The position numbers were made by a program, and so were the translations under genes. Of a stretch of DNA of 64,000 nt, positions 1 to 64,000 are shown in pieces. The stretch covers positions 7,116 through 71,115 of the forward strand of contig CACLXJ010000004.1 in NCBI GenBank assembly GCA_902610845.1. Reading direction: 5' to 3'. Source of the stretch: an uncultured Alphaproteobacteria bacterium (GTDB lineage Bacteria > Pseudomonadota > Alphaproteobacteria > HIMB59 > GCA-002718135). The number at the start of each line of letters is the position of its first letter. Position 1 is the first letter of the stretch. Below the pieces are notes generated by a model, which saw nothing but the letters and a program-made list of their open reading frames with translations, made no database searches and was not told the origin of the DNA.

Positions 1-661
1 TTGGCGTCTCAACTTTAATTTTTTCACCATATCTAGGTTTACTTGTTATAGTCCGCTCTTCAGATGCAGTCCCACTTATAGCATTAATGCGCTTAACTGG
101 ACCAATTAAATTGATCAACTGAGTAATATAGTAAACCCCAACATCAAATACTGGTCCAGCACCAGGTTTAAAGAAAAAATCTGGATTTGGGTGCCAGTGT
201 TCCATACCGTGAGACATTAAGTTAAATGTTCCTAAAACAATTTTCCCAATCTTATTATCTTCAATTAATTTTCTAGCATTTTGACCTGCTGCTCCAAGAA
301 AAGTATCTGGTGCACACCCTACATATAATCCTTTTTCGTTAGCCAATTTTTCTATTTCAATACCTTCTGCGAAATTCATTGCTAATGGTTTTTCACTAAA
401 ACAATGTTTTCCATTAAAAAGTGATTTTGTAATAATTTCTTTATGGGCAGATGGAATTGTTAAATTAATTATTAAATCTATTTCTTTATTTTCCAATATC
501 TCATCAACAGATAACGCTTTAACATTATATTTTGAAGCAGCATTTGATGCAGCTTCTTTATTAATATCAGCACAAGCAATTATTTTAAAATTATTAAATA
601 TTTTTTGACATTCAAAATAAGTCTCAGAAATATTTCCGCAGCCAACTATTCCGATATTCAT
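1..661 (-). CDS. Gfo/Idh/MocA family NAD-dependent oxidoreductase (runs off window edge; not in ORF track)
   Basis: Hand translation from ATG at 661 (TAATG overlap with upstream stop): MNIGIVGCGNIS...HCFSEKPLAM...GCAPDTFLG...GAGPVFDVGVYY. Rossmann GxGxxS and EKP motifs present. Confidence 0.9.
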   Translation of the reverse strand, partial: MNIGIVGCGNISETYFECQKIFNNFKIIACADINKEAASNAASKYNVKALSVDEILENKEIDLIINLTIPSAHKEIITKSLFNGKHCFSEKPLAMNFAEGIEIEKLANEKGLYVGCAPDTFLGAAGQNARKLIEDNKIGKIVLGTFNLMSHGMEHWHPNPDFFFKPGAGPVFDVGVYYITQLINLIGPVKRINAISGTASEERTITSKPRYGEKIKVETP

Positions 662-1434
662 TAAATTGTTTCTAAATATTCTAAAGATTTGGTTGTATAT
701 TCTTTATAATCTTTTGGATCATCATGCTCTAGTACATAAACTTCACATGGTGTTTTTTTAACTTCAGAAATTAGTGAAGGCCAATCAATAAAACCTTCTC
801 CTACAGCAGACTGTTCATCGTGTTCTAATAAGTTTTTACTTTGATCATAAAAATCTTTTAAGTGACATCCAATGATTTTATTTGAATATTTTTGTATCCA
901 AGGAATTGGATCTGCACCACCTGCTATTGTCCAACCAAGATCAATTTCTAATTTTAAGTTTTCATTATGATCCATCATACATTCAATTGGTAACTTTCCA
1001 CTTGGTAAAGGTTTAAATTCATAAGAATGATTATGATAACCAAGTGTTAATCCAGCATTTTCAAAAGTACTAACATGAGAAGATAATTTTTTTCCAAAAT
1101 CCATCCATTCTTCTTCATCCATATCAAATGTGTTTTTAAACTCAGCATCTTTTCTTGCAGGAGGCGCTGGCACAATAATATGCTTAATATTCATTTTATT
1201 TGCACGATTAATGATATTATCGGAATCAGTTAGAGATTCAAAACCAACATGAGTAGACTTTGATGTAATTTTTGATTGATCCATCATCGATTTAAATTCA
1301 TCAGTATTCATTGATTCTAAACCAAAAAGTTCAATATTAACAATACCTGAGTCTGATAAAAATTTTAGTATTGGTTCATATGGCTGGAAATGTCTTGTAG
1401 TATAAAGCTGCATTGTAACATCTTGTTTATTCAT
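661..1434 (-). CDS. Sugar phosphate isomerase/epimerase (xylose-isomerase-like TIM barrel, IolE/AP endonuclease 2 superfamily)
   Basis: Metal-ligand motifs YHNHSYEF, EIDLGW, CHLKD, VLEHD. Start moved to ATG 1434, which has a GAGGAG RBS upstream. Confidence 0.85.
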   Translation of the reverse strand: MNKQDVTMQLYTTRHFQPYEPILKFLSDSGIVNIELFGLESMNTDEFKSMMDQSKITSKSTHVGFESLTDSDNIINRANKMNIKHIIVPAPPARKDAEFKNTFDMDEEEWMDFGKKLSSHVSTFENAGLTLGYHNHSYEFKPLPSGKLPIECMMDHNENLKLEIDLGWTIAGGADPIPWIQKYSNKIIGCHLKDFYDQSKNLLEHDEQSAVGEGFIDWPSLISEVKKTPCEVYVLEHDDPKDYKEYTTKSLEYLETI

Positions 1435-1435
1435 A

Positions 1436-2509
1436 TTAAATTCTCTCCTCAGATTTACTATCAAATATTGAAGATTTATTTATATCAAAAGAGATACTTA
1501 TTTCATCATTTAAATTAAAATTTGAGCTTCCTTCAAGTCTAATAGATATTGGATTACCCTCAACACTAGTCCACACAAGAGTATCTGCTCCCATAGGTTC
1601 CACTAATTCAACTTTACATTGCATAGAATTTTCATTTTTTTCTATATTTATGTTTTCAGGTCTAATTCCAAAGACAACCTCTTGATCATTTATCAAATTA
1701 TTTATATTTTCATATCTAGAAATATCAATTTGCTTTTTGCCAACAATTATTTTTTTATTTGATTTATCATAGATGGCTTTTAAAAAATTCATACTAGGAG
1801 ATCCAATAAAACCAGCAACAAATAAATTGGCAGGTTTGTTATAAATTTGCTTAGGAGTATCTAATTGTTGTATTAATCCATCTTTCATCACTGATATACG
1901 ATCAGCAAGCGTCATAGCTTCTATCTGATCATGAGTAACGTAAATCATTGTATTTGATAAATCTCTATGAAGTTTTTTAATTTCATAGCGTAGTTCAGCT
2001 CTTAATTTTGCATCAAGGTTACTTAAAGGCTCATCAAATAAAAAAACTTTTGCATCTCTAACTAAAGCTCTACCAATAGCAACACGTTGCCTTTGACCTC
2101 CAGAGAGTTGAGAAGGTTTTCTTTTAAGTAATTCATTTATTTGTAGGAGACTTGCCGCTTTATCAATTTTTTCATTAATTATATTCTTTGGCGTATTCAT
2201 CATTCTTAGTCCAAATGATAAATTTTTCTCAACCGTCATACTTGGATATAATGCATAGGATTGGAATACCATTCCTATATGTCTATCTTTTGGTTCTTTC
2301 CATGTAACGTTATCATCTTCAATCCAAATCTGTCCATCAGTTAAATCGAGAAGTCCTGCAATACAATTTAAAAGAGTTGTTTTTCCACAACCTGAAGGGC
2401 CAAGTAAAACCATAAATTCACCATCTCTTATATCAAGGCTTAAATCTTTTAGAATTTCAGTTTTACCATAACTGAATGAGATATTTTTTACTTCTACATT
2501 ATTTTTCAT
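1436..2509 (-). CDS. Sugar ABC transporter ATP-binding subunit (MalK/UgpC type)
   Basis: Walker A GPSGCGKT, signature LSGGQRQR, Walker B FLFDEPLSNLD, C-terminal TOBE-like region. Confidence 0.95.
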   Translation of the reverse strand: MKNNVEVKNISFSYGKTEILKDLSLDIRDGEFMVLLGPSGCGKTTLLNCIAGLLDLTDGQIWIEDDNVTWKEPKDRHIGMVFQSYALYPSMTVEKNLSFGLRMMNTPKNIINEKIDKAASLLQINELLKRKPSQLSGGQRQRVAIGRALVRDAKVFLFDEPLSNLDAKLRAELRYEIKKLHRDLSNTMIYVTHDQIEAMTLADRISVMKDGLIQQLDTPKQIYNKPANLFVAGFIGSPSMNFLKAIYDKSNKKIIVGKKQIDISRYENINNLINDQEVVFGIRPENINIEKNENSMQCKVELVEPMGADTLVWTSVEGNPISIRLEGSSNFNLNDEISISFDINKSSIFDSKSEERI

Positions 2510-2511
2510 TA

Positions 2512-3393
2512 TTACCCCTTAATTGCTCCAGCTGCTATTCCTCTTACAAACCATCTTCCTGATATAAAATAAACAAAAAGTGGAACAAGTGATGTTAAAA
2601 TAGTTGCAGACATATCTACATTATATTCTGCAACCCCATAATCAACTTGCACTATGTTATTTAATTGAACTGTCATAGGTTGGTTGTCTCTACCTGCAAA
2701 CACTAATCCTAGAAGAAAATCATTCCAAATTCCAGTAACTTGAAGAATGACAGCTACAATAGTTATAGGGGCAGACATTGGGATAATAACATATAAAAAT
2801 ATTTTTATAAAATTACCTCCATCAATTCTTGCAGCCTTAAAAAGATCTATCGGTAAACTGACATAAAAATTTCTAAAAATTAATGTTAATATAGGCATAC
2901 CAAAAATTGTATGTACTAAAATTATTCCTGGAAGAGTTGAATAAATACCTAAGGCATCTTCAATTTTAAGCAGAGGATAAACCATTACTTGATACGGAAT
3001 AAAAGCACCAAACATACATAAACCAAAAAAGAAGTAAGCACCCTTAAAGCGCCAGAAGGCTAGAGCATATCCATTTATTGCACTAAGCCCAACAGACACA
3101 ATTACACTAGGAATAGTAATTTTAATTGAATTAAAAAAACCAGGTTTAAGACCTTCACATACAAATCCGGTACACGCTTGTGACCACGCTTTTGGCCAAG
3201 AATAAAAGCTGAGTTCTTTTGGTAAATTTAAAATGTTTGCAGCTCTAATTTCATCCATATCTTTTAAGGATGTGATAACCATCACATATAACGGCATTAA
3301 AAAAAATATGGCACATACTAAAATAAAACAATACATGCCTATTCTTCCTATGGTTAAATGTTTTGGACGAGGTCCTGAAGGTATAGCACTCAT
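2512..3393 (-). CDS. Carbohydrate ABC transporter permease (MalG/GtsC type)
   Basis: EAA-like motif LFKAARIDGG and multiple TM helices. Start moved to ATG 3393 (TAATG overlap). Confidence 0.92.
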   Translation of the reverse strand: MSAIPSGPRPKHLTIGRIGMYCFILVCAIFFLMPLYVMVITSLKDMDEIRAANILNLPKELSFYSWPKAWSQACTGFVCEGLKPGFFNSIKITIPSVIVSVGLSAINGYALAFWRFKGAYFFFGLCMFGAFIPYQVMVYPLLKIEDALGIYSTLPGIILVHTIFGMPILTLIFRNFYVSLPIDLFKAARIDGGNFIKIFLYVIIPMSAPITIVAVILQVTGIWNDFLLGLVFAGRDNQPMTVQLNNIVQVDYGVAEYNVDMSATILTSLVPLFVYFISGRWFVRGIAAGAIKG

Positions 3394-4274
3394 TAATTTG
3401 CCGCGTATTTGTTTCTTAGATAAAATTCGTAAAATGCCCATGGAGCAAGTATACAAACAACAGAGATAAACATTATTATTGATGCTGCAAATGCTTGTCC
3501 TAAGTTAGCTCTGCTAAAAAAGTTTTCCATTACATACATAGCTGGGGTAGTTGTTGCATAACCAGGTCCACCAGATGTCAAAGCTAAAATTAAATCATAA
3601 ACTTTTACAACTCCAGCAGCAATTAAAACTATCGCTGTAACAACCATTGGTCTAAGCATTGGTAGAATAACAAATAAATAAGATTTCCATTTTGCTACTC
3701 CTTCTATACTTAATGATTTCCAAATATCTTCATCGATACCTCTAAGACCTGCTAGCATCAGAACCATCACGAATCCTGCACCTTGCCAAACGGCAGCAAT
3801 ACATACTGCATAAATTGCTAAATCTCTGTTAACTAACCAATCAAGTTCAAACCAACCAAATCCCCACATATGCATTGAGTTTTCTAATCCAAAAGTAGGG
3901 TTTAGAACCCATTTCCAAACTAAGCCTGTTACGACAAATGACATTGCGTAAGGATATAAAAATATAGTTCTAAATAAACTTTCTCCTCTAATTTTTTGAT
4001 CAATTAAGACTGCAAGTAGAAAACCTATTACTAGACATCCAATTGTAAATACAAAACCATAGATAAAAATATTTTCAACAGCTACATCCCATTTTCTTTG
4101 TTTAAACAATCTTTCATACTGATCAAAACCAACATAATTTATTACAGGAACTAATTTAGAGTTAGTTAAAGAATAAACAAATGAGTAAATAATACATCCA
4201 ACAAACACTGTTAATGATATTACAATCATAGGAAGTAGCGCTACCATAGATGCAATATTTCTAAATAAAGGCAT
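3393..4274 (-). CDS. Carbohydrate ABC transporter permease (MalF/GtsB type)
   Basis: FRTIFLYPYAMSFVVTG, AGLRGID motif, TM helices, position between binding protein and second permease. Confidence 0.92.
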   Translation of the reverse strand: MPLFRNIASMVALLPMIVISLTVFVGCIIYSFVYSLTNSKLVPVINYVGFDQYERLFKQRKWDVAVENIFIYGFVFTIGCLVIGFLLAVLIDQKIRGESLFRTIFLYPYAMSFVVTGLVWKWVLNPTFGLENSMHMWGFGWFELDWLVNRDLAIYAVCIAAVWQGAGFVMVLMLAGLRGIDEDIWKSLSIEGVAKWKSYLFVILPMLRPMVVTAIVLIAAGVVKVYDLILALTSGGPGYATTTPAMYVMENFFSRANLGQAFAASIIMFISVVCILAPWAFYEFYLRNKYAAN

Positions 4275-4295
4275 ATCTTTTTTAATTAAAATTTA

Positions 4296-4321
4296 TTAGG
4301 GCAGGTATGAACCTGCCCTAA
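4296..4321 (-). terminator. Intercistronic stem-loop after binding-protein gene (mRNA stabiliser or partial terminator)
   Basis: Perfect 11-bp inverted repeat TTAGGGCAGGT-atga-ACCTGCCCTAA just downstream of the SBP stop. Confidence 0.75.
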
Positions 4322-4332
4322 GATTTATAATT

Positions 4333-5577
4333 TTATAGTCCGCTTGTTAGAACGCCTTCTAAATCATCCATTGCTTGAGCAACGGTATAATTAGGGTCAT
4401 TTCTAAATTCAGAGATAATATCACCCCACGCAGCAGTAAATGCTGGTGTGTTCCAATCATCACTTTCTCTCATAATTGCATCAGGATTTTGAATTAAATC
4501 TAAACCCATTTGCATACAAGCATCAGCAGCAGAAGTATCAACATCAAGTCTCATAGGAAGAGAACCTTTAGCATTATTAAATTTAGCTTGTACAGTTGGA
4601 TTAACCATCATACTTGCCATTGCTAGTTGAGTATCTTTTACTTTTGGATCATCATTTTTAGGGAAAACAAAAACGTCACCACCAAGAGCAACATATTTTT
4701 CTTTTCCTGGGATAACACATGAATAGTCTTTCATTGCTTCCATTCCAGCAACAGCAAATTCACCTCTTGCCCAGTCACCCATTACTTGCATTGCAGCTTT
4801 ACCTTCGATGACCATTGCAGTTGTATCATTCCATAATCTTCCTGGAGAACCTTCATCAGTAAATTGATTTAGTTCTCTATAAGTATTTAGAACTGATTCA
4901 AATCTACCATCTCTAAATGCATCAAGGTCTTTATCTCTATACACTGAACGCATTAATGGAAAACCCATAATTGAGGATGCAACTACATCAAACATTCCTG
5001 ATTCTTGCCATCCTTGTCCGCCTAGAGCTAGAGGAATAATTCCTGCAGCTTGTATAGTCGGAGCACCAGCTAGAAAATCTTCAAATGTTTGAGGAACTGG
5101 AAGACCAACTTGTTTGTATACGTCGTTGTTAATCCACATCCATTGCCAACTATGAATATTTACTGGAACACAATAAAATTCACCTTCAAATTCGCAAGTT
5201 TCAATTAATTCAGGTGGATAAATAAAATCTCTCCATCCTTCAGCAGATGCAACTTCTTCAAGTGATTGAAGTAAGCCTTGCTCAACTAAGTCTACAAATT
5301 GTTTTGAAATATTAAACTGTGCTGCAGTTGGTGGGTTACCACCTATAATTCTGTTTACAGTTGTTCCTCTTGCATTGTCTCCACCAGTAATAGCAGTATC
5401 AATCCAAGTATTACCCATCTCTTGCCAAGCTTCTGCAAATTGAGATATAGCAGCTTGTTCTCCACCAGATGTCCACCAGTGAATAACTTCAGCTTCCATA
5501 TGCCCAGCAGCTTTAGAAACATTAGAATAAGATAGGGGTAGAAATATAGTTAAAAGTATTGAAAAAAGTTTTTTCAT
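4333..5577 (-). CDS. Sugar ABC transporter substrate-binding protein, GtsA-like (glucose/mannose type)
   Basis: Signal peptide, EVIHWWTSGGE, VPVNIHS and MQVMGDWARGEF motifs; strong AAAGGGAGG RBS. Confidence 0.88.
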   Translation of the reverse strand: MKKLFSILLTIFLPLSYSNVSKAAGHMEAEVIHWWTSGGEQAAISQFAEAWQEMGNTWIDTAITGGDNARGTTVNRIIGGNPPTAAQFNISKQFVDLVEQGLLQSLEEVASAEGWRDFIYPPELIETCEFEGEFYCVPVNIHSWQWMWINNDVYKQVGLPVPQTFEDFLAGAPTIQAAGIIPLALGGQGWQESGMFDVVASSIMGFPLMRSVYRDKDLDAFRDGRFESVLNTYRELNQFTDEGSPGRLWNDTTAMVIEGKAAMQVMGDWARGEFAVAGMEAMKDYSCVIPGKEKYVALGGDVFVFPKNDDPKVKDTQLAMASMMVNPTVQAKFNNAKGSLPMRLDVDTSAADACMQMGLDLIQNPDAIMRESDDWNTPAFTAAWGDIISEFRNDPNYTVAQAMDDLEGVLTSGL

Positions 5578-5665
5578 TTTTCCTCCCTTTGGTTAATAAT
5601 AAAAGGACATTCAATATCTAAGCTACAATGTCAACCAGTTAAATTAACGCAATTTAGTAGTAATA

Positions 5666-6622
5666 TTAGAGAAGATTCAACCAATTAATTTCTTCTTGGC
5701 TTAGCTCAATATCAAGGCAAGGAAGGGTTGTGTCTAGCTCTTTAACAGATCTAGGACCAATTAATGCAAAAGAAGGAAAAGATTGGTTTATAGTCCAACT
5801 TGCTGCAATATTATGAGCAGAACAACCTTTTTTTTCAGCTAGTTCCATAGCTCTTTTTTTTCTTTCTCTATTATCTTCACTATCATAGCAACTAATAGGA
5901 CCGCTTGAGTTCTCCCCTGGTGCTCTATATGTTTCTGCCTTAGTAATTTTATCTTCAATCTCTTGCGTTATATTATCAGGTAAAAAGTACCCTCTTGCTT
6001 GACTAGACCAAGACATATGAGATTTTTGTGAAGAATTTAGGTATGCCAGTATCTCTTCAGTATTAGATGACAAGCAACCATTCCAAAGAGGCTTAATCAT
6101 TTTAGCAAGTGCTAAATTATTATTTAAAATTGACATTTCTTGTTTATTATTTTTTTCTGACCATTCATTTGCTTCTTTAAATCTTTGTATTGTCCAGTTT
6201 GAACCACCAAATATTTTAATTCTGCCTTTTTCTTTTTCTTGATTCAAAACATCCATAAATTCATCAATTGGATAATCAGTATTATCTCGGTGCATGATAT
6301 AAATATCAACATAATCTGTATTCATTCGTTCAAGAGAGATAGTTAATTGTTTTGAAATCGCTTCAGGGTTACATTCAGGTGTATGTGCACCTTTGCCGAG
6401 TATTAAAACATCTTTTCTATTATTATTATTTTTTAACCATTCGCCAAAAACTTTTTCATGATTACCACCGCCATATATAAATGCAGTATCAAACATATTG
6501 CCACCAACTTCAATCCAATGATCCCATAACTTTGAAGCTTCATTAATATCATCTTGGTTATCACATCCCATAACAAGTTTAGAAATGTCTTTATCTATTC
6601 CTTTTATTCTATCGTATTTCAT
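5666..6622 (-). CDS. Aldo/keto reductase
   Basis: Catalytic tetrad context FDTA-FIYG, GKGAH, MHRD; GGSNW; WSSQARG. Confidence 0.9.
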   Translation of the reverse strand: MKYDRIKGIDKDISKLVMGCDNQDDINEASKLWDHWIEVGGNMFDTAFIYGGGNHEKVFGEWLKNNNNRKDVLILGKGAHTPECNPEAISKQLTISLERMNTDYVDIYIMHRDNTDYPIDEFMDVLNQEKEKGRIKIFGGSNWTIQRFKEANEWSEKNNKQEMSILNNNLALAKMIKPLWNGCLSSNTEEILAYLNSSQKSHMSWSSQARGYFLPDNITQEIEDKITKAETYRAPGENSSGPISCYDSEDNRERKKRAMELAEKKGCSAHNIAASWTINQSFPSFALIGPRSVKELDTTLPCLDIELSQEEINWLNLL

Positions 6623-7662
6623 ATTTCATCCTGTGGTAATTTATAATTTACTTTTTCTCTCCATGTATCAAGAGCTTGAAGATTGCCTAATGTATCTTCC
6701 CAAGTCATTGCTGGGTGAGGTGGTTGTGTTTTTTCCTTTGCAATGCACTGGCTTGCAAGTTCTCCTTCAAAGAAAAATAAATGTTCTGGTCCCTTAACAT
6801 CAATTACTTCGTCATTACCATTTTTACTAATAATGATTTTTGCATGATAAGGACCTCCTTGTCTTCCTGGCATCCATGGATCGGGTAATTCGATAGTACC
6901 TTCAGAGCCTGTAATAATAGCATTATTTTTCATGCTTTCTCTAATTGCAGTTGAGACTTTGGCTTTAATTCCATTTTTAAATTCTAAATTGGCATGAGCA
7001 ACTTCATCAACTCCTGTTTCCCCTATTCTTGCTTCAGCATCTATAAAAGTAGGCTCTAAAAACTTTTCTCCAGTTGCAACACCTGCAATTAATCTAGAAA
7101 AGGAAATAGGATATAAACCAACATCCAATATACCACCGCCTGCAAGACTTTTATTAAACAGTCTGTGTTCAGGAATTGTTTTACCCATATCAAAACCAAA
7201 AGAAGCTTCAATAGATGTTATATCCCCTATTGTTTTATTTTTTATTACTTCTAAAAGTTTTGGAATTTGAGGATGACATCGATACATAAAGCCTTCCATG
7301 TAAAAAACTCCAGCTTCTTTTACTGCCTCTATTATTTTTTTACCTTCGTTTAAATTGACAGCGCCTGGTTTTTCACAAAGAACATGCTTTCCTTTACCTG
7401 CAGCTTTGATTGTCCATTCAGCATGCAAAGTATGTGGTGTAGAAATATAAATAGCATCTATATGTTCTGAATTGATAATATCATCATAATTATCAAATCT
7501 AAAATCAGGATGAATATCATATTTATCACCAAAGGTTTTTCGACGGTTTTCATTTTTACTTGCTATACTTACGAGTTGACCCGAGTAAGAATCTTTTAAT
7601 CCATCTGCAAAATTATTAGCTATATTACCTGGTCCAATAATTCCCCATTTAATTTTTTCCAT
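6619..7662 (-). CDS. Gfo/Idh/MocA family oxidoreductase
   Basis: WGIIGPGNIA, HVLCEKP, MEGFMYRCHP, GGGILDVGLY. Confidence 0.92.
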   Translation of the reverse strand: MEKIKWGIIGPGNIANNFADGLKDSYSGQLVSIASKNENRRKTFGDKYDIHPDFRFDNYDDIINSEHIDAIYISTPHTLHAEWTIKAAGKGKHVLCEKPGAVNLNEGKKIIEAVKEAGVFYMEGFMYRCHPQIPKLLEVIKNKTIGDITSIEASFGFDMGKTIPEHRLFNKSLAGGGILDVGLYPISFSRLIAGVATGEKFLEPTFIDAEARIGETGVDEVAHANLEFKNGIKAKVSTAIRESMKNNAIITGSEGTIELPDPWMPGRQGGPYHAKIIISKNGNDEVIDVKGPEHLFFFEGELASQCIAKEKTQPPHPAMTWEDTLGNLQALDTWREKVNYKLPQDEI

Positions 7663-7663
7663 A

Positions 7664-9490
7664 CTACCCTTTTACAGCTCCAGCCGATAATCCTGCAATA
7701 TAATATTTTTGTACAAAAGAAAAAATTACTATAATTGGAATTGTTGTTAAAGTTGCAAAAGCCATAGCTTGTCCATACTGTGGTTCCTGACCTACACTTA
7801 GTGCAAATACTTCCGTCATTCCTAGGGGAATGGTATAGTTAAGATCATCTCTTAAAATTATAAGTGGCCATAGGAAACTATTCCAAGAATTAACAAATGT
7901 AATTATTGCAAGAGTAGCAATACCTGGCCAAACAAGTGGAACAACTATTTGCCAAAATATTCTAAATTCACCAGCTCCATCCGATCTTGCTGCTTGAATT
8001 AATTCATCAGGAACTGATGTTATGAATTGTCTCATCATAAAAATTCCTATAGCAGGTGCAACAAAAGGAATTATTAGCCCCGTTAGAGTATCATTCAATC
8101 CCATTCTTCCAACTAAGACGTAAAGCGGGATCATTATAATTGGGAAAGGTATCATTGCTGTTGCTACCATAAATATGAAGAGTTTGTTCTTTCCTTTAAA
8201 GTTATATTTAGCAAATGCATACCCAGCTAAAGTACATAAAAAAATCGTTAGAAGTGTTACAGCTATTGCAACAAAGAAGGAATTGAATATCCATAAACTT
8301 GCTGGAAACTCAGTAAACAATTTTGTTACATTTTCCCAATTAGGACTTTTAGAAAAAACTATTGGTGGCCATGCCATTATTTCTGCTGTTGATTTAATTG
8401 ATGAGGTAAGCATAAAAAAGTAAGGAATTAGTGTTATCAAACCTATAATTGTTATTATTAAATTTAATGAATATTTTCCAATTGTTGGCGATAAGGATTT
8501 TTTGCTAGAACTAGAAGACTCAATTGGAAAAATATTAGCAATAAAATCTATAATAGGAGATAAAATTCTCTCAATAAAACTTTTTTTAGCATCCTGATCT
8601 AAATTTGACGCAAATGATCTAAATTGAAATAATGATATAGCTAAAATACAGATGAACATAAATACACCAATAGAAGATCCAAAACCTAATTTGAGCTGAT
8701 TAAAGCCTCTTTCCATCATGTAAACAACCATTGATTTAGCATGGGTTGGAACATCATTTCCACTATACATAACAAATACATCTTCAAATATTTGAAATGA
8801 ACCAATAGAAACAATTATACAAACAAATAATGTTACAGGTGCTAGCTGAGGAAGAGTTACATACCAGAATTGATGCCATGCTGTTGCTCCATCTATTTTT
8901 GCAGCTTCATATAATGTTCTATCTATAAATTGTAGTCCAGCTAAAAAATAAATACAGGTTAAGCCTGTCCATCTCCATATAATTAACATCATAACAGACC
9001 ACTTAGAAGTTGAAGATGATTCAACCCAATTGATTGGCTCAATTCCAATAAGGCCAATCATATAATTTAAGAGCCCAAATTCACTGTTTAGTATCATCTT
9101 AAATGTTAAGGCCGCTGCTACGACTGATGTAACTATAGGTGAGAAAAATACTAGTCGCCAAAAAGGTTTTAGTTTTAAACTATGACTATTAAGAGCAAGA
9201 GCTAATAAAAGTGCAAGAGGAATGGTTATAAATACACTTCCAGCAGAATAAAATACTGTGTTTAGGAAAGTTTCCCAAAAGTTTTGGTCTTTAAAAAATA
9301 AATATTCAAAATTTCCCCACCCCCGAGGTTTAGGAGCTTTAACACCTTTCCATTTATAAAAAGCTAAAATAAAAGAAGCTATGGTAGGTAAAAGAAAAAA
9401 AATTGTAAAAATAATATAAAATGGCGATATAAAAAAATAAGGCGCAACCTTTTCAGGTCTTAATCTTCGACTATTACTCACAACTGACAT
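7664..9490 (-). CDS. Fused double carbohydrate ABC permease (MalF-like + MalG-like in one polypeptide)
   Basis: 608 aa with two EAA motifs (LYEAAKIDGA, LIQAARSDGA) separated by a Ser/Lys-rich linker. Confidence 0.9.
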   Translation of the reverse strand: MSVVSNSRRLRPEKVAPYFFISPFYIIFTIFFLLPTIASFILAFYKWKGVKAPKPRGWGNFEYLFFKDQNFWETFLNTVFYSAGSVFITIPLALLLALALNSHSLKLKPFWRLVFFSPIVTSVVAAALTFKMILNSEFGLLNYMIGLIGIEPINWVESSSTSKWSVMMLIIWRWTGLTCIYFLAGLQFIDRTLYEAAKIDGATAWHQFWYVTLPQLAPVTLFVCIIVSIGSFQIFEDVFVMYSGNDVPTHAKSMVVYMMERGFNQLKLGFGSSIGVFMFICILAISLFQFRSFASNLDQDAKKSFIERILSPIIDFIANIFPIESSSSSKKSLSPTIGKYSLNLIITIIGLITLIPYFFMLTSSIKSTAEIMAWPPIVFSKSPNWENVTKLFTEFPASLWIFNSFFVAIAVTLLTIFLCTLAGYAFAKYNFKGKNKLFIFMVATAMIPFPIIMIPLYVLVGRMGLNDTLTGLIIPFVAPAIGIFMMRQFITSVPDELIQAARSDGAGEFRIFWQIVVPLVWPGIATLAIITFVNSWNSFLWPLIILRDDLNYTIPLGMTEVFALSVGQEPQYGQAMAFATLTTIPIIVIFSFVQKYYIAGLSAGAVKG

Positions 9491-9516
9491 ATTACTATTT
9501 TTATTCTATTTTTAAA

Positions 9517-9540
9517 AAAGCAGGGTAAAAACCCTGCTTT
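9517..9540 (-). terminator. Intercistronic stem-loop after binding-protein gene
   Basis: Perfect 10-bp inverted repeat AAAGCAGGGT-aaaa-ACCCTGCTTT, followed by a U-rich tract on the minus strand. Confidence 0.75.
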
Positions 9541-9553
9541 AAAAAATTATCGT

Positions 9554-10807
9554 CTATAAAAAGTCAAGTTCATCCTGAACTTGTGAAATAAACCTTTCAT
9601 GAGCTTCTTCAGCAGTTATTTCACCATTTGCAAGTAACGTAGTTAAGTCACGAGAAACAGAGTCAATAATTGCTCTTCCAACATGTTGATAGTCATCAGC
9701 ACTTGAACCAGCTACTGAAATGAATGGTTCAGCAAATTTTTGACCTCCATAAAAATCAAACTTTTTGTCAGCAATTCTAGAATCCTCTAGAGCTGATAAT
9801 AAAGTAGGCATACCTCCAAAGAAATCATACTTTGCAATTTGACCTTCATAAGAAAAATATGCAAGTTCAAGAAGTTTTTTTGCTACATCAACTGCTTCTG
9901 AAGATTTATGAATGGCAAAACCAGTTCCACCCCAGTGAAAAGTTTTATAACCCTCATCTCCCCAAGTAGGAAGTGGAGCAACTCTCCATTCACCCGCTTG
10001 TGTATCTCTCACAGTAGGTTGTAAGCAGCAATTATTGTACCAATCAGGTGCCATTGTTCCAACTGTTTGTTTAGAATTATATAAAACACCAGGAGTTTGA
10101 CCCCAATAATCAGTTGTATAATTTATTACACCACTCGCAAAAGCTTCTTCTTGGTATTTTAAAATGTCCATGAAAAGATCTTCATTCATTTCGAATTCGC
10201 CATCTTCATTAAAGAATTTACCACCAGCTTGTTGGTACATACCAATAAATCTTAATTCAGAAAGCATCATTGAAATACCATCTTTAGCTAAGATCTTTCC
10301 TGTTTCCATAAACTCATCCCAAGTTTTAGGAACTGATTTACCATAACTTTCAAGAATACTTGGGTTATAGTAATAAACCATATAACAACCTTCACTCTCG
10401 ATACCGTAGATTTCACCATTGGTATGAGTCCAAGCAGCTACCTTACCAGGATTCCATTGAGACATATCTCCGTACATATCAGTTAATGGTACAAAATTAT
10501 CTGAAATGATATCATCAACCATAAACAATCCGAAACCACTTATTTCTATTCCAAGTAGATCTGTATGTTCAGAACCTGAAGCTATAGCTGTTAAACTATT
10601 TGTCGCCATGTCAGGAGTAACTTGAAAGTCAAAAGTTATGTTATCATCTGGAAATGCCGCCTGCACTTCTTCTAAGTAAGTATTAAAATAATCAACGTAG
10701 AGTTGGTTATGAGTCCACATTGATAAAGTTACATCTCTAGCATTAGAAGCCGATGAAAAACCAACTAAAACTGCGAGAGATAAAATTAAGGATTTAATTA
10801 ATTTCAT
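9554..10807 (-). CDS. Sugar ABC transporter substrate-binding protein (family 1)
   Basis: Signal peptide, YYYNPSILE, PKTWDEF, WRVAPLP, WGGTGFAI; strong AAAGGGAGG RBS. Confidence 0.88.
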   Translation of the reverse strand: MKLIKSLILSLAVLVGFSSASNARDVTLSMWTHNQLYVDYFNTYLEEVQAAFPDDNITFDFQVTPDMATNSLTAIASGSEHTDLLGIEISGFGLFMVDDIISDNFVPLTDMYGDMSQWNPGKVAAWTHTNGEIYGIESEGCYMVYYYNPSILESYGKSVPKTWDEFMETGKILAKDGISMMLSELRFIGMYQQAGGKFFNEDGEFEMNEDLFMDILKYQEEAFASGVINYTTDYWGQTPGVLYNSKQTVGTMAPDWYNNCCLQPTVRDTQAGEWRVAPLPTWGDEGYKTFHWGGTGFAIHKSSEAVDVAKKLLELAYFSYEGQIAKYDFFGGMPTLLSALEDSRIADKKFDFYGGQKFAEPFISVAGSSADDYQHVGRAIIDSVSRDLTTLLANGEITAEEAHERFISQVQDELDFL

Positions 10808-10898
10808 CTTTTCCTCCCTTTAATATGTCTTATAGAAGTTATATTGGTAAAAAAATCAAGATAAAAAAGCTTATTTAACTATTAAATTTAGTTGATTT

Positions 10899-11726
10899 TT
10901 AATTATTTGGTGAAAGAACTTTTTCGTGAGGCATTACTATTTTTTTTTGAAATTCAGTAAGATTTGATAGTAATTTTTTTGAAGGTCTATACGGGTGTCT
11001 GAAAAAACCCCAAGAAGGTCCATATCTGTAAACAACAATTCTTCTTTCTCCCTTATTTGTTCTTTTTGCAGACCCATGACAGAGTGAATCAACAAATAAT
11101 AGTCCATCACCAGCTTTTAAATAAATTTCCTTTGAAGCAGTCATATTATCAGCAGATGTAACTTTGCCTTTTTTCATAGAATGTTTTTCAAATTCGGGAT
11201 GACGTATATTTGATTTATGAGATGAAGGTATAATTACAGTACCGCCATCACCAGGACCAATATCTTTTAACGCTAATAAGATATTTACTTGACCACAATG
11301 AAACTTTCCTTCTTGAAATCTATAATGATTTCTTTGAAGAGCTTCGTGATGGCCAGAGTGAATGCCAATAGCTTCCCCCGGTCCTCTTATGTTAGCAAAA
11401 TTTTCATCAATAAATAAAGGACCGTGATGTTGATCAAAAGTATCTTTGCCTCCAACAAAATGAAGCATATGATTAATCCAAGATGGATGATCAATTAATT
11501 TTTCGAATGGCTTACCTGCTTCGTAAATTTGCTGAAGATTAAGACCCTCTTTTCCACCATAGTTGTGACCATGAACATGTCCTGCCCATTCATCATTTTT
11601 TACATTTTTTAATTTATCTAAAATATTATTAAGATTTTTTAACTCTTTTTTATTTAAAGCATTTTCAATTACTAAGTATCCATTTAGATCAAATAAATAT
11701 TCATCAAGCTTAGAAATTTTTTTCAC
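10899..11726 (-). CDS. PhyH-family Fe(II)/2-oxoglutarate enzyme with H-S-G motif (candidate radical halogenase), copy A
   Basis: YLFDLNGYLVIENAL, DGGTVIIPSSH, AGDGLLF, distal H217 (LCHGS), ERR. Proximal motif is H123-S-G, not H-x-D. GTG start. Confidence 0.8.
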   Translation of the reverse strand: MKKISKLDEYLFDLNGYLVIENALNKKELKNLNNILDKLKNVKNDEWAGHVHGHNYGGKEGLNLQQIYEAGKPFEKLIDHPSWINHMLHFVGGKDTFDQHHGPLFIDENFANIRGPGEAIGIHSGHHEALQRNHYRFQEGKFHCGQVNILLALKDIGPGDGGTVIIPSSHKSNIRHPEFEKHSMKKGKVTSADNMTASKEIYLKAGDGLLFVDSLCHGSAKRTNKGERRIVVYRYGPSWGFFRHPYRPSKKLLSNLTEFQKKIVMPHEKVLSPNN

Positions 11727-11771
11727 AATTATATTTTGAAGTAAAAATTAATTCTTTTCAAGAATAAAAGT

Positions 11772-12836
11772 CTAATTTATGACTGCTTTAAACTCTCCAG
11801 TTTTATATCTTGTAGCCATTTCTCCTAAAGTTATGGAATTAATAGCGGAGGCATTCCCTGCTGTTCCAAATTCTTGTAATCTACTTTTTACAACTTCTTT
11901 CATAGCATCTTTTGAAAGTAATAAATATTTTCGTGGATCAAACTGAGAAGGATTCTCATGAAAATATTTTCTTACTGCAGCTGTGGCTGCTAATCGTAAA
12001 TCTGTATCAACATTAACTTTTCTAACACCATGCTTAATACCTTCTTGAATCTCTGAAACAGGTACACCATATGTTTCTTTTATTTTTCCACCGTATTCAT
12101 TAATAGTTTTTATTAAGTCTTGTGGTACAGAAGATGATCCATGCATAACTAAGTGGGTATTTGGAAGTCTTGAATGTATTTCTTTAATTCTATCGATTGC
12201 TAAAATATCACCTGTAGGTGGTCTAGAAAATTTATATGCACCATGACTTGTTCCTATAGCAATTGCTAGAGCATCAACATTTGTTGCTTTAACAAAGTCT
12301 GAAGCTTCATTTGGATCCGTTAACAATTGATCATGATCAAGCTTACCTTCTGCTCCAACACCATCTTCTTTTTCACCAGTCCCAGTTTCTAAAGAGCCTA
12401 AACATCCAATTTCACCTTCTACAGAAACTCCCAATGCGTGTGCCATATCAGTAGTTTCTTTAGTAACTCTAACATTATAATCAAAATCTGAAGGTGTTTT
12501 TTGATCATCCAATAAAGAACCATCCATCATCACAGAAGTAAAACCAAGATCGATACAATTTTTACAATCTGATGGAGAACCACCATGATCTTGATGTAAA
12601 ACAGTTGGAATGTCTGAAAACTCGTCCATTGCTGCTTCAACTAATTTTTTAACAAAAATTGGTCCAGCATATTTTCTGGCAGCACCAGACGCTTGCAGAA
12701 TAACAGGACTATTTAATTCTTTAGCCCCTTCCATTATTGCTCTGATTGCTTCTAAGTTATTAACGTTAAATGCAGGTACACCATAATTATTTTCAGCTGC
12801 ATGATCTAATAGTTGTCGAAGTGAGATTAATGACAT
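11772..12836 (-). CDS. fba: Fructose-bisphosphate aldolase class II (CbbA/Fba type)
   Basis: [46 protein letters not shown]. Start moved to [15 protein letters not shown]. Confidence 0.95.
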
Positions 12837-12881
12837 ATGGGATATCTTCTTAAACATTAAAAAAATTAATTCAACAATACA

Positions 12882-14015
12882 GTGAGAGAAATTTTTAAAT
12901 ATTCAAATTTAATTTTTTTATATGCTTTATCTCATAGTTATCTTGCAACTTGTTTTGCAATAGATCTTAAAATTCAAGGATACGAGGAACGCTATATTGG
13001 ATTATCATTATCTTTGTGGGGAGTTGGTGTAATTTTTGGAGCAATATTACATAATTTAGTTAGAAAAAAATTAAATTTATTTTCTACAATTTTATATGGT
13101 TCAATAATTCAATTAAGTTTTTCTATAATTTTTTTAATTGATCAAAATACTTTTCTAGTAGCTATTATGCAATTTGTCATGGGAATAACAAGTGCAATTA
13201 ATTCTTTAACTTTAGAAACATACATAAGTTCAAAATTTAGAAAATCATCTGGATTTTATATTTCATTGTTTTGGTCATCAGCAGGTTTAGGCGCAATTAC
13301 TGGTAGTCTTATTATTGCTATTAATGGAATAAATAATTTTACATATTATATTGCCGTTATATTTTTCTTTTTACACTTTATTCCAATCTTTTTATTTAGA
13401 TTTTCTATAAAACAAATTAGTATTGAAAATGTCAGCATAAAATTATCCAAAGATGTTCTAAATAAAATTAAATATTTGCTTATGTGTGTTGTTTTATTTG
13501 GTGCATGTGATGCAGGTTTTAGCTCATTATTTCCATCATATTTATTAGAAGAATCATATAGTGATAAACAAGTTGGAAGAATAAATTTTTTAGCTGGATT
13601 AATTGCTTTAGTTTTTTATCCCTTTATGGGTAAGTTAATAGATAATTATAATAAGACTGTTATTTTTAATACTTTTTGTTCTATGAATTTTATTAATTTA
13701 TTTATTCTTTATTTTATCAGTGATTTTTATGTCTATATAATTTGTGTAGCATTTTATTATTACACCATTGGAACAGTTTTCTTAATTACATTTAATATTG
13801 TAGGTAAAAAACTTGAAGGAGGAGTAATAGTTTTTGGAATAGCTGGTCACTATATTAGTGAAAATATTGGAAGTTTTCTTGGTCCAAATTTAATTGGTAA
13901 TATCATTAATATAAATATTAATTATTTTTTTTTAATATTTGTTTTCTTATATTTCTTAATTGTTTTACTGTTCAATTTTAATCAAATTAAAAATGGTGGG
14001 CTCTCAGGGACTTGA
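12882..14015 (+). CDS. Major facilitator superfamily transporter
   Basis: About 12 hydrophobic segments, GKLIDNYNK loop resembling MFS motif [14 protein letters not shown] start; 3' end overlaps the tRNA on the opposite strand. Confidence 0.75.
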
Positions 14016-14070
14016 ACCCCGGACCACCCCGTTATGAGCGGGGCGCTCTAACCAACTGAGCTAAGAGCCC
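13994..14070 (-). tRNA. tRNA with CAU anticodon, most likely tRNA-Ile2 (lysidine-modified); elongator Met not excluded
   Basis: GGGCTCTTAGCTCAGTTGGTTAGAGCGCCCCGCT-CAT-AACGGGGTGGTCCGGGGTTCAAGTCCCTGAGAGCCCACCA folds as a cloverleaf with encoded CCA. The G1-C72 pair argues against initiator tRNA. Confidence 0.9.
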
Positions 14071-14155
14071 TTTTTATGCCCTATACATGTAAATTTGATG
14101 ATTATTAAGCTTTAATTTTATATTGTTATATAGAATTTAATAATATTTAACTTTT

Positions 14156-14989
14156 ATGCAGCATCCTAGTGAATTAGAAAAATATCTTTTTGATCTCAAA
14201 GGATTTATCATAATCAAAAACGCTTTGTCGAAAAAGGAATTAAAAGATTGTAACAAAATAATAGATAAAATTAAAAGTACACCTTCAGATCAATGGAAGG
14301 GAAATGTGCATAGTAAAGGAAATATAGATCAGCATGGAGTTGAACTTCAACAAATTTACGAAGCTGGTAAACCTTTTGAAAAATTAATTGATCACTCTTC
14401 ATGGATAAATCATATGAAACACTTTGTGGGCGGAGAAGGAACATTTGATTATAATCATGGACCATTATTTATCGATGAAAACTTCGTAAATGTTAGAGGA
14501 CCTGGAAAAGCTATTCCAGTTCATTCTGGTGCTCATGAAGGTACTCAAAGAGGACACTATAGATATCAAAATGGAAAGTTTCATTGTGGTCAAATAAACA
14601 TTTTGGTAGCATTAACTAAAATCAATAAAGGTGATGGAGGAACAGTTATAATTCCTGGATCACATAAGTCTAATTTAAAACATCCTCAATTTGACAAGTA
14701 TAAATTAAAAAAAGATGGAAAGTATAAAACTGCTGATAGCATGATTGGATCAGAAGAGGTCTATTTAAATGCAGGTGATGCTATATTATTTGTTGATTCT
14801 CTTTGTCATGGATCTTCGAGAAGAATTAATAAAGGAGAAAGAAGAGTTGTTATATATAGATATGGTCCATCTTGGGGCTTCTTCAGGAATAACTACAGGC
14901 CTTCAAAAGAATTATTAAATAGACTAACTAAACTTCAAAGAAATATTGTAATGCCTCATGAAAAGGTAATGTCTCCAGAAATAAATTAA
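14156..14989 (+). CDS. PhyH-family Fe(II)/2-oxoglutarate enzyme with H-S-G motif (candidate radical halogenase), copy B
   Basis: Paralog of 10899-11726 (about two-thirds identical by manual alignment). H123-S-G, distal H218 (LCHGS), ERR. Confidence 0.8.
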   Translation: MQHPSELEKYLFDLKGFIIIKNALSKKELKDCNKIIDKIKSTPSDQWKGNVHSKGNIDQHGVELQQIYEAGKPFEKLIDHSSWINHMKHFVGGEGTFDYNHGPLFIDENFVNVRGPGKAIPVHSGAHEGTQRGHYRYQNGKFHCGQINILVALTKINKGDGGTVIIPGSHKSNLKHPQFDKYKLKKDGKYKTADSMIGSEEVYLNAGDAILFVDSLCHGSSRRINKGERRVVIYRYGPSWGFFRNNYRPSKELLNRLTKLQRNIVMPHEKVMSPEIN

Positions 14990-16512
14990 AGGGACGCAAA
15001 TTCTAAATAGTCGTTGTGTTTAATAAAATCTTTCATTTGATCATCATATTGATCATTGAAACGTTTGTATTCATCTCTGGCAAAAGGTTTTAGATTAAAA
15101 TTATTCATTTCTTCTCTTGCAATATCTTTTTTAAGCAAACCAAGTCCATCTAAAACAGGATAGTATAATTGTGACTGAACATGTGGTAGCCCTGATAGAT
15201 ATAAATCAAAATCACTCATCCTAGGTAGTTGGTTGTTCCATTTATTAATTAATTTTAAGGTATCTTCATGGATGCATTCATTTTTTATAAATTTCCAAAA
15301 ATCACTATCCTCCCTATTTGAAATATAATGTGTATTCAGAAATATCATGAAGTCATCAAATTGATGTCCTACTCTTTCATTAAATTCATCAATTACCTTT
15401 TCATTATTAAAATCCATTTCTTCTTTAAGATAATCGGTTGCAAATAAGATCATTTGTATCAGAGTACTATGGATTGAAGTAGCTTCTAATGGTTCAAGGA
15501 AGCCAGAGGCTAATCCAATGGCAATACAATTTTTTACCCATGATTTTTCTATTCTTCCAGAAGTAAATTTTATGTCATTTCTCGGTTCAATTTCGTGTCC
15601 TAAAACTTTCTCTATTTCAATTTTAGCTTCTTCAGGACTAGTAAAATCATCACAATATACATAACCCGCACCAATTCTTTCTTGAGTTGGTATTTGCCAC
15701 ATCCAACCATTTTTTTGTGCCCAAGCTAAAGTATAATTACTAATATTTTTTTCATCTAATTTTAAAAAAAAAGGCATAGCTCTATTTACTGGTAAATTTT
15801 TTTGATAAGATTTCCAACCAACATTAAATATTTTATTTATAAGAAGTTTTCTGAAGCCTGTACAATCAAAGACTAAATCTGTTTCAATTTCTTTTCCACT
15901 TTTAAAATGAAGTTTTTCAATTTCTCCGTTTTGATTTAATGATGCATGAGTATAAACTTCATCTAGAATTTCTATATTTTTAGATCTTTTTCTTAAATAG
16001 TTTCCAACAAGATTATTATCAAAATGATAAGCATAGAAAAAAGGACTCTTTAAATCTGGTCTATTGTTTTCAAAATTAAAGGGAACTTTATTTTTTTCCA
16101 TTAGTTTTGTATGCAAGTGTACATCAGCAACTGATCTACCCGCAGCAACAGCATAAACATTTAAATATTCAAAATCTTCGGGAACTTTTTTAGAGGCTAA
16201 TAAGTGTGGGTCATCAATAGGTCCATAATATTGATGATTTAGTTCTTTCCAGTCTTTATGAACAATTCCAAATTTTAAGGTTGCTTTTGTTTCTTTTAGA
16301 AAGTCTAATTCATCTAAGTTATATCTTTTTAAAAAATCATAAAATATACCTGTTGTCCCTTCTCCTACACCAATTATCGGAATACTAGAAGGATCAACAA
16401 TGGTTACTTTTATATCTTGTTTGTTTGTATAAAAAAAATCACTAAGAATATATGCAGAAATCCAACCGGCAGTTCCCGCACCAAGAATAGTAACATTTTT
16501 TATTTTTCTCAT
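14986..16512 (-). CDS. Flavin-dependent halogenase (tryptophan halogenase family)
   Basis: GAGTAG FAD motif, IGVGEGT, catalytic Lys K80 in ATLKFGI..DW, AYHFD, WMWQIP (WxWxIP), FLEPLEATSI. Confidence 0.9.
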   Translation of the reverse strand: MRKIKNVTILGAGTAGWISAYILSDFFYTNKQDIKVTIVDPSSIPIIGVGEGTTGIFYDFLKRYNLDELDFLKETKATLKFGIVHKDWKELNHQYYGPIDDPHLLASKKVPEDFEYLNVYAVAAGRSVADVHLHTKLMEKNKVPFNFENNRPDLKSPFFYAYHFDNNLVGNYLRKRSKNIEILDEVYTHASLNQNGEIEKLHFKSGKEIETDLVFDCTGFRKLLINKIFNVGWKSYQKNLPVNRAMPFFLKLDEKNISNYTLAWAQKNGWMWQIPTQERIGAGYVYCDDFTSPEEAKIEIEKVLGHEIEPRNDIKFTSGRIEKSWVKNCIAIGLASGFLEPLEATSIHSTLIQMILFATDYLKEEMDFNNEKVIDEFNERVGHQFDDFMIFLNTHYISNREDSDFWKFIKNECIHEDTLKLINKWNNQLPRMSDFDLYLSGLPHVQSQLYYPVLDGLGLLKKDIAREEMNNFNLKPFARDEYKRFNDQYDDQMKDFIKHNDYLEFASL

Positions 16513-18134
16513 TAGAAGATAATATCAAAGGCAGATTTTATTAAATTCTTCGTATAATCATTCTGTGGGTTTTTTAATATATTTTTTGCCACACCCTGCT
16601 CTAAAATTGACCCATCTTTCATAACAATTAAATTGTGACTTATCGATCTAATAACTCTTAGGTCATGACTAATAAAAATATAAGTAGTTTTATGATTTTC
16701 TTGAAGCTGTAGCAATAATTCTAAAATTTGTTTTTGAATAGATAAATCAAGTGCAGATGTAGGTTCATCTAAGAGCACAAATTTTGGGTTTAAAACAAAC
16801 GATCTTGCAATAGCAATTCTTTGTCTTTGTCCTCCAGAAAACTCATGGGGAAATCTAAGCATAGAACTGGGTTCTAAACCAACTTCATTCATTATATTTT
16901 CAATTTTATTTAAACGCTCGTTTTTATCTTTTACATTCAGCGCTACAATTAATCCTTCTTCAATAATTTGTTTAACTGACAATCGAGGATTTAAAGATGC
17001 GTATGGATCTTGGAAAACAATCTGCATTTGATTTCTAAATGGTTTAAATTGCTTTCTAGATAAATTATCAATTCTATCTTCAAAGAAATTTATTTTACCC
17101 TCTACTTCTGTGTTAGATTCTCTGTCGACTAATCTTAATAAAGTTTGACCTAAAGTAGTTTTACCGGATCCACTTTCACCAACAATTCCGAGAGTCTCAC
17201 CTTCTTTAAGATCGAGACTAATATTATTAACAGCATTAATTGATAAAACTTTATTTTTACCTGAAACTTTTACTTTAGTATTGAAGGTTACATTAAGATT
17301 ATCTCCCGCAAGTATACTTCTTCCACTCTTATCATAATATAAATCTCTTTCTTCTGGCTCTGAAGATAATAAGTGTTTTGTATAATTATCTTTTGGATTT
17401 TCAAAAATTTCTTTTGTTTTTCCTGTTTCCTTTATACTTCCATTATACATTACACAAACTCTATCACTAATTTGTCTGACTATTGTAAGATCATGTGTGA
17501 TAAACAAAATTGACATTTGATATTTTTTTTGAAGACCTTGGAGTAATTTGAGAATCTCTGTTTGTACTGTAACATCAAGAGCGGTAGTTGGTTCATCAGC
17601 AATAAGTAAATCAGGATTATTAGCTATAGCAATAGCAATCATAACTCTTTGCCTTTGCCCTCCTGATAATTGATGTGGGTACTGTGATAATCTAGATTCT
17701 GGTTCTGGTATTTGAACTTGATTTAACAATTCTAAACATTTCTCTTTAAGCTCTTTATCTGAAAATTTTCCGTGAATTTTTAAAACTTCACTGATTTGAT
17801 TTTCAATTGTGTATATGGGATTTAACGAACTCATCGGTTCCTGAAAAATCATTGAAATATTTTTTCCTCTAATATTTTGATACTCTTTCTCTGAATAAGA
17901 ATTTATATTTGTTCCATTAAATTTAATTGAAGTTTTGTCAGATATTACAGCGTTCTCGGCAAGTAATCGAATGATCCCTCTGGCTGTAACTGATTTTCCA
18001 GAGCCGCTTTCTCCAACCAATGCTAAAGTTTCACCTTTTTTAATATGAAATGATATTCCATTTACTGCATTAACTTCACCACTATCAGTATTAAATTTTA
18101 CAAACAGATTTTCTATTTCAACAAGATTGGTCAT
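16512..18134 (-). CDS. ABC transporter ATP-binding protein with two NBDs (Opp/Dpp type; AgpD/MelE-like)
   Basis: Two Walker A motifs (GESGSGKS, GESGSGKT), two SGGQRQR signatures, two DEPT motifs. Confidence 0.95.
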   Translation of the reverse strand: MTNLVEIENLFVKFNTDSGEVNAVNGISFHIKKGETLALVGESGSGKSVTARGIIRLLAENAVISDKTSIKFNGTNINSYSEKEYQNIRGKNISMIFQEPMSSLNPIYTIENQISEVLKIHGKFSDKELKEKCLELLNQVQIPEPESRLSQYPHQLSGGQRQRVMIAIAIANNPDLLIADEPTTALDVTVQTEILKLLQGLQKKYQMSILFITHDLTIVRQISDRVCVMYNGSIKETGKTKEIFENPKDNYTKHLLSSEPEERDLYYDKSGRSILAGDNLNVTFNTKVKVSGKNKVLSINAVNNISLDLKEGETLGIVGESGSGKTTLGQTLLRLVDRESNTEVEGKINFFEDRIDNLSRKQFKPFRNQMQIVFQDPYASLNPRLSVKQIIEEGLIVALNVKDKNERLNKIENIMNEVGLEPSSMLRFPHEFSGGQRQRIAIARSFVLNPKFVLLDEPTSALDLSIQKQILELLLQLQENHKTTYIFISHDLRVIRSISHNLIVMKDGSILEQGVAKNILKNPQNDYTKNLIKSAFDIIF

Positions 18135-19237
18135 TATTTTTTAGTAGTTGTTGCATAAGGATCAATTGCATCTCTCAAAGCATCGCCCAAAGCATTAAAT
18201 CCTAAAACTGAAATTAAGATTGCAAATACAGGACTTAGGACCCATGGATAACTTCCAATGGTTCGCAAATCTTGAGCAGAGTTTAATTGTAGCCCCCAAC
18301 TAACAAAAGGTGATTGAATCCCAAGTCCTAAAAAACTAAAAAAACTCTCGGTTAAAATTACTGATGGTATTAATAGTGACACACTAACTATAACATGACT
18401 GGTAACATTCGGAAGTAAATGTCGATAAATAATTCTTAAATCATTTGAACCTAATGCTTCAGCTGCTTTAATATAATCCAATCTTCTTAGTGATAGAGTT
18501 TTTCCACGAACCTCTCTTGATAGCTGTGCCCATCTCAGTGATGATAAAATAAATGCCATAAAAATAAATATTAAAAATGGATCCATCTGTCTTGGAAGTA
18601 TTGCGACAAGTGATAAATATAATGGTAAATCAGGAAAGGCTAAAGCTAGTTCTGTAACCCTTTGAGTAGCAATATCAAATTTTCCTGCAAAATAACCAGA
18701 ACTTATTCCAACTAAAATACCAATGAAAGTGGTAATACTAACTACTATTAGTGCAAATAATAATGTTACTCTGCTTCCTTTAAAAATTCTTGATAGCATA
18801 TCTCTACCGTAAGCATCAGATCCAAGGAAAAATACTTTAGATCCATCTTTAGTGGTAAATAAGTGAAAATCTAATTTCATTCCAAGAAAATTATATTTCC
18901 ACCCCCTTGTAAAAAAATAAAGATAATTTTTTTGTGAATAATCTGTCTCCATTATAGGTTCAAATGTATCAGGATCAAAAGACTCATTAAAACCATATGA
19001 GAATGGTCTTAAAGAAAAATTATTTTCTTCATCAAAAAAGTGAATTCCCTGCGGTGGATAAAATACTCTATCACTATCTCTTGCCGCAGGATCATAAGGT
19101 GATAAAAAATCTGCAAAAACTGCAGAAAAAATTAAAAACCCTACAAAGACTAAACCAAGTATTCCAACTCTATTTTTTAAAAATCTTTTTTTGACAAGAG
19201 AAAAATAAGAATTTTGCAAGTTAGAACTTATTTCCAT
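18134..19237 (-). CDS. ABC transporter permease (OppC type; AgpC-like)
   Basis: LGSDAYGRD, YIKAAEALG, GDALRDAIDP. Start moved to ATG 19237. Confidence 0.92.
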   Translation of the reverse strand: MEISSNLQNSYFSLVKKRFLKNRVGILGLVFVGFLIFSAVFADFLSPYDPAARDSDRVFYPPQGIHFFDEENNFSLRPFSYGFNESFDPDTFEPIMETDYSQKNYLYFFTRGWKYNFLGMKLDFHLFTTKDGSKVFFLGSDAYGRDMLSRIFKGSRVTLLFALIVVSITTFIGILVGISSGYFAGKFDIATQRVTELALAFPDLPLYLSLVAILPRQMDPFLIFIFMAFILSSLRWAQLSREVRGKTLSLRRLDYIKAAEALGSNDLRIIYRHLLPNVTSHVIVSVSLLIPSVILTESFFSFLGLGIQSPFVSWGLQLNSAQDLRTIGSYPWVLSPVFAILISVLGFNALGDALRDAIDPYATTTKK

Positions 19238-19242
19238 AATAT

Positions 19243-20241
19243 TTAATTCTGCCTTACGCGTGGATCTAAAATGGCTAGTAGAATATCTGCAATAATATTT
19301 CCAATTATTAATATTACTGTTAAACAAAATAAAATTGCGGCTGTAGTATATGTGTCTTGTCTTTGAATGGATTCTACCAAAAGTGGTCCTGCAGTTGGAA
19401 TGGATAAAACAATTGCAGCTTCTAGTTCTCCCATTAACATATAAGGTAAAGCAATACCCTGAAACATAACAAGAGGGTGTAAAGCATTTGGAACTGCATG
19501 ACGATACAACGTTTGATTTTCAGATAAACCTTTTGCTCTTGCAGTTTCAATATACTGCATTCGCATTACATCTAATAAATTTCCACGCATAACTCGCATG
19601 TTATAAGCAAGTCCTCCAATAATTGCGATTAGAAATATTGGCCAAATATGAAGTATACCATTCCATAACTTTGCAAATGACATTGGTTGAACTGCGTAAT
19701 ATGGTGAATACATAGAACCCGTGTTGTCAGAATTTAAAACAATTGCTAACCAATACATAATTAAAAGTGCTAGAAAAAAACGTGGAATTGTCATTCCTAA
19801 AAAAGCGAACACAGTAGCTACATTATCACCTAACTTGTTTTGATTTTTTGCTGCATAAATTCCAATAAATACACCTATAGTTGTTGCAAAAAAATGACAG
19901 ATTAATGCTATTACTAATGTTCTAGGCAATCTATCAGCTAACATCTCACTTACAGGTTTGTTGTAGTGCATTGAAAAACCAAAATCAAAATTTAGAACAA
20001 TATTTTTAATCCAATTAAAATATCTAATTACAACTGGCTCATTCAGACCATATTTTTCTCTCAATGATTTTGTAAGTTCTAAAGCTTGTTCTTGTGTAAT
20101 ATTTGCTAAAGCCTTAGTTTGACTAACGTACCACGTTGCATAATCACCTGGCGGTAATTCGATAATAAAAAAAATAATTATACTGATTACAAAAAGAAGT
20201 GGAAGTGAATAAAGAATTCTTCTGATAATAAATGAAAACAT
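19243..20241 (-). CDS. ABC transporter permease (OppB type; AgpB-like)
   Basis: IIELPPGD, YIETARAKGL, LDPRVR. Confidence 0.93.
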   Translation of the reverse strand: MFSFIIRRILYSLPLLFVISIIIFFIIELPPGDYATWYVSQTKALANITQEQALELTKSLREKYGLNEPVVIRYFNWIKNIVLNFDFGFSMHYNKPVSEMLADRLPRTLVIALICHFFATTIGVFIGIYAAKNQNKLGDNVATVFAFLGMTIPRFFLALLIMYWLAIVLNSDNTGSMYSPYYAVQPMSFAKLWNGILHIWPIFLIAIIGGLAYNMRVMRGNLLDVMRMQYIETARAKGLSENQTLYRHAVPNALHPLVMFQGIALPYMLMGELEAAIVLSIPTAGPLLVESIQRQDTYTTAAILFCLTVILIIGNIIADILLAILDPRVRQN

Positions 20242-20253
20242 ATTTTTTTATAA

Positions 20254-20280
20254 TGTAAGGGGCTATGTTAGCCCCTTACA
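20254..20280 (-). terminator. Intercistronic stem-loop after binding-protein gene
   Basis: Perfect 12-bp inverted repeat TGTAAGGGGCTA-tgt-TAGCCCCTTACA. Confidence 0.75.
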
Positions 20281-20290
20281 AAAAGATTTA

Positions 20291-22345
20291 TTAATCAATA
20301 CCAGGAACTCTTCCTGGGAATAATTCATCCAATTGATCATATTGATAAACCCAGAATTGTTCACGGATAACTGTATCTTCAGCCCATTGATAAGCGAGAA
20401 CAGGCATTCCATCAGCTAAATTTTGAATTCTTTTATTTATCAAAAGAGCTGTTGGGTACTGAACTATACCAGGTTGATAGACATTTTCAGTGAATAATTT
20501 CTGATATTGAGACATCAATTGTTTTGCTTCATCTCCTTCAACACCGTCTCTCCATCTTTCAAGAATTTGAACTATTTCTTGTTCAAATGATTGTAATTGT
20601 TGAGGGTGTTCATCAGTTCCTAGATGAGGAGTAAAAGATGAAGTTGTTATAGGGCCTAGTTCTTCCCAATAACCTGAGTTTGGAAAAGCATACTCCTGTT
20701 GAGCTCTGCTAATTATCCAATCATACTCACCTGATTGTCTTGTTGGTTCTGTGTCTTCCATTGGTTTAACATTTACTTTAATTCCAACTTCAGACATCAT
20801 AGTTGCAAGACCATCACCAATTAGTTTCTCGTTTTCACTATCCTTATTTTGCGTCAAATTAATAACAAGATCTCCGCCTCCGTTAGGAAGGTTTCGAACA
20901 CCATTACCATCAGTGTCTGCAAGTCCTAAACCATCTAGTAGAGCATTTGCCCCTCCAGGATTATAAGGAAAAAATGATGTAGCTTCAGGATCAAAGAAGG
21001 CGCTATCTCTTGCCATACCACCAGCATAAACAGTAGCAAAAGGCCCTTTTGACATAGCATTCGCAAATGCTTTACCATCTATTGCGTGCTGAATAGCTTT
21101 TCTAAAATCCAAATTTCTATTTAGATCTCGAATAGCAGCCATCTGATCATCTAACACACCTACACCAATCGCTTGATTCATATAAAGATGATATCCCATA
21201 GTTCTTCCACTAAATGAAAGTCCTGCTTGCGCGTCTTCACTCTTAGATTCTTTAACAGCTTCTAAGTATAGAGGAACATTCTCCATATTTGAGAAGTCAG
21301 CGTTACCAGCTAAGGTATCAACTGTTCTTTGGCCCCATGTTTTTAACTGGAACACCATCTCGTTCATATACGGAAGCTGTTGTCCTTTACTATCTACTTT
21401 CCAATAATATGGATTTCGACGAAGTATAACGACTTCATCTTGTTTATATTCGACTGCTGTCCAAGCTCCCATACTTACCCAAGGTAATCGTCCAGCTGGA
21501 AACGCAGCTACATAATCATCATAAGATGTACCATCATACTTAGGGTGATGCTCTTTAAGTAAGTGTGAAGGTCCAGGGCATCCGTTTATATATGCCATAG
21601 AGTGCAAATTAAGTTTTGGTTCATTTTGTGGAAACGTCCACTTAATTTGAGTTGGGCTTAATATTTCTAAAGTTGTGCCTGCACCCATAGTAGTAGCATT
21701 CATTCTTGTTGGAACATTCTCATCGAGAACATTGTCTTCCCACCAAAAACGAACATCTTCAGAATCAAAAGGATCTCCATCAGACCATTTAGCACCATCA
21801 ATAAGATTCATTGTTAACGAATTTCCATCCCATTCCCAATCAGTTGCTAGGTTTGGTAAAGGATAAGAGTCTTCGGCTTTTAGTCTTACCATTGGACCAT
21901 TTCTTGTTAAACATTCTTGAACTGTGTAATTAATTCCACCCCATCCTTGATGTTGTGAAGCTGTCCAGTTCCATCCTTCTGGTCTTCCTCCAATAGTATG
22001 TCTAAAAGTTCCTCCATAGCGACCAATACCATCTGGCATTGCATCTCCATTAAAAACTAAAGGTTTTTTTGGCAAACGTTCCCATATTGGGGGGAGTTTT
22101 CCTTCTTGAACAAGAGCGCTTATATAGTCTGGTTCATATAGAAATTCAAAGTCTCCAATATCTTGATAGCTCATCAATTCATCTCGTCCGACAAATTGAA
22201 CTTCTTGCATATTTTCAATTGCAGGTGCTGACGGAAGTGCTGTGGCACCCTCCGGTCTAGCAGATACATTTGTACTAGTTAATGCAAAAGTAGCAGAAGC
22301 TACGCTAGCAAGTAATGTGGATCTAAATTTATTTTTTTTCATCAT
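20291..22345 (-). CDS. agpA: Family 5 ABC substrate-binding protein, alpha-galactoside-binding AgpA/MelB-like
   Basis: GKLPPIWERLPKKP, GGRPEGWNW..QGWGGI, RRNPYYWKVD..GQQLPY resemble rhizobial AgpA. Adjacent to a GH4 gene; GGAGG RBS. Confidence 0.82.
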   Translation of the reverse strand: MMKKNKFRSTLLASVASATFALTSTNVSARPEGATALPSAPAIENMQEVQFVGRDELMSYQDIGDFEFLYEPDYISALVQEGKLPPIWERLPKKPLVFNGDAMPDGIGRYGGTFRHTIGGRPEGWNWTASQHQGWGGINYTVQECLTRNGPMVRLKAEDSYPLPNLATDWEWDGNSLTMNLIDGAKWSDGDPFDSEDVRFWWEDNVLDENVPTRMNATTMGAGTTLEILSPTQIKWTFPQNEPKLNLHSMAYINGCPGPSHLLKEHHPKYDGTSYDDYVAAFPAGRLPWVSMGAWTAVEYKQDEVVILRRNPYYWKVDSKGQQLPYMNEMVFQLKTWGQRTVDTLAGNADFSNMENVPLYLEAVKESKSEDAQAGLSFSGRTMGYHLYMNQAIGVGVLDDQMAAIRDLNRNLDFRKAIQHAIDGKAFANAMSKGPFATVYAGGMARDSAFFDPEATSFFPYNPGGANALLDGLGLADTDGNGVRNLPNGGGDLVINLTQNKDSENEKLIGDGLATMMSEVGIKVNVKPMEDTEPTRQSGEYDWIISRAQQEYAFPNSGYWEELGPITTSSFTPHLGTDEHPQQLQSFEQEIVQILERWRDGVEGDEAKQLMSQYQKLFTENVYQPGIVQYPTALLINKRIQNLADGMPVLAYQWAEDTVIREQFWVYQYDQLDELFPGRVPGID

Positions 22346-22421
22346 TCCTCCACTTAAAATTTAATAAAACCTATAATATTATCTTAATAATGAGAAGTAT
22401 TATTTAAGTTTAGAATTAGTA

Positions 22422-23885
22422 TTATAAATTAAAAGCATCTTTTTCGACTAAAATAGACCTTTTTTCTCTTTTTATTTTTGTTTTTATCGAAATTCCTTTC
22501 ACGGATTTATTGTATTTATAGTTTTTAATTTTTTTTAGATTCCTTTTAATACTATTAATTTTTGATTTAAATTGCGGAAGCCATTTTTCTTGAGCGAGAA
22601 GCATTTCGTCAACCATTTGCCAAACTTCTTCTGGTGAGCATACTGAGCTTACTAAAGGATCTTGAAGTACAGCAAGTTTTAATAATTCAACATCGCCATT
22701 GACTGCAGCTTTAACAGCCATTCTTTGTACGTCAATGGATGTACTACACAATGATGCGCATTGAAGTGGTAATTTTATTCCTTTAATCATCTCCAAACCT
22801 TTACTGCTGACATAGCCAGTACTTTCAATCACACAATCTTCGTCTAGATTGGAAATAGTTTTATTGTTAATAACATTAAAATGTCCCCTATATTTTTTTC
22901 CAGTTTCAATTGCTTCAATTATATAACTTCCATGTTCAGACGATCTTTTATAATCATTGAGATTGATTCCAGATTTTTTTAAATACTTAGGATAATCTTC
23001 TACAAACCAATTTCTTTTTTCATTGCATACTCTTAAGTAACCACCTGTTTCACCGTGTATCCAATTTGAAAGGCTAATCCATTTTTTTACGTCATTTTGA
23101 GTACGTCTATACCATGGCAAGTATTCACTTAAATGACCGTTACTCTCAGTGGAGAAATATCCGAACTTATCTAAAACATCTATCCTAACTTTTTCATCTC
23201 TTGAAAATTTTTTATGTTTCTTTAACGATTTAGAAAGCTGTTCTTTTGTAATTTTTTTTCCTTTGTACTTTAAATCCAAATACCACGTCATGTGATTTAT
23301 TCCACTGCAAGAATATTGCAATTTATTAAATGGAATGTTTAATGAATCTTCTATTAATTTTGCACCAGCTTGAACTCCATGGCAAAGGCCGATTGTGTTG
23401 ACTTTACCAATTTCATTTGCTGCCCAGGTATTCATAGCCATAGGATTTGCATAATTTAAAAATAGTGCATTTTTTTTGGCATATTTTTTTATATCTTTAC
23501 AAAAATCTAAGATAACAGGAAGATTACGCTGCCCGTACATTATGCCGCCGGCACAAATAGTGTCTCCCACACATTGATCGATACCAAATTTTAATGGAAT
23601 TGATATGTCTGTTTCAAATGCTTCCAATCCCCCCACCCTTACACAACTAATGATATATTTTGCATTCCTTATTGATTCTTTTCTAACAGGTTCAATGCTG
23701 AGTTTAGTTGGAAGATTATTAGCTTTAATGTCTTTTTGAATTAATTCCGCTACCATCAACAAGTTGCTTCTAGATATATCATGAAGAGAAATTTCTATAT
23801 TTTGAAGTTTTTTAACTTTTAATATATCTCGAACTAGGGTTTGAGTAAAACCAACACTACCGGCGCCAAGAAATGATATTTTCAT
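22422..23885 (-). CDS. GH4 NAD+/Mn-dependent alpha-galactosidase, rhizobial AgaL/MelA type (CHGV motif)
   Basis: GAGSVGFT, DQCVGDTICAGG, LNYANPMAM, GLCHGVQ, STESNGHLSEYLPWY. Confidence 0.88.
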   Translation of the reverse strand: MKISFLGAGSVGFTQTLVRDILKVKKLQNIEISLHDISRSNLLMVAELIQKDIKANNLPTKLSIEPVRKESIRNAKYIISCVRVGGLEAFETDISIPLKFGIDQCVGDTICAGGIMYGQRNLPVILDFCKDIKKYAKKNALFLNYANPMAMNTWAANEIGKVNTIGLCHGVQAGAKLIEDSLNIPFNKLQYSCSGINHMTWYLDLKYKGKKITKEQLSKSLKKHKKFSRDEKVRIDVLDKFGYFSTESNGHLSEYLPWYRRTQNDVKKWISLSNWIHGETGGYLRVCNEKRNWFVEDYPKYLKKSGINLNDYKRSSEHGSYIIEAIETGKKYRGHFNVINNKTISNLDEDCVIESTGYVSSKGLEMIKGIKLPLQCASLCSTSIDVQRMAVKAAVNGDVELLKLAVLQDPLVSSVCSPEEVWQMVDEMLLAQEKWLPQFKSKINSIKRNLKKIKNYKYNKSVKGISIKTKIKREKRSILVEKDAFNL

Positions 23886-23913
23886 ATGTTTATTTCTAAA
23901 CTTCTTAATTTAT

Positions 23914-23942
23914 TTGACAATATTATTATTTATTTCTAACAT
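23914..23942 (+). promoter_or_regulatory. Putative sigma-70 promoter for the PhyH-mocD-melA-panB-like operon
   Basis: TTGACA-N17-TAACAT ending 9 nt before ATG 23952. Confidence 0.55.
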
Positions 23943-23951
23943 AAAAATTAT

Positions 23952-24683
23952 ATGTCAGATTTTACAGAGTTTTTAGAGAATGGGTATATTCTAAAAAGAA
24001 ATCTTTTTTCCCAAGATGAAATATCAAAACTAATTAAATTTATTGAAGAAAATTCTGAGAAAGAAAAGAATGCTAGAGAAACTTTTAGTTCCTCAGGTAA
24101 GCTTAATATGACGTTATGGAATCATCCATCTGAAGATTTATTTGGAAAATTTTCTACCAATGAAAGAATAGTTAAGCCTATGGAAGAATTTCTTGGAGAT
24201 GAGGTCTATCACTATCACTCAAAAGTAATTTGGAAAAAACCTGGTGATGGAGGGTTTGATTGGCATCAAGATTATGGATACTGGTATCATAATGCCTGTC
24301 TGTACCCCGACATGGGGTCTTGCTTTATAATGCTAGACAAGGCTACAAAAGAAAATGGATGTCTGAAAGTTTTAAAAGGATCACAAAAAGTTGGAAGAAT
24401 TGGTCATGGCGTTTCTGATACTCCTGAACAAACAGCTGACTTGGATAGGATACGCGAATTAGAAAAAAGACATGAGTGTATCCATATTGAAGCTAATCCA
24501 GGTGACGCACTTTTTTTTCATGCAAATCTTTTACATTCCTCTGATGCAAATAAATCAAATGAATCAAGAAGAACATTAATTGTTTGTTTTAATACTAAGT
24601 CTAATAATCCATATAAAGAAAACAGTCATGCAAGTTACTCACCATTAAAAATTTCTTCATATAATTCGATTATGGAATATTAA
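23952..24683 (+). CDS. PhyH-family Fe(II)/2OG dioxygenase with canonical triad (ectoine/proline-hydroxylase-like)
   Basis: WHQDYGYW (H-x-D), ENGCLKVLKGS, PGDALFFH..LLHSS, SRR. Confidence 0.88.
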   Translation: MSDFTEFLENGYILKRNLFSQDEISKLIKFIEENSEKEKNARETFSSSGKLNMTLWNHPSEDLFGKFSTNERIVKPMEEFLGDEVYHYHSKVIWKKPGDGGFDWHQDYGYWYHNACLYPDMGSCFIMLDKATKENGCLKVLKGSQKVGRIGHGVSDTPEQTADLDRIRELEKRHECIHIEANPGDALFFHANLLHSSDANKSNESRRTLIVCFNTKSNNPYKENSHASYSPLKISSYNSIMEY

Positions 24684-24752
24684 CAAAATGAAGCTTAAAA
24701 TATTTTATAATAATATTTTAAAAAAATGATTTATACTTACTGAATTAGAATT

Positions 24753-25745
24753 ATGCATATAAATTCTTCCACATGGTATATTCCTAAGATTGAAAAGAAA
24801 AAACTCAAAGAACTTTCAAAAAGAAATGATGGACCAGGTTTGATTCATTTTTTTATATATTTTTCATCACTTATATTTTTTGGTTATCTTTCGTATTTTT
24901 ATTTTGGTAGTATTTTGTTTTACTTTTTCTTTTTTATTTATTCTACAATCTATACATTTGCTATTTCTAATCTTCATGAAACAATTCATCGTACAGCTTT
25001 TAAAACTCGCTGGATTAATGAAGTTTTTTTGTACATATCATCTTTTCAGCTGCATAGTGAACCAGTTGTCTTTAGATGGAGTCATACATTTCATCACTCA
25101 AATACATTGCAGACAGAAGGCGAATATGATCATGAAATTGAAGTTTCAAGACCTACAGACCTATTAAAATTTTTTTTAAAATTTATTCCTCTTTCAGATA
25201 TATTTTTTATTCACCAATCTTCTTTTGTTGGAACAATTAAATCATCTTTAGGAATTATGAGTCCTGCTATAAAAATCAGTGCTCCTAAAGATCAACAAAG
25301 AAAAATAATAAGTAATGCAAGAATAATAATAGGTATTTGGGCTATAATTATTTCAATTTCTATTTATATTAATAACTTGTGGCCAATAATATTTTATTTT
25401 TTACCAACTTTTGTTGGAAGACCTGTTCATTATGCTGTTAATGTAACGCAACACTTAGCTGCAAAAATTGACACCAAAGATCATAGATTAAGTACACATA
25501 CAATCATCTTAAATCCAATATTAAGTTTTTATTATTGGCATATGGAATATCATACAGAGCATCATATGTTTCCAATGGTGCCTTCTTATAATCTGAAAAA
25601 ATTAAGAAATGAAATCAAAGATTCATTGCCTATTCCATTTTATGGTCTTTTTGATTTTTATAAAAAAGTATTACCGTCCTTAATTAAACTAGCATTTGAT
25701 TTAAATGGATATTATAAAGTCAAATTACCTTATGATCAGAATTAA
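24753..25745 (+). CDS. Fatty-acid-desaturase-fold membrane di-iron oxygenase, MocD-like
   Basis: His boxes HETIH, HTFHH, HTEHH; N-terminal WY..I.KKKLKEL..R.D.P and HRTAFKTRW segments resemble rhizopine-catabolism MocD. Confidence 0.78.
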   Translation: MHINSSTWYIPKIEKKKLKELSKRNDGPGLIHFFIYFSSLIFFGYLSYFYFGSILFYFFFFIYSTIYTFAISNLHETIHRTAFKTRWINEVFLYISSFQLHSEPVVFRWSHTFHHSNTLQTEGEYDHEIEVSRPTDLLKFFLKFIPLSDIFFIHQSSFVGTIKSSLGIMSPAIKISAPKDQQRKIISNARIIIGIWAIIISISIYINNLWPIIFYFLPTFVGRPVHYAVNVTQHLAAKIDTKDHRLSTHTIILNPILSFYYWHMEYHTEHHMFPMVPSYNLKKLRNEIKDSLPIPFYGLFDFYKKVLPSLIKLAFDLNGYYKVKLPYDQN

Positions 25746-25774
25746 TAAAAATATAAAAAAAACAGAGATACAAA

Positions 25775-27136
25775 ATGACTAAGTTAACAATAATTGGCGC
25801 AGGAAGTGCAGTATTTACTAAGAATATTTTTACAGATTTAATGTTTATTGATGATTTTAAAAAAATGGACATTGCACTGGTAGACATTGATGAAAAAAGA
25901 TTAAAAATATCCCATGAGTTACTAGATGTAATTGCAAAAAAGTTGGATGCTTCTCCTAATATAAAATCATATACAAATAGAAAAGAAGCTTTAGCAGGTT
26001 CTGATTTTGTACAATCAACTATACAAGTAGGCGGTTACAAACCCTCTACAGTTATAGATTTTGATATTCCAAATCAATTTGGTTTAAAACAAACAATTGC
26101 TGATACCCTTGGCATTGGAGGAATTATGCGAGGGCTTAGAACAATTCCTGTGTTAGTAGATATTGGTAAAGACATAATGGATCTTTGTCCAAATTCTTTG
26201 TGGTTACAATATGTAAATCCAATGTGTTCAAATATGATAGCGATAAATAACGCATGTCCTGGAATTAATTCTATAGGACTATGTCATTCAGTGCAAGGAA
26301 CTGCAGAAATGCTTGCTAGAGATTTAAATGAAAAAATTGAAGATATTGATTATCTATGTGCTGGGATTAATCATATGGCTTTTTATAAAAAGTTTACAAA
26401 AAAAAATGGCAATGGTGGAGAGGATCTTTATCCAAGATTGAAAAAGTTAGCTGATGATATTGTTAGAGATAAAATAACATCTACTAGAAGTATAGGTAGG
26501 GATAGTGAATCAGATAAAGTTCTACATGAAAAAGTAAGATACGAAATTTTAAGACGATTTGGTTATTTTGTTACAGAGTCTAGTGAACATTTTGCTGAGT
26601 ATGTTCCATGGTTCATTAAACAAAACAGACAAGATTTAATTGATCAATATAAAATTCCAATTGAAGAGTATATTGATAGGTGTGAAAATAACATCAAATT
26701 ATGGGACGATTTAGAGAAAGATATGACACCTATTCATAATCAACCTCTAAAAAGAGGAAAGGAATATGCATCATTCATTATGGATGCTGTAGCAAATAAT
26801 AATGAAGTAACTATTAACGGTAATGTAATGAATGATGGATATATAGATAATTTACCATCAAATTGTTGTGTTGAAGTTCCATGTTTAATTAATTCAAATG
26901 GTAATCAACCTCAAAAGACCGGTCGCTTACCTGAACATTTAGCAGCTTTAATGAGAACAAATATAAATGTTCAAATATTGACTGCAGAAGCGGCATTAAC
27001 AAATAAAAAAGAGCATATTTATCATGCTGCAATGCTGGATCCACTAACTGGAGCAAATTTATCTATTGATGAAATATATTCTATGGTTGATAAATTAATT
27101 GATGCACACGGTAATTACTTACCCAAATATCATTAA
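25775..27136 (+). CDS. melA: GH4 alpha-galactosidase, E. coli MelA type (CHSV motif)
   Basis: IGAGSAVF, QTIADTLGIGGIMRGLRTIP, YVNPM, GLCHSVQGT, VTESSEHFAEYVPWF. Confidence 0.9.
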   Translation: MTKLTIIGAGSAVFTKNIFTDLMFIDDFKKMDIALVDIDEKRLKISHELLDVIAKKLDASPNIKSYTNRKEALAGSDFVQSTIQVGGYKPSTVIDFDIPNQFGLKQTIADTLGIGGIMRGLRTIPVLVDIGKDIMDLCPNSLWLQYVNPMCSNMIAINNACPGINSIGLCHSVQGTAEMLARDLNEKIEDIDYLCAGINHMAFYKKFTKKNGNGGEDLYPRLKKLADDIVRDKITSTRSIGRDSESDKVLHEKVRYEILRRFGYFVTESSEHFAEYVPWFIKQNRQDLIDQYKIPIEEYIDRCENNIKLWDDLEKDMTPIHNQPLKRGKEYASFIMDAVANNNEVTINGNVMNDGYIDNLPSNCCVEVPCLINSNGNQPQKTGRLPEHLAALMRTNINVQILTAEAALTNKKEHIYHAAMLDPLTGANLSIDEIYSMVDKLIDAHGNYLPKYH

Positions 27137-27963
27137 TGTCTAAACTTACAGTTAAAGATTTATTTGACAAAAAAGGAAAAGTTAAATTAACAGAACTATA
27201 TGTGACAAATGCTTTAGAGGCATATGCAGCTGAACAGGCTGGAATAGATATTCAAATTGTTTCATTCAAAAAAGATACTCTAAGAACAGGTGTACCAACA
27301 AACAAATGGTTTAGAGACGCTCATATTAAAGATATTCGTGATGCAGCACCAAATACATTTATGATTTATGGCCTTGGTCAACTATCTTCACCAGAAAAAG
27401 CAATTGATGCCGCACTTATAGCAAGGGAAAATGGTGCTGATGCGGTTTATTGCGGTAATAGTCCAAAATATATAGAAGCTCTTCGTAATGAAGGTTTACC
27501 AGCAGTCAGCCATATTGGTTTAATTCCATATAAAAGTACATGGACAGGTGGTTTCAAAGCAGTTGGAAAAGATGCACAATCTGCTTATAGGGTTTATCAA
27601 GATGCTTTAGCATATGACCAAGCGGGAGCTATAGGTCTAGAAGTAGAATGTGTTCCTGATAGAGTTGCAGAAATAATTACGAATAAAGTTAATTTATTGA
27701 CGTTATCCATGGGGAGTGGTCCTAAATGTGATGTTGAGTTTTTATTTATTCAAGATGTTATTGGAACAAATACAGATAGAGTACCTCGTCATGCTAGAGT
27801 TTTTAAAGATACAAATAAATCTTACGAAAAGCTTGTTGATGATACTATAGAAGGACTTACAAATTTTATTAAAGACGTAAATACTAAAAAATTTCCAACT
27901 CTGTCAAATATTGTTAAAATAAAAGATGAAGAGTTCGAAAAATTTTTAGATAAAGTTGGCTAG
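27136..27963 (+). CDS. Divergent PanB-fold (ketopantoate hydroxymethyltransferase-like) protein of uncertain activity
   Basis: Keeps SHIGLIP, GGFKAVGK, LEVECVP, MGSGPKCD; lacks the canonical GDS, DMPF and KxEG motifs. Confidence 0.75.
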   Translation: MSKLTVKDLFDKKGKVKLTELYVTNALEAYAAEQAGIDIQIVSFKKDTLRTGVPTNKWFRDAHIKDIRDAAPNTFMIYGLGQLSSPEKAIDAALIARENGADAVYCGNSPKYIEALRNEGLPAVSHIGLIPYKSTWTGGFKAVGKDAQSAYRVYQDALAYDQAGAIGLEVECVPDRVAEIITNKVNLLTLSMGSGPKCDVEFLFIQDVIGTNTDRVPRHARVFKDTNKSYEKLVDDTIEGLTNFIKDVNTKKFPTLSNIVKIKDEEFEKFLDKVG

Positions 27964-28787
27964 ATATTTATAGTTAATAAATCTTCTCCAATTATAGGAT
28001 CTTTACCAAAATCTTTTTTTACAATTTTCTTTAGTCTTGAAGCATTAAATCTTGTTGGAACAAAATGTGTTAATACAAGTTCTTTACAATTTGATAATTT
28101 AGCAACTTTGCCCACAAAATTACTTGGAGTGTGATACTCTTTAACATTATGTAATGTTTTTTTAGTTCTAAGTTTAGACGTTTTATTCATTTCATATTCT
28201 ATAAAAACCTCATGAAGTAAGACATCTGAGTTCTGAGCATTTTTCATTAAACTCTCACACGGTCTTGTATCTCCACTAATAGTTAATTTCTTATTATTAT
28301 TATAAAATGAAAAACCATATGCATATGGCACTGGTTTATGATCAACTTCAAAATATTTAATTATTATATCGTTTATTTTTATTGAGCCATTTTTTTTCAA
28401 TTCATAAACTTTATATTTAAGTGCATTTGTTGATTTTCTTTTTTCATAAGAAATTCTTAATTCACGTTCAATTTTCCAAGCTAAAAATATTTTATCAACA
28501 AATTTCTTTGTTCCTTTTGGTCCATATATTTTCCATATTGAATCTCTATCAGAGTGCCAAGAAGATATAATGAGCTGATACAAATCTATAACATGATCGG
28601 TGTGTAAATGGGTAAGTAGTAAAGCGTCAATATCAGCAGACGAGTTTTTACTTTGATTTAATCTCTGTGTTACTCCAGAACCACAATCGATTAATATTCT
28701 AGTTTTTTTTGTTGATACAAGGTTTGATGCACCACACCTTTTGTAATCAATTGAAGGGCATCCAGTTCCAAGAAGCGTTAGCTTCAT
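27960..28787 (-). CDS. MBL-fold metallo-hydrolase, RNase Z/ElaC/AtsA-like
   Basis: LLGTG.P, IDCGSG, THLHTDH, SGDTRP, HEV, YHT, LTH motifs. Confidence 0.85.
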   Translation of the reverse strand: MKLTLLGTGCPSIDYKRCGASNLVSTKKTRILIDCGSGVTQRLNQSKNSSADIDALLLTHLHTDHVIDLYQLIISSWHSDRDSIWKIYGPKGTKKFVDKIFLAWKIERELRISYEKRKSTNALKYKVYELKKNGSIKINDIIIKYFEVDHKPVPYAYGFSFYNNNKKLTISGDTRPCESLMKNAQNSDVLLHEVFIEYEMNKTSKLRTKKTLHNVKEYHTPSNFVGKVAKLSNCKELVLTHFVPTRFNASRLKKIVKKDFGKDPIIGEDLLTINI

Positions 28788-30946
28788 TATTCATCTAAAA
28801 ATGTTTTTAATTTCCTTGCTCTAGTCGGATGTTTTAATTTCCTTAATGCTTTAGCTTCAATTTGTCTTATCCTTTCTCTTGTAACACTAAATTGCTGACC
28901 AACTTCTTCTAATGTGTGATCACTATTCATACCAATACCAAAGCGCATTCTTAGAACTCTCTCTTCTCTTGGTGTTAAAGAGGATAATATTCTTGTAGTA
29001 GTATCTCTAAGAGAACTTTTAACTGCAGCATCTATTGGTATAAGCGCATTTTTATCTTCAATAAAATCTCCTAAAGAACTATCTTCTTCATCTCCAACAG
29101 GCGTTTCTAAACTAATAGGTTCTTTTGCAATTTTAAGAACTTTTTTTACTTTATCTAAAGGCATGTGTAACCTATCTGCTAACTCATTAGGTGTAGGCTC
29201 TCTACCAATCTCAGACATTATTTGTCTTGTGGTTCTAACAATTTTATTTATTGTTTCTATCATGTGGACTGGTATTCTTATAGTTCTTGCTTGGTCAGCA
29301 ATTGATCTTGTTATTGCTTGTCTAATCCACCAAGTAGCATAAGTAGAAAATTTATAACCTCTTCTATATTCAAATTTATCAACTGCCTTCATAAGACCAA
29401 TATTACCTTCTTGTATCAAATCTAAAAACTGAAGACCTCTATTTGTATATTTTTTGGCTATAGAAATAACTAATCTTAAATTAGATTCTATCATTTCTTT
29501 CTTTGCTCTATTTGCCGATCTTTCACCTTGTTGAACAGTACCAACTATTCTTCTAAACTCTGGTAAAGGTAGTTCTGAAGCTGTTTGAATTTCTTTTATC
29601 TCTTCAATATTTTTATTAATTTCAATATGATTCCTATTTATGAACTTTTCCCAATTTTTATCTTTTGTTGCCAGAAGACTTTGTATCCAATTTTTTTCAA
29701 AATTAAAATTTAAGTATTTGTCAACAAAATCCTCTCTTTTAACTCCTGAGCCTGTAGCCATTCTTAGCATTTTTCCTTCTCTTAAAAGTAGTTTTTTATT
29801 AAGTTCATAAAGAGCTTCCATTAGAGCTTCAATAGTTGTGGAGTTAAAATGAACAGCTTTCATTGCTCCAACCATTTCTTTTTGTATTTTTAAATATTTT
29901 TTTTCTAAAGATGCATAATTTTTTTCATTTTTTTTATCTGCATTGATTAATTCTTGACTGTGTTTTTGAAGTTTTTTGAATAACTTTGTTATATCGTTAA
30001 AATCGTTTAATACTTTTGGTTTAAGCTTTTCTTCCATTGCTGCCAGTGAAACATTAAGACTGTCGTCATCCTCATCCTCTTGTTGTTGCTCTTCTTCACT
30101 ATTTTCTTGATTACTTTCTTTATTATCTTTCTTTTTTTTATCCTCTTCCTTATTATCTCCACCACTTTCAATAAGCTTAAGTGTATCTTCTAATTTTGAA
30201 TCAGAAATATCAGACATATCGTAAGTAGCTTCCAAATCCACTATATCTCTTAAAAGCATTGTCCCATCTTTAATTGCATCTTTCCAATTGATAATTGATC
30301 TAATCGTCATTGGGCTTTCACAAATTGCACCAATCATTTTTTCTCTTCCTGCTTCTATTCTTTTAGCTATAGCTATTTCACCTTCTCTACTAAGAAGCTC
30401 AACAGCCCCCATATCTCTTAAATATAATCTTACTGGGTCGTCTGTTTTTCCAGTTTGTTTTTTTTCTTGGTCATCATCTCCCTGTTCAGCTTTTGTAGCT
30501 TGTTCTTTTGCTAGAGCTGTTAATTCTTTTGCCTCTTCCTCAGAATGAATTTTAATGTTATTAGAGGTAATAAGATTACTAAATTTTTTAATATTTTCCT
30601 CAAGTCTAAATTTTTTAGGAATAGCTTTTTCAATTATTTTTTGAGTATATATTCCATCAATTTTATGTTTATTAATTAATTTAGCAAATATTTCTTTTAT
30701 TTTTTCTTCAAAACCTGAAATTGCTTTTGGAATTTTTTTTGGTTTATCTTCTTGTGAAGCTTTAATTAAAGACTTCTTAGATACTTTTTTTGCAATAGTT
30801 TTTTTTGTTTTTTTTATAATTTTTGATTTAGATGCTTGAGAAGGTTTGGAAATGGATTTCTTCTTAGTTAATTTTTTTTTAATAGAAGTTTTCTTTTTAG
30901 GTGCCTTTGTTTTCTTCTTTACGGTTTTTTTCTTCTTTTTTGCCAT
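28787..30946 (-). CDS. rpoD: RNA polymerase primary sigma factor with Lys-rich N-terminal extension
   Basis: [65 protein letters not shown]. Confidence 0.98.
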
Positions 30947-30950
30947 AGCT

Positions 30951-32702
30951 TTATTTTAATAACTCTTCATTGTTGTGAAGATTAAAAGTAATATTTTTTA
31001 ACTCATCCCAAGTCATTGTAGATGAGTTATTATCAATATCACTTAGGCTTTTATTTATTTTTTTCAAATTTGAAAGTCTTGTCTTCAAATTATTTATGGA
31101 TTCTTTAATTTCATTTATAACTTCCTCAGAATCATGGTCTAGGCGTACATAAGGAAAAAGTTGAAATATACTATTATCCTTAGTTTTATGGTAAATTTCA
31201 GATACTTTATTGGGAAATTTATTAATATTAATATTATCTATATCAACGTCAAAAAACTCTGATTTATGAATAAAATTTAAGAATTCAGTCTGATCATCAT
31301 TTAATAATTCAGAAACTATCAACAGCGAATAGATCTCTTGTCTTAAATTCATATGATTTAAATAAGCTGTCAAAAAAGAATATATTTGTTTATCTTTTAA
31401 TGAAATCGTTTTTGGAACAATTTTAATAGATTGTTTTTTAGTAGAAAATGATTTTAGTTTTTGAAAAAATAGAGATTTAAACTCATTTTTGTAAAAATAT
31501 TTTATTTTACTATCTTTTATATTGCTGACTAATTCATCAATATAGCTATCAAAAATAACTTTATTATCAGATTTTTGTAAATCAATTGATTTTGATGATT
31601 CCTGAAAAATAAAATCTACAACTGAAAGTGGATTTTTTAAATATTTTGCAAATTTGATTAAAGAATATTCATTTATGAAAGTATCAGGATCATATTCATT
31701 TGGTAAAATAATAAATTGTAATAATTTTGAAGGAGTTAAGTAGGGTAATGACATTATAGCACTTTTAAAAGAAGCTTTTAAACCTGATGTATCTCCATCA
31801 AACATTAATGTTGGTTTATTTACATATTTCCATGATAATAAAAGATGACTATCAGTTAAAGAAGTGCCTAGTGGAGCTACAGCTGTTTTAATATTTTTGT
31901 CATACAAACTTATCACATCCATATAACCCTCACAAATTAACATATTTTTTTTTGACCTTATGGTTTGTTTAGCATTAAAAAGATTATACAAAATATTTCT
32001 TTTTTTAAAAAAATCACTCTCAGGAGAATTAATATATTTTGGATTTGAATTATCTAGTACTCTTCCTCCAAATCCAACAATTTTTCCATATTCATTTATA
32101 ATTGGAAAAATAAGCCTATTGTAAAAAAAATCACGTATCTTATTATTTTTATCTAGTTTTACTACATTACTTTCAAGCAGTTCTTTATCTTCAAAATCTT
32201 GTTCTTTTAGAAATTGATAAAGAGTTTGTTTTGAGCTAGAAGAATATCCTAACTTAAAATACTTAATAGTCTCTTCTGATAAATTTCTTTTATTTAAATA
32301 TCTTTGACAATCTTTATTTGCCTGAAGATTATCTTGAAACCACTTTGTCGAAATTTCTAAAATTTTAAAAATTTTATCATTTTTTTTATTAAAATTTGAA
32401 TCAAAATTATCAACTATTCTAATGCCAACTCTTTGAGCTAACTCTTTTACTGCTTCAGGGAATGAAAAATTATAAAGCTCTGTGTATATGGTGAATATAT
32501 CTCCTTTAGCCCCACATCCAAAACAGTAATAGGAACCTAAATCATCATTTATTTTGCAAGATGGAGTTTTTTCATCGTGAAAGGGGCAGCAACACCAACT
32601 ATCTTTACCTTTTTTTATAACTTTTGTTTTCTTTTCAATTTCTTGTGAAAGAATAATTTTTGATTTTATTAATTCAAGATCATTTTTTGAAAATGACATC
32701 AA
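30951..32702 (-). CDS. dnaG: DNA primase
   Basis: [10 protein letters not shown] zinc finger, GFGGR, KYINSPE, EGYMDV, FDGD TOPRIM motif. Confidence 0.96.
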
Positions 32703-33154
32703 TTGCCCAGTAAAGATTTAGCAATTTTTCCAACTAAACCCATATCTATTTTTCCAGTATATTTTTCCTTAATTATTTTCATAAGAGCACCCATTTCTTT
32801 GAGTGATGTAAAATTATTTTCTTGAATTATATTTTTTATGATCAATTTTGTTTCATCTTCATCCATTTGTTTTGGTAAAAACATTTCTATTACTTTAATT
32901 TCATTTAGTTCATTTTCAATAAGATCATTCCGATTCGCTTTTTCAAAAGCTTCTATTGAATCTTTTCTTTGTTTTACTAAGCTTTGAAGTAAACTTAAAA
33001 TATCAGAATCGGTCAAAGAGTCTTGCTTACCTCTCAAAGAAATTTCCTTATCTTTAATTGCACTCTTTATTAATCGTAATGTATTTATAGAATTACTGTC
33101 TTTTTCTTTGATAGAATTGTTGTAATGACTTTCAATTTTATCCTTTAAGCTCAT
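32699..33154 (-). CDS. GatB/YqeY domain protein
   Basis: TLRLIKSAIK, KQRKDSIEAF, FLPKQM, EMGALM; typical position between carA and dnaG. Confidence 0.9.
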   Translation of the reverse strand: MSLKDKIESHYNNSIKEKDSNSINTLRLIKSAIKDKEISLRGKQDSLTDSDILSLLQSLVKQRKDSIEAFEKANRNDLIENELNEIKVIEMFLPKQMDEDETKLIIKNIIQENNFTSLKEMGALMKIIKEKYTGKIDMGLVGKIAKSLLGN

Positions 33155-33219
33155 ATTTTTTCACTTTCTAATAAATTTTATTTAATAATATAATTCTTCT
33201 TTTTATTTTCAACTAATCC

Positions 33220-33248
33220 TTGACTACATTGTTATAAATGCCTACTAA
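33220..33248 (+). promoter_or_regulatory. Putative sigma-70 promoter for carAB
   Basis: TTGACT-N17-TACTAA upstream of carA. Confidence 0.4.
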
Positions 33249-33274
33249 CTATCATTTTGCTTCATCAAAATATA

Positions 33275-34444
33275 ATGGAAGTTTTAAAAAAAGAGCCACA
33301 TATACACAATAAATCTGCTGCTCTTGTATTAGAAAATGGTGAAATCTTATGGGGTTATGGATTAGGAGAAAAAAAGGCTGCCGTAGGTGAGCTTTGTTTT
33401 AATACTTCTCAAACAGGCTATCAAGAAGCATTATCTGATCCTTCATATACTAAACAAATCATAACATTTACTTTTCCACATGTTGGAATTGTAGGTACAA
33501 ATCAAGAAGATCAAGAATCAAAAAAAATCTACGCTGATGGTTGTGTAATAAATCAGCCTTTATCAGAATATTCAAATTGGAGAGCAGAAAATGACTTAAA
33601 TTCATATTTTTTAAAAAACAATATTCCATGTATTTTTGGAATTGACACTAGATACTTAACTAAGAAATTATCTGTTGAGGGGGCTAAGAAGGCAGCAATT
33701 ATTCACTTTGGAGAAGGTGAAAATAAAATTGAAAAACTTAAAACTCAAATAAATGAGTGGAAAGGTCTTCAAAATTTAGATTTGGCTGGGATAGTATCGA
33801 CAGACCAAAACTATAATTGGAAAAAAGGAATATGGAAAAGTGATAAATCAATTAAAAGCCAATTTAAATATAATGTCACTTGTTTGGATTTTGGTATCAA
33901 AAATAATATTTTAAGAAATCTAAATGAATTTAATCTTAAACCAACCGTATTAAATTTATTTTCTAGCTACGAAGAAATAATAGAAACTAATCCCTCAGGA
34001 ATTTTTTTATCAAATGGTCCTGGTGATCCTTATGCCACAGGTAGTAAAATAGTTGATGTGATTAAAAAATTAATTGATGATAATATTCCAATATTTGGAA
34101 TATGTTTAGGGCATCAAATATTAGGATTGGCATTAAATGCAAAGACTAAAAAAATGTTTCAGGGTCACAGAGGTTCAAACCATCCTGTTAAAAATCTTAC
34201 AACAGGTATTGTTGAAATTACTTCACAAAATCATGGTTTTGAAGTGGATAGAGATAGTTTTAGCAAAGATATAATTGAAACTCATATTTCACTATTTGAT
34301 GGGACCAATGAAGGTTTAAGACATAAGCATTTGCCAGTATTTAGTGTTCAGTATCATCCAGAGGCATCCCCTGGTCCTCACGATAGTCATTATTTGTTTG
34401 AAGAATTTTATAAACTTATTGAAAAAAATGCCAAAAAGAACTGA
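33275..34444 (+). CDS. carA: Carbamoyl-phosphate synthase small subunit
   Basis: [37 protein letters not shown]. Start placed at ATG 33275 (TTG 33257 is the alternative). Confidence 0.96.
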
Positions 34445-37400
34445 TATAAATAAAATATTAATAGTAGGTGCAGGCCCTATAGTTATTGGTCAGGCTTGTG
34501 AATTTGATTATTCGGGTGCTCAGGCATGTAAGTCTCTCAAAGATGAAGGTTATAAAATTGTATTAATTAATTCAAATCCAGCAACAATAATGACTGATCC
34601 AGAACTAGCTGATCAAACTTATATAGAGCCTATAACTAAAGAATTTGTTGAAAAAATAATCGAAATCGAAAAACCAGATGCTCTTCTCCCAACTATGGGA
34701 GGACAAACTGCTTTAAATGTTTCAATGGAACTTTTTAATAATCATATACTTGAAAAACATGGAGTGAAAATGATTGGAGCTAATCCAACAGCAATAGAAT
34801 TAGCTGAGGATAGACAAAAATTTAAAGATGCTATGAAAGAAATTGGTCTAAGCTGTCCTAAAAGTTATGTAGTTAACACTATTGAAGAGTCAAAAAGGGT
34901 AAAAAATGAATTAAATTTACCTCTTGTGATTAGACCAAGTTTTACACTTGGAGGTACTGGTGGTGGTGTTGCCTATGATGATGAGGGATTTATTGATTTA
35001 TGTTATAGGGGTTTAAGTGCTAGCCCAACCAATCAAATACTTATTGAAAAATCTGTATCAGGTTGGAAAGAATTTGAGATGGAAGTTGTTAGAGATAATA
35101 AAGATAATTGTATTATTGTTTGCTCAATTGAAAATGTTGATCCAATGGGTGTTCATACTGGAGATAGCATAACAGTAGCACCATCCTTAACATTAACTGA
35201 TAAAGAATATCAAATTTTAAGGAATGCTAGCATTAAGGTTCTCAGAAAAATAGGTGTAGATACTGGAGGCTCAAATGTTCAATTTGCAATTAATCCTGAA
35301 GACGGAGAAATTAATGTAATTGAAATGAATCCAAGAGTTAGTAGATCTTCAGCATTAGCATCAAAAGCTACAGGTTTTCCAATAGCAAAAATTGCTGCAA
35401 AATTAGCTGTAGGTTATACTTTGGATGAACTTGAAAATGATATTACTACAACAACACCTGCAAGTTTTGAACCAACTATTGATTATGTTGTAACTAAAAT
35501 TCCAAGATTTACTTTTGAAAAATTTGTTGGTGCTAATTCTGACTTAACGACATCCATGAAATCGGTTGGTGAGGCAATGAGTATAGGTAGATCTTTTAAT
35601 GAATCAATCCAAAAGGGGTTTAATTCTCTTGAGTATGGTTTAACTGGTTTTGATAAACCAAAACTTAGCTCATATGATAAAAATACAATTTTGAATGAAC
35701 TTAAAATACAATCTTCTCAACGCTTATTAGTTGTAGGAGAAGCCCTAAGGATTGGATTAACAGTTGATGAAATAAATCAAACTACAAAATATGATAAATG
35801 GTTTTTATATCAAATTAAATCAATAATTGATTTTGAAAAAATATTAAAAGAAAAAGGCCTCAACAAAGATATAATATTATATGCTAAGAAAATAGGCTTC
35901 TCGGATAGTAAAATCTCATCAATATTAAGTATTAAAGAAAAAGAATTAAGAAAATTTAGAAATAATAACTATATTAATCCTATCTTCAGACTAGTGGATA
36001 CTTGTGCAGGTGAATTTAGTTCCAAAACTCCGTATCTTTATTCTACTTACGATTGGAATTTTGAAAATACTAAATTCTGTGAAGCAAATCCTACATCAAA
36101 GGACAAAGTAATAATACTTGGAGGTGGTCCTAACAGAATAGGCCAAGGCATTGAATTTGATTATTGCTGTGTACATGCTGTCTATGCATTAAAAGAAAAG
36201 GGTATTGAAACAATAATGATAAATTGTAACCCAGAAACAGTTTCAACTGACTATGATACTGCTGATAGACTTTATTTTGAACCACTTTCAGCTGAAAGTG
36301 TTATTGAAATTTACAATAAAGAAAAAAGTAATGGAAATGTTCTTGGTGTGTTAGTTCAATTTGGAGGTCAGACTCCATTAAAAATTGCAAAAGAATTAGA
36401 AGAAGCTGGAATAAAAGTTATAGGAACTTCAACTGACGCAATAGATTTAGCTGAAGATAGAGATAGATTCAGTGAAATATTAATGAAACTAAAAATTGAT
36501 CAACCAAAAAATGCTTTTGCAAATACTGTAGCTCAAACTTTAGAAAAAGCTGAGGAAATTGGATATCCTGTTTTAGTTAGACCTTCGTATGTACTTGGAG
36601 GAAGAGCCATGCAAATCGCATACGATAAAGATAATTTAGAGTCATTTTCTAATGAAGCTCTTGAAGTTTCTTCAAATAACGTAATTTTAATTGATGAGTA
36701 TCTTGAGAATGCCAAAGAAATAGATGTAGATATAATTAGAGATAAAAATGGAGAAATATTTGTAGCTGGGATTATGGAACACATCGAAGAGGCAGGAATT
36801 CACTCTGGAGATAGTGCTTGTTCCTTACCTCCATACTCAGTCAGTAAAGAAATCCAGAATAAAATAATTGAATGGGTATCAAAAATTGCCAATGAAATTA
36901 ATGTTGTTGGATTAATGAATACTCAATTAGCAATTAAAGATAAAAAAATATATGTTTTAGAAGTAAACCCAAGAGCCAGCAGGACGGTACCATTTGTTGC
37001 TAAATCAAAAGGTATTCCAGTCGCAAAAATTGCAGCAAAAGTAATGGTTGGGGAAAATCTTAATTCAATTTTGAATGATTATAAAATTAATGAATTAAAA
37101 AACTTTAATGTAAAAGAATCTGTTTTTCCTTTCAATAAATTTGATGGAGTTGATCTAATATTAGGTCCTGAAATGAAATCTACAGGAGAAGTTATGGGAA
37201 TAGATGAAACCTTTTTATCTTCCTATATAAAAAGCCAAATAGCCTGTGGTAATATTCTTCCATCTAAAGGTACAGTATTTATCTCAATAGATAATGATAA
37301 TAAAAAGTTCATTATTGAGATAGCACAAAAGTTAAAAGAATTAGATTTTAAACTACTTGCAACTAAAGGGACTGCTGATTACTTAAATTCTAATAACATC

Positions 37401-37658
37401 AAGACAAAAATAGTAAATAAAGTAAAAGAAGGTAATCCTCATGTAGTTGACTCATTAATTAATAATGAAATTCAGCTAGTAATTAATACAACAAAAACTC
37501 AATCATCTATTAGAGATAGCTATAGTATTAGAAGGACATCGTTAATGTATAATATTCCATATTATACGACAATAGCTGGAGCAAAAGTTGCTGTAGATGC
37601 TATTGAACATATGAAAACTCAGGAATTCACAATAAAAAGTCTTCAAACTATAAATTAA
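34428..37658 (+). CDS. carB: Carbamoyl-phosphate synthase large subunit
   Basis: [24 protein letters not shown], duplicated ATP-grasp domains, C-terminal MGS domain. Start moved to ATG 34428. Confidence 0.98.
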
Positions 37659-37663
37659 TTTTA

Positions 37664-37692
37664 TTGACTATAAAAAATAAATAAATCATCAT
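37664..37692 (+). promoter_or_regulatory. Putative sigma-70 promoter for greA (leaderless geometry)
   Basis: TTGACT-N17-CATCAT ending 6 nt before ATG 37699. Confidence 0.45.
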
Positions 37693-37698
37693 GAGTTT

Positions 37699-38172
37699 AT
37701 GAATAAAATTCCTATGACTTCTGAGGGTTATACAAAATTACAAGATGAATTAAAGAAATTAACCTCTCAAGATAGGCCAAAAATTATTGAAGCAATTGCC
37801 GAGGCTAGAAGCCACGGGGACTTATCTGAAAATGCAGAATATCAATATGCTAAAGAACAACAAAGTTTAATTGAAGGAAGAATTATAGATTTAGAGAGTG
37901 CTATTAGCAAAGCAGAGGTAATAGATGTTAAATCTGTTGAAGGTGACGATATTAAATTTGGTGCAACAGTTGAAATAGAAGATGATGAAAGTGGAGAAAA
38001 ACAACAATATCAAATTGTTGGGGAATATGAATCAGATATTGAAAATAAAAAACTTTCAATTACTAGTCCTTTAGCTAGAGGCTTGATTGGTAAAACAGTA
38101 GAAGACAATGTTGAAATCAATAGTCCAAAAGGTTTAAAAAGTTATACAATACTATCAATAAAATACATTTGA
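37699..38172 (+). CDS. greA: Transcription elongation factor GreA
   Basis: EARSHGDLSENAEY, SPLARGLIGK. Confidence 0.96.
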   Translation: MNKIPMTSEGYTKLQDELKKLTSQDRPKIIEAIAEARSHGDLSENAEYQYAKEQQSLIEGRIIDLESAISKAEVIDVKSVEGDDIKFGATVEIEDDESGEKQQYQIVGEYESDIENKKLSITSPLARGLIGKTVEDNVEINSPKGLKSYTILSIKYI

Positions 38173-39122
38173 ATATAGACAATCCTAAAATTTGGTCATT
38201 AACTGATGGTTCACAAGGAATGATAAGTCAGACTAAAGGTCTGGCAAATGAATTGAGTGTAAATATAAAGGAAATTAAAACTGAAATAATTTTTCCTTGG
38301 AATAAATTACAGCCTGGGATACTTCCTTTTTTTAATTGGATATTTATAAATAAGTTACCAATAGATGAGATACCTGATTTAGTTATCAGTTGTGGAAGAA
38401 AAAGTGTTTACCTATCAATTTATCTTAAAAAAAAATATCCAAATATTATTAATATTCATATTCAAAACCCAAAAATTTCTTCAAAAAACTTTTCTTATGT
38501 TATAGCTCCAAATCATGATGGTTTATATGGTGACAATATAATTAATTCTTCGGGTGCAATACATCATTTTAAACAATTTAATAATTTGAAAAATCATTAT
38601 GAAATTAAAAAAAAAAATTTAATCACATGTATTATTGGAGGTGAAAATAATCATTATAATTTCTCAAAAGAAAATACTTTAGATCTTTGTAAAAGAATAA
38701 AAAAATTAAAGTCTCATAATAATGAAATTTTAGTTCTTACTTCGAGAAGAACTAATAAAGAAATTAAGCATATTTTGAAAAAAGAATTGAGCACTATGTC
38801 TACATTATGGCTTGGAGAAGGAAAGAATCCATACGAATTTGCTATTTATAATTCCAGTTATTTTATTATTACTTCTGACTCAACCTCTATGATTTCTGAA
38901 GCAAGTATATCTGGTAAGCCAATTTATGTTTATCAATTACCAATGAAGAGAAAAAGTAAAAGATTTACAAGATTCCATGAAGAATTTAAAAAAATGAATA
39001 TAACAAGAGATTTTAATACTTTAGACAAATTAGAAAATTGGACATATACGAAACTAGAGGAAAGCAAAAGAATTGCTGGAATTATAAAAAAAAGAATTAT
39101 AGAAAGGAAAAATGAATCTTGA
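38169..39122 (+). CDS. ELM1/DUF1022 family protein (GT-B-like)
   Basis: TDG..GM.SQ, PDLVISCGR, IQNP, APNHD, TSRRT, NPY, TSDSTSMISEA..SGKP. TTG start. Confidence 0.85.
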   Translation: MNIDNPKIWSLTDGSQGMISQTKGLANELSVNIKEIKTEIIFPWNKLQPGILPFFNWIFINKLPIDEIPDLVISCGRKSVYLSIYLKKKYPNIINIHIQNPKISSKNFSYVIAPNHDGLYGDNIINSSGAIHHFKQFNNLKNHYEIKKKNLITCIIGGENNHYNFSKENTLDLCKRIKKLKSHNNEILVLTSRRTNKEIKHILKKELSTMSTLWLGEGKNPYEFAIYNSSYFIITSDSTSMISEASISGKPIYVYQLPMKRKSKRFTRFHEEFKKMNITRDFNTLDKLENWTYTKLEESKRIAGIIKKRIIERKNES

Positions 39123-39732
39123 GAACTTAACTCATGTAAATTTTCCCTTTAATCACTGGGTATTTAGTAATTGTTTAGAAGAAGGCGCATTAGATGAAAT
39201 TTCCTATAGTAATATTCCGTCAGGAGACAGAATGTACGATGGGACAAGAGCTGCCGATCATACAGGACAGGGAGTTGATGGTAAATTAAGACTTTTTATA
39301 ACAAAAAATAATTGTCAAAATTTTCCATATCTAACAAAATTAATTCATTCTTTACAAAGCAAAGAAATGGTAAATAAAATATCGAATATAATTGATAAAA
39401 ATTTATCAAATTCATACGTCAGATTAGAAATAATAGGAGATAAAAAAGGATTTTGGTTAAAACCACACAAAGATATTTCAGAAAAATTAATAACTATGAT
39501 GGTTTGGGCGAACCCATATAATGAAGCGTCAAATTTGGGTACCGACCTATACGATAAAAATTTTAAATTAGTTAAAACAATTAAATATGTTCATAATAGC
39601 GGTTATTTTTTTTCTTCAGGGGATGATACTTGGCATGGACTTGAATTAAAAGAAATTCAAAAAGAAAGAAGATGTATTCAAATAAATTATGTTACTTTTA
39701 ATACAGATTGGCCAGTTGAAAAAAGTGCTTAA
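39112..39732 (+). CDS. 2OG-Fe(II) oxygenase-like conserved protein
   Basis: FWLKPHKDI (H-x-D), LGTDLYD, TWHG, RRCIQINYV. Confidence 0.7.
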   Translation: MNLENLTHVNFPFNHWVFSNCLEEGALDEISYSNIPSGDRMYDGTRAADHTGQGVDGKLRLFITKNNCQNFPYLTKLIHSLQSKEMVNKISNIIDKNLSNSYVRLEIIGDKKGFWLKPHKDISEKLITMMVWANPYNEASNLGTDLYDKNFKLVKTIKYVHNSGYFFSSGDDTWHGLELKEIQKERRCIQINYVTFNTDWPVEKSA

Positions 39733-39749
39733 ATTATTAATTTAATTAT

Positions 39750-40691
39750 ATGACTGAAAAAATAGAAAATGATGTCTTAATTATTGGCTCTGGACCAGCA
39801 GGCTATACTGCTGCAATCTATGCAGCAAGAGCAAATTTAAAACCGCATTTAGTTTCAGGTTTAGAACCAGGAGGTCAGCTAACCATCACTACGGATGTAG
39901 AAAACTATCCAGGATTTGAAAATGTAATTCAGGGTCCTTGGCTTATGGAACAGATGAAAGAACAAGCAGTAAAAGTAGGAACTATCTTTCATAATGATAT
40001 TGTAACTTCAGTTGATTTTGAAAAAAATCCATTTACTTCCAAAACTGAGTCAGGCAAAGAATTTGTGTCTAAATCGATAATTATTGCAACAGGCGCTCAG
40101 GCTAGATGGCTGAATTTGGAAAGTGAAAAAAAATTTAAAGGATTTGGTATTTCTGCTTGTGCAACTTGCGATGGATTTTTCTTCAAAGATCAGCAAGTAG
40201 CAGTGATTGGTGGAGGTAATAGTGCAGTAGAGGAAGCAATGTTTTTGACTAAATTTGCTTCAAAGGTTTTGTTAATCCATAGAAGAGATAGTTTACGAGC
40301 TGAAAAAATTTTACAAGAAAGACTATTTAACAATGAAAAAATTGAAGTAATTTGGAATAGTAAGGTTTCTGAGTTCGTTGGAGAACAAAATCCAAATACT
40401 TTAAAAAAGATTATTTTAGAGAACACATTAGACGGCACCAAAACAGCTATAGATGTAAATGGTGCTTTTATAGCCATAGGACATGATCCCGCTACTTCAC
40501 TTTTTATAGATAAGTTAAAAATGGACGAGGAAAATTATATAATTACTAAACCTGATAGTACTGAAACAAGTATTAAGGGAGTCTTTGCTGCAGGTGATGT
40601 AAAAGATAAAATTTATAGGCAGGCTGTAACTGCTGCTGGTATGGGCTGTATGGCTGCTTTAGAGGTTGAAAAATATATAGCGGAAAATTAA
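39750..40691 (+). CDS. trxB: Thioredoxin reductase
   Basis: IGSGPAGYTAA, CATCDG, GGGNSAVEE, AAGDV, RQAVTAAG. Confidence 0.97.
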   Translation: MTEKIENDVLIIGSGPAGYTAAIYAARANLKPHLVSGLEPGGQLTITTDVENYPGFENVIQGPWLMEQMKEQAVKVGTIFHNDIVTSVDFEKNPFTSKTESGKEFVSKSIIIATGAQARWLNLESEKKFKGFGISACATCDGFFFKDQQVAVIGGGNSAVEEAMFLTKFASKVLLIHRRDSLRAEKILQERLFNNEKIEVIWNSKVSEFVGEQNPNTLKKIILENTLDGTKTAIDVNGAFIAIGHDPATSLFIDKLKMDEENYIITKPDSTETSIKGVFAAGDVKDKIYRQAVTAAGMGCMAALEVEKYIAEN

Positions 40692-40817
40692 TTATCCCTG
40701 TCTTGCTTTCATTCTGGGATTTTTCTTATTAATTACATAAATCCTACCTTTTCTACGAACGACTTTACAATCCTTATCTCTAGTTTTGGCAGTTTTTAAT
40801 GAACATTTAACTTTCAT
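40692..40817 (-). CDS. rpmJ: 50S ribosomal protein L36, zinc-independent type B (not in ORF track)
   Basis: Hand translation [41 protein letters not shown] (41 aa). Confidence 0.96.
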
Positions 40818-40824
40818 AAAAAGC

Positions 40825-40853
40825 GCTTTAAATTCTGGGATTTGTTTTGTCAA
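40825..40853 (-). promoter_or_regulatory. Putative sigma-70 promoter for rpmJ (leaderless geometry)
   Basis: Minus strand TTGACA-N17-TAAAGC ending 7 nt before the ATG. Confidence 0.55.
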
Positions 40854-40874
40854 ACATATATTGTCTGAATTAAT

Positions 40875-42461
40875 ATGAGAAAGTTATCTTACCCAGGAAG
40901 ATCTAATGTTTTAGCTCAAAATGGTATGGTAGCAACTTCAAATCCATTAAGTTCCATGGTTGCTATTAATGTACTTCAAAAAGGTGGAAATGCTGTTGAT
41001 GCTGCTATTGCGGCTTCAGCTGTTCAAGCTGTAGTATGTCCAAGCGCAACTGGAATCGGTGGGGATTGTTTTGCAATTATTTCGATGAATGGGAAAAAAC
41101 CAATTGCTGTAAACGGGTCTGGAATTGCTCCTAAAAGAGCGAATTTACAGTTTTATAAAGATAATAAAATAAAAAATATTGGTTTAACAAGTCCGCATTC
41201 AATCACTATTCCTGGGGCAGTTCATGCATGGTGTTCTATGCATGAAAAATTTGGAAGAATTGATTTTAATGAAGTTTTAAATGGTGCAGAAAATTTTGCT
41301 AAAAAAGGATTTCCTGTTCATGAAGTTGAAGCTATTGCATGGAAAGAAAATGAAAAAAAACTTAAAAAAAATTCTAATTCTAAAAGATTATTTTTAAATA
41401 AAAATCTAAGTTATAGTTATGGTGAAGTTTTTAAGAATATTCCTTTAGCAAATACTTTAAGAATCATCTCAAAAAATAAAATTAAAGGATTTTATCAAAG
41501 TGAAATAACTAAGGACATGGTTAAGACACTAAATAAACTTGGAGGACTGCATACAGAAGAAGATTTCTATAATCAAAAAACGTTATTTTCAAAAACAATA
41601 ACAAATTCATATAGAAATTTAAAAATTCATCAATGCCCCTTAAATAGTCCTGGATTAGTTGTTTTGATGATGATGGCAATGACTGAGAAATTAAATATCA
41701 AAAAATACCATCCTTCAAGTTTTGAAAGATATCATCTTCAAGCTGAAATTTCAAAAATATGTTTTGAGGTTAAGGAAACAATATTTGGTGATCCTAATTT
41801 TAATAATATAAATATAAAAGATTATTTAAGAAATGAATATATAAGCTCTTTATGTTCTAGAATAAATAAAAATAAAATTTATTCTTCAAAAAAAGGCTAT
41901 GTAACTTCTCACCCTGAAACAATATATTTAAGTGTTGTAGATAGAGATTTGAATTCAGTATCATTTATAAATTCAATATGTCATGGTTTTGGAAGTGGAA
42001 TTACAAGTAATAAAACAGGAATTCTTTTTCAAAATAGAGGTGTAAATTTCAGATTAGAAGATGGTCACCCCAACTCAATTGATAGTCATAAAAGACCACT
42101 TCATACAATAATCCCTGGGCTAATAACTAATAAGAATGATGAAACACTGTATTCTTATGGAGTTATGGGAGGACAATATCAACCAATTGGTCAGTCTCAT
42201 TTAATTCAAAATATAATCGACTATAACATGACAGTACAAGAAGGCTTGGATTTACCTAGAGCTTTTGCTCTAAATGGTCTCTTAAATGTTGAGAATTCAT
42301 TAGATGATAAAATTGTAAAAAAATTAAAGAATATTGGTCATAAAATTAAAATAAATAAAAATGCTATTGGCGGTGGTCAATGTATAAAAATAGATAGAAA
42401 AAATGGAGTGCTTATTGGCGGGTCAGATCCACGAAAGGATGGTATGGCAATAGGTTACTAA
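40875..42461 (+). CDS. Gamma-glutamyltransferase family Ntn-hydrolase (no signal peptide; YwrD-like)
   Basis: [17 protein letters not shown], nucleophile Thr in [32 protein letters not shown]. Confidence 0.9.
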
Positions 42462-42462
42462 C

Positions 42463-43500
42463 CTACACTTTTCCAAAAGTGTCATTATACTGATTATTTA
42501 CTCTCACAAATGTAGTACACTTACTAAGCTGCTTCAATGATGCAGCGCCAACGTATGTACAACTACTTCGTACACCTCCAAGAATATCTCTAATTGTACT
42601 ATCTAGCGAATTCTTCATTTGTATTTTAACTTTTTTACCTTCAGATGATCTATAGTTTGCAAGACCACCATAATGTTTCTCATTTGCTTCTTCAGAACTT
42701 GATCCATAAAACTCGATAAATTTACTTCCATTTTCCACAATTATATCACCACCACCTTCCTTATGACCTGCTAACATTCCGCCAAGCATAACAAAGTCTG
42801 CACCAGCACCAAATCCTTTTGCAACATCACCAGGACAAGTACATCCTCCATCAGCGATAATATGCGCTCCTAATCCATGTGCTGCGTCAGCACATTCCAT
42901 TACAGCGCTAAGTTGTGGATACCCTACTCCTGTTTGTATTCTAGTGGTACATACACTTCCAGGACCAATACCAACTTTAACAATATCCGCCCCACTTAAT
43001 ACTAATTCCTGAGTCATATCTGCAGTAACAACATTACCTGCAATAATAGTTTTTTTTGGATATTTTTTTCTTACTTCTGAAACAAAATTACTAAAATTTT
43101 CTGAATAACCATTTGCAACATCAATACAGATAAATTTAAATTTTGGATATATTTTTAAAATTGAATTTAACCTATTGTAACTGTCTTTACTTGTACCGCA
43201 ACTAAGAGCGATTGAATCAAAGAAAATATTTTTTTTATAAATAGTTCCTATTTGATTAATATCATGCTGTTTTGTTAAAGCAGTCATTAGTTTGTTAGAA
43301 CTTAGTTTTTTTGCAACATCTATTTCACCAACACCATCCATATTAGAGGCTATTATTGGAATTCCTTTCCATGATGATCTTGAGTGTTTAAAAATATATT
43401 TTCTATTCAAATCAACATCTTTCCTACTTTTTAAAGTACTTCTCTTTGGTCTAAAAAGGACATCTGAGTAGTCAAGTTTTATTTCTTCTTCGATTCTCAT
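42463..43500 (-). CDS. guaC: GMP reductase
   Basis: [42 protein letters not shown]. Confidence 0.96.
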
Positions 43501-43562
43501 AAATACATTCGCATATTTGTATTAAATAATTTAGAAATTAAAACAAATATAAATTGTTATCT

Positions 43563-44444
43563 ATGAACTTAAATACGTTAATAAATGCAAATAAAAGAAG
43601 GTTTGATATTAAATTTAAAAAACTTTTAAAAAATAAGCTAGACAAATCAAGTTTATCAAATGCAATCTTTTATGGCTCTATGAACGGAGGAAAAAGAATA
43701 AGGCCATTTTTAGTAATGGAGTCTGCAAAAATAGCAAAAATTTCATCAAATGATGCCTTTGTCATAGCCTCATGTATTGAATGTATACATTCGTACTCCT
43801 TAATTCACGATGATTTACCATCAATGGATGATGATGATTACAGAAGAGGTAAATTAAGTACTCATAAAAAATTTAATGAAGCTACTGCAATTTTAGCAGG
43901 AGATGCTTTACATGATTTAGCATTTGAATTGATCTCAGGAAATTTTAAAAATAAAAATGTTATTTCTAGATTAAATTTAATAAATTATCTTTCTTTGTGT
44001 ATTGGACATAAAGGATTAGCTCTTGGTCAAGCTTTAGATTTAGAATATGAAAATAAAAAGTTAACTAAAAATAAAATTTTAGATATGTATTCTAGAAAAA
44101 CTGGCAAGTTATTTGAATTCTCTTTTTCTGCACCTTTTATATTAAAAGATAAAAGTAAAATAGATATTCAATTTGCAAAAGATTATGGAATGTTATTTGG
44201 TTTAATATTTCAAATTATAGATGACTTAATCGATGAAATTGGAACTTTTAAGAAAATTGGAAAAACACCAGGTAAAGATGTTGAGCAAGGCAAAAGTACC
44301 TTACTAAAATTAATTGGTGAAAAACAAGTTACTGATTTATGTAATAATAAAATTAATACTTTTATAAAAAAATATAAAAATAAAATAAGTCAAAACCCTA
44401 TACTAATAGAAATGCTAGAATTTGGAATGGATCGACTAAATTAA
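43563..44444 (+). CDS. ispA: Polyprenyl synthetase / geranyltranstransferase
   Basis: GGKRIRP, SLIHDDLPSMDDDDYRRG, FQIIDD, GKTPGKD. Confidence 0.92.
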   Translation: MNLNTLINANKRRFDIKFKKLLKNKLDKSSLSNAIFYGSMNGGKRIRPFLVMESAKIAKISSNDAFVIASCIECIHSYSLIHDDLPSMDDDDYRRGKLSTHKKFNEATAILAGDALHDLAFELISGNFKNKNVISRLNLINYLSLCIGHKGLALGQALDLEYENKKLTKNKILDMYSRKTGKLFEFSFSAPFILKDKSKIDIQFAKDYGMLFGLIFQIIDDLIDEIGTFKKIGKTPGKDVEQGKSTLLKLIGEKQVTDLCNNKINTFIKKYKNKISQNPILIEMLEFGMDRLN

Positions 44445-44851
44445 AAATGTACTATTTTTTTTGCTAGATATAATCCAGATGTAGCTGAAACAGCTGTCAA
44501 TGAACCACCCCAGACCATATCTACGAAAGTAACTGTTGGTGACCATCCTTTTAGTACTGCCATATTTGTTAAGTTATATGTGCCATATGCAACCAAACCA
44601 AATATGAAGCCAGTGTACAATGTTTTCATTAAGTCACCAGAAACAACACAAGGTTGAATTACAACCAATGCGATACCAAATACATATATTATGTAAAAAA
44701 GAGCAGCAGCCCACATTACAGGCTTATCAGCTAATAAATTACCTATTAGTGGTCTATAAAAAGACTTTGTAGCGAAGCTTAACCAAATTACGTCGATTAT
44801 TAAGAAAATCAGTGAAGCAATTAGCGTGGCTACTAGTAAACATTTGAACAT
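44441..44851 (-). CDS. DUF2177 family membrane protein
   Basis: IDVIWL, AYGTYNLTN.A.LKGW, VDMVWG. Confidence 0.8.
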   Translation of the reverse strand: MFKCLLVATLIASLIFLIIDVIWLSFATKSFYRPLIGNLLADKPVMWAAALFYIIYVFGIALVVIQPCVVSGDLMKTLYTGFIFGLVAYGTYNLTNMAVLKGWSPTVTFVDMVWGGSLTAVSATSGLYLAKKIVHF

Positions 44852-44905
44852 ATTTTATAGATATATCATATTATTAAATTTCAAGAATATTTATTTAAAT
44901 TTCTA

Positions 44906-44980
44906 TGGTGGGTGTGACAGGGATTGAACCTGTGACCCCTGCCGTGTCGAGGCAGTGCTCTACCGCTGAGCTACACACCC
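44906..44980 (-). tRNA. tRNA-Val (GAC)
   Basis: GGGTGTGTAGCTCAGCGGTAGAGCACTGCCTC-GAC-ACGGCAGGGGTCACAGGTTCAATCCCTGTCACACCCACCA cloverleaf with encoded CCA. Confidence 0.93.
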
Positions 44981-45202
44981 AAGAAGTTTTATTTTATAAA
45001 AATATAATATTTGAAATATAATGACTTTTAAAGTTAAAGCAATAATTGAAAAATTGTATGAAATTTTTAAATTATACTTAATTTAACCTTTTTTAATCAT
45101 TAATTAAGTAAATAAATTATAAACATATTGATCAATTTTTTATTAAATAATATTCAGAGTTTAGAATTATTCATGCAATTGAATATTAATATTAGGAGAT
45201 AA

Positions 45203-45703
45203 ATGAAGGTAAAAAAAAACAATTTTACAGAAAATGAAATCTCTAAAGCTCTAAAAATTTATAATTATTTTATTGAAAATTCATTCTCTAATTTTGAAGA
45301 AAAAAAATTAACTAAATTAAAATTTAATTTACTATTAAAAAAAATTAAAAAAAATAAATTACCATTTATTTTAGCAATTAAAGAAAATGAAGTTATTGGA
45401 TTAGCCTTTGTAAATAAATTTAGAGAAAAAAGTGGATATAGATTTTCTTATGAACATTCAATCTATGTTGATCCAGATTTCATTAATAATGGTTATGGTA
45501 ATAAGATACTAAGAGAACTTGTTAAAATATGTAAAAAAATTTCAAATATTAAAAATTTGATAGCAGTGATCGGTGGAAAAAATAATTTTGCTTCAATAAA
45601 AATACATAAAAATAATGGATTTCAATATATTGGGACTATAAAGAAAGCTGGTTTTAAAAAAAATAAGTGGGTTGATTCTATTTATATGCAAAAAAGGTTA
45701 TGA
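45203..45703 (+). CDS. GNAT N-acetyltransferase (phosphinothricin/methionine-sulfoximine acetyltransferase-like)
   Basis: IYNYFIENS..NFEE, EHSIYVDP, GYGNK, ASIKIH..GF, GFKKNKWVD. Confidence 0.85.
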   Translation: MKVKKNNFTENEISKALKIYNYFIENSFSNFEEKKLTKLKFNLLLKKIKKNKLPFILAIKENEVIGLAFVNKFREKSGYRFSYEHSIYVDPDFINNGYGNKILRELVKICKKISNIKNLIAVIGGKNNFASIKIHKNNGFQYIGTIKKAGFKKNKWVDSIYMQKRL

Positions 45704-46164
45704 AAAAAGTAAACACTAACAATTTTAAAAATACACTTAGTAAGTTTTCAACAGGAGTTACAGTTGTATGTGTTAAAAATAATAATTCAATATATGGGAA
45801 AACTGTTAACTCATTTAATTCTTTATCTCTTAACCCTCCTATGGTTCTGTTTTCTTTAGGTAATTACTCGTCCTCAATAAAACAGTTTTCAAAAACTAAA
45901 TTTTTATCAATAAATATTCTATCTAATAAACAAAAAAAATTATCTGACAATTTTGCTTTAACTGCGCCTAATTTAGAAGATATAAAATTTATCGAAGGGA
46001 AAAATAAAACAGTAATTATACCAAACTGTATAGCAAATCTTGAATGTAAGTTAATGGATAAAATAAAAAAAGGCGACCACATAATATTTATATGTAAGAT
46101 ATTAGAATTACAATCTAACGATAAATTGAAACCACTTTTATATTTTAATTCAAAATATTTCTAG
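45700..46164 (+). CDS. Flavin reductase family protein (HpaC/RutF-like)
   Basis: FSTGVTVV, TVNSFNSLSLNPP, GDHIIFI, PLLYF. Confidence 0.9.
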   Translation: MKKVNTNNFKNTLSKFSTGVTVVCVKNNNSIYGKTVNSFNSLSLNPPMVLFSLGNYSSSIKQFSKTKFLSINILSNKQKKLSDNFALTAPNLEDIKFIEGKNKTVIIPNCIANLECKLMDKIKKGDHIIFICKILELQSNDKLKPLLYFNSKYF

Positions 46165-47454
46165 GTGTTTAGAATTTTAAGATATCTAATTTTAATTTTT
46201 ATAATATCAACAGGATATTATTTGTTTATTTCTGAATACTTAAATATAACTGAGAAAAATATTTATAAGGAAGAAATTGTAAGAAAAGAAATAGTAGAAG
46301 ATAAAAAAAAAATCATTCAAGAAAAAAAAGAAGAAACTTCACCTAATATAAAAAAAAGTATTGATAAAGTACAATTTGTTGAGAAAAAAATTGAAATTTT
46401 ACAAGGTGATACTTTTGTTTCTATTTTGGAAAATCTAAACTTTAAGCAAAAAAAAATTTATGAAGTCATAAGTAAGATAGAAGATTCTTTTGATTTAAAG
46501 AAAATTAAAACTGGAGAAATTATTAGTGTTTTTGAAAATAATTATGGTGAAATAAAAAAAATTGAATTTTTTAAGAATACTGAGACTATTATCTCTGTTA
46601 ATTTAGATAAAGAAATAAATTTAAATATAATAAAATTAACAAAGGCTTCATTTATTGAATCAAAAGAATATACAATTACAGAATCATTATTTTCAGATGG
46701 TATTAAAAATGGTGTTTCATCAGATATTTTAGTTAAAATTATAAGCCTTTTTAGTTTTGATCTCGATTTTCAAAGAGATATTAGGGTCAATACAGTTGTT
46801 TCAATATCCTATGAATTTGATGAAATAGTTGAAACAGGTAGACTGGAATATAACGATATTAAATATGCTTCTATAATAATTGATGGAAAACAATTAGAAT
46901 ATTTTAAGTTTATTACAGATGATGGTTATGTTGATTATTTTAACAGAGACGGAAAAAATGTTAAAAAATCAATTTTAAAGACACCTTTAGATGGCGCAAG
47001 AATTTCATCAAATTTTGGAATGCGTAAACATCCTATCTCTGGTTTCAACAAAATGCATAAGGGTGTTGATTTTGCTGCACCTACAGGAACACCAATTTAT
47101 GCTGGAGGAAATGGAATTGTTGAATACGTTGGAAGAAATGGAGGATATGGAAAATATATTCGTATAAGGCATAATAATGGATATAAAACGGCGTATGCAC
47201 ATTTGTCAAATTATAATAAAGGTATTTCTAAAGGGGTAAGAGTTAATCAAGGTGAAGTTATAGGCTATGTAGGTAGTACAGGAAATTCTACAGGACCTCA
47301 TCTTCATTATGAAATTATTTATCAAAATAAACATATAAATCCGTTAAAACTAAAACTTCCTTCTGGAAAAATACTTGAGGGTAAGGAATTAGAAAAATTT
47401 AAAGAAGAATATAAAATAATATATGCTGATCATTTGAGCATGTTATACGAATAA
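46165..47454 (+). CDS. M23 family peptidoglycan endopeptidase
   Basis: N-terminal TM, DFQRDIR, HKGVDFAA, YAHLS, STGPHLHYE. GTG start. Confidence 0.92.
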   Translation: MFRILRYLILIFIISTGYYLFISEYLNITEKNIYKEEIVRKEIVEDKKKIIQEKKEETSPNIKKSIDKVQFVEKKIEILQGDTFVSILENLNFKQKKIYEVISKIEDSFDLKKIKTGEIISVFENNYGEIKKIEFFKNTETIISVNLDKEINLNIIKLTKASFIESKEYTITESLFSDGIKNGVSSDILVKIISLFSFDLDFQRDIRVNTVVSISYEFDEIVETGRLEYNDIKYASIIIDGKQLEYFKFITDDGYVDYFNRDGKNVKKSILKTPLDGARISSNFGMRKHPISGFNKMHKGVDFAAPTGTPIYAGGNGIVEYVGRNGGYGKYIRIRHNNGYKTAYAHLSNYNKGISKGVRVNQGEVIGYVGSTGNSTGPHLHYEIIYQNKHINPLKLKLPSGKILEGKELEKFKEEYKIIYADHLSMLYE

Positions 47455-47868
47455 CTACTTTGTTGATCTTGTTCTTTTTTCTTTAGATGGTTCAGCTATA
47501 AATGGAATAGATTCGATGGAATCATTTTCTACTTTATCATTATTATTTACTTCGATGGTTTCATTATCAATATCTGAAGTTTGTTCATTTACAATACTTT
47601 GTTTTTGCTCATCAAAATTTGCGTTTTCTTCAATATTAATACCTAGCTCAACCATTATTCTGTAGTAGTGATCAGTAAATTGATAATAATATTCAGATTG
47701 AATTCTATCACCTGATCTTGATGCTTCTTTAGCAAGTTTTAAGTACTTGTTATATTGCTGGGATACATTTCCTCTATTTCTATTATTGAAATTTTTGTAT
47801 CCACCACTCTTCTTAAAACTGGGTCTTCTATTACTCTTATAAGCGGTTCTACCGTTTTTTTTATACAT
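47455..47868 (-). CDS. DUF4167 domain protein
   Basis: RGNVSQQYNKYLKLAKEASRSGDRIQSEYYYQFTDHYYR; usual position after prmC. Confidence 0.85.
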   Translation of the reverse strand: MYKKNGRTAYKSNRRPSFKKSGGYKNFNNRNRGNVSQQYNKYLKLAKEASRSGDRIQSEYYYQFTDHYYRIMVELGINIEENANFDEQKQSIVNEQTSDIDNETIEVNNNDKVENDSIESIPFIAEPSKEKRTRSTK

Positions 47869-47945
47869 ATTGTTAGGAAATTAAAAATTTTATTAAATTA
47901 TTAATCTTTTTTTTTATCTATACAGTTCATTTGATTTATTTCAAC

Positions 47946-48776
47946 TTATATCTTTAAAAAACTAAGGATTCTCTCGATTCCTTGAAGATCATTAACTATT
48001 TTATTCAAATATAATCCAGAATTTTCAAATATTTCTTCACAATCTTGTCTCTGATTATTACCAATTTCACATACAAAATAAGCACTTTTATTCATTAAAT
48101 TTTTTAGATTATTTGAATATTCTCTATAAAATTTCAGCCCATCATCTCCTCCAACTAAAGCTAATTTAGGCTCAAAATTTTTAACTTCTGGCTCTGCATT
48201 ATTAAACTGTTCGTTTGATAGGTATGGTGGATTAGATACAATTAAATCAAACTTGGAATTAATATTTTTAAAATCAATCATCTTAAGTTGGATTTGATTA
48301 TAACAATTATGTATTTTTAAGTTTTTTTCTGCAACTTCTAATGCTTCTTTAGATATATCTATAGCTGTTATGGATGCATTTTTAAATTCCTTTGCTAGTG
48401 ATATTGCGATACAGCCTGATCCGGTACCAATATCTAATATTTTTAATTTAAGGTTTTTGTTTTTATAAATATTTAATACTTCTTCAATTATCAATTCTGT
48501 TTCAGGACGTGGATCTAAAACAAAATTATTTACATAAAAATCATTTCTCCAAAAAGGTTTATTTTTAATAATTTTAGCTATTGGTTGTCTATTAATTCTT
48601 TTTTGAAGATAAGATTTAAATTTAACGATATCAATATTGTCTACATTAAAATTACTTAAAATAATTTCATTATTTTTTTTTGAAGCATGCTTTAGTAAAA
48701 TTCTCAGATCTAAGTCTGGATTACTTATATTTTTTTGTTTTAATTTAGTTAAACTCTCTTTAATTAAATTATTCAT
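47946..48776 (-). CDS. prmC: Release factor glutamine methyltransferase
   Basis: [23 protein letters not shown]; follows prfA. Confidence 0.95.
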
Positions 48777-49845
48777 TTTTCATATTTGCTAACTTTTTAC
48801 TCTCTTCTTCAGCAATTAAAGGGTTTATCAACTCATCTATTTTACCCTCAAGTATTTCTGACAGATTGTACAATGTAAGATTTATTCTATGATCAGAAAC
48901 CCTTCCTTGAGGAAAATTATAGGTTCTTATTCTTTCAGATCTATCTCCAGAACCTACTTGATTTTTTCTTTGCTCAGATCTTTCTTTGTTTTTTTCTTGT
49001 ATTTGATTGTCTAGTAATCTTGATCGTAAAATCTTTAAAGCTTTTGCTTTATTTTTATGTTGAGATTTTTCATCTTGCTGAGAAACTACTATACCAGTTG
49101 GTATATGTGTTATTCTTACAGCACTATCAGTAGTGTTGACAGATTGTCCTCCTGGTCCACTTGATCTAAAAACATCAATTCTTAAATCTTTATCAAGAAT
49201 TTGAATATCAACCTCTTCAGCTTCAGGTAGAACTGCTACAGTAGCAGCTGATGTATGTACTCTTCCACTACTTTCAGTTGTTGGAACCCTTTGCACTCTA
49301 TGAACACCAGATTCGAATTTTAGTTTTGAAAAAACATTAAATCCTGAAATATTACAAATAGCCTCCTTTACTCCTTTTAAACCTGTTTCTGATATTGATA
49401 AAATATCAAATTTCCATGAATTTAAATCAGCATATCTCTGATACATATTTAATAAATCAGAAGCAAAAAGAGATGCTTCATCACCTCCAGTACCAGCTCT
49501 GATTTCTAAAATTGAATTTTTAGAGTCATTTTCATCTTTTGGTATTAGTAACTTCAATAATTCCTGTTCAAGATCTTTGATTTGATTTTTTTTTTCAATG
49601 AGTTCTGACTCAGCTATATTACTAATTTCTAAATCATTATCTTTTACTAAGTCATTAAGATTTAATATATCTTTTTGTAAATTGTTGTATTCTTGGATTT
49701 TTTCTACAATTGGTCGGAGCTCTGAATATTCTCTGTTTAATTTAATTAATTCATTTGAGTCAATATCATTCATATTGTTTAATGAATTTTCAATTAATTT
49801 AAATTTTTCTAAAATTATTGAAAATTGTTTATCTAGATTTATCAT
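48769..49845 (-). CDS. prfA: Peptide chain release factor 1
   Basis: GGQ motif, PxT motif (VPTTES), [12 protein letters not shown]. Confidence 0.97.
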
Positions 49846-51073
49846 TCAAATGATTAAATATTTTATTAAGCTTTAATTCTTTTTGTTCCCCAGTCATTAA
49901 ATTTTTAATAGTAAAAAAATCACCATTAAACTCATTTTCTCCAATAATAATTATAAACGATGCTGAAGATATATTTGCTTTTGAAAATGATTTTTTTAAA
50001 TTGTATTTATAATTCCAGTAATATGAAATTCTATTTTCAGATAAATATTTTTGTAGATAAAGAAAATAATCTGTAAATTTTTCATTTGTTACTGCAATAT
50101 GAATAGTTGAGCTTATTTTTTTTTCGTACTCCATTAATAATGCAATTCTTTCAATACCTGCGGCCCATCCAATACCGGGTATATCAGGTCCACCCAATAC
50201 TTTTATTAAACCGTCATATCTTCCACCACCAAGTAATGTATCTTGACTTCCTAAATTATCTGATTTGTATTCGAATACTGTATTACAATAATAATCAAGA
50301 CCTCTAACGAGATTAGCGTTTTCTTCAAAATCAATTCCTAGTATATTTAATGATCTTTTAAGATCTTCGTAGTGCTTTTTAGCTTCATCTGTTAAGTATT
50401 CATATATTTTAGGTGAAGATAGTGAAATTTCAACATCTTCCTGATTTTTTGAATCTAATATTCTTAATGGGTTAGTTTCAATTTTTTTAACGCTTTCCTC
50501 TGATAGTTTTTTTTTATGGGTATTAAAATACTTTGTAAGACTTTTTTTAAAATCAATTAACGTTTTTTTATCTCCTAAAGAATTAATATGAAGTTTTATT
50601 TTAGATTTAGGTAACAGTTCGTTTAAAATATTATTTGACAGAGAAATTAACTCAACATCAGCAAGAAAATCTCTAGTTCCAAGTATTTCAAAATTAATTT
50701 GATTAAATTGTCTATATCTACCCTTTTGCGGCCTTTCCCTTCTAAACATTGGTCCAATTCCAAAAATTTTTAATGGTAAATCGTTTAAGAGATTATTAGT
50801 AATGGCCGCTCTAATCATGGGCGTTGTGTACTCAGGGCGTAATGTTAAATATTCATTATTTCTGTCTTCAAATGAATACATTTCTTTCAACACAACATCA
50901 GAATGTTCGCCAAGAGGTTTTGCAAATAAATCACTAAATTCAAAAATTGGTGTCTGGATTTCTTTATATTCTTTTAAATTAGCGTTTTTAGAAACAATAT
51001 TAGAGATAAAGTTAAATTTATCTATTTCTTCCCCAAATATATCATGTGTGCCTCTTACTGATCTTAATTTCAT
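49829..51073 (-). CDS. hisS: Histidine--tRNA ligase
   Basis: [41 protein letters not shown]. Confidence 0.97.
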
Positions 51074-51074
51074 A

Positions 51075-52172
51075 TTAATTACTAAGTTCTATTTCTTTAG
51101 TTTTTTTTCTAATTAGATCTTCAAGATAATTTTCTAAATCAACATTTTTTACAACATTATTTTTTTTACCATCAAGATAAATCATATGTGTATCATTTCC
51201 ACCACCAGTTATTCCAATATTTGTCATAGTTGCTTCACCTGGACCATTAACAACACATCCAATTATTGACACTGTTATAGGCGTGGAAATATCATCTAAT
51301 TTTTTTTCTAAGTTTTTTACAGTTTTTATTACTTCAAATTGTTGTCTAGCACATGAAGGACATGATATGATTTTTACACCTCTATTCCTTAATCCTAAGC
51401 TTTTTAAGATTTCAAAACCAACTCTTACCTCTTCCTCTGGCTCATCTGACAATGATATTCTAATTGTATCTCCTATTCCTCTCAAAAGTAAATTTCCAAC
51501 TCCAATAGAAGATTTAATTGAGCCTGTTCTTTTTCCTCCTGCTTCTGTAATACCTAAATGCAAAGGATAATCACATAATTCAGCTAATTGCTCATATGCT
51601 TTTATAGACATAAATATATCTGAAGATTTCACACTGATTTTGAAATTAGTAAAATCATTATCTTCAAGTATCTTTATATTTAATTTAGCACTTTCAACTA
51701 AGGCTTCTGGATTGGGTTCAGAAAATTTTTCTAAAATTTGTTTTTCTAAACTTCCTGCATTAACACCTACTCTAATTGAGCAATTATTATCTTTTGCAGC
51801 TTTGATAACTTCCTTTATTCTTTCAATACTCCCAATGTTACCGGGATTAATTCTAATACAAGAAGCTCCATTGTTTGCTGCTTCAATACCTCTTTTGTAA
51901 TGAAAATGTATATCTGCAATTATAGGTACAGGGCTATTTTTCACAATTTCTTTTAAAGATTGTGAAGATTCTTTATCTGGAACAGAAACGCGAACTAAAT
52001 CAACTCCAAGTTTTGCAGATCTTTCTATTTGAGCAATAGTATCTTTGGCATTAGAAGTCAGAGTATTTGTCATTGTTTGAACTGCAATTTGATTATTACC
52101 TCCAATACTAACATTTCCAACTTTAATAACGCGCGACTTTCTTCTATTAATTTGTTGATACGGTCTAAGCAT
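51075..52172 (-). CDS. ispG: 4-hydroxy-3-methylbut-2-en-1-yl diphosphate synthase
   Basis: [36 protein letters not shown]. Confidence 0.97.
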
Positions 52173-52176
52173 CTAT

Positions 52177-52962
52177 TTAGTTTTTAAAATCTTTATATAA
52201 AACAAAAGAGTCTAAAATATCACCGTATTTACCTATCTTTCCTCTTACTTCATCATCTATAAGAACTAAAATGTTCCCTGCATTTCCTGCAGTAATATTG
52301 TAATTCAATTTTAACTCATATGTAAATTCTTCATCTTTATCCATTAACTTGCTTAAAACAATATTATTCTCTTCATCTCTTAATTGAAGCCAAGTTGAAT
52401 TTAACATTTTTAATGTAGCAACTGTAGTCAAATTTTCATCAAATTCTATTGATGCTATAGCACTAGAATTATTTATCAAATCACTTTTTTCAATATCACT
52501 ACTTTGAGATAAATTATCAAAAGTATTAGCTTTTTCGACTATAGGTTCTAAACTTTCAGGTATATCTGGAATTAAAGCAAAGTTAATTTCATTATCATTT
52601 TGATCAACGAATAAAAAGTAAAATGAAGTAAATACAACCATGATTATAGAAGCAGCAAAAAATTTTTCTATTTTAAAAAAATTGTTTTCTACTATTGGGG
52701 TAATATTCTTTTTCTCTTCCTTAATATTAAATGATACTTGATCTTTAAATTTTTTGATAATTGTGTCAGCATCTAACTCAAGAAAGTTTGAGTAAGATCT
52801 TAGATGTCCAATATTAAAAATAATATCTGGATTATTTTTTATATTATCATTTTCAAGATCAATAATTATACTTTTAGAAGTTTTTAACTCAATTGATATA
52901 TCGTTAATAGAAAGATTTTTGGAGTTTCTTGCAATTAATAAAATTTGACCTACTGTTTTCAT
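52177..52962 (-). CDS. RodZ-like protein (HTH + TM + DUF4115)
   Basis: TVGQIL..AR, GHLRSYSNFL.L HTH, single TM, TWLQL and AGNAG in the C-terminal domain; upstream of ispG. Confidence 0.82.
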   Translation of the reverse strand: MKTVGQILLIARNSKNLSINDISIELKTSKSIIIDLENDNIKNNPDIIFNIGHLRSYSNFLELDADTIIKKFKDQVSFNIKEEKKNITPIVENNFFKIEKFFAASIIMVVFTSFYFLFVDQNDNEINFALIPDIPESLEPIVEKANTFDNLSQSSDIEKSDLINNSSAIASIEFDENLTTVATLKMLNSTWLQLRDEENNIVLSKLMDKDEEFTYELKLNYNITAGNAGNILVLIDDEVRGKIGKYGDILDSFVLYKDFKN

Positions 52963-54174
52963 TTAATTTCCTAGATTATATGCCTCATGTAGAGATTTTA
53001 CAGCAATTTTTGTAAATTTTTTATTAATTAAGACACTTATCTTTATTTCTGATGTCGAGATAGCTAATATATTAATTGAATTATCGGCTAAAGTTGTAAA
53101 CATTTTCTTTGCTACTCCAGATTGAGACATCATTCCCATACCAATTACTGAAATTTTAGAAATATTACTATTGGTTTCAATAGATTTGAAATCAATTAAA
53201 TTTTGATTTTCTTCTAATATTTTTTTAGCATTATAAATTTCAACATTTGGAACAGTAAAGGTAATATTTGCAGTTACACCATCTTGTGATGTATTTTGAA
53301 CAATCATATCTACGTTAATATTATTATTAGCTAACAATCCAAAAATTGTTGCGGATATACCAGGTTTATCAGCAATACCAGATAAAGTTAGTTTTGATTC
53401 ATTATTACTAAAGCTCACTCCGCTTACAATTTCTTTTTCAATTAATTTATTTTCATCTACAACAAGAGTACCACTTTGTTTTGTTATTGAAGAAAGCACT
53501 TGTAATGTAAGATTATTTTTCATCGCTAATTCAACGGAGCGAGTATGAAGTACTTTTGCTCCAGTAGACGACATTTCTAACATTTCTTCGAATGCTAATT
53601 TATTAATTTTTTTAGCTTTGGGTTCCAGATTTGGATCAGTTGAATAAACACCATCAACATCTGTGTAAATATCACATCTATCAGCATCAACAGCAGCGGC
53701 AACAGCAACTGCAGTTGTATCAGAACCACCCCTTCCTAATGATGTAATCTTTCCATCTATATCGATACCTTGGAATCCAGCAACTACTAAAACATCATAA
53801 TCATTTAGATATTTATCAATTCTAACTTTATCTATGTTTAAGATTTTAGCTTTTTGATGGTTACTGTCTGTTATAATTGGGATTTGCCATCCAAGTAATG
53901 GAATAGATTTAATATTTCTTTTTTTTAAAATAGCCGAAAGAAGTCCAACTGAAACAGCTTCACCAGATGTTAAAATTAAATCATTTTCAATAATCTCATT
54001 TGACTCAATTTCATCTATATATTCTTGCATTTTATTTGTAACGCCTGACATTGCGGATAAAACAACAATTAACTTTTTGTCATTTAGTTGCTTTTCAACA
54101 ATGTTTGCAACATTATTGATTTTATCAATACTGCCAACTGAAGTACCACCAAATTTCATTACTATAAGTTTCAT
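52963..54174 (-). CDS. lysC: Aspartate kinase
   Basis: KFGGTSV, GRGGSDTTA, TDVDGVY, two ACT domains, ISTSEIKIS. Confidence 0.96.
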   Translation of the reverse strand: MKLIVMKFGGTSVGSIDKINNVANIVEKQLNDKKLIVVLSAMSGVTNKMQEYIDEIESNEIIENDLILTSGEAVSVGLLSAILKKRNIKSIPLLGWQIPIITDSNHQKAKILNIDKVRIDKYLNDYDVLVVAGFQGIDIDGKITSLGRGGSDTTAVAVAAAVDADRCDIYTDVDGVYSTDPNLEPKAKKINKLAFEEMLEMSSTGAKVLHTRSVELAMKNNLTLQVLSSITKQSGTLVVDENKLIEKEIVSGVSFSNNESKLTLSGIADKPGISATIFGLLANNNINVDMIVQNTSQDGVTANITFTVPNVEIYNAKKILEENQNLIDFKSIETNSNISKISVIGMGMMSQSGVAKKMFTTLADNSINILAISTSEIKISVLINKKFTKIAVKSLHEAYNLGN

Positions 54175-54237
54175 TGACTTAAATATTTTTTAAATTATTT
54201 CAGCTATTATAATTATTGTTCCTAACAAACAAGTTTT

Positions 54238-54945
54238 ATGATGAATACAAAATCAAAAAATGAAGAATTTACCTTGTTTAATCAACTTTCAGATGAATGG
54301 TGGAATGAAAACGGAAAATTCAAGATTCTTCATCAAATCAAAAGTCATAGAATGACTTATATACTAGATCAAATTGGAAATAGGGACATTAAAAATTTAA
54401 AAATACTGGATGTAGGTTGTGGTGGAGGAATAATTTGTGAGCCACTGGCGAGATTAGGTGCAAAAGTCACGGGAATAGATTTTGTTCCAAATAATATCAG
54501 TGCTGCTAAAATACATTCCAAAAAAAATAAACTTAAAATTAATTATATTCATAAAGATGTTGAAAAATCAAAATTAGATGGAAAATTTGATTTAATACTA
54601 ATGTTTGAAGTTTTAGAACATTTAGATGATTGGAAAAAAACTATTAATAAGATAAAAAAAAATTTAAATAAAAATGGTATAATTATAATTTCCACAATTA
54701 ATAGAAACTCACTTTCTAAATTATTTGCAATTAGTATTGCTGAAAATATTTTAAAATGGATACCTAAAGGAACTCATGATTATTATAAATTAATTAAACC
54801 TGAAGAATTAAAAAAAACTTTAACACAAGAAAACTTTCATTTTAAAAATATTAAAGGTCTTGTTTTTGATCCATTAAGAGGAGAATGGAAATTATCAAAA
54901 AACTTTATGGTCAATTATTTTTGTACTGCAAATTTAATTAATTAG
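54238..54945 (+). CDS. ubiG: Ubiquinone biosynthesis O-methyltransferase
   Basis: WW..GKFKILH, LDVGCGGG, EVLEH, STINR, PKGTH...KLIKPEEL. Confidence 0.93.
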   Translation: MMNTKSKNEEFTLFNQLSDEWWNENGKFKILHQIKSHRMTYILDQIGNRDIKNLKILDVGCGGGIICEPLARLGAKVTGIDFVPNNISAAKIHSKKNKLKINYIHKDVEKSKLDGKFDLILMFEVLEHLDDWKKTINKIKKNLNKNGIIIISTINRNSLSKLFAISIAENILKWIPKGTHDYYKLIKPEELKKTLTQENFHFKNIKGLVFDPLRGEWKLSKNFMVNYFCTANLIN

Positions 54946-55351
54946 TTTTTTTTGTTGAAAAAGGTAATGGTAATACATCAATATGTTCATCCATTAGTTC
55001 TTTAGTTTGTTCAATTGAAGCTTCGCCATAAATTGCACGTTCCTTAGCTTCACCATATTTAATTTTTTTTGCTTCCTCTGTAAATTTATCACCAACATAA
55101 TCAAATTCTTTTTCTATAATCTTTTTTAGCCTTTTAACATTAGAAGCAATTGATTTATTTCTTTTAGAAATTTTTGAATTTGATTTTTTGGCTACATTTG
55201 GAGCCATTAAACCTTTTCTGATTTGAATACTATTACATGAAGGACAAGACACTAACCCTTGTTTAATTTGCTTATTGTAGTCATTCGTATTTTCGAACCA
55301 TCCTTCGAAAGAAAAATCACAATCTGAACAAGAAAGATTAAATACGATCAT
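54938..55351 (-). CDS. DUF1178 family protein
   Basis: MIVFNLSC..FEGWF, CPSC, MAP, YVGDKF.EEA, IYGEA. Confidence 0.88.
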   Translation of the reverse strand: MIVFNLSCSDCDFSFEGWFENTNDYNKQIKQGLVSCPSCNSIQIRKGLMAPNVAKKSNSKISKRNKSIASNVKRLKKIIEKEFDYVGDKFTEEAKKIKYGEAKERAIYGEASIEQTKELMDEHIDVLPLPFSTKKTN

Positions 55352-55356
55352 ATCTA

Positions 55357-55839
55357 TTATATTGTTTCATCTGTTTTTTTTTCAATATCAAAATCAACAT
55401 CTTCAGATTCTAATTGCATAATTAATGAATTTTTTGGAAAATTTAAATTACATACTGTTCCCTTTGACAATGTTACACCCATAAAAGGTTTTAAACTAAT
55501 ATTGATATATTTTTGAGTATTTTGATTTAAAATATCAATTTTTACAAGCTCTTTAAAAATAATAAGTAGAAAATTTTTTTTCAGTTCGAATTTCAATAAT
55601 GATTTGGGAGTTTGGTAAAGGGATAATTTAAAAAAAAGATTTTTTTCAAGAACATTTATATCTTCTTCTAATTCAATATTAGAATTTTGTATTACGAGAT
55701 TTTTTAAAGAAATTTGATCTTGTCTGTTTAAGATTTTTTCTTTCAATATTTCTAAAAAAGTAGTTCCATAGATTTTTTTATTAATATTTTCAGTTTCTTC
55801 TTTAATAATTGCAACTATCTCTTTAAGAATAATATCCAT
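55357..55839 (-). CDS. Hypothetical protein
   Basis: 160-aa ATG ORF filling the gap, 5 nt upstream of the DUF1178 gene; no recognisable motif. Confidence 0.6.
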   Translation of the reverse strand: MDIILKEIVAIIKEETENINKKIYGTTFLEILKEKILNRQDQISLKNLVIQNSNIELEEDINVLEKNLFFKLSLYQTPKSLLKFELKKNFLLIIFKELVKIDILNQNTQKYINISLKPFMGVTLSKGTVCNLNFPKNSLIMQLESEDVDFDIEKKTDETI

Positions 55840-55865
55840 AATTACTTTTTATACTTTATAAAAAA

Positions 55866-56642
55866 ATGATAAACAAAAAATACCTTAAACTATTAAGATC
55901 TAAAGATAGAAAATACGGTGAAAACTTTATATATAATCAAGTAGGTAAAAATATAATTGATTCCTTAGATATTTTAAAAGGTCCTTTTAATGATATTTTG
56001 CAACTTGGAATTAATGATAATGTAGTTATTAATTATATTAAAGAAAAATTTCCCTCTTGTTCTATAACAAGTGCTGATATTGATTTATCTCTTTTTATAA
56101 AAAAAACTGATCAAAAATTAATAGAAATTGATTTGGACAATTTGGTAATTACAAATAAAAAATATGATTTAATTTTTAGTAATTTTTTTTGTCAATTAAC
56201 TTCCAGTTTTGAGAAATTAATAAAAAGTATTTTTAATACCCTTAATTCAAATGGACTTTTTATTGCAACTGTTCCTAGTACTGAAAATATATATCAGCTT
56301 GTAAACTCAATGTATGAAACTGACAATTTTTTGTACGGAGGTATGTATCAAAGAATTAACCCAAGTTTAGATATAAATTATATTTTTAAAATACTTAAAT
56401 TTTATAATTTTGACGCACCTTTAATAAATACTAATAATTTTACTATAGAATATTCAGTTTTTAAAAAACTACTTGATGATGTAAGATTTCTAAATTTATC
56501 TTACTCAGGGACTGATAAAAGAAATTATTTTGAAAATAAGAAATATTTTGTTCATTTGGAAAAACAATTCAAAAAAAATTATTATAAGGAAAATTTTAAT
56601 CTTGATATAGATTATAATACAATTTGTGCTTGGAAAAAATAA
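55866..56642 (+). CDS. SAM-dependent methyltransferase-like protein (NDUFAF5/BioC-like), divergent
   Basis: ILQLG, YDLIFSN, NGLFIAT, RINP, LLDDVR; syntenic with the alphaproteobacterial methyltransferase next to argJ. Confidence 0.7.
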   Translation: MINKKYLKLLRSKDRKYGENFIYNQVGKNIIDSLDILKGPFNDILQLGINDNVVINYIKEKFPSCSITSADIDLSLFIKKTDQKLIEIDLDNLVITNKKYDLIFSNFFCQLTSSFEKLIKSIFNTLNSNGLFIATVPSTENIYQLVNSMYETDNFLYGGMYQRINPSLDINYIFKILKFYNFDAPLINTNNFTIEYSVFKKLLDDVRFLNLSYSGTDKRNYFENKKYFVHLEKQFKKNYYKENFNLDIDYNTICAWKK

Positions 56643-56644
56643 AA

Positions 56645-57856
56645 TTAAGATCTGTAATCAGCATTAATTTTCAAATATTCAAAAGTTAGATCATTTCCAT
56701 AAACGGTATGATAAAACTTACCTAAATTTAATTTTACATTAATTTCCACAATGCTGTTTTTGATATACTGATCGAGTTTTTTTATATTTATTTTTTTACT
56801 AATTGAACCATTTTCACAAACAATATTATTTCCGAATAAAACTCTAATTTTATTTTGATTAATATTTTCTTCAGTTTTACCAATTGCCATTATTACTCTA
56901 CCCCAATTTGCATCTTCTCCTGCTATTGCTGTTTTTACCAAAGGCGAATTAGCAATACTTAATGCTATTTTTTTTGCTTGATTTTTTGATCTTGCATTCA
57001 AAACATTTACTCTTATTAATTTAGAGACACCCTCTCCATCTTTAATTACTTGAAGAGATAAATCATGCATTAATTCATATATTTTGTTATTTAATATTTT
57101 GAAATTTTTTTTACTTAAATTTATATTTTTATTGCCGACAGAAAACATCATTAAAGTATCACTTGTTGATGTATCACTATCTACAGTTATTGAATTAAAT
57201 GTGTTATCTAAATTATTTTTAAGTAATCTAGTCAATAACTGTTTTGAAATTTCACATTCTATAAATATATAGACCAACATTGTTCCCATATTTGGTTGAA
57301 TCATTCCTGATCCTTTTGCTATTCCATAGATATTAAATGATTGATTGTCTAAGATAGTATTTTTAATTGATACCTTTGGAAAAGTATCTGTTGTCATAAT
57401 TGCCTTAGCGCTTTCAAGTAAACTATTTTTATTTTTGGAATTTATTTTTTCAAATTTATTTATAATTAAATTAGGATTAAATTTTTCTCCGATTACACCA
57501 GTAGATGATACTAATACTTCATTAGATTTACATTTAATTTTTTTTGTTAATGCTTTTACATACTTATCAATAATTTTAAGACCATCTTTACCAGTATGCG
57601 CATTTGCATTACCAGCATTAACAACTAACGCTTTAGCCTTACCTTTGTTATTTTTTTTATCCCAAATTATAGGGGCTGAAGGTGTTGATGTTTTTGAATA
57701 AACGCAACTCACATTTATGATTTTATCAAAAATTATTAATAAAAGATCTTTATCTTTTTTTTTAAATCCAGCGTTAAAAGTATAAATATTGAGGCCAGTA
57801 GGATTAAAATCTTTGATTTTTTTTGGCTTAAATATTGAAATCATTTTATTGACCAT
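56645..57856 (-). CDS. argJ: Bifunctional ornithine acetyltransferase/N-acetylglutamate synthase
   Basis: NAGNANA.TG, STGVIG, IMTTDT, KGSGMIQPNMGTML, DGEG, DANWGR, INADYRS. Confidence 0.96.
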   Translation of the reverse strand: MVNKMISIFKPKKIKDFNPTGLNIYTFNAGFKKKDKDLLLIIFDKIINVSCVYSKTSTPSAPIIWDKKNNKGKAKALVVNAGNANAHTGKDGLKIIDKYVKALTKKIKCKSNEVLVSSTGVIGEKFNPNLIINKFEKINSKNKNSLLESAKAIMTTDTFPKVSIKNTILDNQSFNIYGIAKGSGMIQPNMGTMLVYIFIECEISKQLLTRLLKNNLDNTFNSITVDSDTSTSDTLMMFSVGNKNINLSKKNFKILNNKIYELMHDLSLQVIKDGEGVSKLIRVNVLNARSKNQAKKIALSIANSPLVKTAIAGEDANWGRVIMAIGKTEENINQNKIRVLFGNNIVCENGSISKKINIKKLDQYIKNSIVEINVKLNLGKFYHTVYGNDLTFEYLKINADYRS

Positions 57857-57920
57857 ATTTTAGCTTAAATTCCTTTGTAGAAGAAATATTTTTCATATAT
57901 TAACTGCCATCTATCATAAC

Positions 57921-60437
57921 ATGATCAATATCGTTAATAAAATATTTGGTTCTATAAAATCTAATTCACTTAAAAAATATGGTAGTTTTGTAGAGAAAGT
58001 AAATAAACTGGAAGAAGAAATTTCTAAACTTTCAGATCAAGAATTAAAAGATAAAACAAATTTCTTTAAAAATAAATTTAATGAAACTCGATCAATATCC
58101 AAATCATTACCAGAAATATTTGCAGTAGTTAGAGAGACATCAAAAAGAACATTAAATATGAGACACTATGATGTTCAAATAATAGGTGGAATGGTCTTGT
58201 ACGAAAACAAGATAACTGAAATGAAAACAGGAGAAGGAAAAACATTAGTCGCTACTCTAGCTGCCTATGCAAATGCTATAGAAAACTTATCGGTACATAT
58301 TATTACAGTTAATGACTATCTAGCAAAAAGAGATGCAGAATGGATGGGTAAAATATTTAATTTTCTTGGTCTTAGTGTTGGTTGTGTTACTTCGGAAACA
58401 GCTCATGAAGAAAGATCAAATCAATATGATGCAGATATTGTGTATGCAACTAATAATGAGATAGGATTTGATTACTTAAGAGATAATTTAAAAAACGATT
58501 ACAATAACTTATGTTTTAAAAAAAATGCATTTGCCATAGTTGATGAAGTCGACAGTATTTTAATTGATGAAGCTAGAACACCTCTTGTGATATCTGCTGA
58601 ATCAAATTCCGATACTAATTTATTTCCAAAAATAGATAAAATTATAAAAATTCTTAGAGAAAATGATTTTGAAATTAATGAAGAAAGTAAAAGTATTTTA
58701 CTTACTACAGAGGGAATGGAATTTTGTGAAAAATTATTGAAAGAAAATGGAATTATTAAAGAAGGTACGCTTCAGGATTTAGGAAATATGGTTTTGAACC
58801 ATAATATTATCCAAGCACTTAGAGCTCATCATTTATTTATAAAAGATAAAGATTACATAATTAAAGATAGAAGTGTAGTGATCATTGATGAGTTAACTGG
58901 TAGAGCCATGGAAGGTAGAAGATATGGTGATGGATTGCATCAAGCTATAGAAGCAAAAGAAAATTTGGTGATCCAAAAAGAAAATCAAACTATTGCTTCT
59001 GTTACATATCAAAATTTTTTTAGAACATATCATCGTCTAAGTGGTATGACAGGAACTGCCGCAACAGAAGCTAAAGAATTTGAAAGTATATATGATTTGG
59101 AGGTTGTTGAAATTCCTCCTAATATTAAAGTGAACCGTCTTGATAAAAATGATCAAATTTATATGACAAAAAGAGAAAAATACAATGCTGTGTTAGATCT
59201 TGTTAAATCAAGAAACAAAATAAATCAACCAATCCTAATAGGAACTACATCAGTAGAAAATTCTATAAAGATTTCTGATTTATTAAAAAGAGAAAATCTA
59301 AAGCATAATATTCTAAATGCTAAAAATCATATGAGTGAAGCAAAAATTATTGAAGAAGCTGGAATGCCTAGCAATATAACTATTTCAACTAATATGGCAG
59401 GAAGAGGTACTGATATTAAATTGGGAAATGGTGATGTTAATTTAAAAAAAGAAGCAATAGAAGCAGGTGGTTTGCTCATAATTGGCACAGAAAGACACGA
59501 AAGTAGAAGAATAGATAATCAATTAAGAGGTCGGTCAGGTAGACAGGGTGATATAGGAGAAAGTATATTTTTCTTATCATTAGAAGATGACCTAATGAGA
59601 ATATTTGGATCAAAAACTCTTGAAAATGTATTGTCAAAATTAGGCCTCAAAGATGGTGAAGTTATAACTCACTCAATGATTACTAAATCTTTGGAAAGAG
59701 CTCAACAAAAAGTAGAGAGTCATAATTTTGATATGAGAAAACAAATCTTAAAATTTGACGATATATTAAATGATCAAAGAAAAATTATTTACCAAAATAG
59801 AAGAGAAATTCTTAATACCAATGATCAATCTAAAATTATTGAAGATATGATTTATGACTATACTAATTACTTAATTGAATTAACTATTCCCCCTAAAAAA
59901 TATTCTCATGAATGGGATGGAAATTTATTAAAAGAAAAAGTCAAAGAAACTTTTGCTTTAGATATACCAGCTTCAAAATGGTTAGATGAAGAAGGCGTTG
60001 ATGATGAAGAGATTAAAAAAAGGTTACTTGATGAAATAAATCAAAAATATAGAGAAAAACAACATCAATACTCAGCTGAATTATTTAAATTTGCAGAAAA
60101 AAGAGTAATGTTATTTCAAATAGACAAAGACTGGAGAGATCATCTAGCGGCAATGGATTCTTTACGTGGTAGTGTCAATTTAAGAGCAATGGGAGGTAAA
60201 GATCCATTTTATGAGTACAAAAAAGAATCTTTTGATTATTTTGATGAGATGCTTTCTAACCAAAATGAAAGAGTTTTAAAAACTTTATTTAATATTAAGC
60301 TTGTTAGTGATAATAGTAATAATTCTTCTAAAGAGCAAACTAAGGAACCTAGAAGAATAATTACAAAAAAAATAGGTAGAAATGAACCTTGTCCATGCGG
60401 TTCAGGTAAAAAATATAAACAATGTCATGGCAATTAA
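57921..60437 (+). CDS. secA: Protein translocase ATPase SecA
   Basis: [35 protein letters not shown]-terminal SEC-C motif [18 protein letters not shown]. Confidence 0.98.
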
Positions 60438-61372
60438 ATATCTGAAGTAATATTCAGATATTTATCTTTTCTTATTTTGACTAAATCTTCGATTGAAATT
60501 TGCTTCAATTCATTCATAAAAAATTTAATTTTTTCTTTTAATATTTCAGCTTGTTTTACAGGATGTCTATGTGCACCACCAAATGGTTCCGGGATTATAT
60601 CATCAATAATTTTAAAATTTTTACAATCTTTAGAAGTTAGTTTCAGAGTTTTTGCTGCTTCTTGAGAAAATTCTGTATTTCGCCATAAAATAGAAGCACA
60701 CCCTTCAGGGGAGATCACCGAATATATTGAATGTTCAAGCATTAATACCCTATCAGAGGTTGCTATCCCTATTGCTCCACCAGACCCACCTTCTCCAATT
60801 ATTACAGATATTGTAGGTGTTTTTACTTTTAAAAAATTAAGTATTGATGAAGCTATAGATTCTGATTGCCCTCTTTCCTCAGCATCCTTCCCCGGAAATG
60901 CGCCTGCTGTATCTACAAATGATATTAATGGTAATTTAAATTTTTCTGCTAATTTCAATAATCTTTGAACTTTTCTATACCCCTCTGGTTTAGCCATGCC
61001 AAAGTTATGTTTAATTCTTGTTTCCATTGTATTTCCTTTTTCAGTGCCAACAAAAAAAACTGAATTACCATCAATTTTTGCTAACCCACCCAATATTGCA
61101 TTATCATCAGCATATTTCTTATCCCCATGTAAAAGTACAATGTCATCAAAAATTTGCTTAGTGTAGTCTAGTGTATGCGGTCTTTCTCCGTGACGAGAAA
61201 CTTGAACTTTTTGCCAAGGATCTAAATTTGAATAAATTTTTTTATATAATTCATTTTTTTCTTTATCTAATTTTTTGATTCTATCATCATTTAATTCTTT
61301 ATTATTTTCTAACCGATTTAAAACTGATTCAATTTTTTCTATTTCAGTTTCAAATTCAAAATATTTAATCAT
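60434..61372 (-). CDS. accA: Acetyl-CoA carboxylase carboxyltransferase alpha subunit
   Basis: [47 protein letters not shown]. Confidence 0.97.
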
Positions 61373-61373
61373 A

Positions 61374-63143
61374 TTATATTATGAATTTATAATTTTTAAA
61401 TATCTCTAATATTAAATTTCTAAACAATACCCCGTCATTATAAATTAAATATCCTTTAAGTATAAGTTTAAGATGTTCTGGATGTATATCATTCCAATTT
61501 TTATGGTTTAAAGAAATTAATGAATAAATAAGGAATTTATCATCATTATTATTAATAATACTATTTTTAATTTCATTGTATAGTAATATTGATGGCATTA
61601 ATCTTTCATCAAAAATTTTGTCTAAATTAATATTGGTGTCAACTTTTATATCTAAATTCATTACATCTTTTAAAACAAAAAATAATTCTTCATTTTCATT
61701 ATTTTCATCATAAATATAGTTTCCTAAAGTTAGATCTAGAGAATTTATAAATAAATCTAAGTTATTGGTAGAATATAAATCTAATAATACTCTTGTATAT
61801 ATACTTTTTGCATCTACTTCTTTTGCATTTTCATATAATTCTATCCATGCAAGTGCTTTTTCAAAATTATTGTTAAATATATAAGCAGATGCTATTTTTG
61901 GTCCAAAATTTATATTTTCTGAATTAGCTTCAATAGAACCCAACATATTATTTGATAGTTTATAAGCTATTTCTTCTAGGTTGTTTTGTTTTGCAAAGTC
62001 CCAAAATTCAACTAAAGCATTTAATCTATCATTTGGAAAAATTTGAATATTTACTAATTGAAATAAAAAAGCCATGCTCAACTCTTTATTATTTGATAAA
62101 GAATCTATTGTATTTTTCGAATTGTTAAATTGATCTGAATTAAAATCAGCAGACATATATAATGCAGCTAAACTATCTACAGTAATTAAATTTTCTAGAA
62201 AACTTTCATTAGCTGCTTTAATTCTTAAGTCAATAGGTGAAGCTTGATTTAATATTATTGGAATTGATAAATTCTTTTTATCAAGCTCATAAAATTCGTG
62301 TGAAAATGGAAGTTCAGCAATCCTTGTCATTGCACTATATAAAAAAATTAATTCTTTATTAATCTCAGAATTTTTATTTTCATCCTCAACAATTAATTGA
62401 TCTGCTGAGTTCGTTATAAGTGAAAATAAATTTTGATAATAATTGTCTGCATTGTTTTCGGACTCTACTAAAATAGAATTTAATAATGTAGCCTCAGATA
62501 TATTATTACTTAATATTAAACAGAATATGTCAAGTTTTTCTAGAAAGAAGTAGTCTAAAACAATATTTGAGTTTAGTTCTTCTCTAAAACTACATGCTTC
62601 GTTAAGCCGAAAAGTTGACAAAAGATAATTTAATCTAACACTAGTATAAAAATTAAAATTTTTGTCATTATTTAATTCATATTTTTCAATTAATTCAAAG
62701 GACTTATTAATTTGACCAATTGATTTAAAGTAATTTACAATTAAGAAGAGTATTTCTCTATCTTGCTCAATTTCTAAATCTAATTGTTGATTTTCTAAAA
62801 CTTCAATTATTTCTCTTTGAAGAGATTTAGAATTAATATTTTGAAGATTATTAAAATAATTATTTAAATCCTTTATCTGATTTTTGAAAATAAAACTGTC
62901 TTTTACAATTTCAATTTGTTCTACTTCTACATCACTAGTAGTAACTTCTTTATCTGCATCATCTACAACTGTATTTTCAACTACTTCATTGACGTTATTT
63001 TCATTGTTTAGATTTTCTAAAACCATTTGATCTAAGCTCTTACTTTCATGTAAATTAATTACCTCTAGTTCACTATTTTCTAACTCATTTGCAGAAATTA
63101 AATTAGAAAAAAAAAACAAGATAATAATAAAAATAAGTTTCAT
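61374..63143 (-). CDS. Conserved hypothetical exported helical protein
   Basis: 589-aa ORF with signal peptide, acidic N-terminal region and two conserved-looking Cys (EAC, IFC); located between aroK and accA. Confidence 0.75.
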   Translation of the reverse strand: MKLIFIIILFFFSNLISANELENSELEVINLHESKSLDQMVLENLNNENNVNEVVENTVVDDADKEVTTSDVEVEQIEIVKDSFIFKNQIKDLNNYFNNLQNINSKSLQREIIEVLENQQLDLEIEQDREILFLIVNYFKSIGQINKSFELIEKYELNNDKNFNFYTSVRLNYLLSTFRLNEACSFREELNSNIVLDYFFLEKLDIFCLILSNNISEATLLNSILVESENNADNYYQNLFSLITNSADQLIVEDENKNSEINKELIFLYSAMTRIAELPFSHEFYELDKKNLSIPIILNQASPIDLRIKAANESFLENLITVDSLAALYMSADFNSDQFNNSKNTIDSLSNNKELSMAFLFQLVNIQIFPNDRLNALVEFWDFAKQNNLEEIAYKLSNNMLGSIEANSENINFGPKIASAYIFNNNFEKALAWIELYENAKEVDAKSIYTRVLLDLYSTNNLDLFINSLDLTLGNYIYDENNENEELFFVLKDVMNLDIKVDTNINLDKIFDERLMPSILLYNEIKNSIINNNDDKFLIYSLISLNHKNWNDIHPEHLKLILKGYLIYNDGVLFRNLILEIFKNYKFII

Positions 63144-63268
63144 TTTAGATTTAGCGTATATTTTTCTGTAATAACTATTGATGGTGAAGGAATGTCAATC
63201 ATATAAAGTGCAGCAAATATGATTATTGTTAATACTGCAAAAAGATATATAATGTATTTGTTTTTCAT
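63140..63268 (-). CDS. Small single-TM protein (42 aa; not in ORF track)
   Basis: MKNKYIIYLFAVLTIIIFAALYMIDIPSPSIVITEKYTLNLK*; its stop overlaps the next start (ATGA). Confidence 0.75.
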   Translation of the reverse strand: MKNKYIIYLFAVLTIIIFAALYMIDIPSPSIVITEKYTLNLK

Positions 63269-63367
63269 ATATAATATTAAAAAAATGATTAATATATGTT
63301 TTTACCATTTTTTTAAGTTTTTTCCAATTTCAACAAAAATTTGTCAATAATAAGAAATAAGTAAAAT

Positions 63368-63919
63368 ATGTTTAATCTAGTTGAAATAAAAAAGAAAAAT
63401 GTTTGTATAATGGGCCTGATGGGCTCTGGAAAATCTATAATTGGAAAAGATTTGAGCAAATATAGTAAATTAAAATTTTATGATACTGATAAGGAAATTG
63501 AATTAATAACTAAAAAAAGCATAAATGAAATCTTTGAAAAGGATGGGGAGTCATATTTTAGGAAAATTGAAGAAAAAATTTGTCTGGAGTTATTAACAAA
63601 AAATAATTGTATAATATCATTAGGAGGTGGAAGTATAATTAATAAAAATATCAGAAAAGCAATAAATCAAAATTCTTATTCTATTTATTTAGAAGTTAAG
63701 TTAGATAATTTAGAAAATAGATTAAAATCATCAAAAAAAAGACCCCTACTAAATAATAATTCTAACAATAAAGAAGCCTTGAAAAATCTATATAATCAGA
63801 GGCGAAAGTTTTATGAAAAAGCTGATTTTATTGTAAATAATGATAATGATAAATCACAAGTATTAGAAAAAATTAAATTTAAACTCAATTCGTATGCAAA
63901 AGAAAATAAACATAAATAA
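63368..63919 (+). CDS. aroK: Shikimate kinase
   Basis: GLMGSGKS, DTDKEIE, GESYFR..E, SLGGG, RPLL. Confidence 0.95.
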   Translation: MFNLVEIKKKNVCIMGLMGSGKSIIGKDLSKYSKLKFYDTDKEIELITKKSINEIFEKDGESYFRKIEEKICLELLTKNNCIISLGGGSIINKNIRKAINQNSYSIYLEVKLDNLENRLKSSKKRPLLNNNSNNKEALKNLYNQRRKFYEKADFIVNNDNDKSQVLEKIKFKLNSYAKENKHK

Positions 63920-64000
63920 TAAAAAATTAAAAACTTCAATATTAATAAAAAGAAATTTTATTTCAAAATTTGTTAAAAATATTGCAAAAAAAAATGAAAA
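63894..64000 (+). CDS. Partial CDS at window edge, probably 3-dehydroquinate synthase N-terminus
   Basis: Open frame from ATG 63894 (MQKKININNKKLKTSILIKRNF...) overlapping the aroK end. Identity inferred only from aroK-aroB synteny. Confidence 0.5.
   Translation, partial: MQKKININNKKLKTSILIKRNFISKFVKNIAKKNE

Follow-up and report, generated by a model that had tools for sequence, protein, structure and literature searches.

The locus raises the question of whether halogenase-like and oxygenase genes lying together with an alpha-galactoside uptake locus form one system of halogen chemistry. The window is the whole 64,000-nucleotide stretch of DNA analysed, and the genes concerned occupy positions 7664-27963. 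Open reading frames, Pfam and NCBIfam confirm the gene content and coordinates of this span: every gene listed by the first-pass annotation is where it was placed, and PKS, NRPS and RiPP families are, as had been claimed, absent from every ORF of the window. The interpretation as one island and a single halogenating system does not hold, as the genes form modules that vary independently among relatives and the 20 kb is not inherited jointly; it is a mosaic of swappable sugar-uptake gene sets. We consider it probable that the best joint explanation combines a modular sugar region, an Agp/Mel-type cassette, HygX-type oxygenases and an orphan halogenase homologue. The features discussed below are as follows.

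7664-9490, minus strand: CUT1 fused MalF/MalG-like ABC permease (Pfam, NCBIfam)
9554-10807, minus strand: SBP_bac_1 binding protein of a CUT1-type sugar importer (Pfam, NCBIfam)
10899-11726, minus strand: PhyH_A, predicted HygX-type Fe(II)/2-oxoglutarate oxygenase (PF05721)
11772-12857, minus strand: class II FBP aldolase (TIGR01521, 589.5 bits against a cut-off of 496)
12882-14015, plus strand: MFS transporter (PF07690)
13994..14070, minus strand: tRNA-Met (CAT) (ARAGORN and Rfam)
14156-14989, plus strand: PhyH_B, predicted HygX-type oxygenase (family match, alignment)
14986-16512, minus strand: Trp_halogenase, flavin-dependent halogenase family (PF04820 at 8.8e-99)
16512-18134, minus strand: Opp-type fused ATPase of a family-5 ABC importer (Pfam, NCBIfam)
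18134-19327, minus strand: Opp/Dpp-type permease (Pfam, NCBIfam)
19243-20241, minus strand: Opp/Dpp-type permease (Pfam, NCBIfam)
20291-22345, minus strand: SBP_bac_5 binding protein (SBP5), 684 aa (Pfam, NCBIfam)
22422-23885, minus strand: GH4_a, alpha-galactosidase-type glycosidase (PRK15076, 536 bits against a cut-off of 486)
23952-24683, plus strand: PhyH_C, canonical HxD (H-Q-D) Fe/2OG hydroxylase (PF05721 at 6.7e-34)
24753-25745, plus strand: MocD-like membrane di-iron oxygenase, FA_desaturase (PF00487)
25775-27136, plus strand: GH4_b, alpha-galactosidase-type glycosidase (PRK15076, 593 bits against a cut-off of 486)
27136-27963, plus strand: PanB-like protein, degenerate (PF02548 at 1.4e-38)
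45700..46164, plus strand: free-standing flavin reductase (Flavin_Reduct, family match)

The motif H-S-G is read in the translations of both PhyH_A and PhyH_B, which are 66% identical, and PhyH_B may be a recent copy of PhyH_A, whose site reads H123-S-G125 ... D213-x3-H217. The best solved matches of both are the HygX entries 4xc9 and 4xcb, and a profile of the 19-member family matches HygX at full length over 234 positions (E 7.6e-29), as against 1.4e-5 for the halogenase CytC3 and 1.3e-4 for SyrB2. In the profile alignment HSG falls on the HGG of HygX and D/E-x3-H on its E-x3-H. H123 and G125 are invariant in the 19 members, and the residue four before the distal His is acidic in 18 of them (D in 10, E in 8, with S in the remaining one). 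We therefore predict D213 to be an iron ligand and both proteins to be HygX-type enzymes, and not halogenases, because the acidic ligand appears relocated to D/E-x3-H; their expected reaction would be hydroxylation or oxidative tailoring of sugars rather than halogenation. This conserved motif, together with the HygX match, speaks against assigning the pair as Fe/2OG halogenases, and the earlier proposal of two unrelated halogenase families falls, as the HxG proteins carry a replacement carboxylate. The tail-to-tail arrangement on which that proposal drew is real, the convergent stops of PhyH_B and the flavin enzyme overlapping by four bases at 14986-14989, but the pair it joins is not one of two halogenases.

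By its motifs, the product of 14986-16512 would be the sole true halogenase-type enzyme of the region. Its translation contains GAGTAGW, K80, GWMWQIP and FLEPLE and is intact in every catalytic motif, solved tryptophan halogenases match it at 1e-65 to 1e-35, and 13 clade members, some as little as 46% identical, all share K80, W270/W272/I274/P275 and E340-E343. Its substrate is probably not tryptophan. Where H-P-F stands in two solved tryptophan halogenases it has G-P-I, with G97 and I99 invariant in the clade; these positions are presumably the indole-stacking residues of the PrnA literature. The enzyme would take FADH2 from a free flavin reductase, of which the gene at 45700..46164, unlinked and about 29 kb away, is a possible candidate, and would act on something other than tryptophan.

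This homologue is the last gene of an ABC operon that begins with GH4_a, with which it co-varies within the genus, and its clade lives almost only in an Agp/Mel-like cassette of a family-5 importer and two GH4 genes. All nine SAR11-type loci of relatives with enough flank hold GH4_a, the four ABC genes and the homologue together, in two gene orders at 64-66% or 94-95% identity. Among 22 non-SAR11 loci (Hyphomicrobiales, Rhodobacterales) with a 38-48% identical homologue, GH4 is adjacent in 20, the two exceptions being contigs of 2.3 and 4.8 kb, and all four ABC genes are present in 16; none of 54 loci with distant homologues (at most 36% identity) has an adjacent GH4 gene or the full set of four ABC genes. 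A branch with SH-like support of 97 separates the 25 close sequences from the rest. A plasmid of cultured Sulfitobacter mediterraneus carries HTH-SBP-perm-perm-ATPase-GH4-halogenase-GH4 with 4-base overlaps, and an Ensifer plasmid has the same cassette locus without the halogenase. The first-pass annotation looked for halogenase-like genes to recur with transporter and GH4 genes elsewhere; this is borne out for the flavin halogenase homologue.

The proposed alpha-galactoside uptake and cleavage core is likewise upheld. Both GH4 proteins exceed the NCBIfam alpha-galactosidase cut-off, and SBP5 shares 43–44% identity over 99% of its length with Sinorhizobium/Ensifer megaplasmid genes, the value for an Ensifer gene in the AgpA position being 44%. 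From this family score and homology to the Ensifer gene, as distinct from a characterised AgpA sequence, we infer import of an alpha-galactoside. The family-5 binding protein and Opp-type transporter would bring it in, and the NAD+- and Mn2+-dependent GH4 enzymes would cleave it. Module 1 (14986-23885, minus strand: family-5 importer, GH4_a and halogenase homologue) is probably the marine counterpart of the rhizobial Agp/Mel system.

We propose that these genes make up a sugar-utilisation region, variable between strains, of a Pelagibacterales (SAR11-type) genome; it adjoins rpoD-dnaG, and its separable modules are grouped around tRNA-Met. This tRNA gene, seen in 11 of 12 relatives' loci scanned, is the pivot between variable slots. 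It directly abuts GH4_b in halogenase-less genomes, where a different ABC importer occupies the slot; in G007, G012 and G035 the order at this place is CUT1 ABC importer, tRNA-Met, GH4_b. Across 36 genus relatives, most of them 55-89% complete so that absence means "not found", the halogenase occurs in 10, GH4_b orthologues (at least 71% identity) in 25 and PhyH_A-type genes in 22. Module 2 (23952-27963, plus strand) would comprise GH4_b and the translationally coupled PanB-like gene, preceded in this strain by PhyH_C and the MocD-like gene, and Module 3 would group PhyH_A with the CUT1 ABC importer and GFO/AKR oxidoreductases, and PhyH_B with the MFS gene. The CUT1 importer parts (7664..10807) lack their own ATPase, a MalK-type ATPase lying at 1436-2509; the SBP_bac_1 gene is covered by near-identical pieces in RNA-library contigs of four runs. 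Two genes drop out of the system first proposed. FBP aldolase is a housekeeping gene, kept at 78-99% identity in every examined relative locus that reaches its position, with or without the halogenase. The MFS transporter is a variable gene (forms in relatives 84-98% or 47% identical) whose form varies independently of the halogenase, and nothing points to the export role suggested for it.

The MocD-like label is supported by 37% identity (E 5e-45) to the gene that occupies the mocD position in a moc-type locus of Rhizobium. The description of the last gene as a degenerate PanB is also apt: its 107.9 bits fall short of the cut-off of 207.55, and it lies below both NCBIfam cut-offs, while a true panB of 230 bits lies elsewhere in the genome, and replacement of the PanB D84, K112 and E114 equivalents marks it as a predicted distinct subfamily that has lost the Mg/keto-acid ligands. 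Its start shares one base with the stop of GH4_b, and it is 40% identical (E 7e-59) to a gene downstream of mocDEF in Rhizobium. MocD-like and PanB-like genes recur as a pair in rhizobial mocDEF operons and elsewhere in the genus; at least 24 plasmid accessions are common to the best-60 lists of both, with the genes about 2.4 kb apart. This recurrence lends indirect support to the suggestion that the pair performs oxidative demethylation with one-carbon capture, in which the oxygenases and PanB-like protein would strip off methyl groups or comparable decorations and hand the one-carbon unit on to folate. In this region the coupling is loose, because the MocD-like gene is absent in most relatives while the PanB-like gene stays: the MocD-like gene occurs at the same site in G268 (96%) and is missing from L012-L014 and L016-L019, loci that span its site. 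PhyH_C, divergent from GH4_a, has small-molecule hydroxylases (7dt0, GriE, EctD) as best solved matches; it is present in SAR11-type loci carrying the importer module and absent from the halogenase-less loci L117, L119 and L121.

How do other explanations fare? That Fe/2OG HxG and flavin halogenases together halogenate, dehalogenate or demethylate an aglycone or modified sugar from algal glycosides, with MFS export, is highly improbable. The HxG motifs, the intact flavin enzyme tightly linked to GH4 and ABC genes, the overlapping convergent stops, and the finding of PhyH_B-type second copies in only four of the 36 relatives, all halogenase holders, speak for it; against it stand the conserved D/E-x3-H with its far better HygX match, the occurrence of PhyH_A-type genes in 13 of 26 non-holders (9 of 10 holders), and the independent variation of PhyH_B and the MFS form. 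PhyH_B was not found in five of nine relatives' halogenase loci examined with enough flank, and is absent at G027, G268 and type-2 loci. Dehalogenation leaves no sign, dehalogenase families being absent from the window. Some functional tie between the HygX-type oxygenases and the halogenase/GH4 cassette is conceivable, given the restriction of PhyH_B-type copies to holders and the PhyH_A-type genes that L038, L023 and G034 carry within the cassette or next to it.

It is quite unlikely that the whole region serves catabolism of alpha-galactosyl cyclitols (galactinol-type, O-methyl-inositol galactosides), with GH4 enzymes releasing galactose and cyclitol, the MocD-like and Fe/2OG oxygenases removing O-methyl groups with the PanB-like protein, and upstream GFO/IDH/MocA, IolE-like TIM-barrel and AKR proteins starting cyclitol oxidation. 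The moc-type locus matched by the MocD-like gene does hold iolE, GFO/IDH/MocA, SBP and PanB-like genes; two GFO/IDH/MocA genes, a xylose-isomerase-like TIM barrel and an AKR share one strand run in the window; and iolD is above cut-off in G018 and G268, with a partial copy in this genome. However, the IolG model reaches 96.7 where its cut-off is 355, identity between the TIM barrel and Rhizobium iolE is only 21%, neither this genome nor G018 yielded a match to the IolB/KduI family, and the modules vary independently. A narrower alternative, also unlikely, is that the cassette homologue no longer halogenates and works instead as a flavin oxidoreductase or as a structural partner to the GH4 proteins. 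In non-SAR11 cassettes a GH4 gene flanks it on either side, with stop and start codons overlapping, which would fit, as would the G-P-I replacement and the lack of a flavin reductase beside it in any locus examined, although the genome does contain a reductase gene and, without hypohalous-acid chemistry, the invariance of Lys, WxWxIP and FLEPLE is difficult to account for.

Set against known systems, the favoured modular reading shows both likenesses and departures. HygX, which forms the orthoester of hygromycin B (PDB 4XC9, 4XCA, 4XCB, 4ZPI), shares the H-x-G that replaces HxD/E and the acid moved to four residues before the distal His; a review (PMC13374393) gives its site as H-X-G ... E-X3-H with the acid relocated, and its substrate as a sugar. 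It has Glu there where PhyH_A has the shorter Asp (D213), its Lys137 aligns with Asn in PhyH_A, and its context is antibiotic biosynthesis as against catabolic uptake for PhyH_A and PhyH_B, which carry no evidence of orthoester formation. Rhizobial MocDEF, reportedly an O-demethylase, has an FA_desaturase-family oxygenase in common with the window, and downstream of mocDEF in Rhizobium, as of a MocD/reductase/Rieske set in G268, lies a PanB-like gene; the MocD-like gene of the window has no Rieske ferredoxin or reductase (MocE/MocF) beside it. What PMC10107442 confirms is only that mocDEF belongs to rhizopine catabolism. Relative to PanB (ketopantoate hydroxymethyltransferase; PDB 1M3U, 1OY0, 1O66), the PanB-like protein keeps the H136 and E181 equivalents while GDS is replaced together with the ligands named above, and it is 19-21% identical to the genome's true PanB as against 37-44% to other PanB-like genes.

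With two-component flavin-dependent tryptophan halogenases (6nsd, 8fov, 5lv9, 5hy5, PyrH 2wet, PrnA 2apg, RebH 2e4g) and orphan relatives (6frl, 6y1w, 2pyx) the homologue shares the PF04820 family and GxGxxG, Lys, WxWxIP and FLEPLE; unlike these, it lacks a biosynthetic cluster and adjacent reductase and forms a separate clade tied to the alpha-galactoside cassette. The closest counterpart of the importer genes is the rhizobial locus that we take to be agpT-melA-agpABCD of S. meliloti. The Ensifer canadensis pT173d locus (AraC-GH4-SBP5-perm-perm-ATPase-GH4) has the same families and gene order as the window, with identities of 44% for SBP5, 51% for the ATPase, 49-51% for the permeases, 57% between GH4_a and the first GH4 and 48% between GH4_b and the second. 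The Agp/Mel locus has an AraC regulator, none of which was found in the window, whereas the window adds the flavin halogenase homologue and carries GH4_b apart, on the opposite strand, together with PhyH_C and the MocD-like and PanB-like genes.

The gene content between 7664 and 27963 is largely as the first-pass annotation described it. Every gene that it listed was found in place by ORF calling with Pfam and NCBIfam scans, the stop overlap of the convergent PhyH_B and halogenase homologue genes at 14986-14989 is real, and no PKS, NRPS or RiPP scaffold family was found among the ORFs of the window. The features concerned are:

2-7662, minus strand: upstream sugar module (GFO/IDH/MocA, xylose-isomerase-like TIM barrel, MalK ATPase, two permeases, SBP_bac_1, aldo-keto reductase and a second GFO/IDH/MocA)
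10899-11726, minus strand: PhyH_A, an Fe/2OG enzyme
11772-12857, minus strand: aldolase
13994-14070, minus strand: tRNA-Met (CAT), between the MFS gene and PhyH_B
14156-14989, plus strand: PhyH_B, an Fe/2OG enzyme
14986-16512, minus strand: halogenase homologue
16512-22345, minus strand: Opp-type (family 5) ABC genes, including SBP5
22422-23885, minus strand: GH4_a
23952-24683, plus strand: PhyH_C, an Fe/2OG enzyme with canonical HxD
24753-25745, plus strand: MocD-like FA_desaturase gene
25775-27136, plus strand: GH4_b
27136-27963, plus strand: PanB-like gene
45700-46164, plus strand: Flavin_Reduct gene, between a GNAT acetyltransferase and an M23 peptidase gene, in a housekeeping context

The G+C content of the window is about 30%, near-identical proteins in public sources carry Pelagibacteraceae-type names, and the assembly is 1.08 Mb and 59% complete. 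Housekeeping genes (rpoD, dnaG, carAB, greA, hisS, prfA, ispG, secA and others) fill the remainder of the window; ORFs of 589, 160, 258 and 206 aa at 61374-63143 (minus strand), 55357-56642 and 39112-39732, with housekeeping neighbours, match no Pfam family at E 1e-6. The upstream sugar module is kept in relatives at 63-96% identity, most loci examined having only some of its genes. RNA-library contigs from four seawater runs of three studies match parts of the two binding-protein genes and of the aldolase gene almost identically, and the highest summed contig depth in these four libraries lies on the binding-protein genes at 9554-10807 and 20291-22345 and on the aldolase gene, a purely descriptive value. 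Over 7970-27963 the contigs give the halogenase gene almost no cover; such contigs are not a measure of expression level and cannot rank genes, and the libraries may contain DNA.

The halogenase homologue occurs in 10 of the 36 genus relatives, whereas 24 genomes examined from the neighbouring genus all lack it. At all nine SAR11-type relatives' loci with enough flank it lies together with GH4_a, SBP5, two permeases and a fused ATPase, in two gene orders and at 94-95% or 64-66% identity. A wider scan, with one genome per species, gave 22 non-SAR11 loci with homologues of 38-48% identity (from Devosia, Kaistia, Bauldia, Aestuariivirga, Tabrizicola, Marivivens, Histidinibacterium, Rhodobacter and others), usually in the order SBP5-permease-permease-ATPase-GH4_b-halogenase-GH4_a. 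A GH4 gene adjoins the halogenase homologue in 20 of these 22, the other two being contigs of 2.3 and 4.8 kb, and all four ABC genes are present in 16. The cassette neighbours were found at none of 54 loci with homologues of 36% identity or less, where tandem paralogues stand instead. When 121 sequences were placed in a FastTree phylogeny, 25 close sequences, which had been picked by hit-list rank and not by gene neighbours, grouped to one side of a branch whose SH-like support is 97. The linkage of the halogenase to transporter and GH4 genes that had been claimed for this single locus is thus borne out: in three orders of Alphaproteobacteria, this orphan halogenase clade is firmly tied to genes for predicted alpha-galactoside uptake. 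The reading of the genes as a probable alpha-galactoside uptake system also holds, given the GH4 gene, the family-5 SBP and the Opp-type ABC operon, and given proteins 44-57% identical to the window's on an Ensifer plasmid. The Ensifer genes lie in the order AraC-GH4-SBP5-permeases-ATPase-GH4, without a halogenase, which is the rhizobial Agp/Mel arrangement.

The cassette of the cultured Sulfitobacter mediterraneus M342 lies on a plasmid (NZ_CP081110.1, 22237-43685; locus L124) and comprises regulator, ABC genes, GH4, halogenase homologue and GH4, with 4-base gene overlaps and with IS6 and IS3 transposases as flanks. This strain is a handy genetic model for the cassette, and cultured holders in Devosia, Tabrizicola and Marivivens likewise make genetics possible. 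A contig of 3.6 kb binned as Prochlorococcus (CAJWWR010000053.1, locus L053) carries OppB/C/DF at 92-99% identity together with residues 1-116 of the halogenase homologue at 97%; it is probably a mis-binned SAR11-type contig. Literature searches gave no paper on a halogenase/alpha-galactoside cassette, none that places halogenases in sugar loci of SAR11 and none that pairs PanB-like genes with MocDEF; listings that combine halogenases with SAR11 concern other subjects, as judged by their titles and the openings of their abstracts.

The halogenase homologue scores 331.8 bits against Trp_halogenase PF04820 (cut-off 21; E 8.8e-99) and matches solved tryptophan halogenases at 1e-65 to 1e-35. Its translation contains GAGTAGW (the GxGxxG FAD site), K80, GWMWQIP (WxWxIP) and FLEPLE (with the Glu of FxEPLE), the catalytic residues being assigned after the PrnA and RebH literature, and none of these varies among 13 clade members, the most distant of which are 46% identical. 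Equally invariant in these 13 are G97 and I99 of a G-P-I that aligns with the H-P-F of the tryptophan halogenases 6nsd and 8fov, whose His and Phe are presumably the indole-stacking residues. Because the clade's invariant G-P-I replaces this H-P-F, tryptophan is, judged from sequence, an unlikely substrate. The Flavin_Reduct gene at 45700-46164 is the sole match to its family in the assembly. One reading is that the cassette flavin enzyme is a working halogenase whose natural substrate, sugar-derived or galactoside-linked, is handled by the Agp-like importer and GH4; we think this improbable. Were it true, the use of algal or plant alpha-galactosides would involve making or processing an organohalogen in some SAR11-type cells and in many Rhodobacterales and Hyphomicrobiales, and very abundant ocean bacteria would be tied to halogen cycling; we know of no carbohydrate pathway with organohalogen chemistry. 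The role of the orphan clade is worth testing. A cyclitol-galactoside reading is kept alive by the occurrence of iolD in relatives, with a partial copy in this genome; IolB was not found in this genome, and the IolG model score in the window is far under its cut-off. On pinitol demethylation, PMC9788770 proved not relevant.

A second, unrelated halogenase family had been proposed for the same system on the basis of the HxG enzymes PhyH_A and PhyH_B. These are 66% identical to each other, and both have H-S-G at the position of the HxD of PhyH enzymes, so that the HxG/A in place of HxD/E that characterises Fe(II)/2OG halogenases is present as H123-S-G125. The closest solved structure for both is nevertheless HygX (4xc9, 4xcb), the hygromycin B orthoester-forming Fe/2OG oxygenase, whose iron site, according to the review PMC13374393, is H-X-G ... 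E-X3-H with the acid relocated. We aligned 19 members of the PhyH_A family, picked as diverse relatives from a 50%-identity library. H123, G125 and H217 are invariant in all 19, and the position at -4 from H217 is occupied by Asp in 10 members, by Glu in 8 and by Ser in one. A halogenase of the SyrB2, CytC3, WelO5 or BesD type would have a carboxylate-free iron, whereas an acid at -4 in 18 of 19 members would supply the predicted site with one. The 19-member profile aligns with full-length HygX at E 7.6e-29, with HSG over the HGG of HygX and D/E-x3-H over its E-x3-H, and gives 2.5e-17 for EctD, 1.4e-5 for CytC3 and 1.3e-4 for SyrB2, so that the nearest characterised relatives are not halogenases. 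Because HygX is the best match, the D/E-x3-H is conserved and the CytC3 and SyrB2 scores are weak, PhyH_A and PhyH_B are, by these alignments, HygX-type oxygenases and not halogenases, and the proposal of two halogenase families in one system falls.

More distant members of the PhyH_A family lie in nucleotide-sugar biosynthesis clusters or near ThuA/GFO genes, neighbourhoods that fit sugar substrates; a 60% homologue in the relative G169 has AraC, sulfotransferase and branched-chain ABC genes as neighbours, which give no clear lead. Among the matches listed are 120 PhyH_A-like clusters, each sharing 75% identity or more with PhyH_A; several comprise hundreds of member sequences. The family is very common in marine metagenomes, and the rule that HxG means halogenase fails for it.

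Because the modules of the 20 kb are present or absent independently in relatives, the region has to be read as a mosaic and neither as a unit inherited whole nor as the single system first supposed. Of the 36 genus relatives, 25 have a GH4_b orthologue of 71% identity or more and 22 have PhyH_A-type genes, the latter comprising 9 of the 10 genomes with the halogenase homologue and 13 of the 26 without it; a second, PhyH_B-type copy is found in four relatives, all of them halogenase holders. GH4_a-type second matches occur in all ten holders and in one non-holder, G034, where the contig ends within the gene. The aldolase is 78-99% identical in every examined locus that reaches its position. 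Three relatives (G007, G012 and G035) have the order aldolase, a different CUT1-type ABC importer, tRNA-Met and GH4_b, and at this locus lack the halogenase, the Opp genes, GH4_a and PhyH_C. The tRNA-Met gene, into which the MFS reading frame extends by 22 bases, was found in 11 of the 12 loci scanned, and in relatives the two variable slots meet at it. A search of 13900-26000 for a repeat of the tRNA-Met end gave short AT-rich chance matches and no att-like repeat, and a Pfam scan of the window's ORFs found no integrase family. The MocD-like gene is at the same site in the relative G268 (96% identity) and absent from loci L012-L014 and L016-L019, which span that site. SAR11-type genomes thus exchange whole importer modules at one tRNA-flanked site.

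The MocD-like and degenerate-PanB labels hold. The MocD-like protein matches PF00487 at 3.9e-27, contains the His boxes HETIH, HTFHH and HTEHH, and is 37% identical (E 5e-45) to the mocD-position gene of a Rhizobium leguminosarum plasmid locus. That gene is flanked by a MocR-type regulator and by a Rieske ferredoxin and FAD oxidoreductase, and iolE, GFO/IDH/MocA and an SBP gene lie close by; next downstream come 'PanB', which shares 40% identity with the PanB-like protein of the window across 270 residues (E 7e-59), and purU. R. johnstonii 3841 has the order desaturase-family gene, 'MocE family' ferredoxin, FAD oxidoreductase and PanB-like gene. The best-60 match lists of the MocD-like and PanB-like proteins have 24 plasmid accessions in common, in which about 2.4 kb separates the two genes, and the organism tallies of the lists are parallel. 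A second locus of G268 (L152, C1:467000-482000) has desaturase-reductase-Rieske-PanB-like-desaturase-hydroxylase (FA_hydroxylase) beside a sugar ABC importer and sugar-acid enzymes, with an SMP-30 lactonase and an ILVD/EDD dehydratase gene after the hydroxylase; the operon is divergent from the importer. Its third locus (L151, C1:531000-547000) has two tandem PanB-like genes divergent from two tandem PhyH genes, among BNR-repeat proteins, an MFS transporter, a class IV aminotransferase and a DHDPS-family gene.

True PanB (EC 2.1.2.11) was rejected as the identity of the PanB-like protein, which scores 107.9 against 207.55 bits and has the Mg and keto-acid ligand positions replaced. PanB-like proteins have lost the equivalents of GDS, D84 and K112/E114 and kept those of H136 and E181; they are 37-44% identical among themselves and 19-21% to true PanB. 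True panB and panC are elsewhere in the genome, panB on another contig. Because the pairing of oxygenase and PanB-like genes recurs, it suggests methyl oxidation coupled to one-carbon handling, in which the oxygenases would oxidise methyl groups and the PanB-like protein would use folate to handle the one-carbon unit. What databases label PanB would then, in these loci, be a look-alike that accompanies methyl-oxidising oxygenases. Overall, the observation in the first-pass annotation was mostly right and its interpretation partly right: the predicted alpha-galactoside uptake, the halogenase linkage and the MocD-like and PanB-like labels stand, and two halogenase families in one system do not. 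HygX-type oxygenases in sugar catabolism, the orphan halogenase clade and the PanB look-alike are three testable items.

Compared with known systems, PhyH_A and PhyH_B share with HygX an H-x-G ... acid-x3-H across the full-length alignment, although Lys137 of HygX, which fills the gap left by the Gly, aligns with Asn in both. Unlike in the MocD system, no MocE ferredoxin or MocF reductase gene adjoins the window's MocD-like gene, the flanking gaps of 70 and 30 bases being too small; the relative G268 has the full set at another place in its genome. No counterpart of the AraC-type regulator of the Agp/Mel locus (AgpT), nor any other regulator family, was found in ORFs of at least 100 aa at 1-33154; an AraC-type regulator is present in the Devosia, Aestuariivirga, Ensifer and Sulfitobacter loci. 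The window resembles the Agp/Mel locus in having a GH4 alpha-galactosidase, a family-5 SBP and Opp-type ABC genes in one operon.
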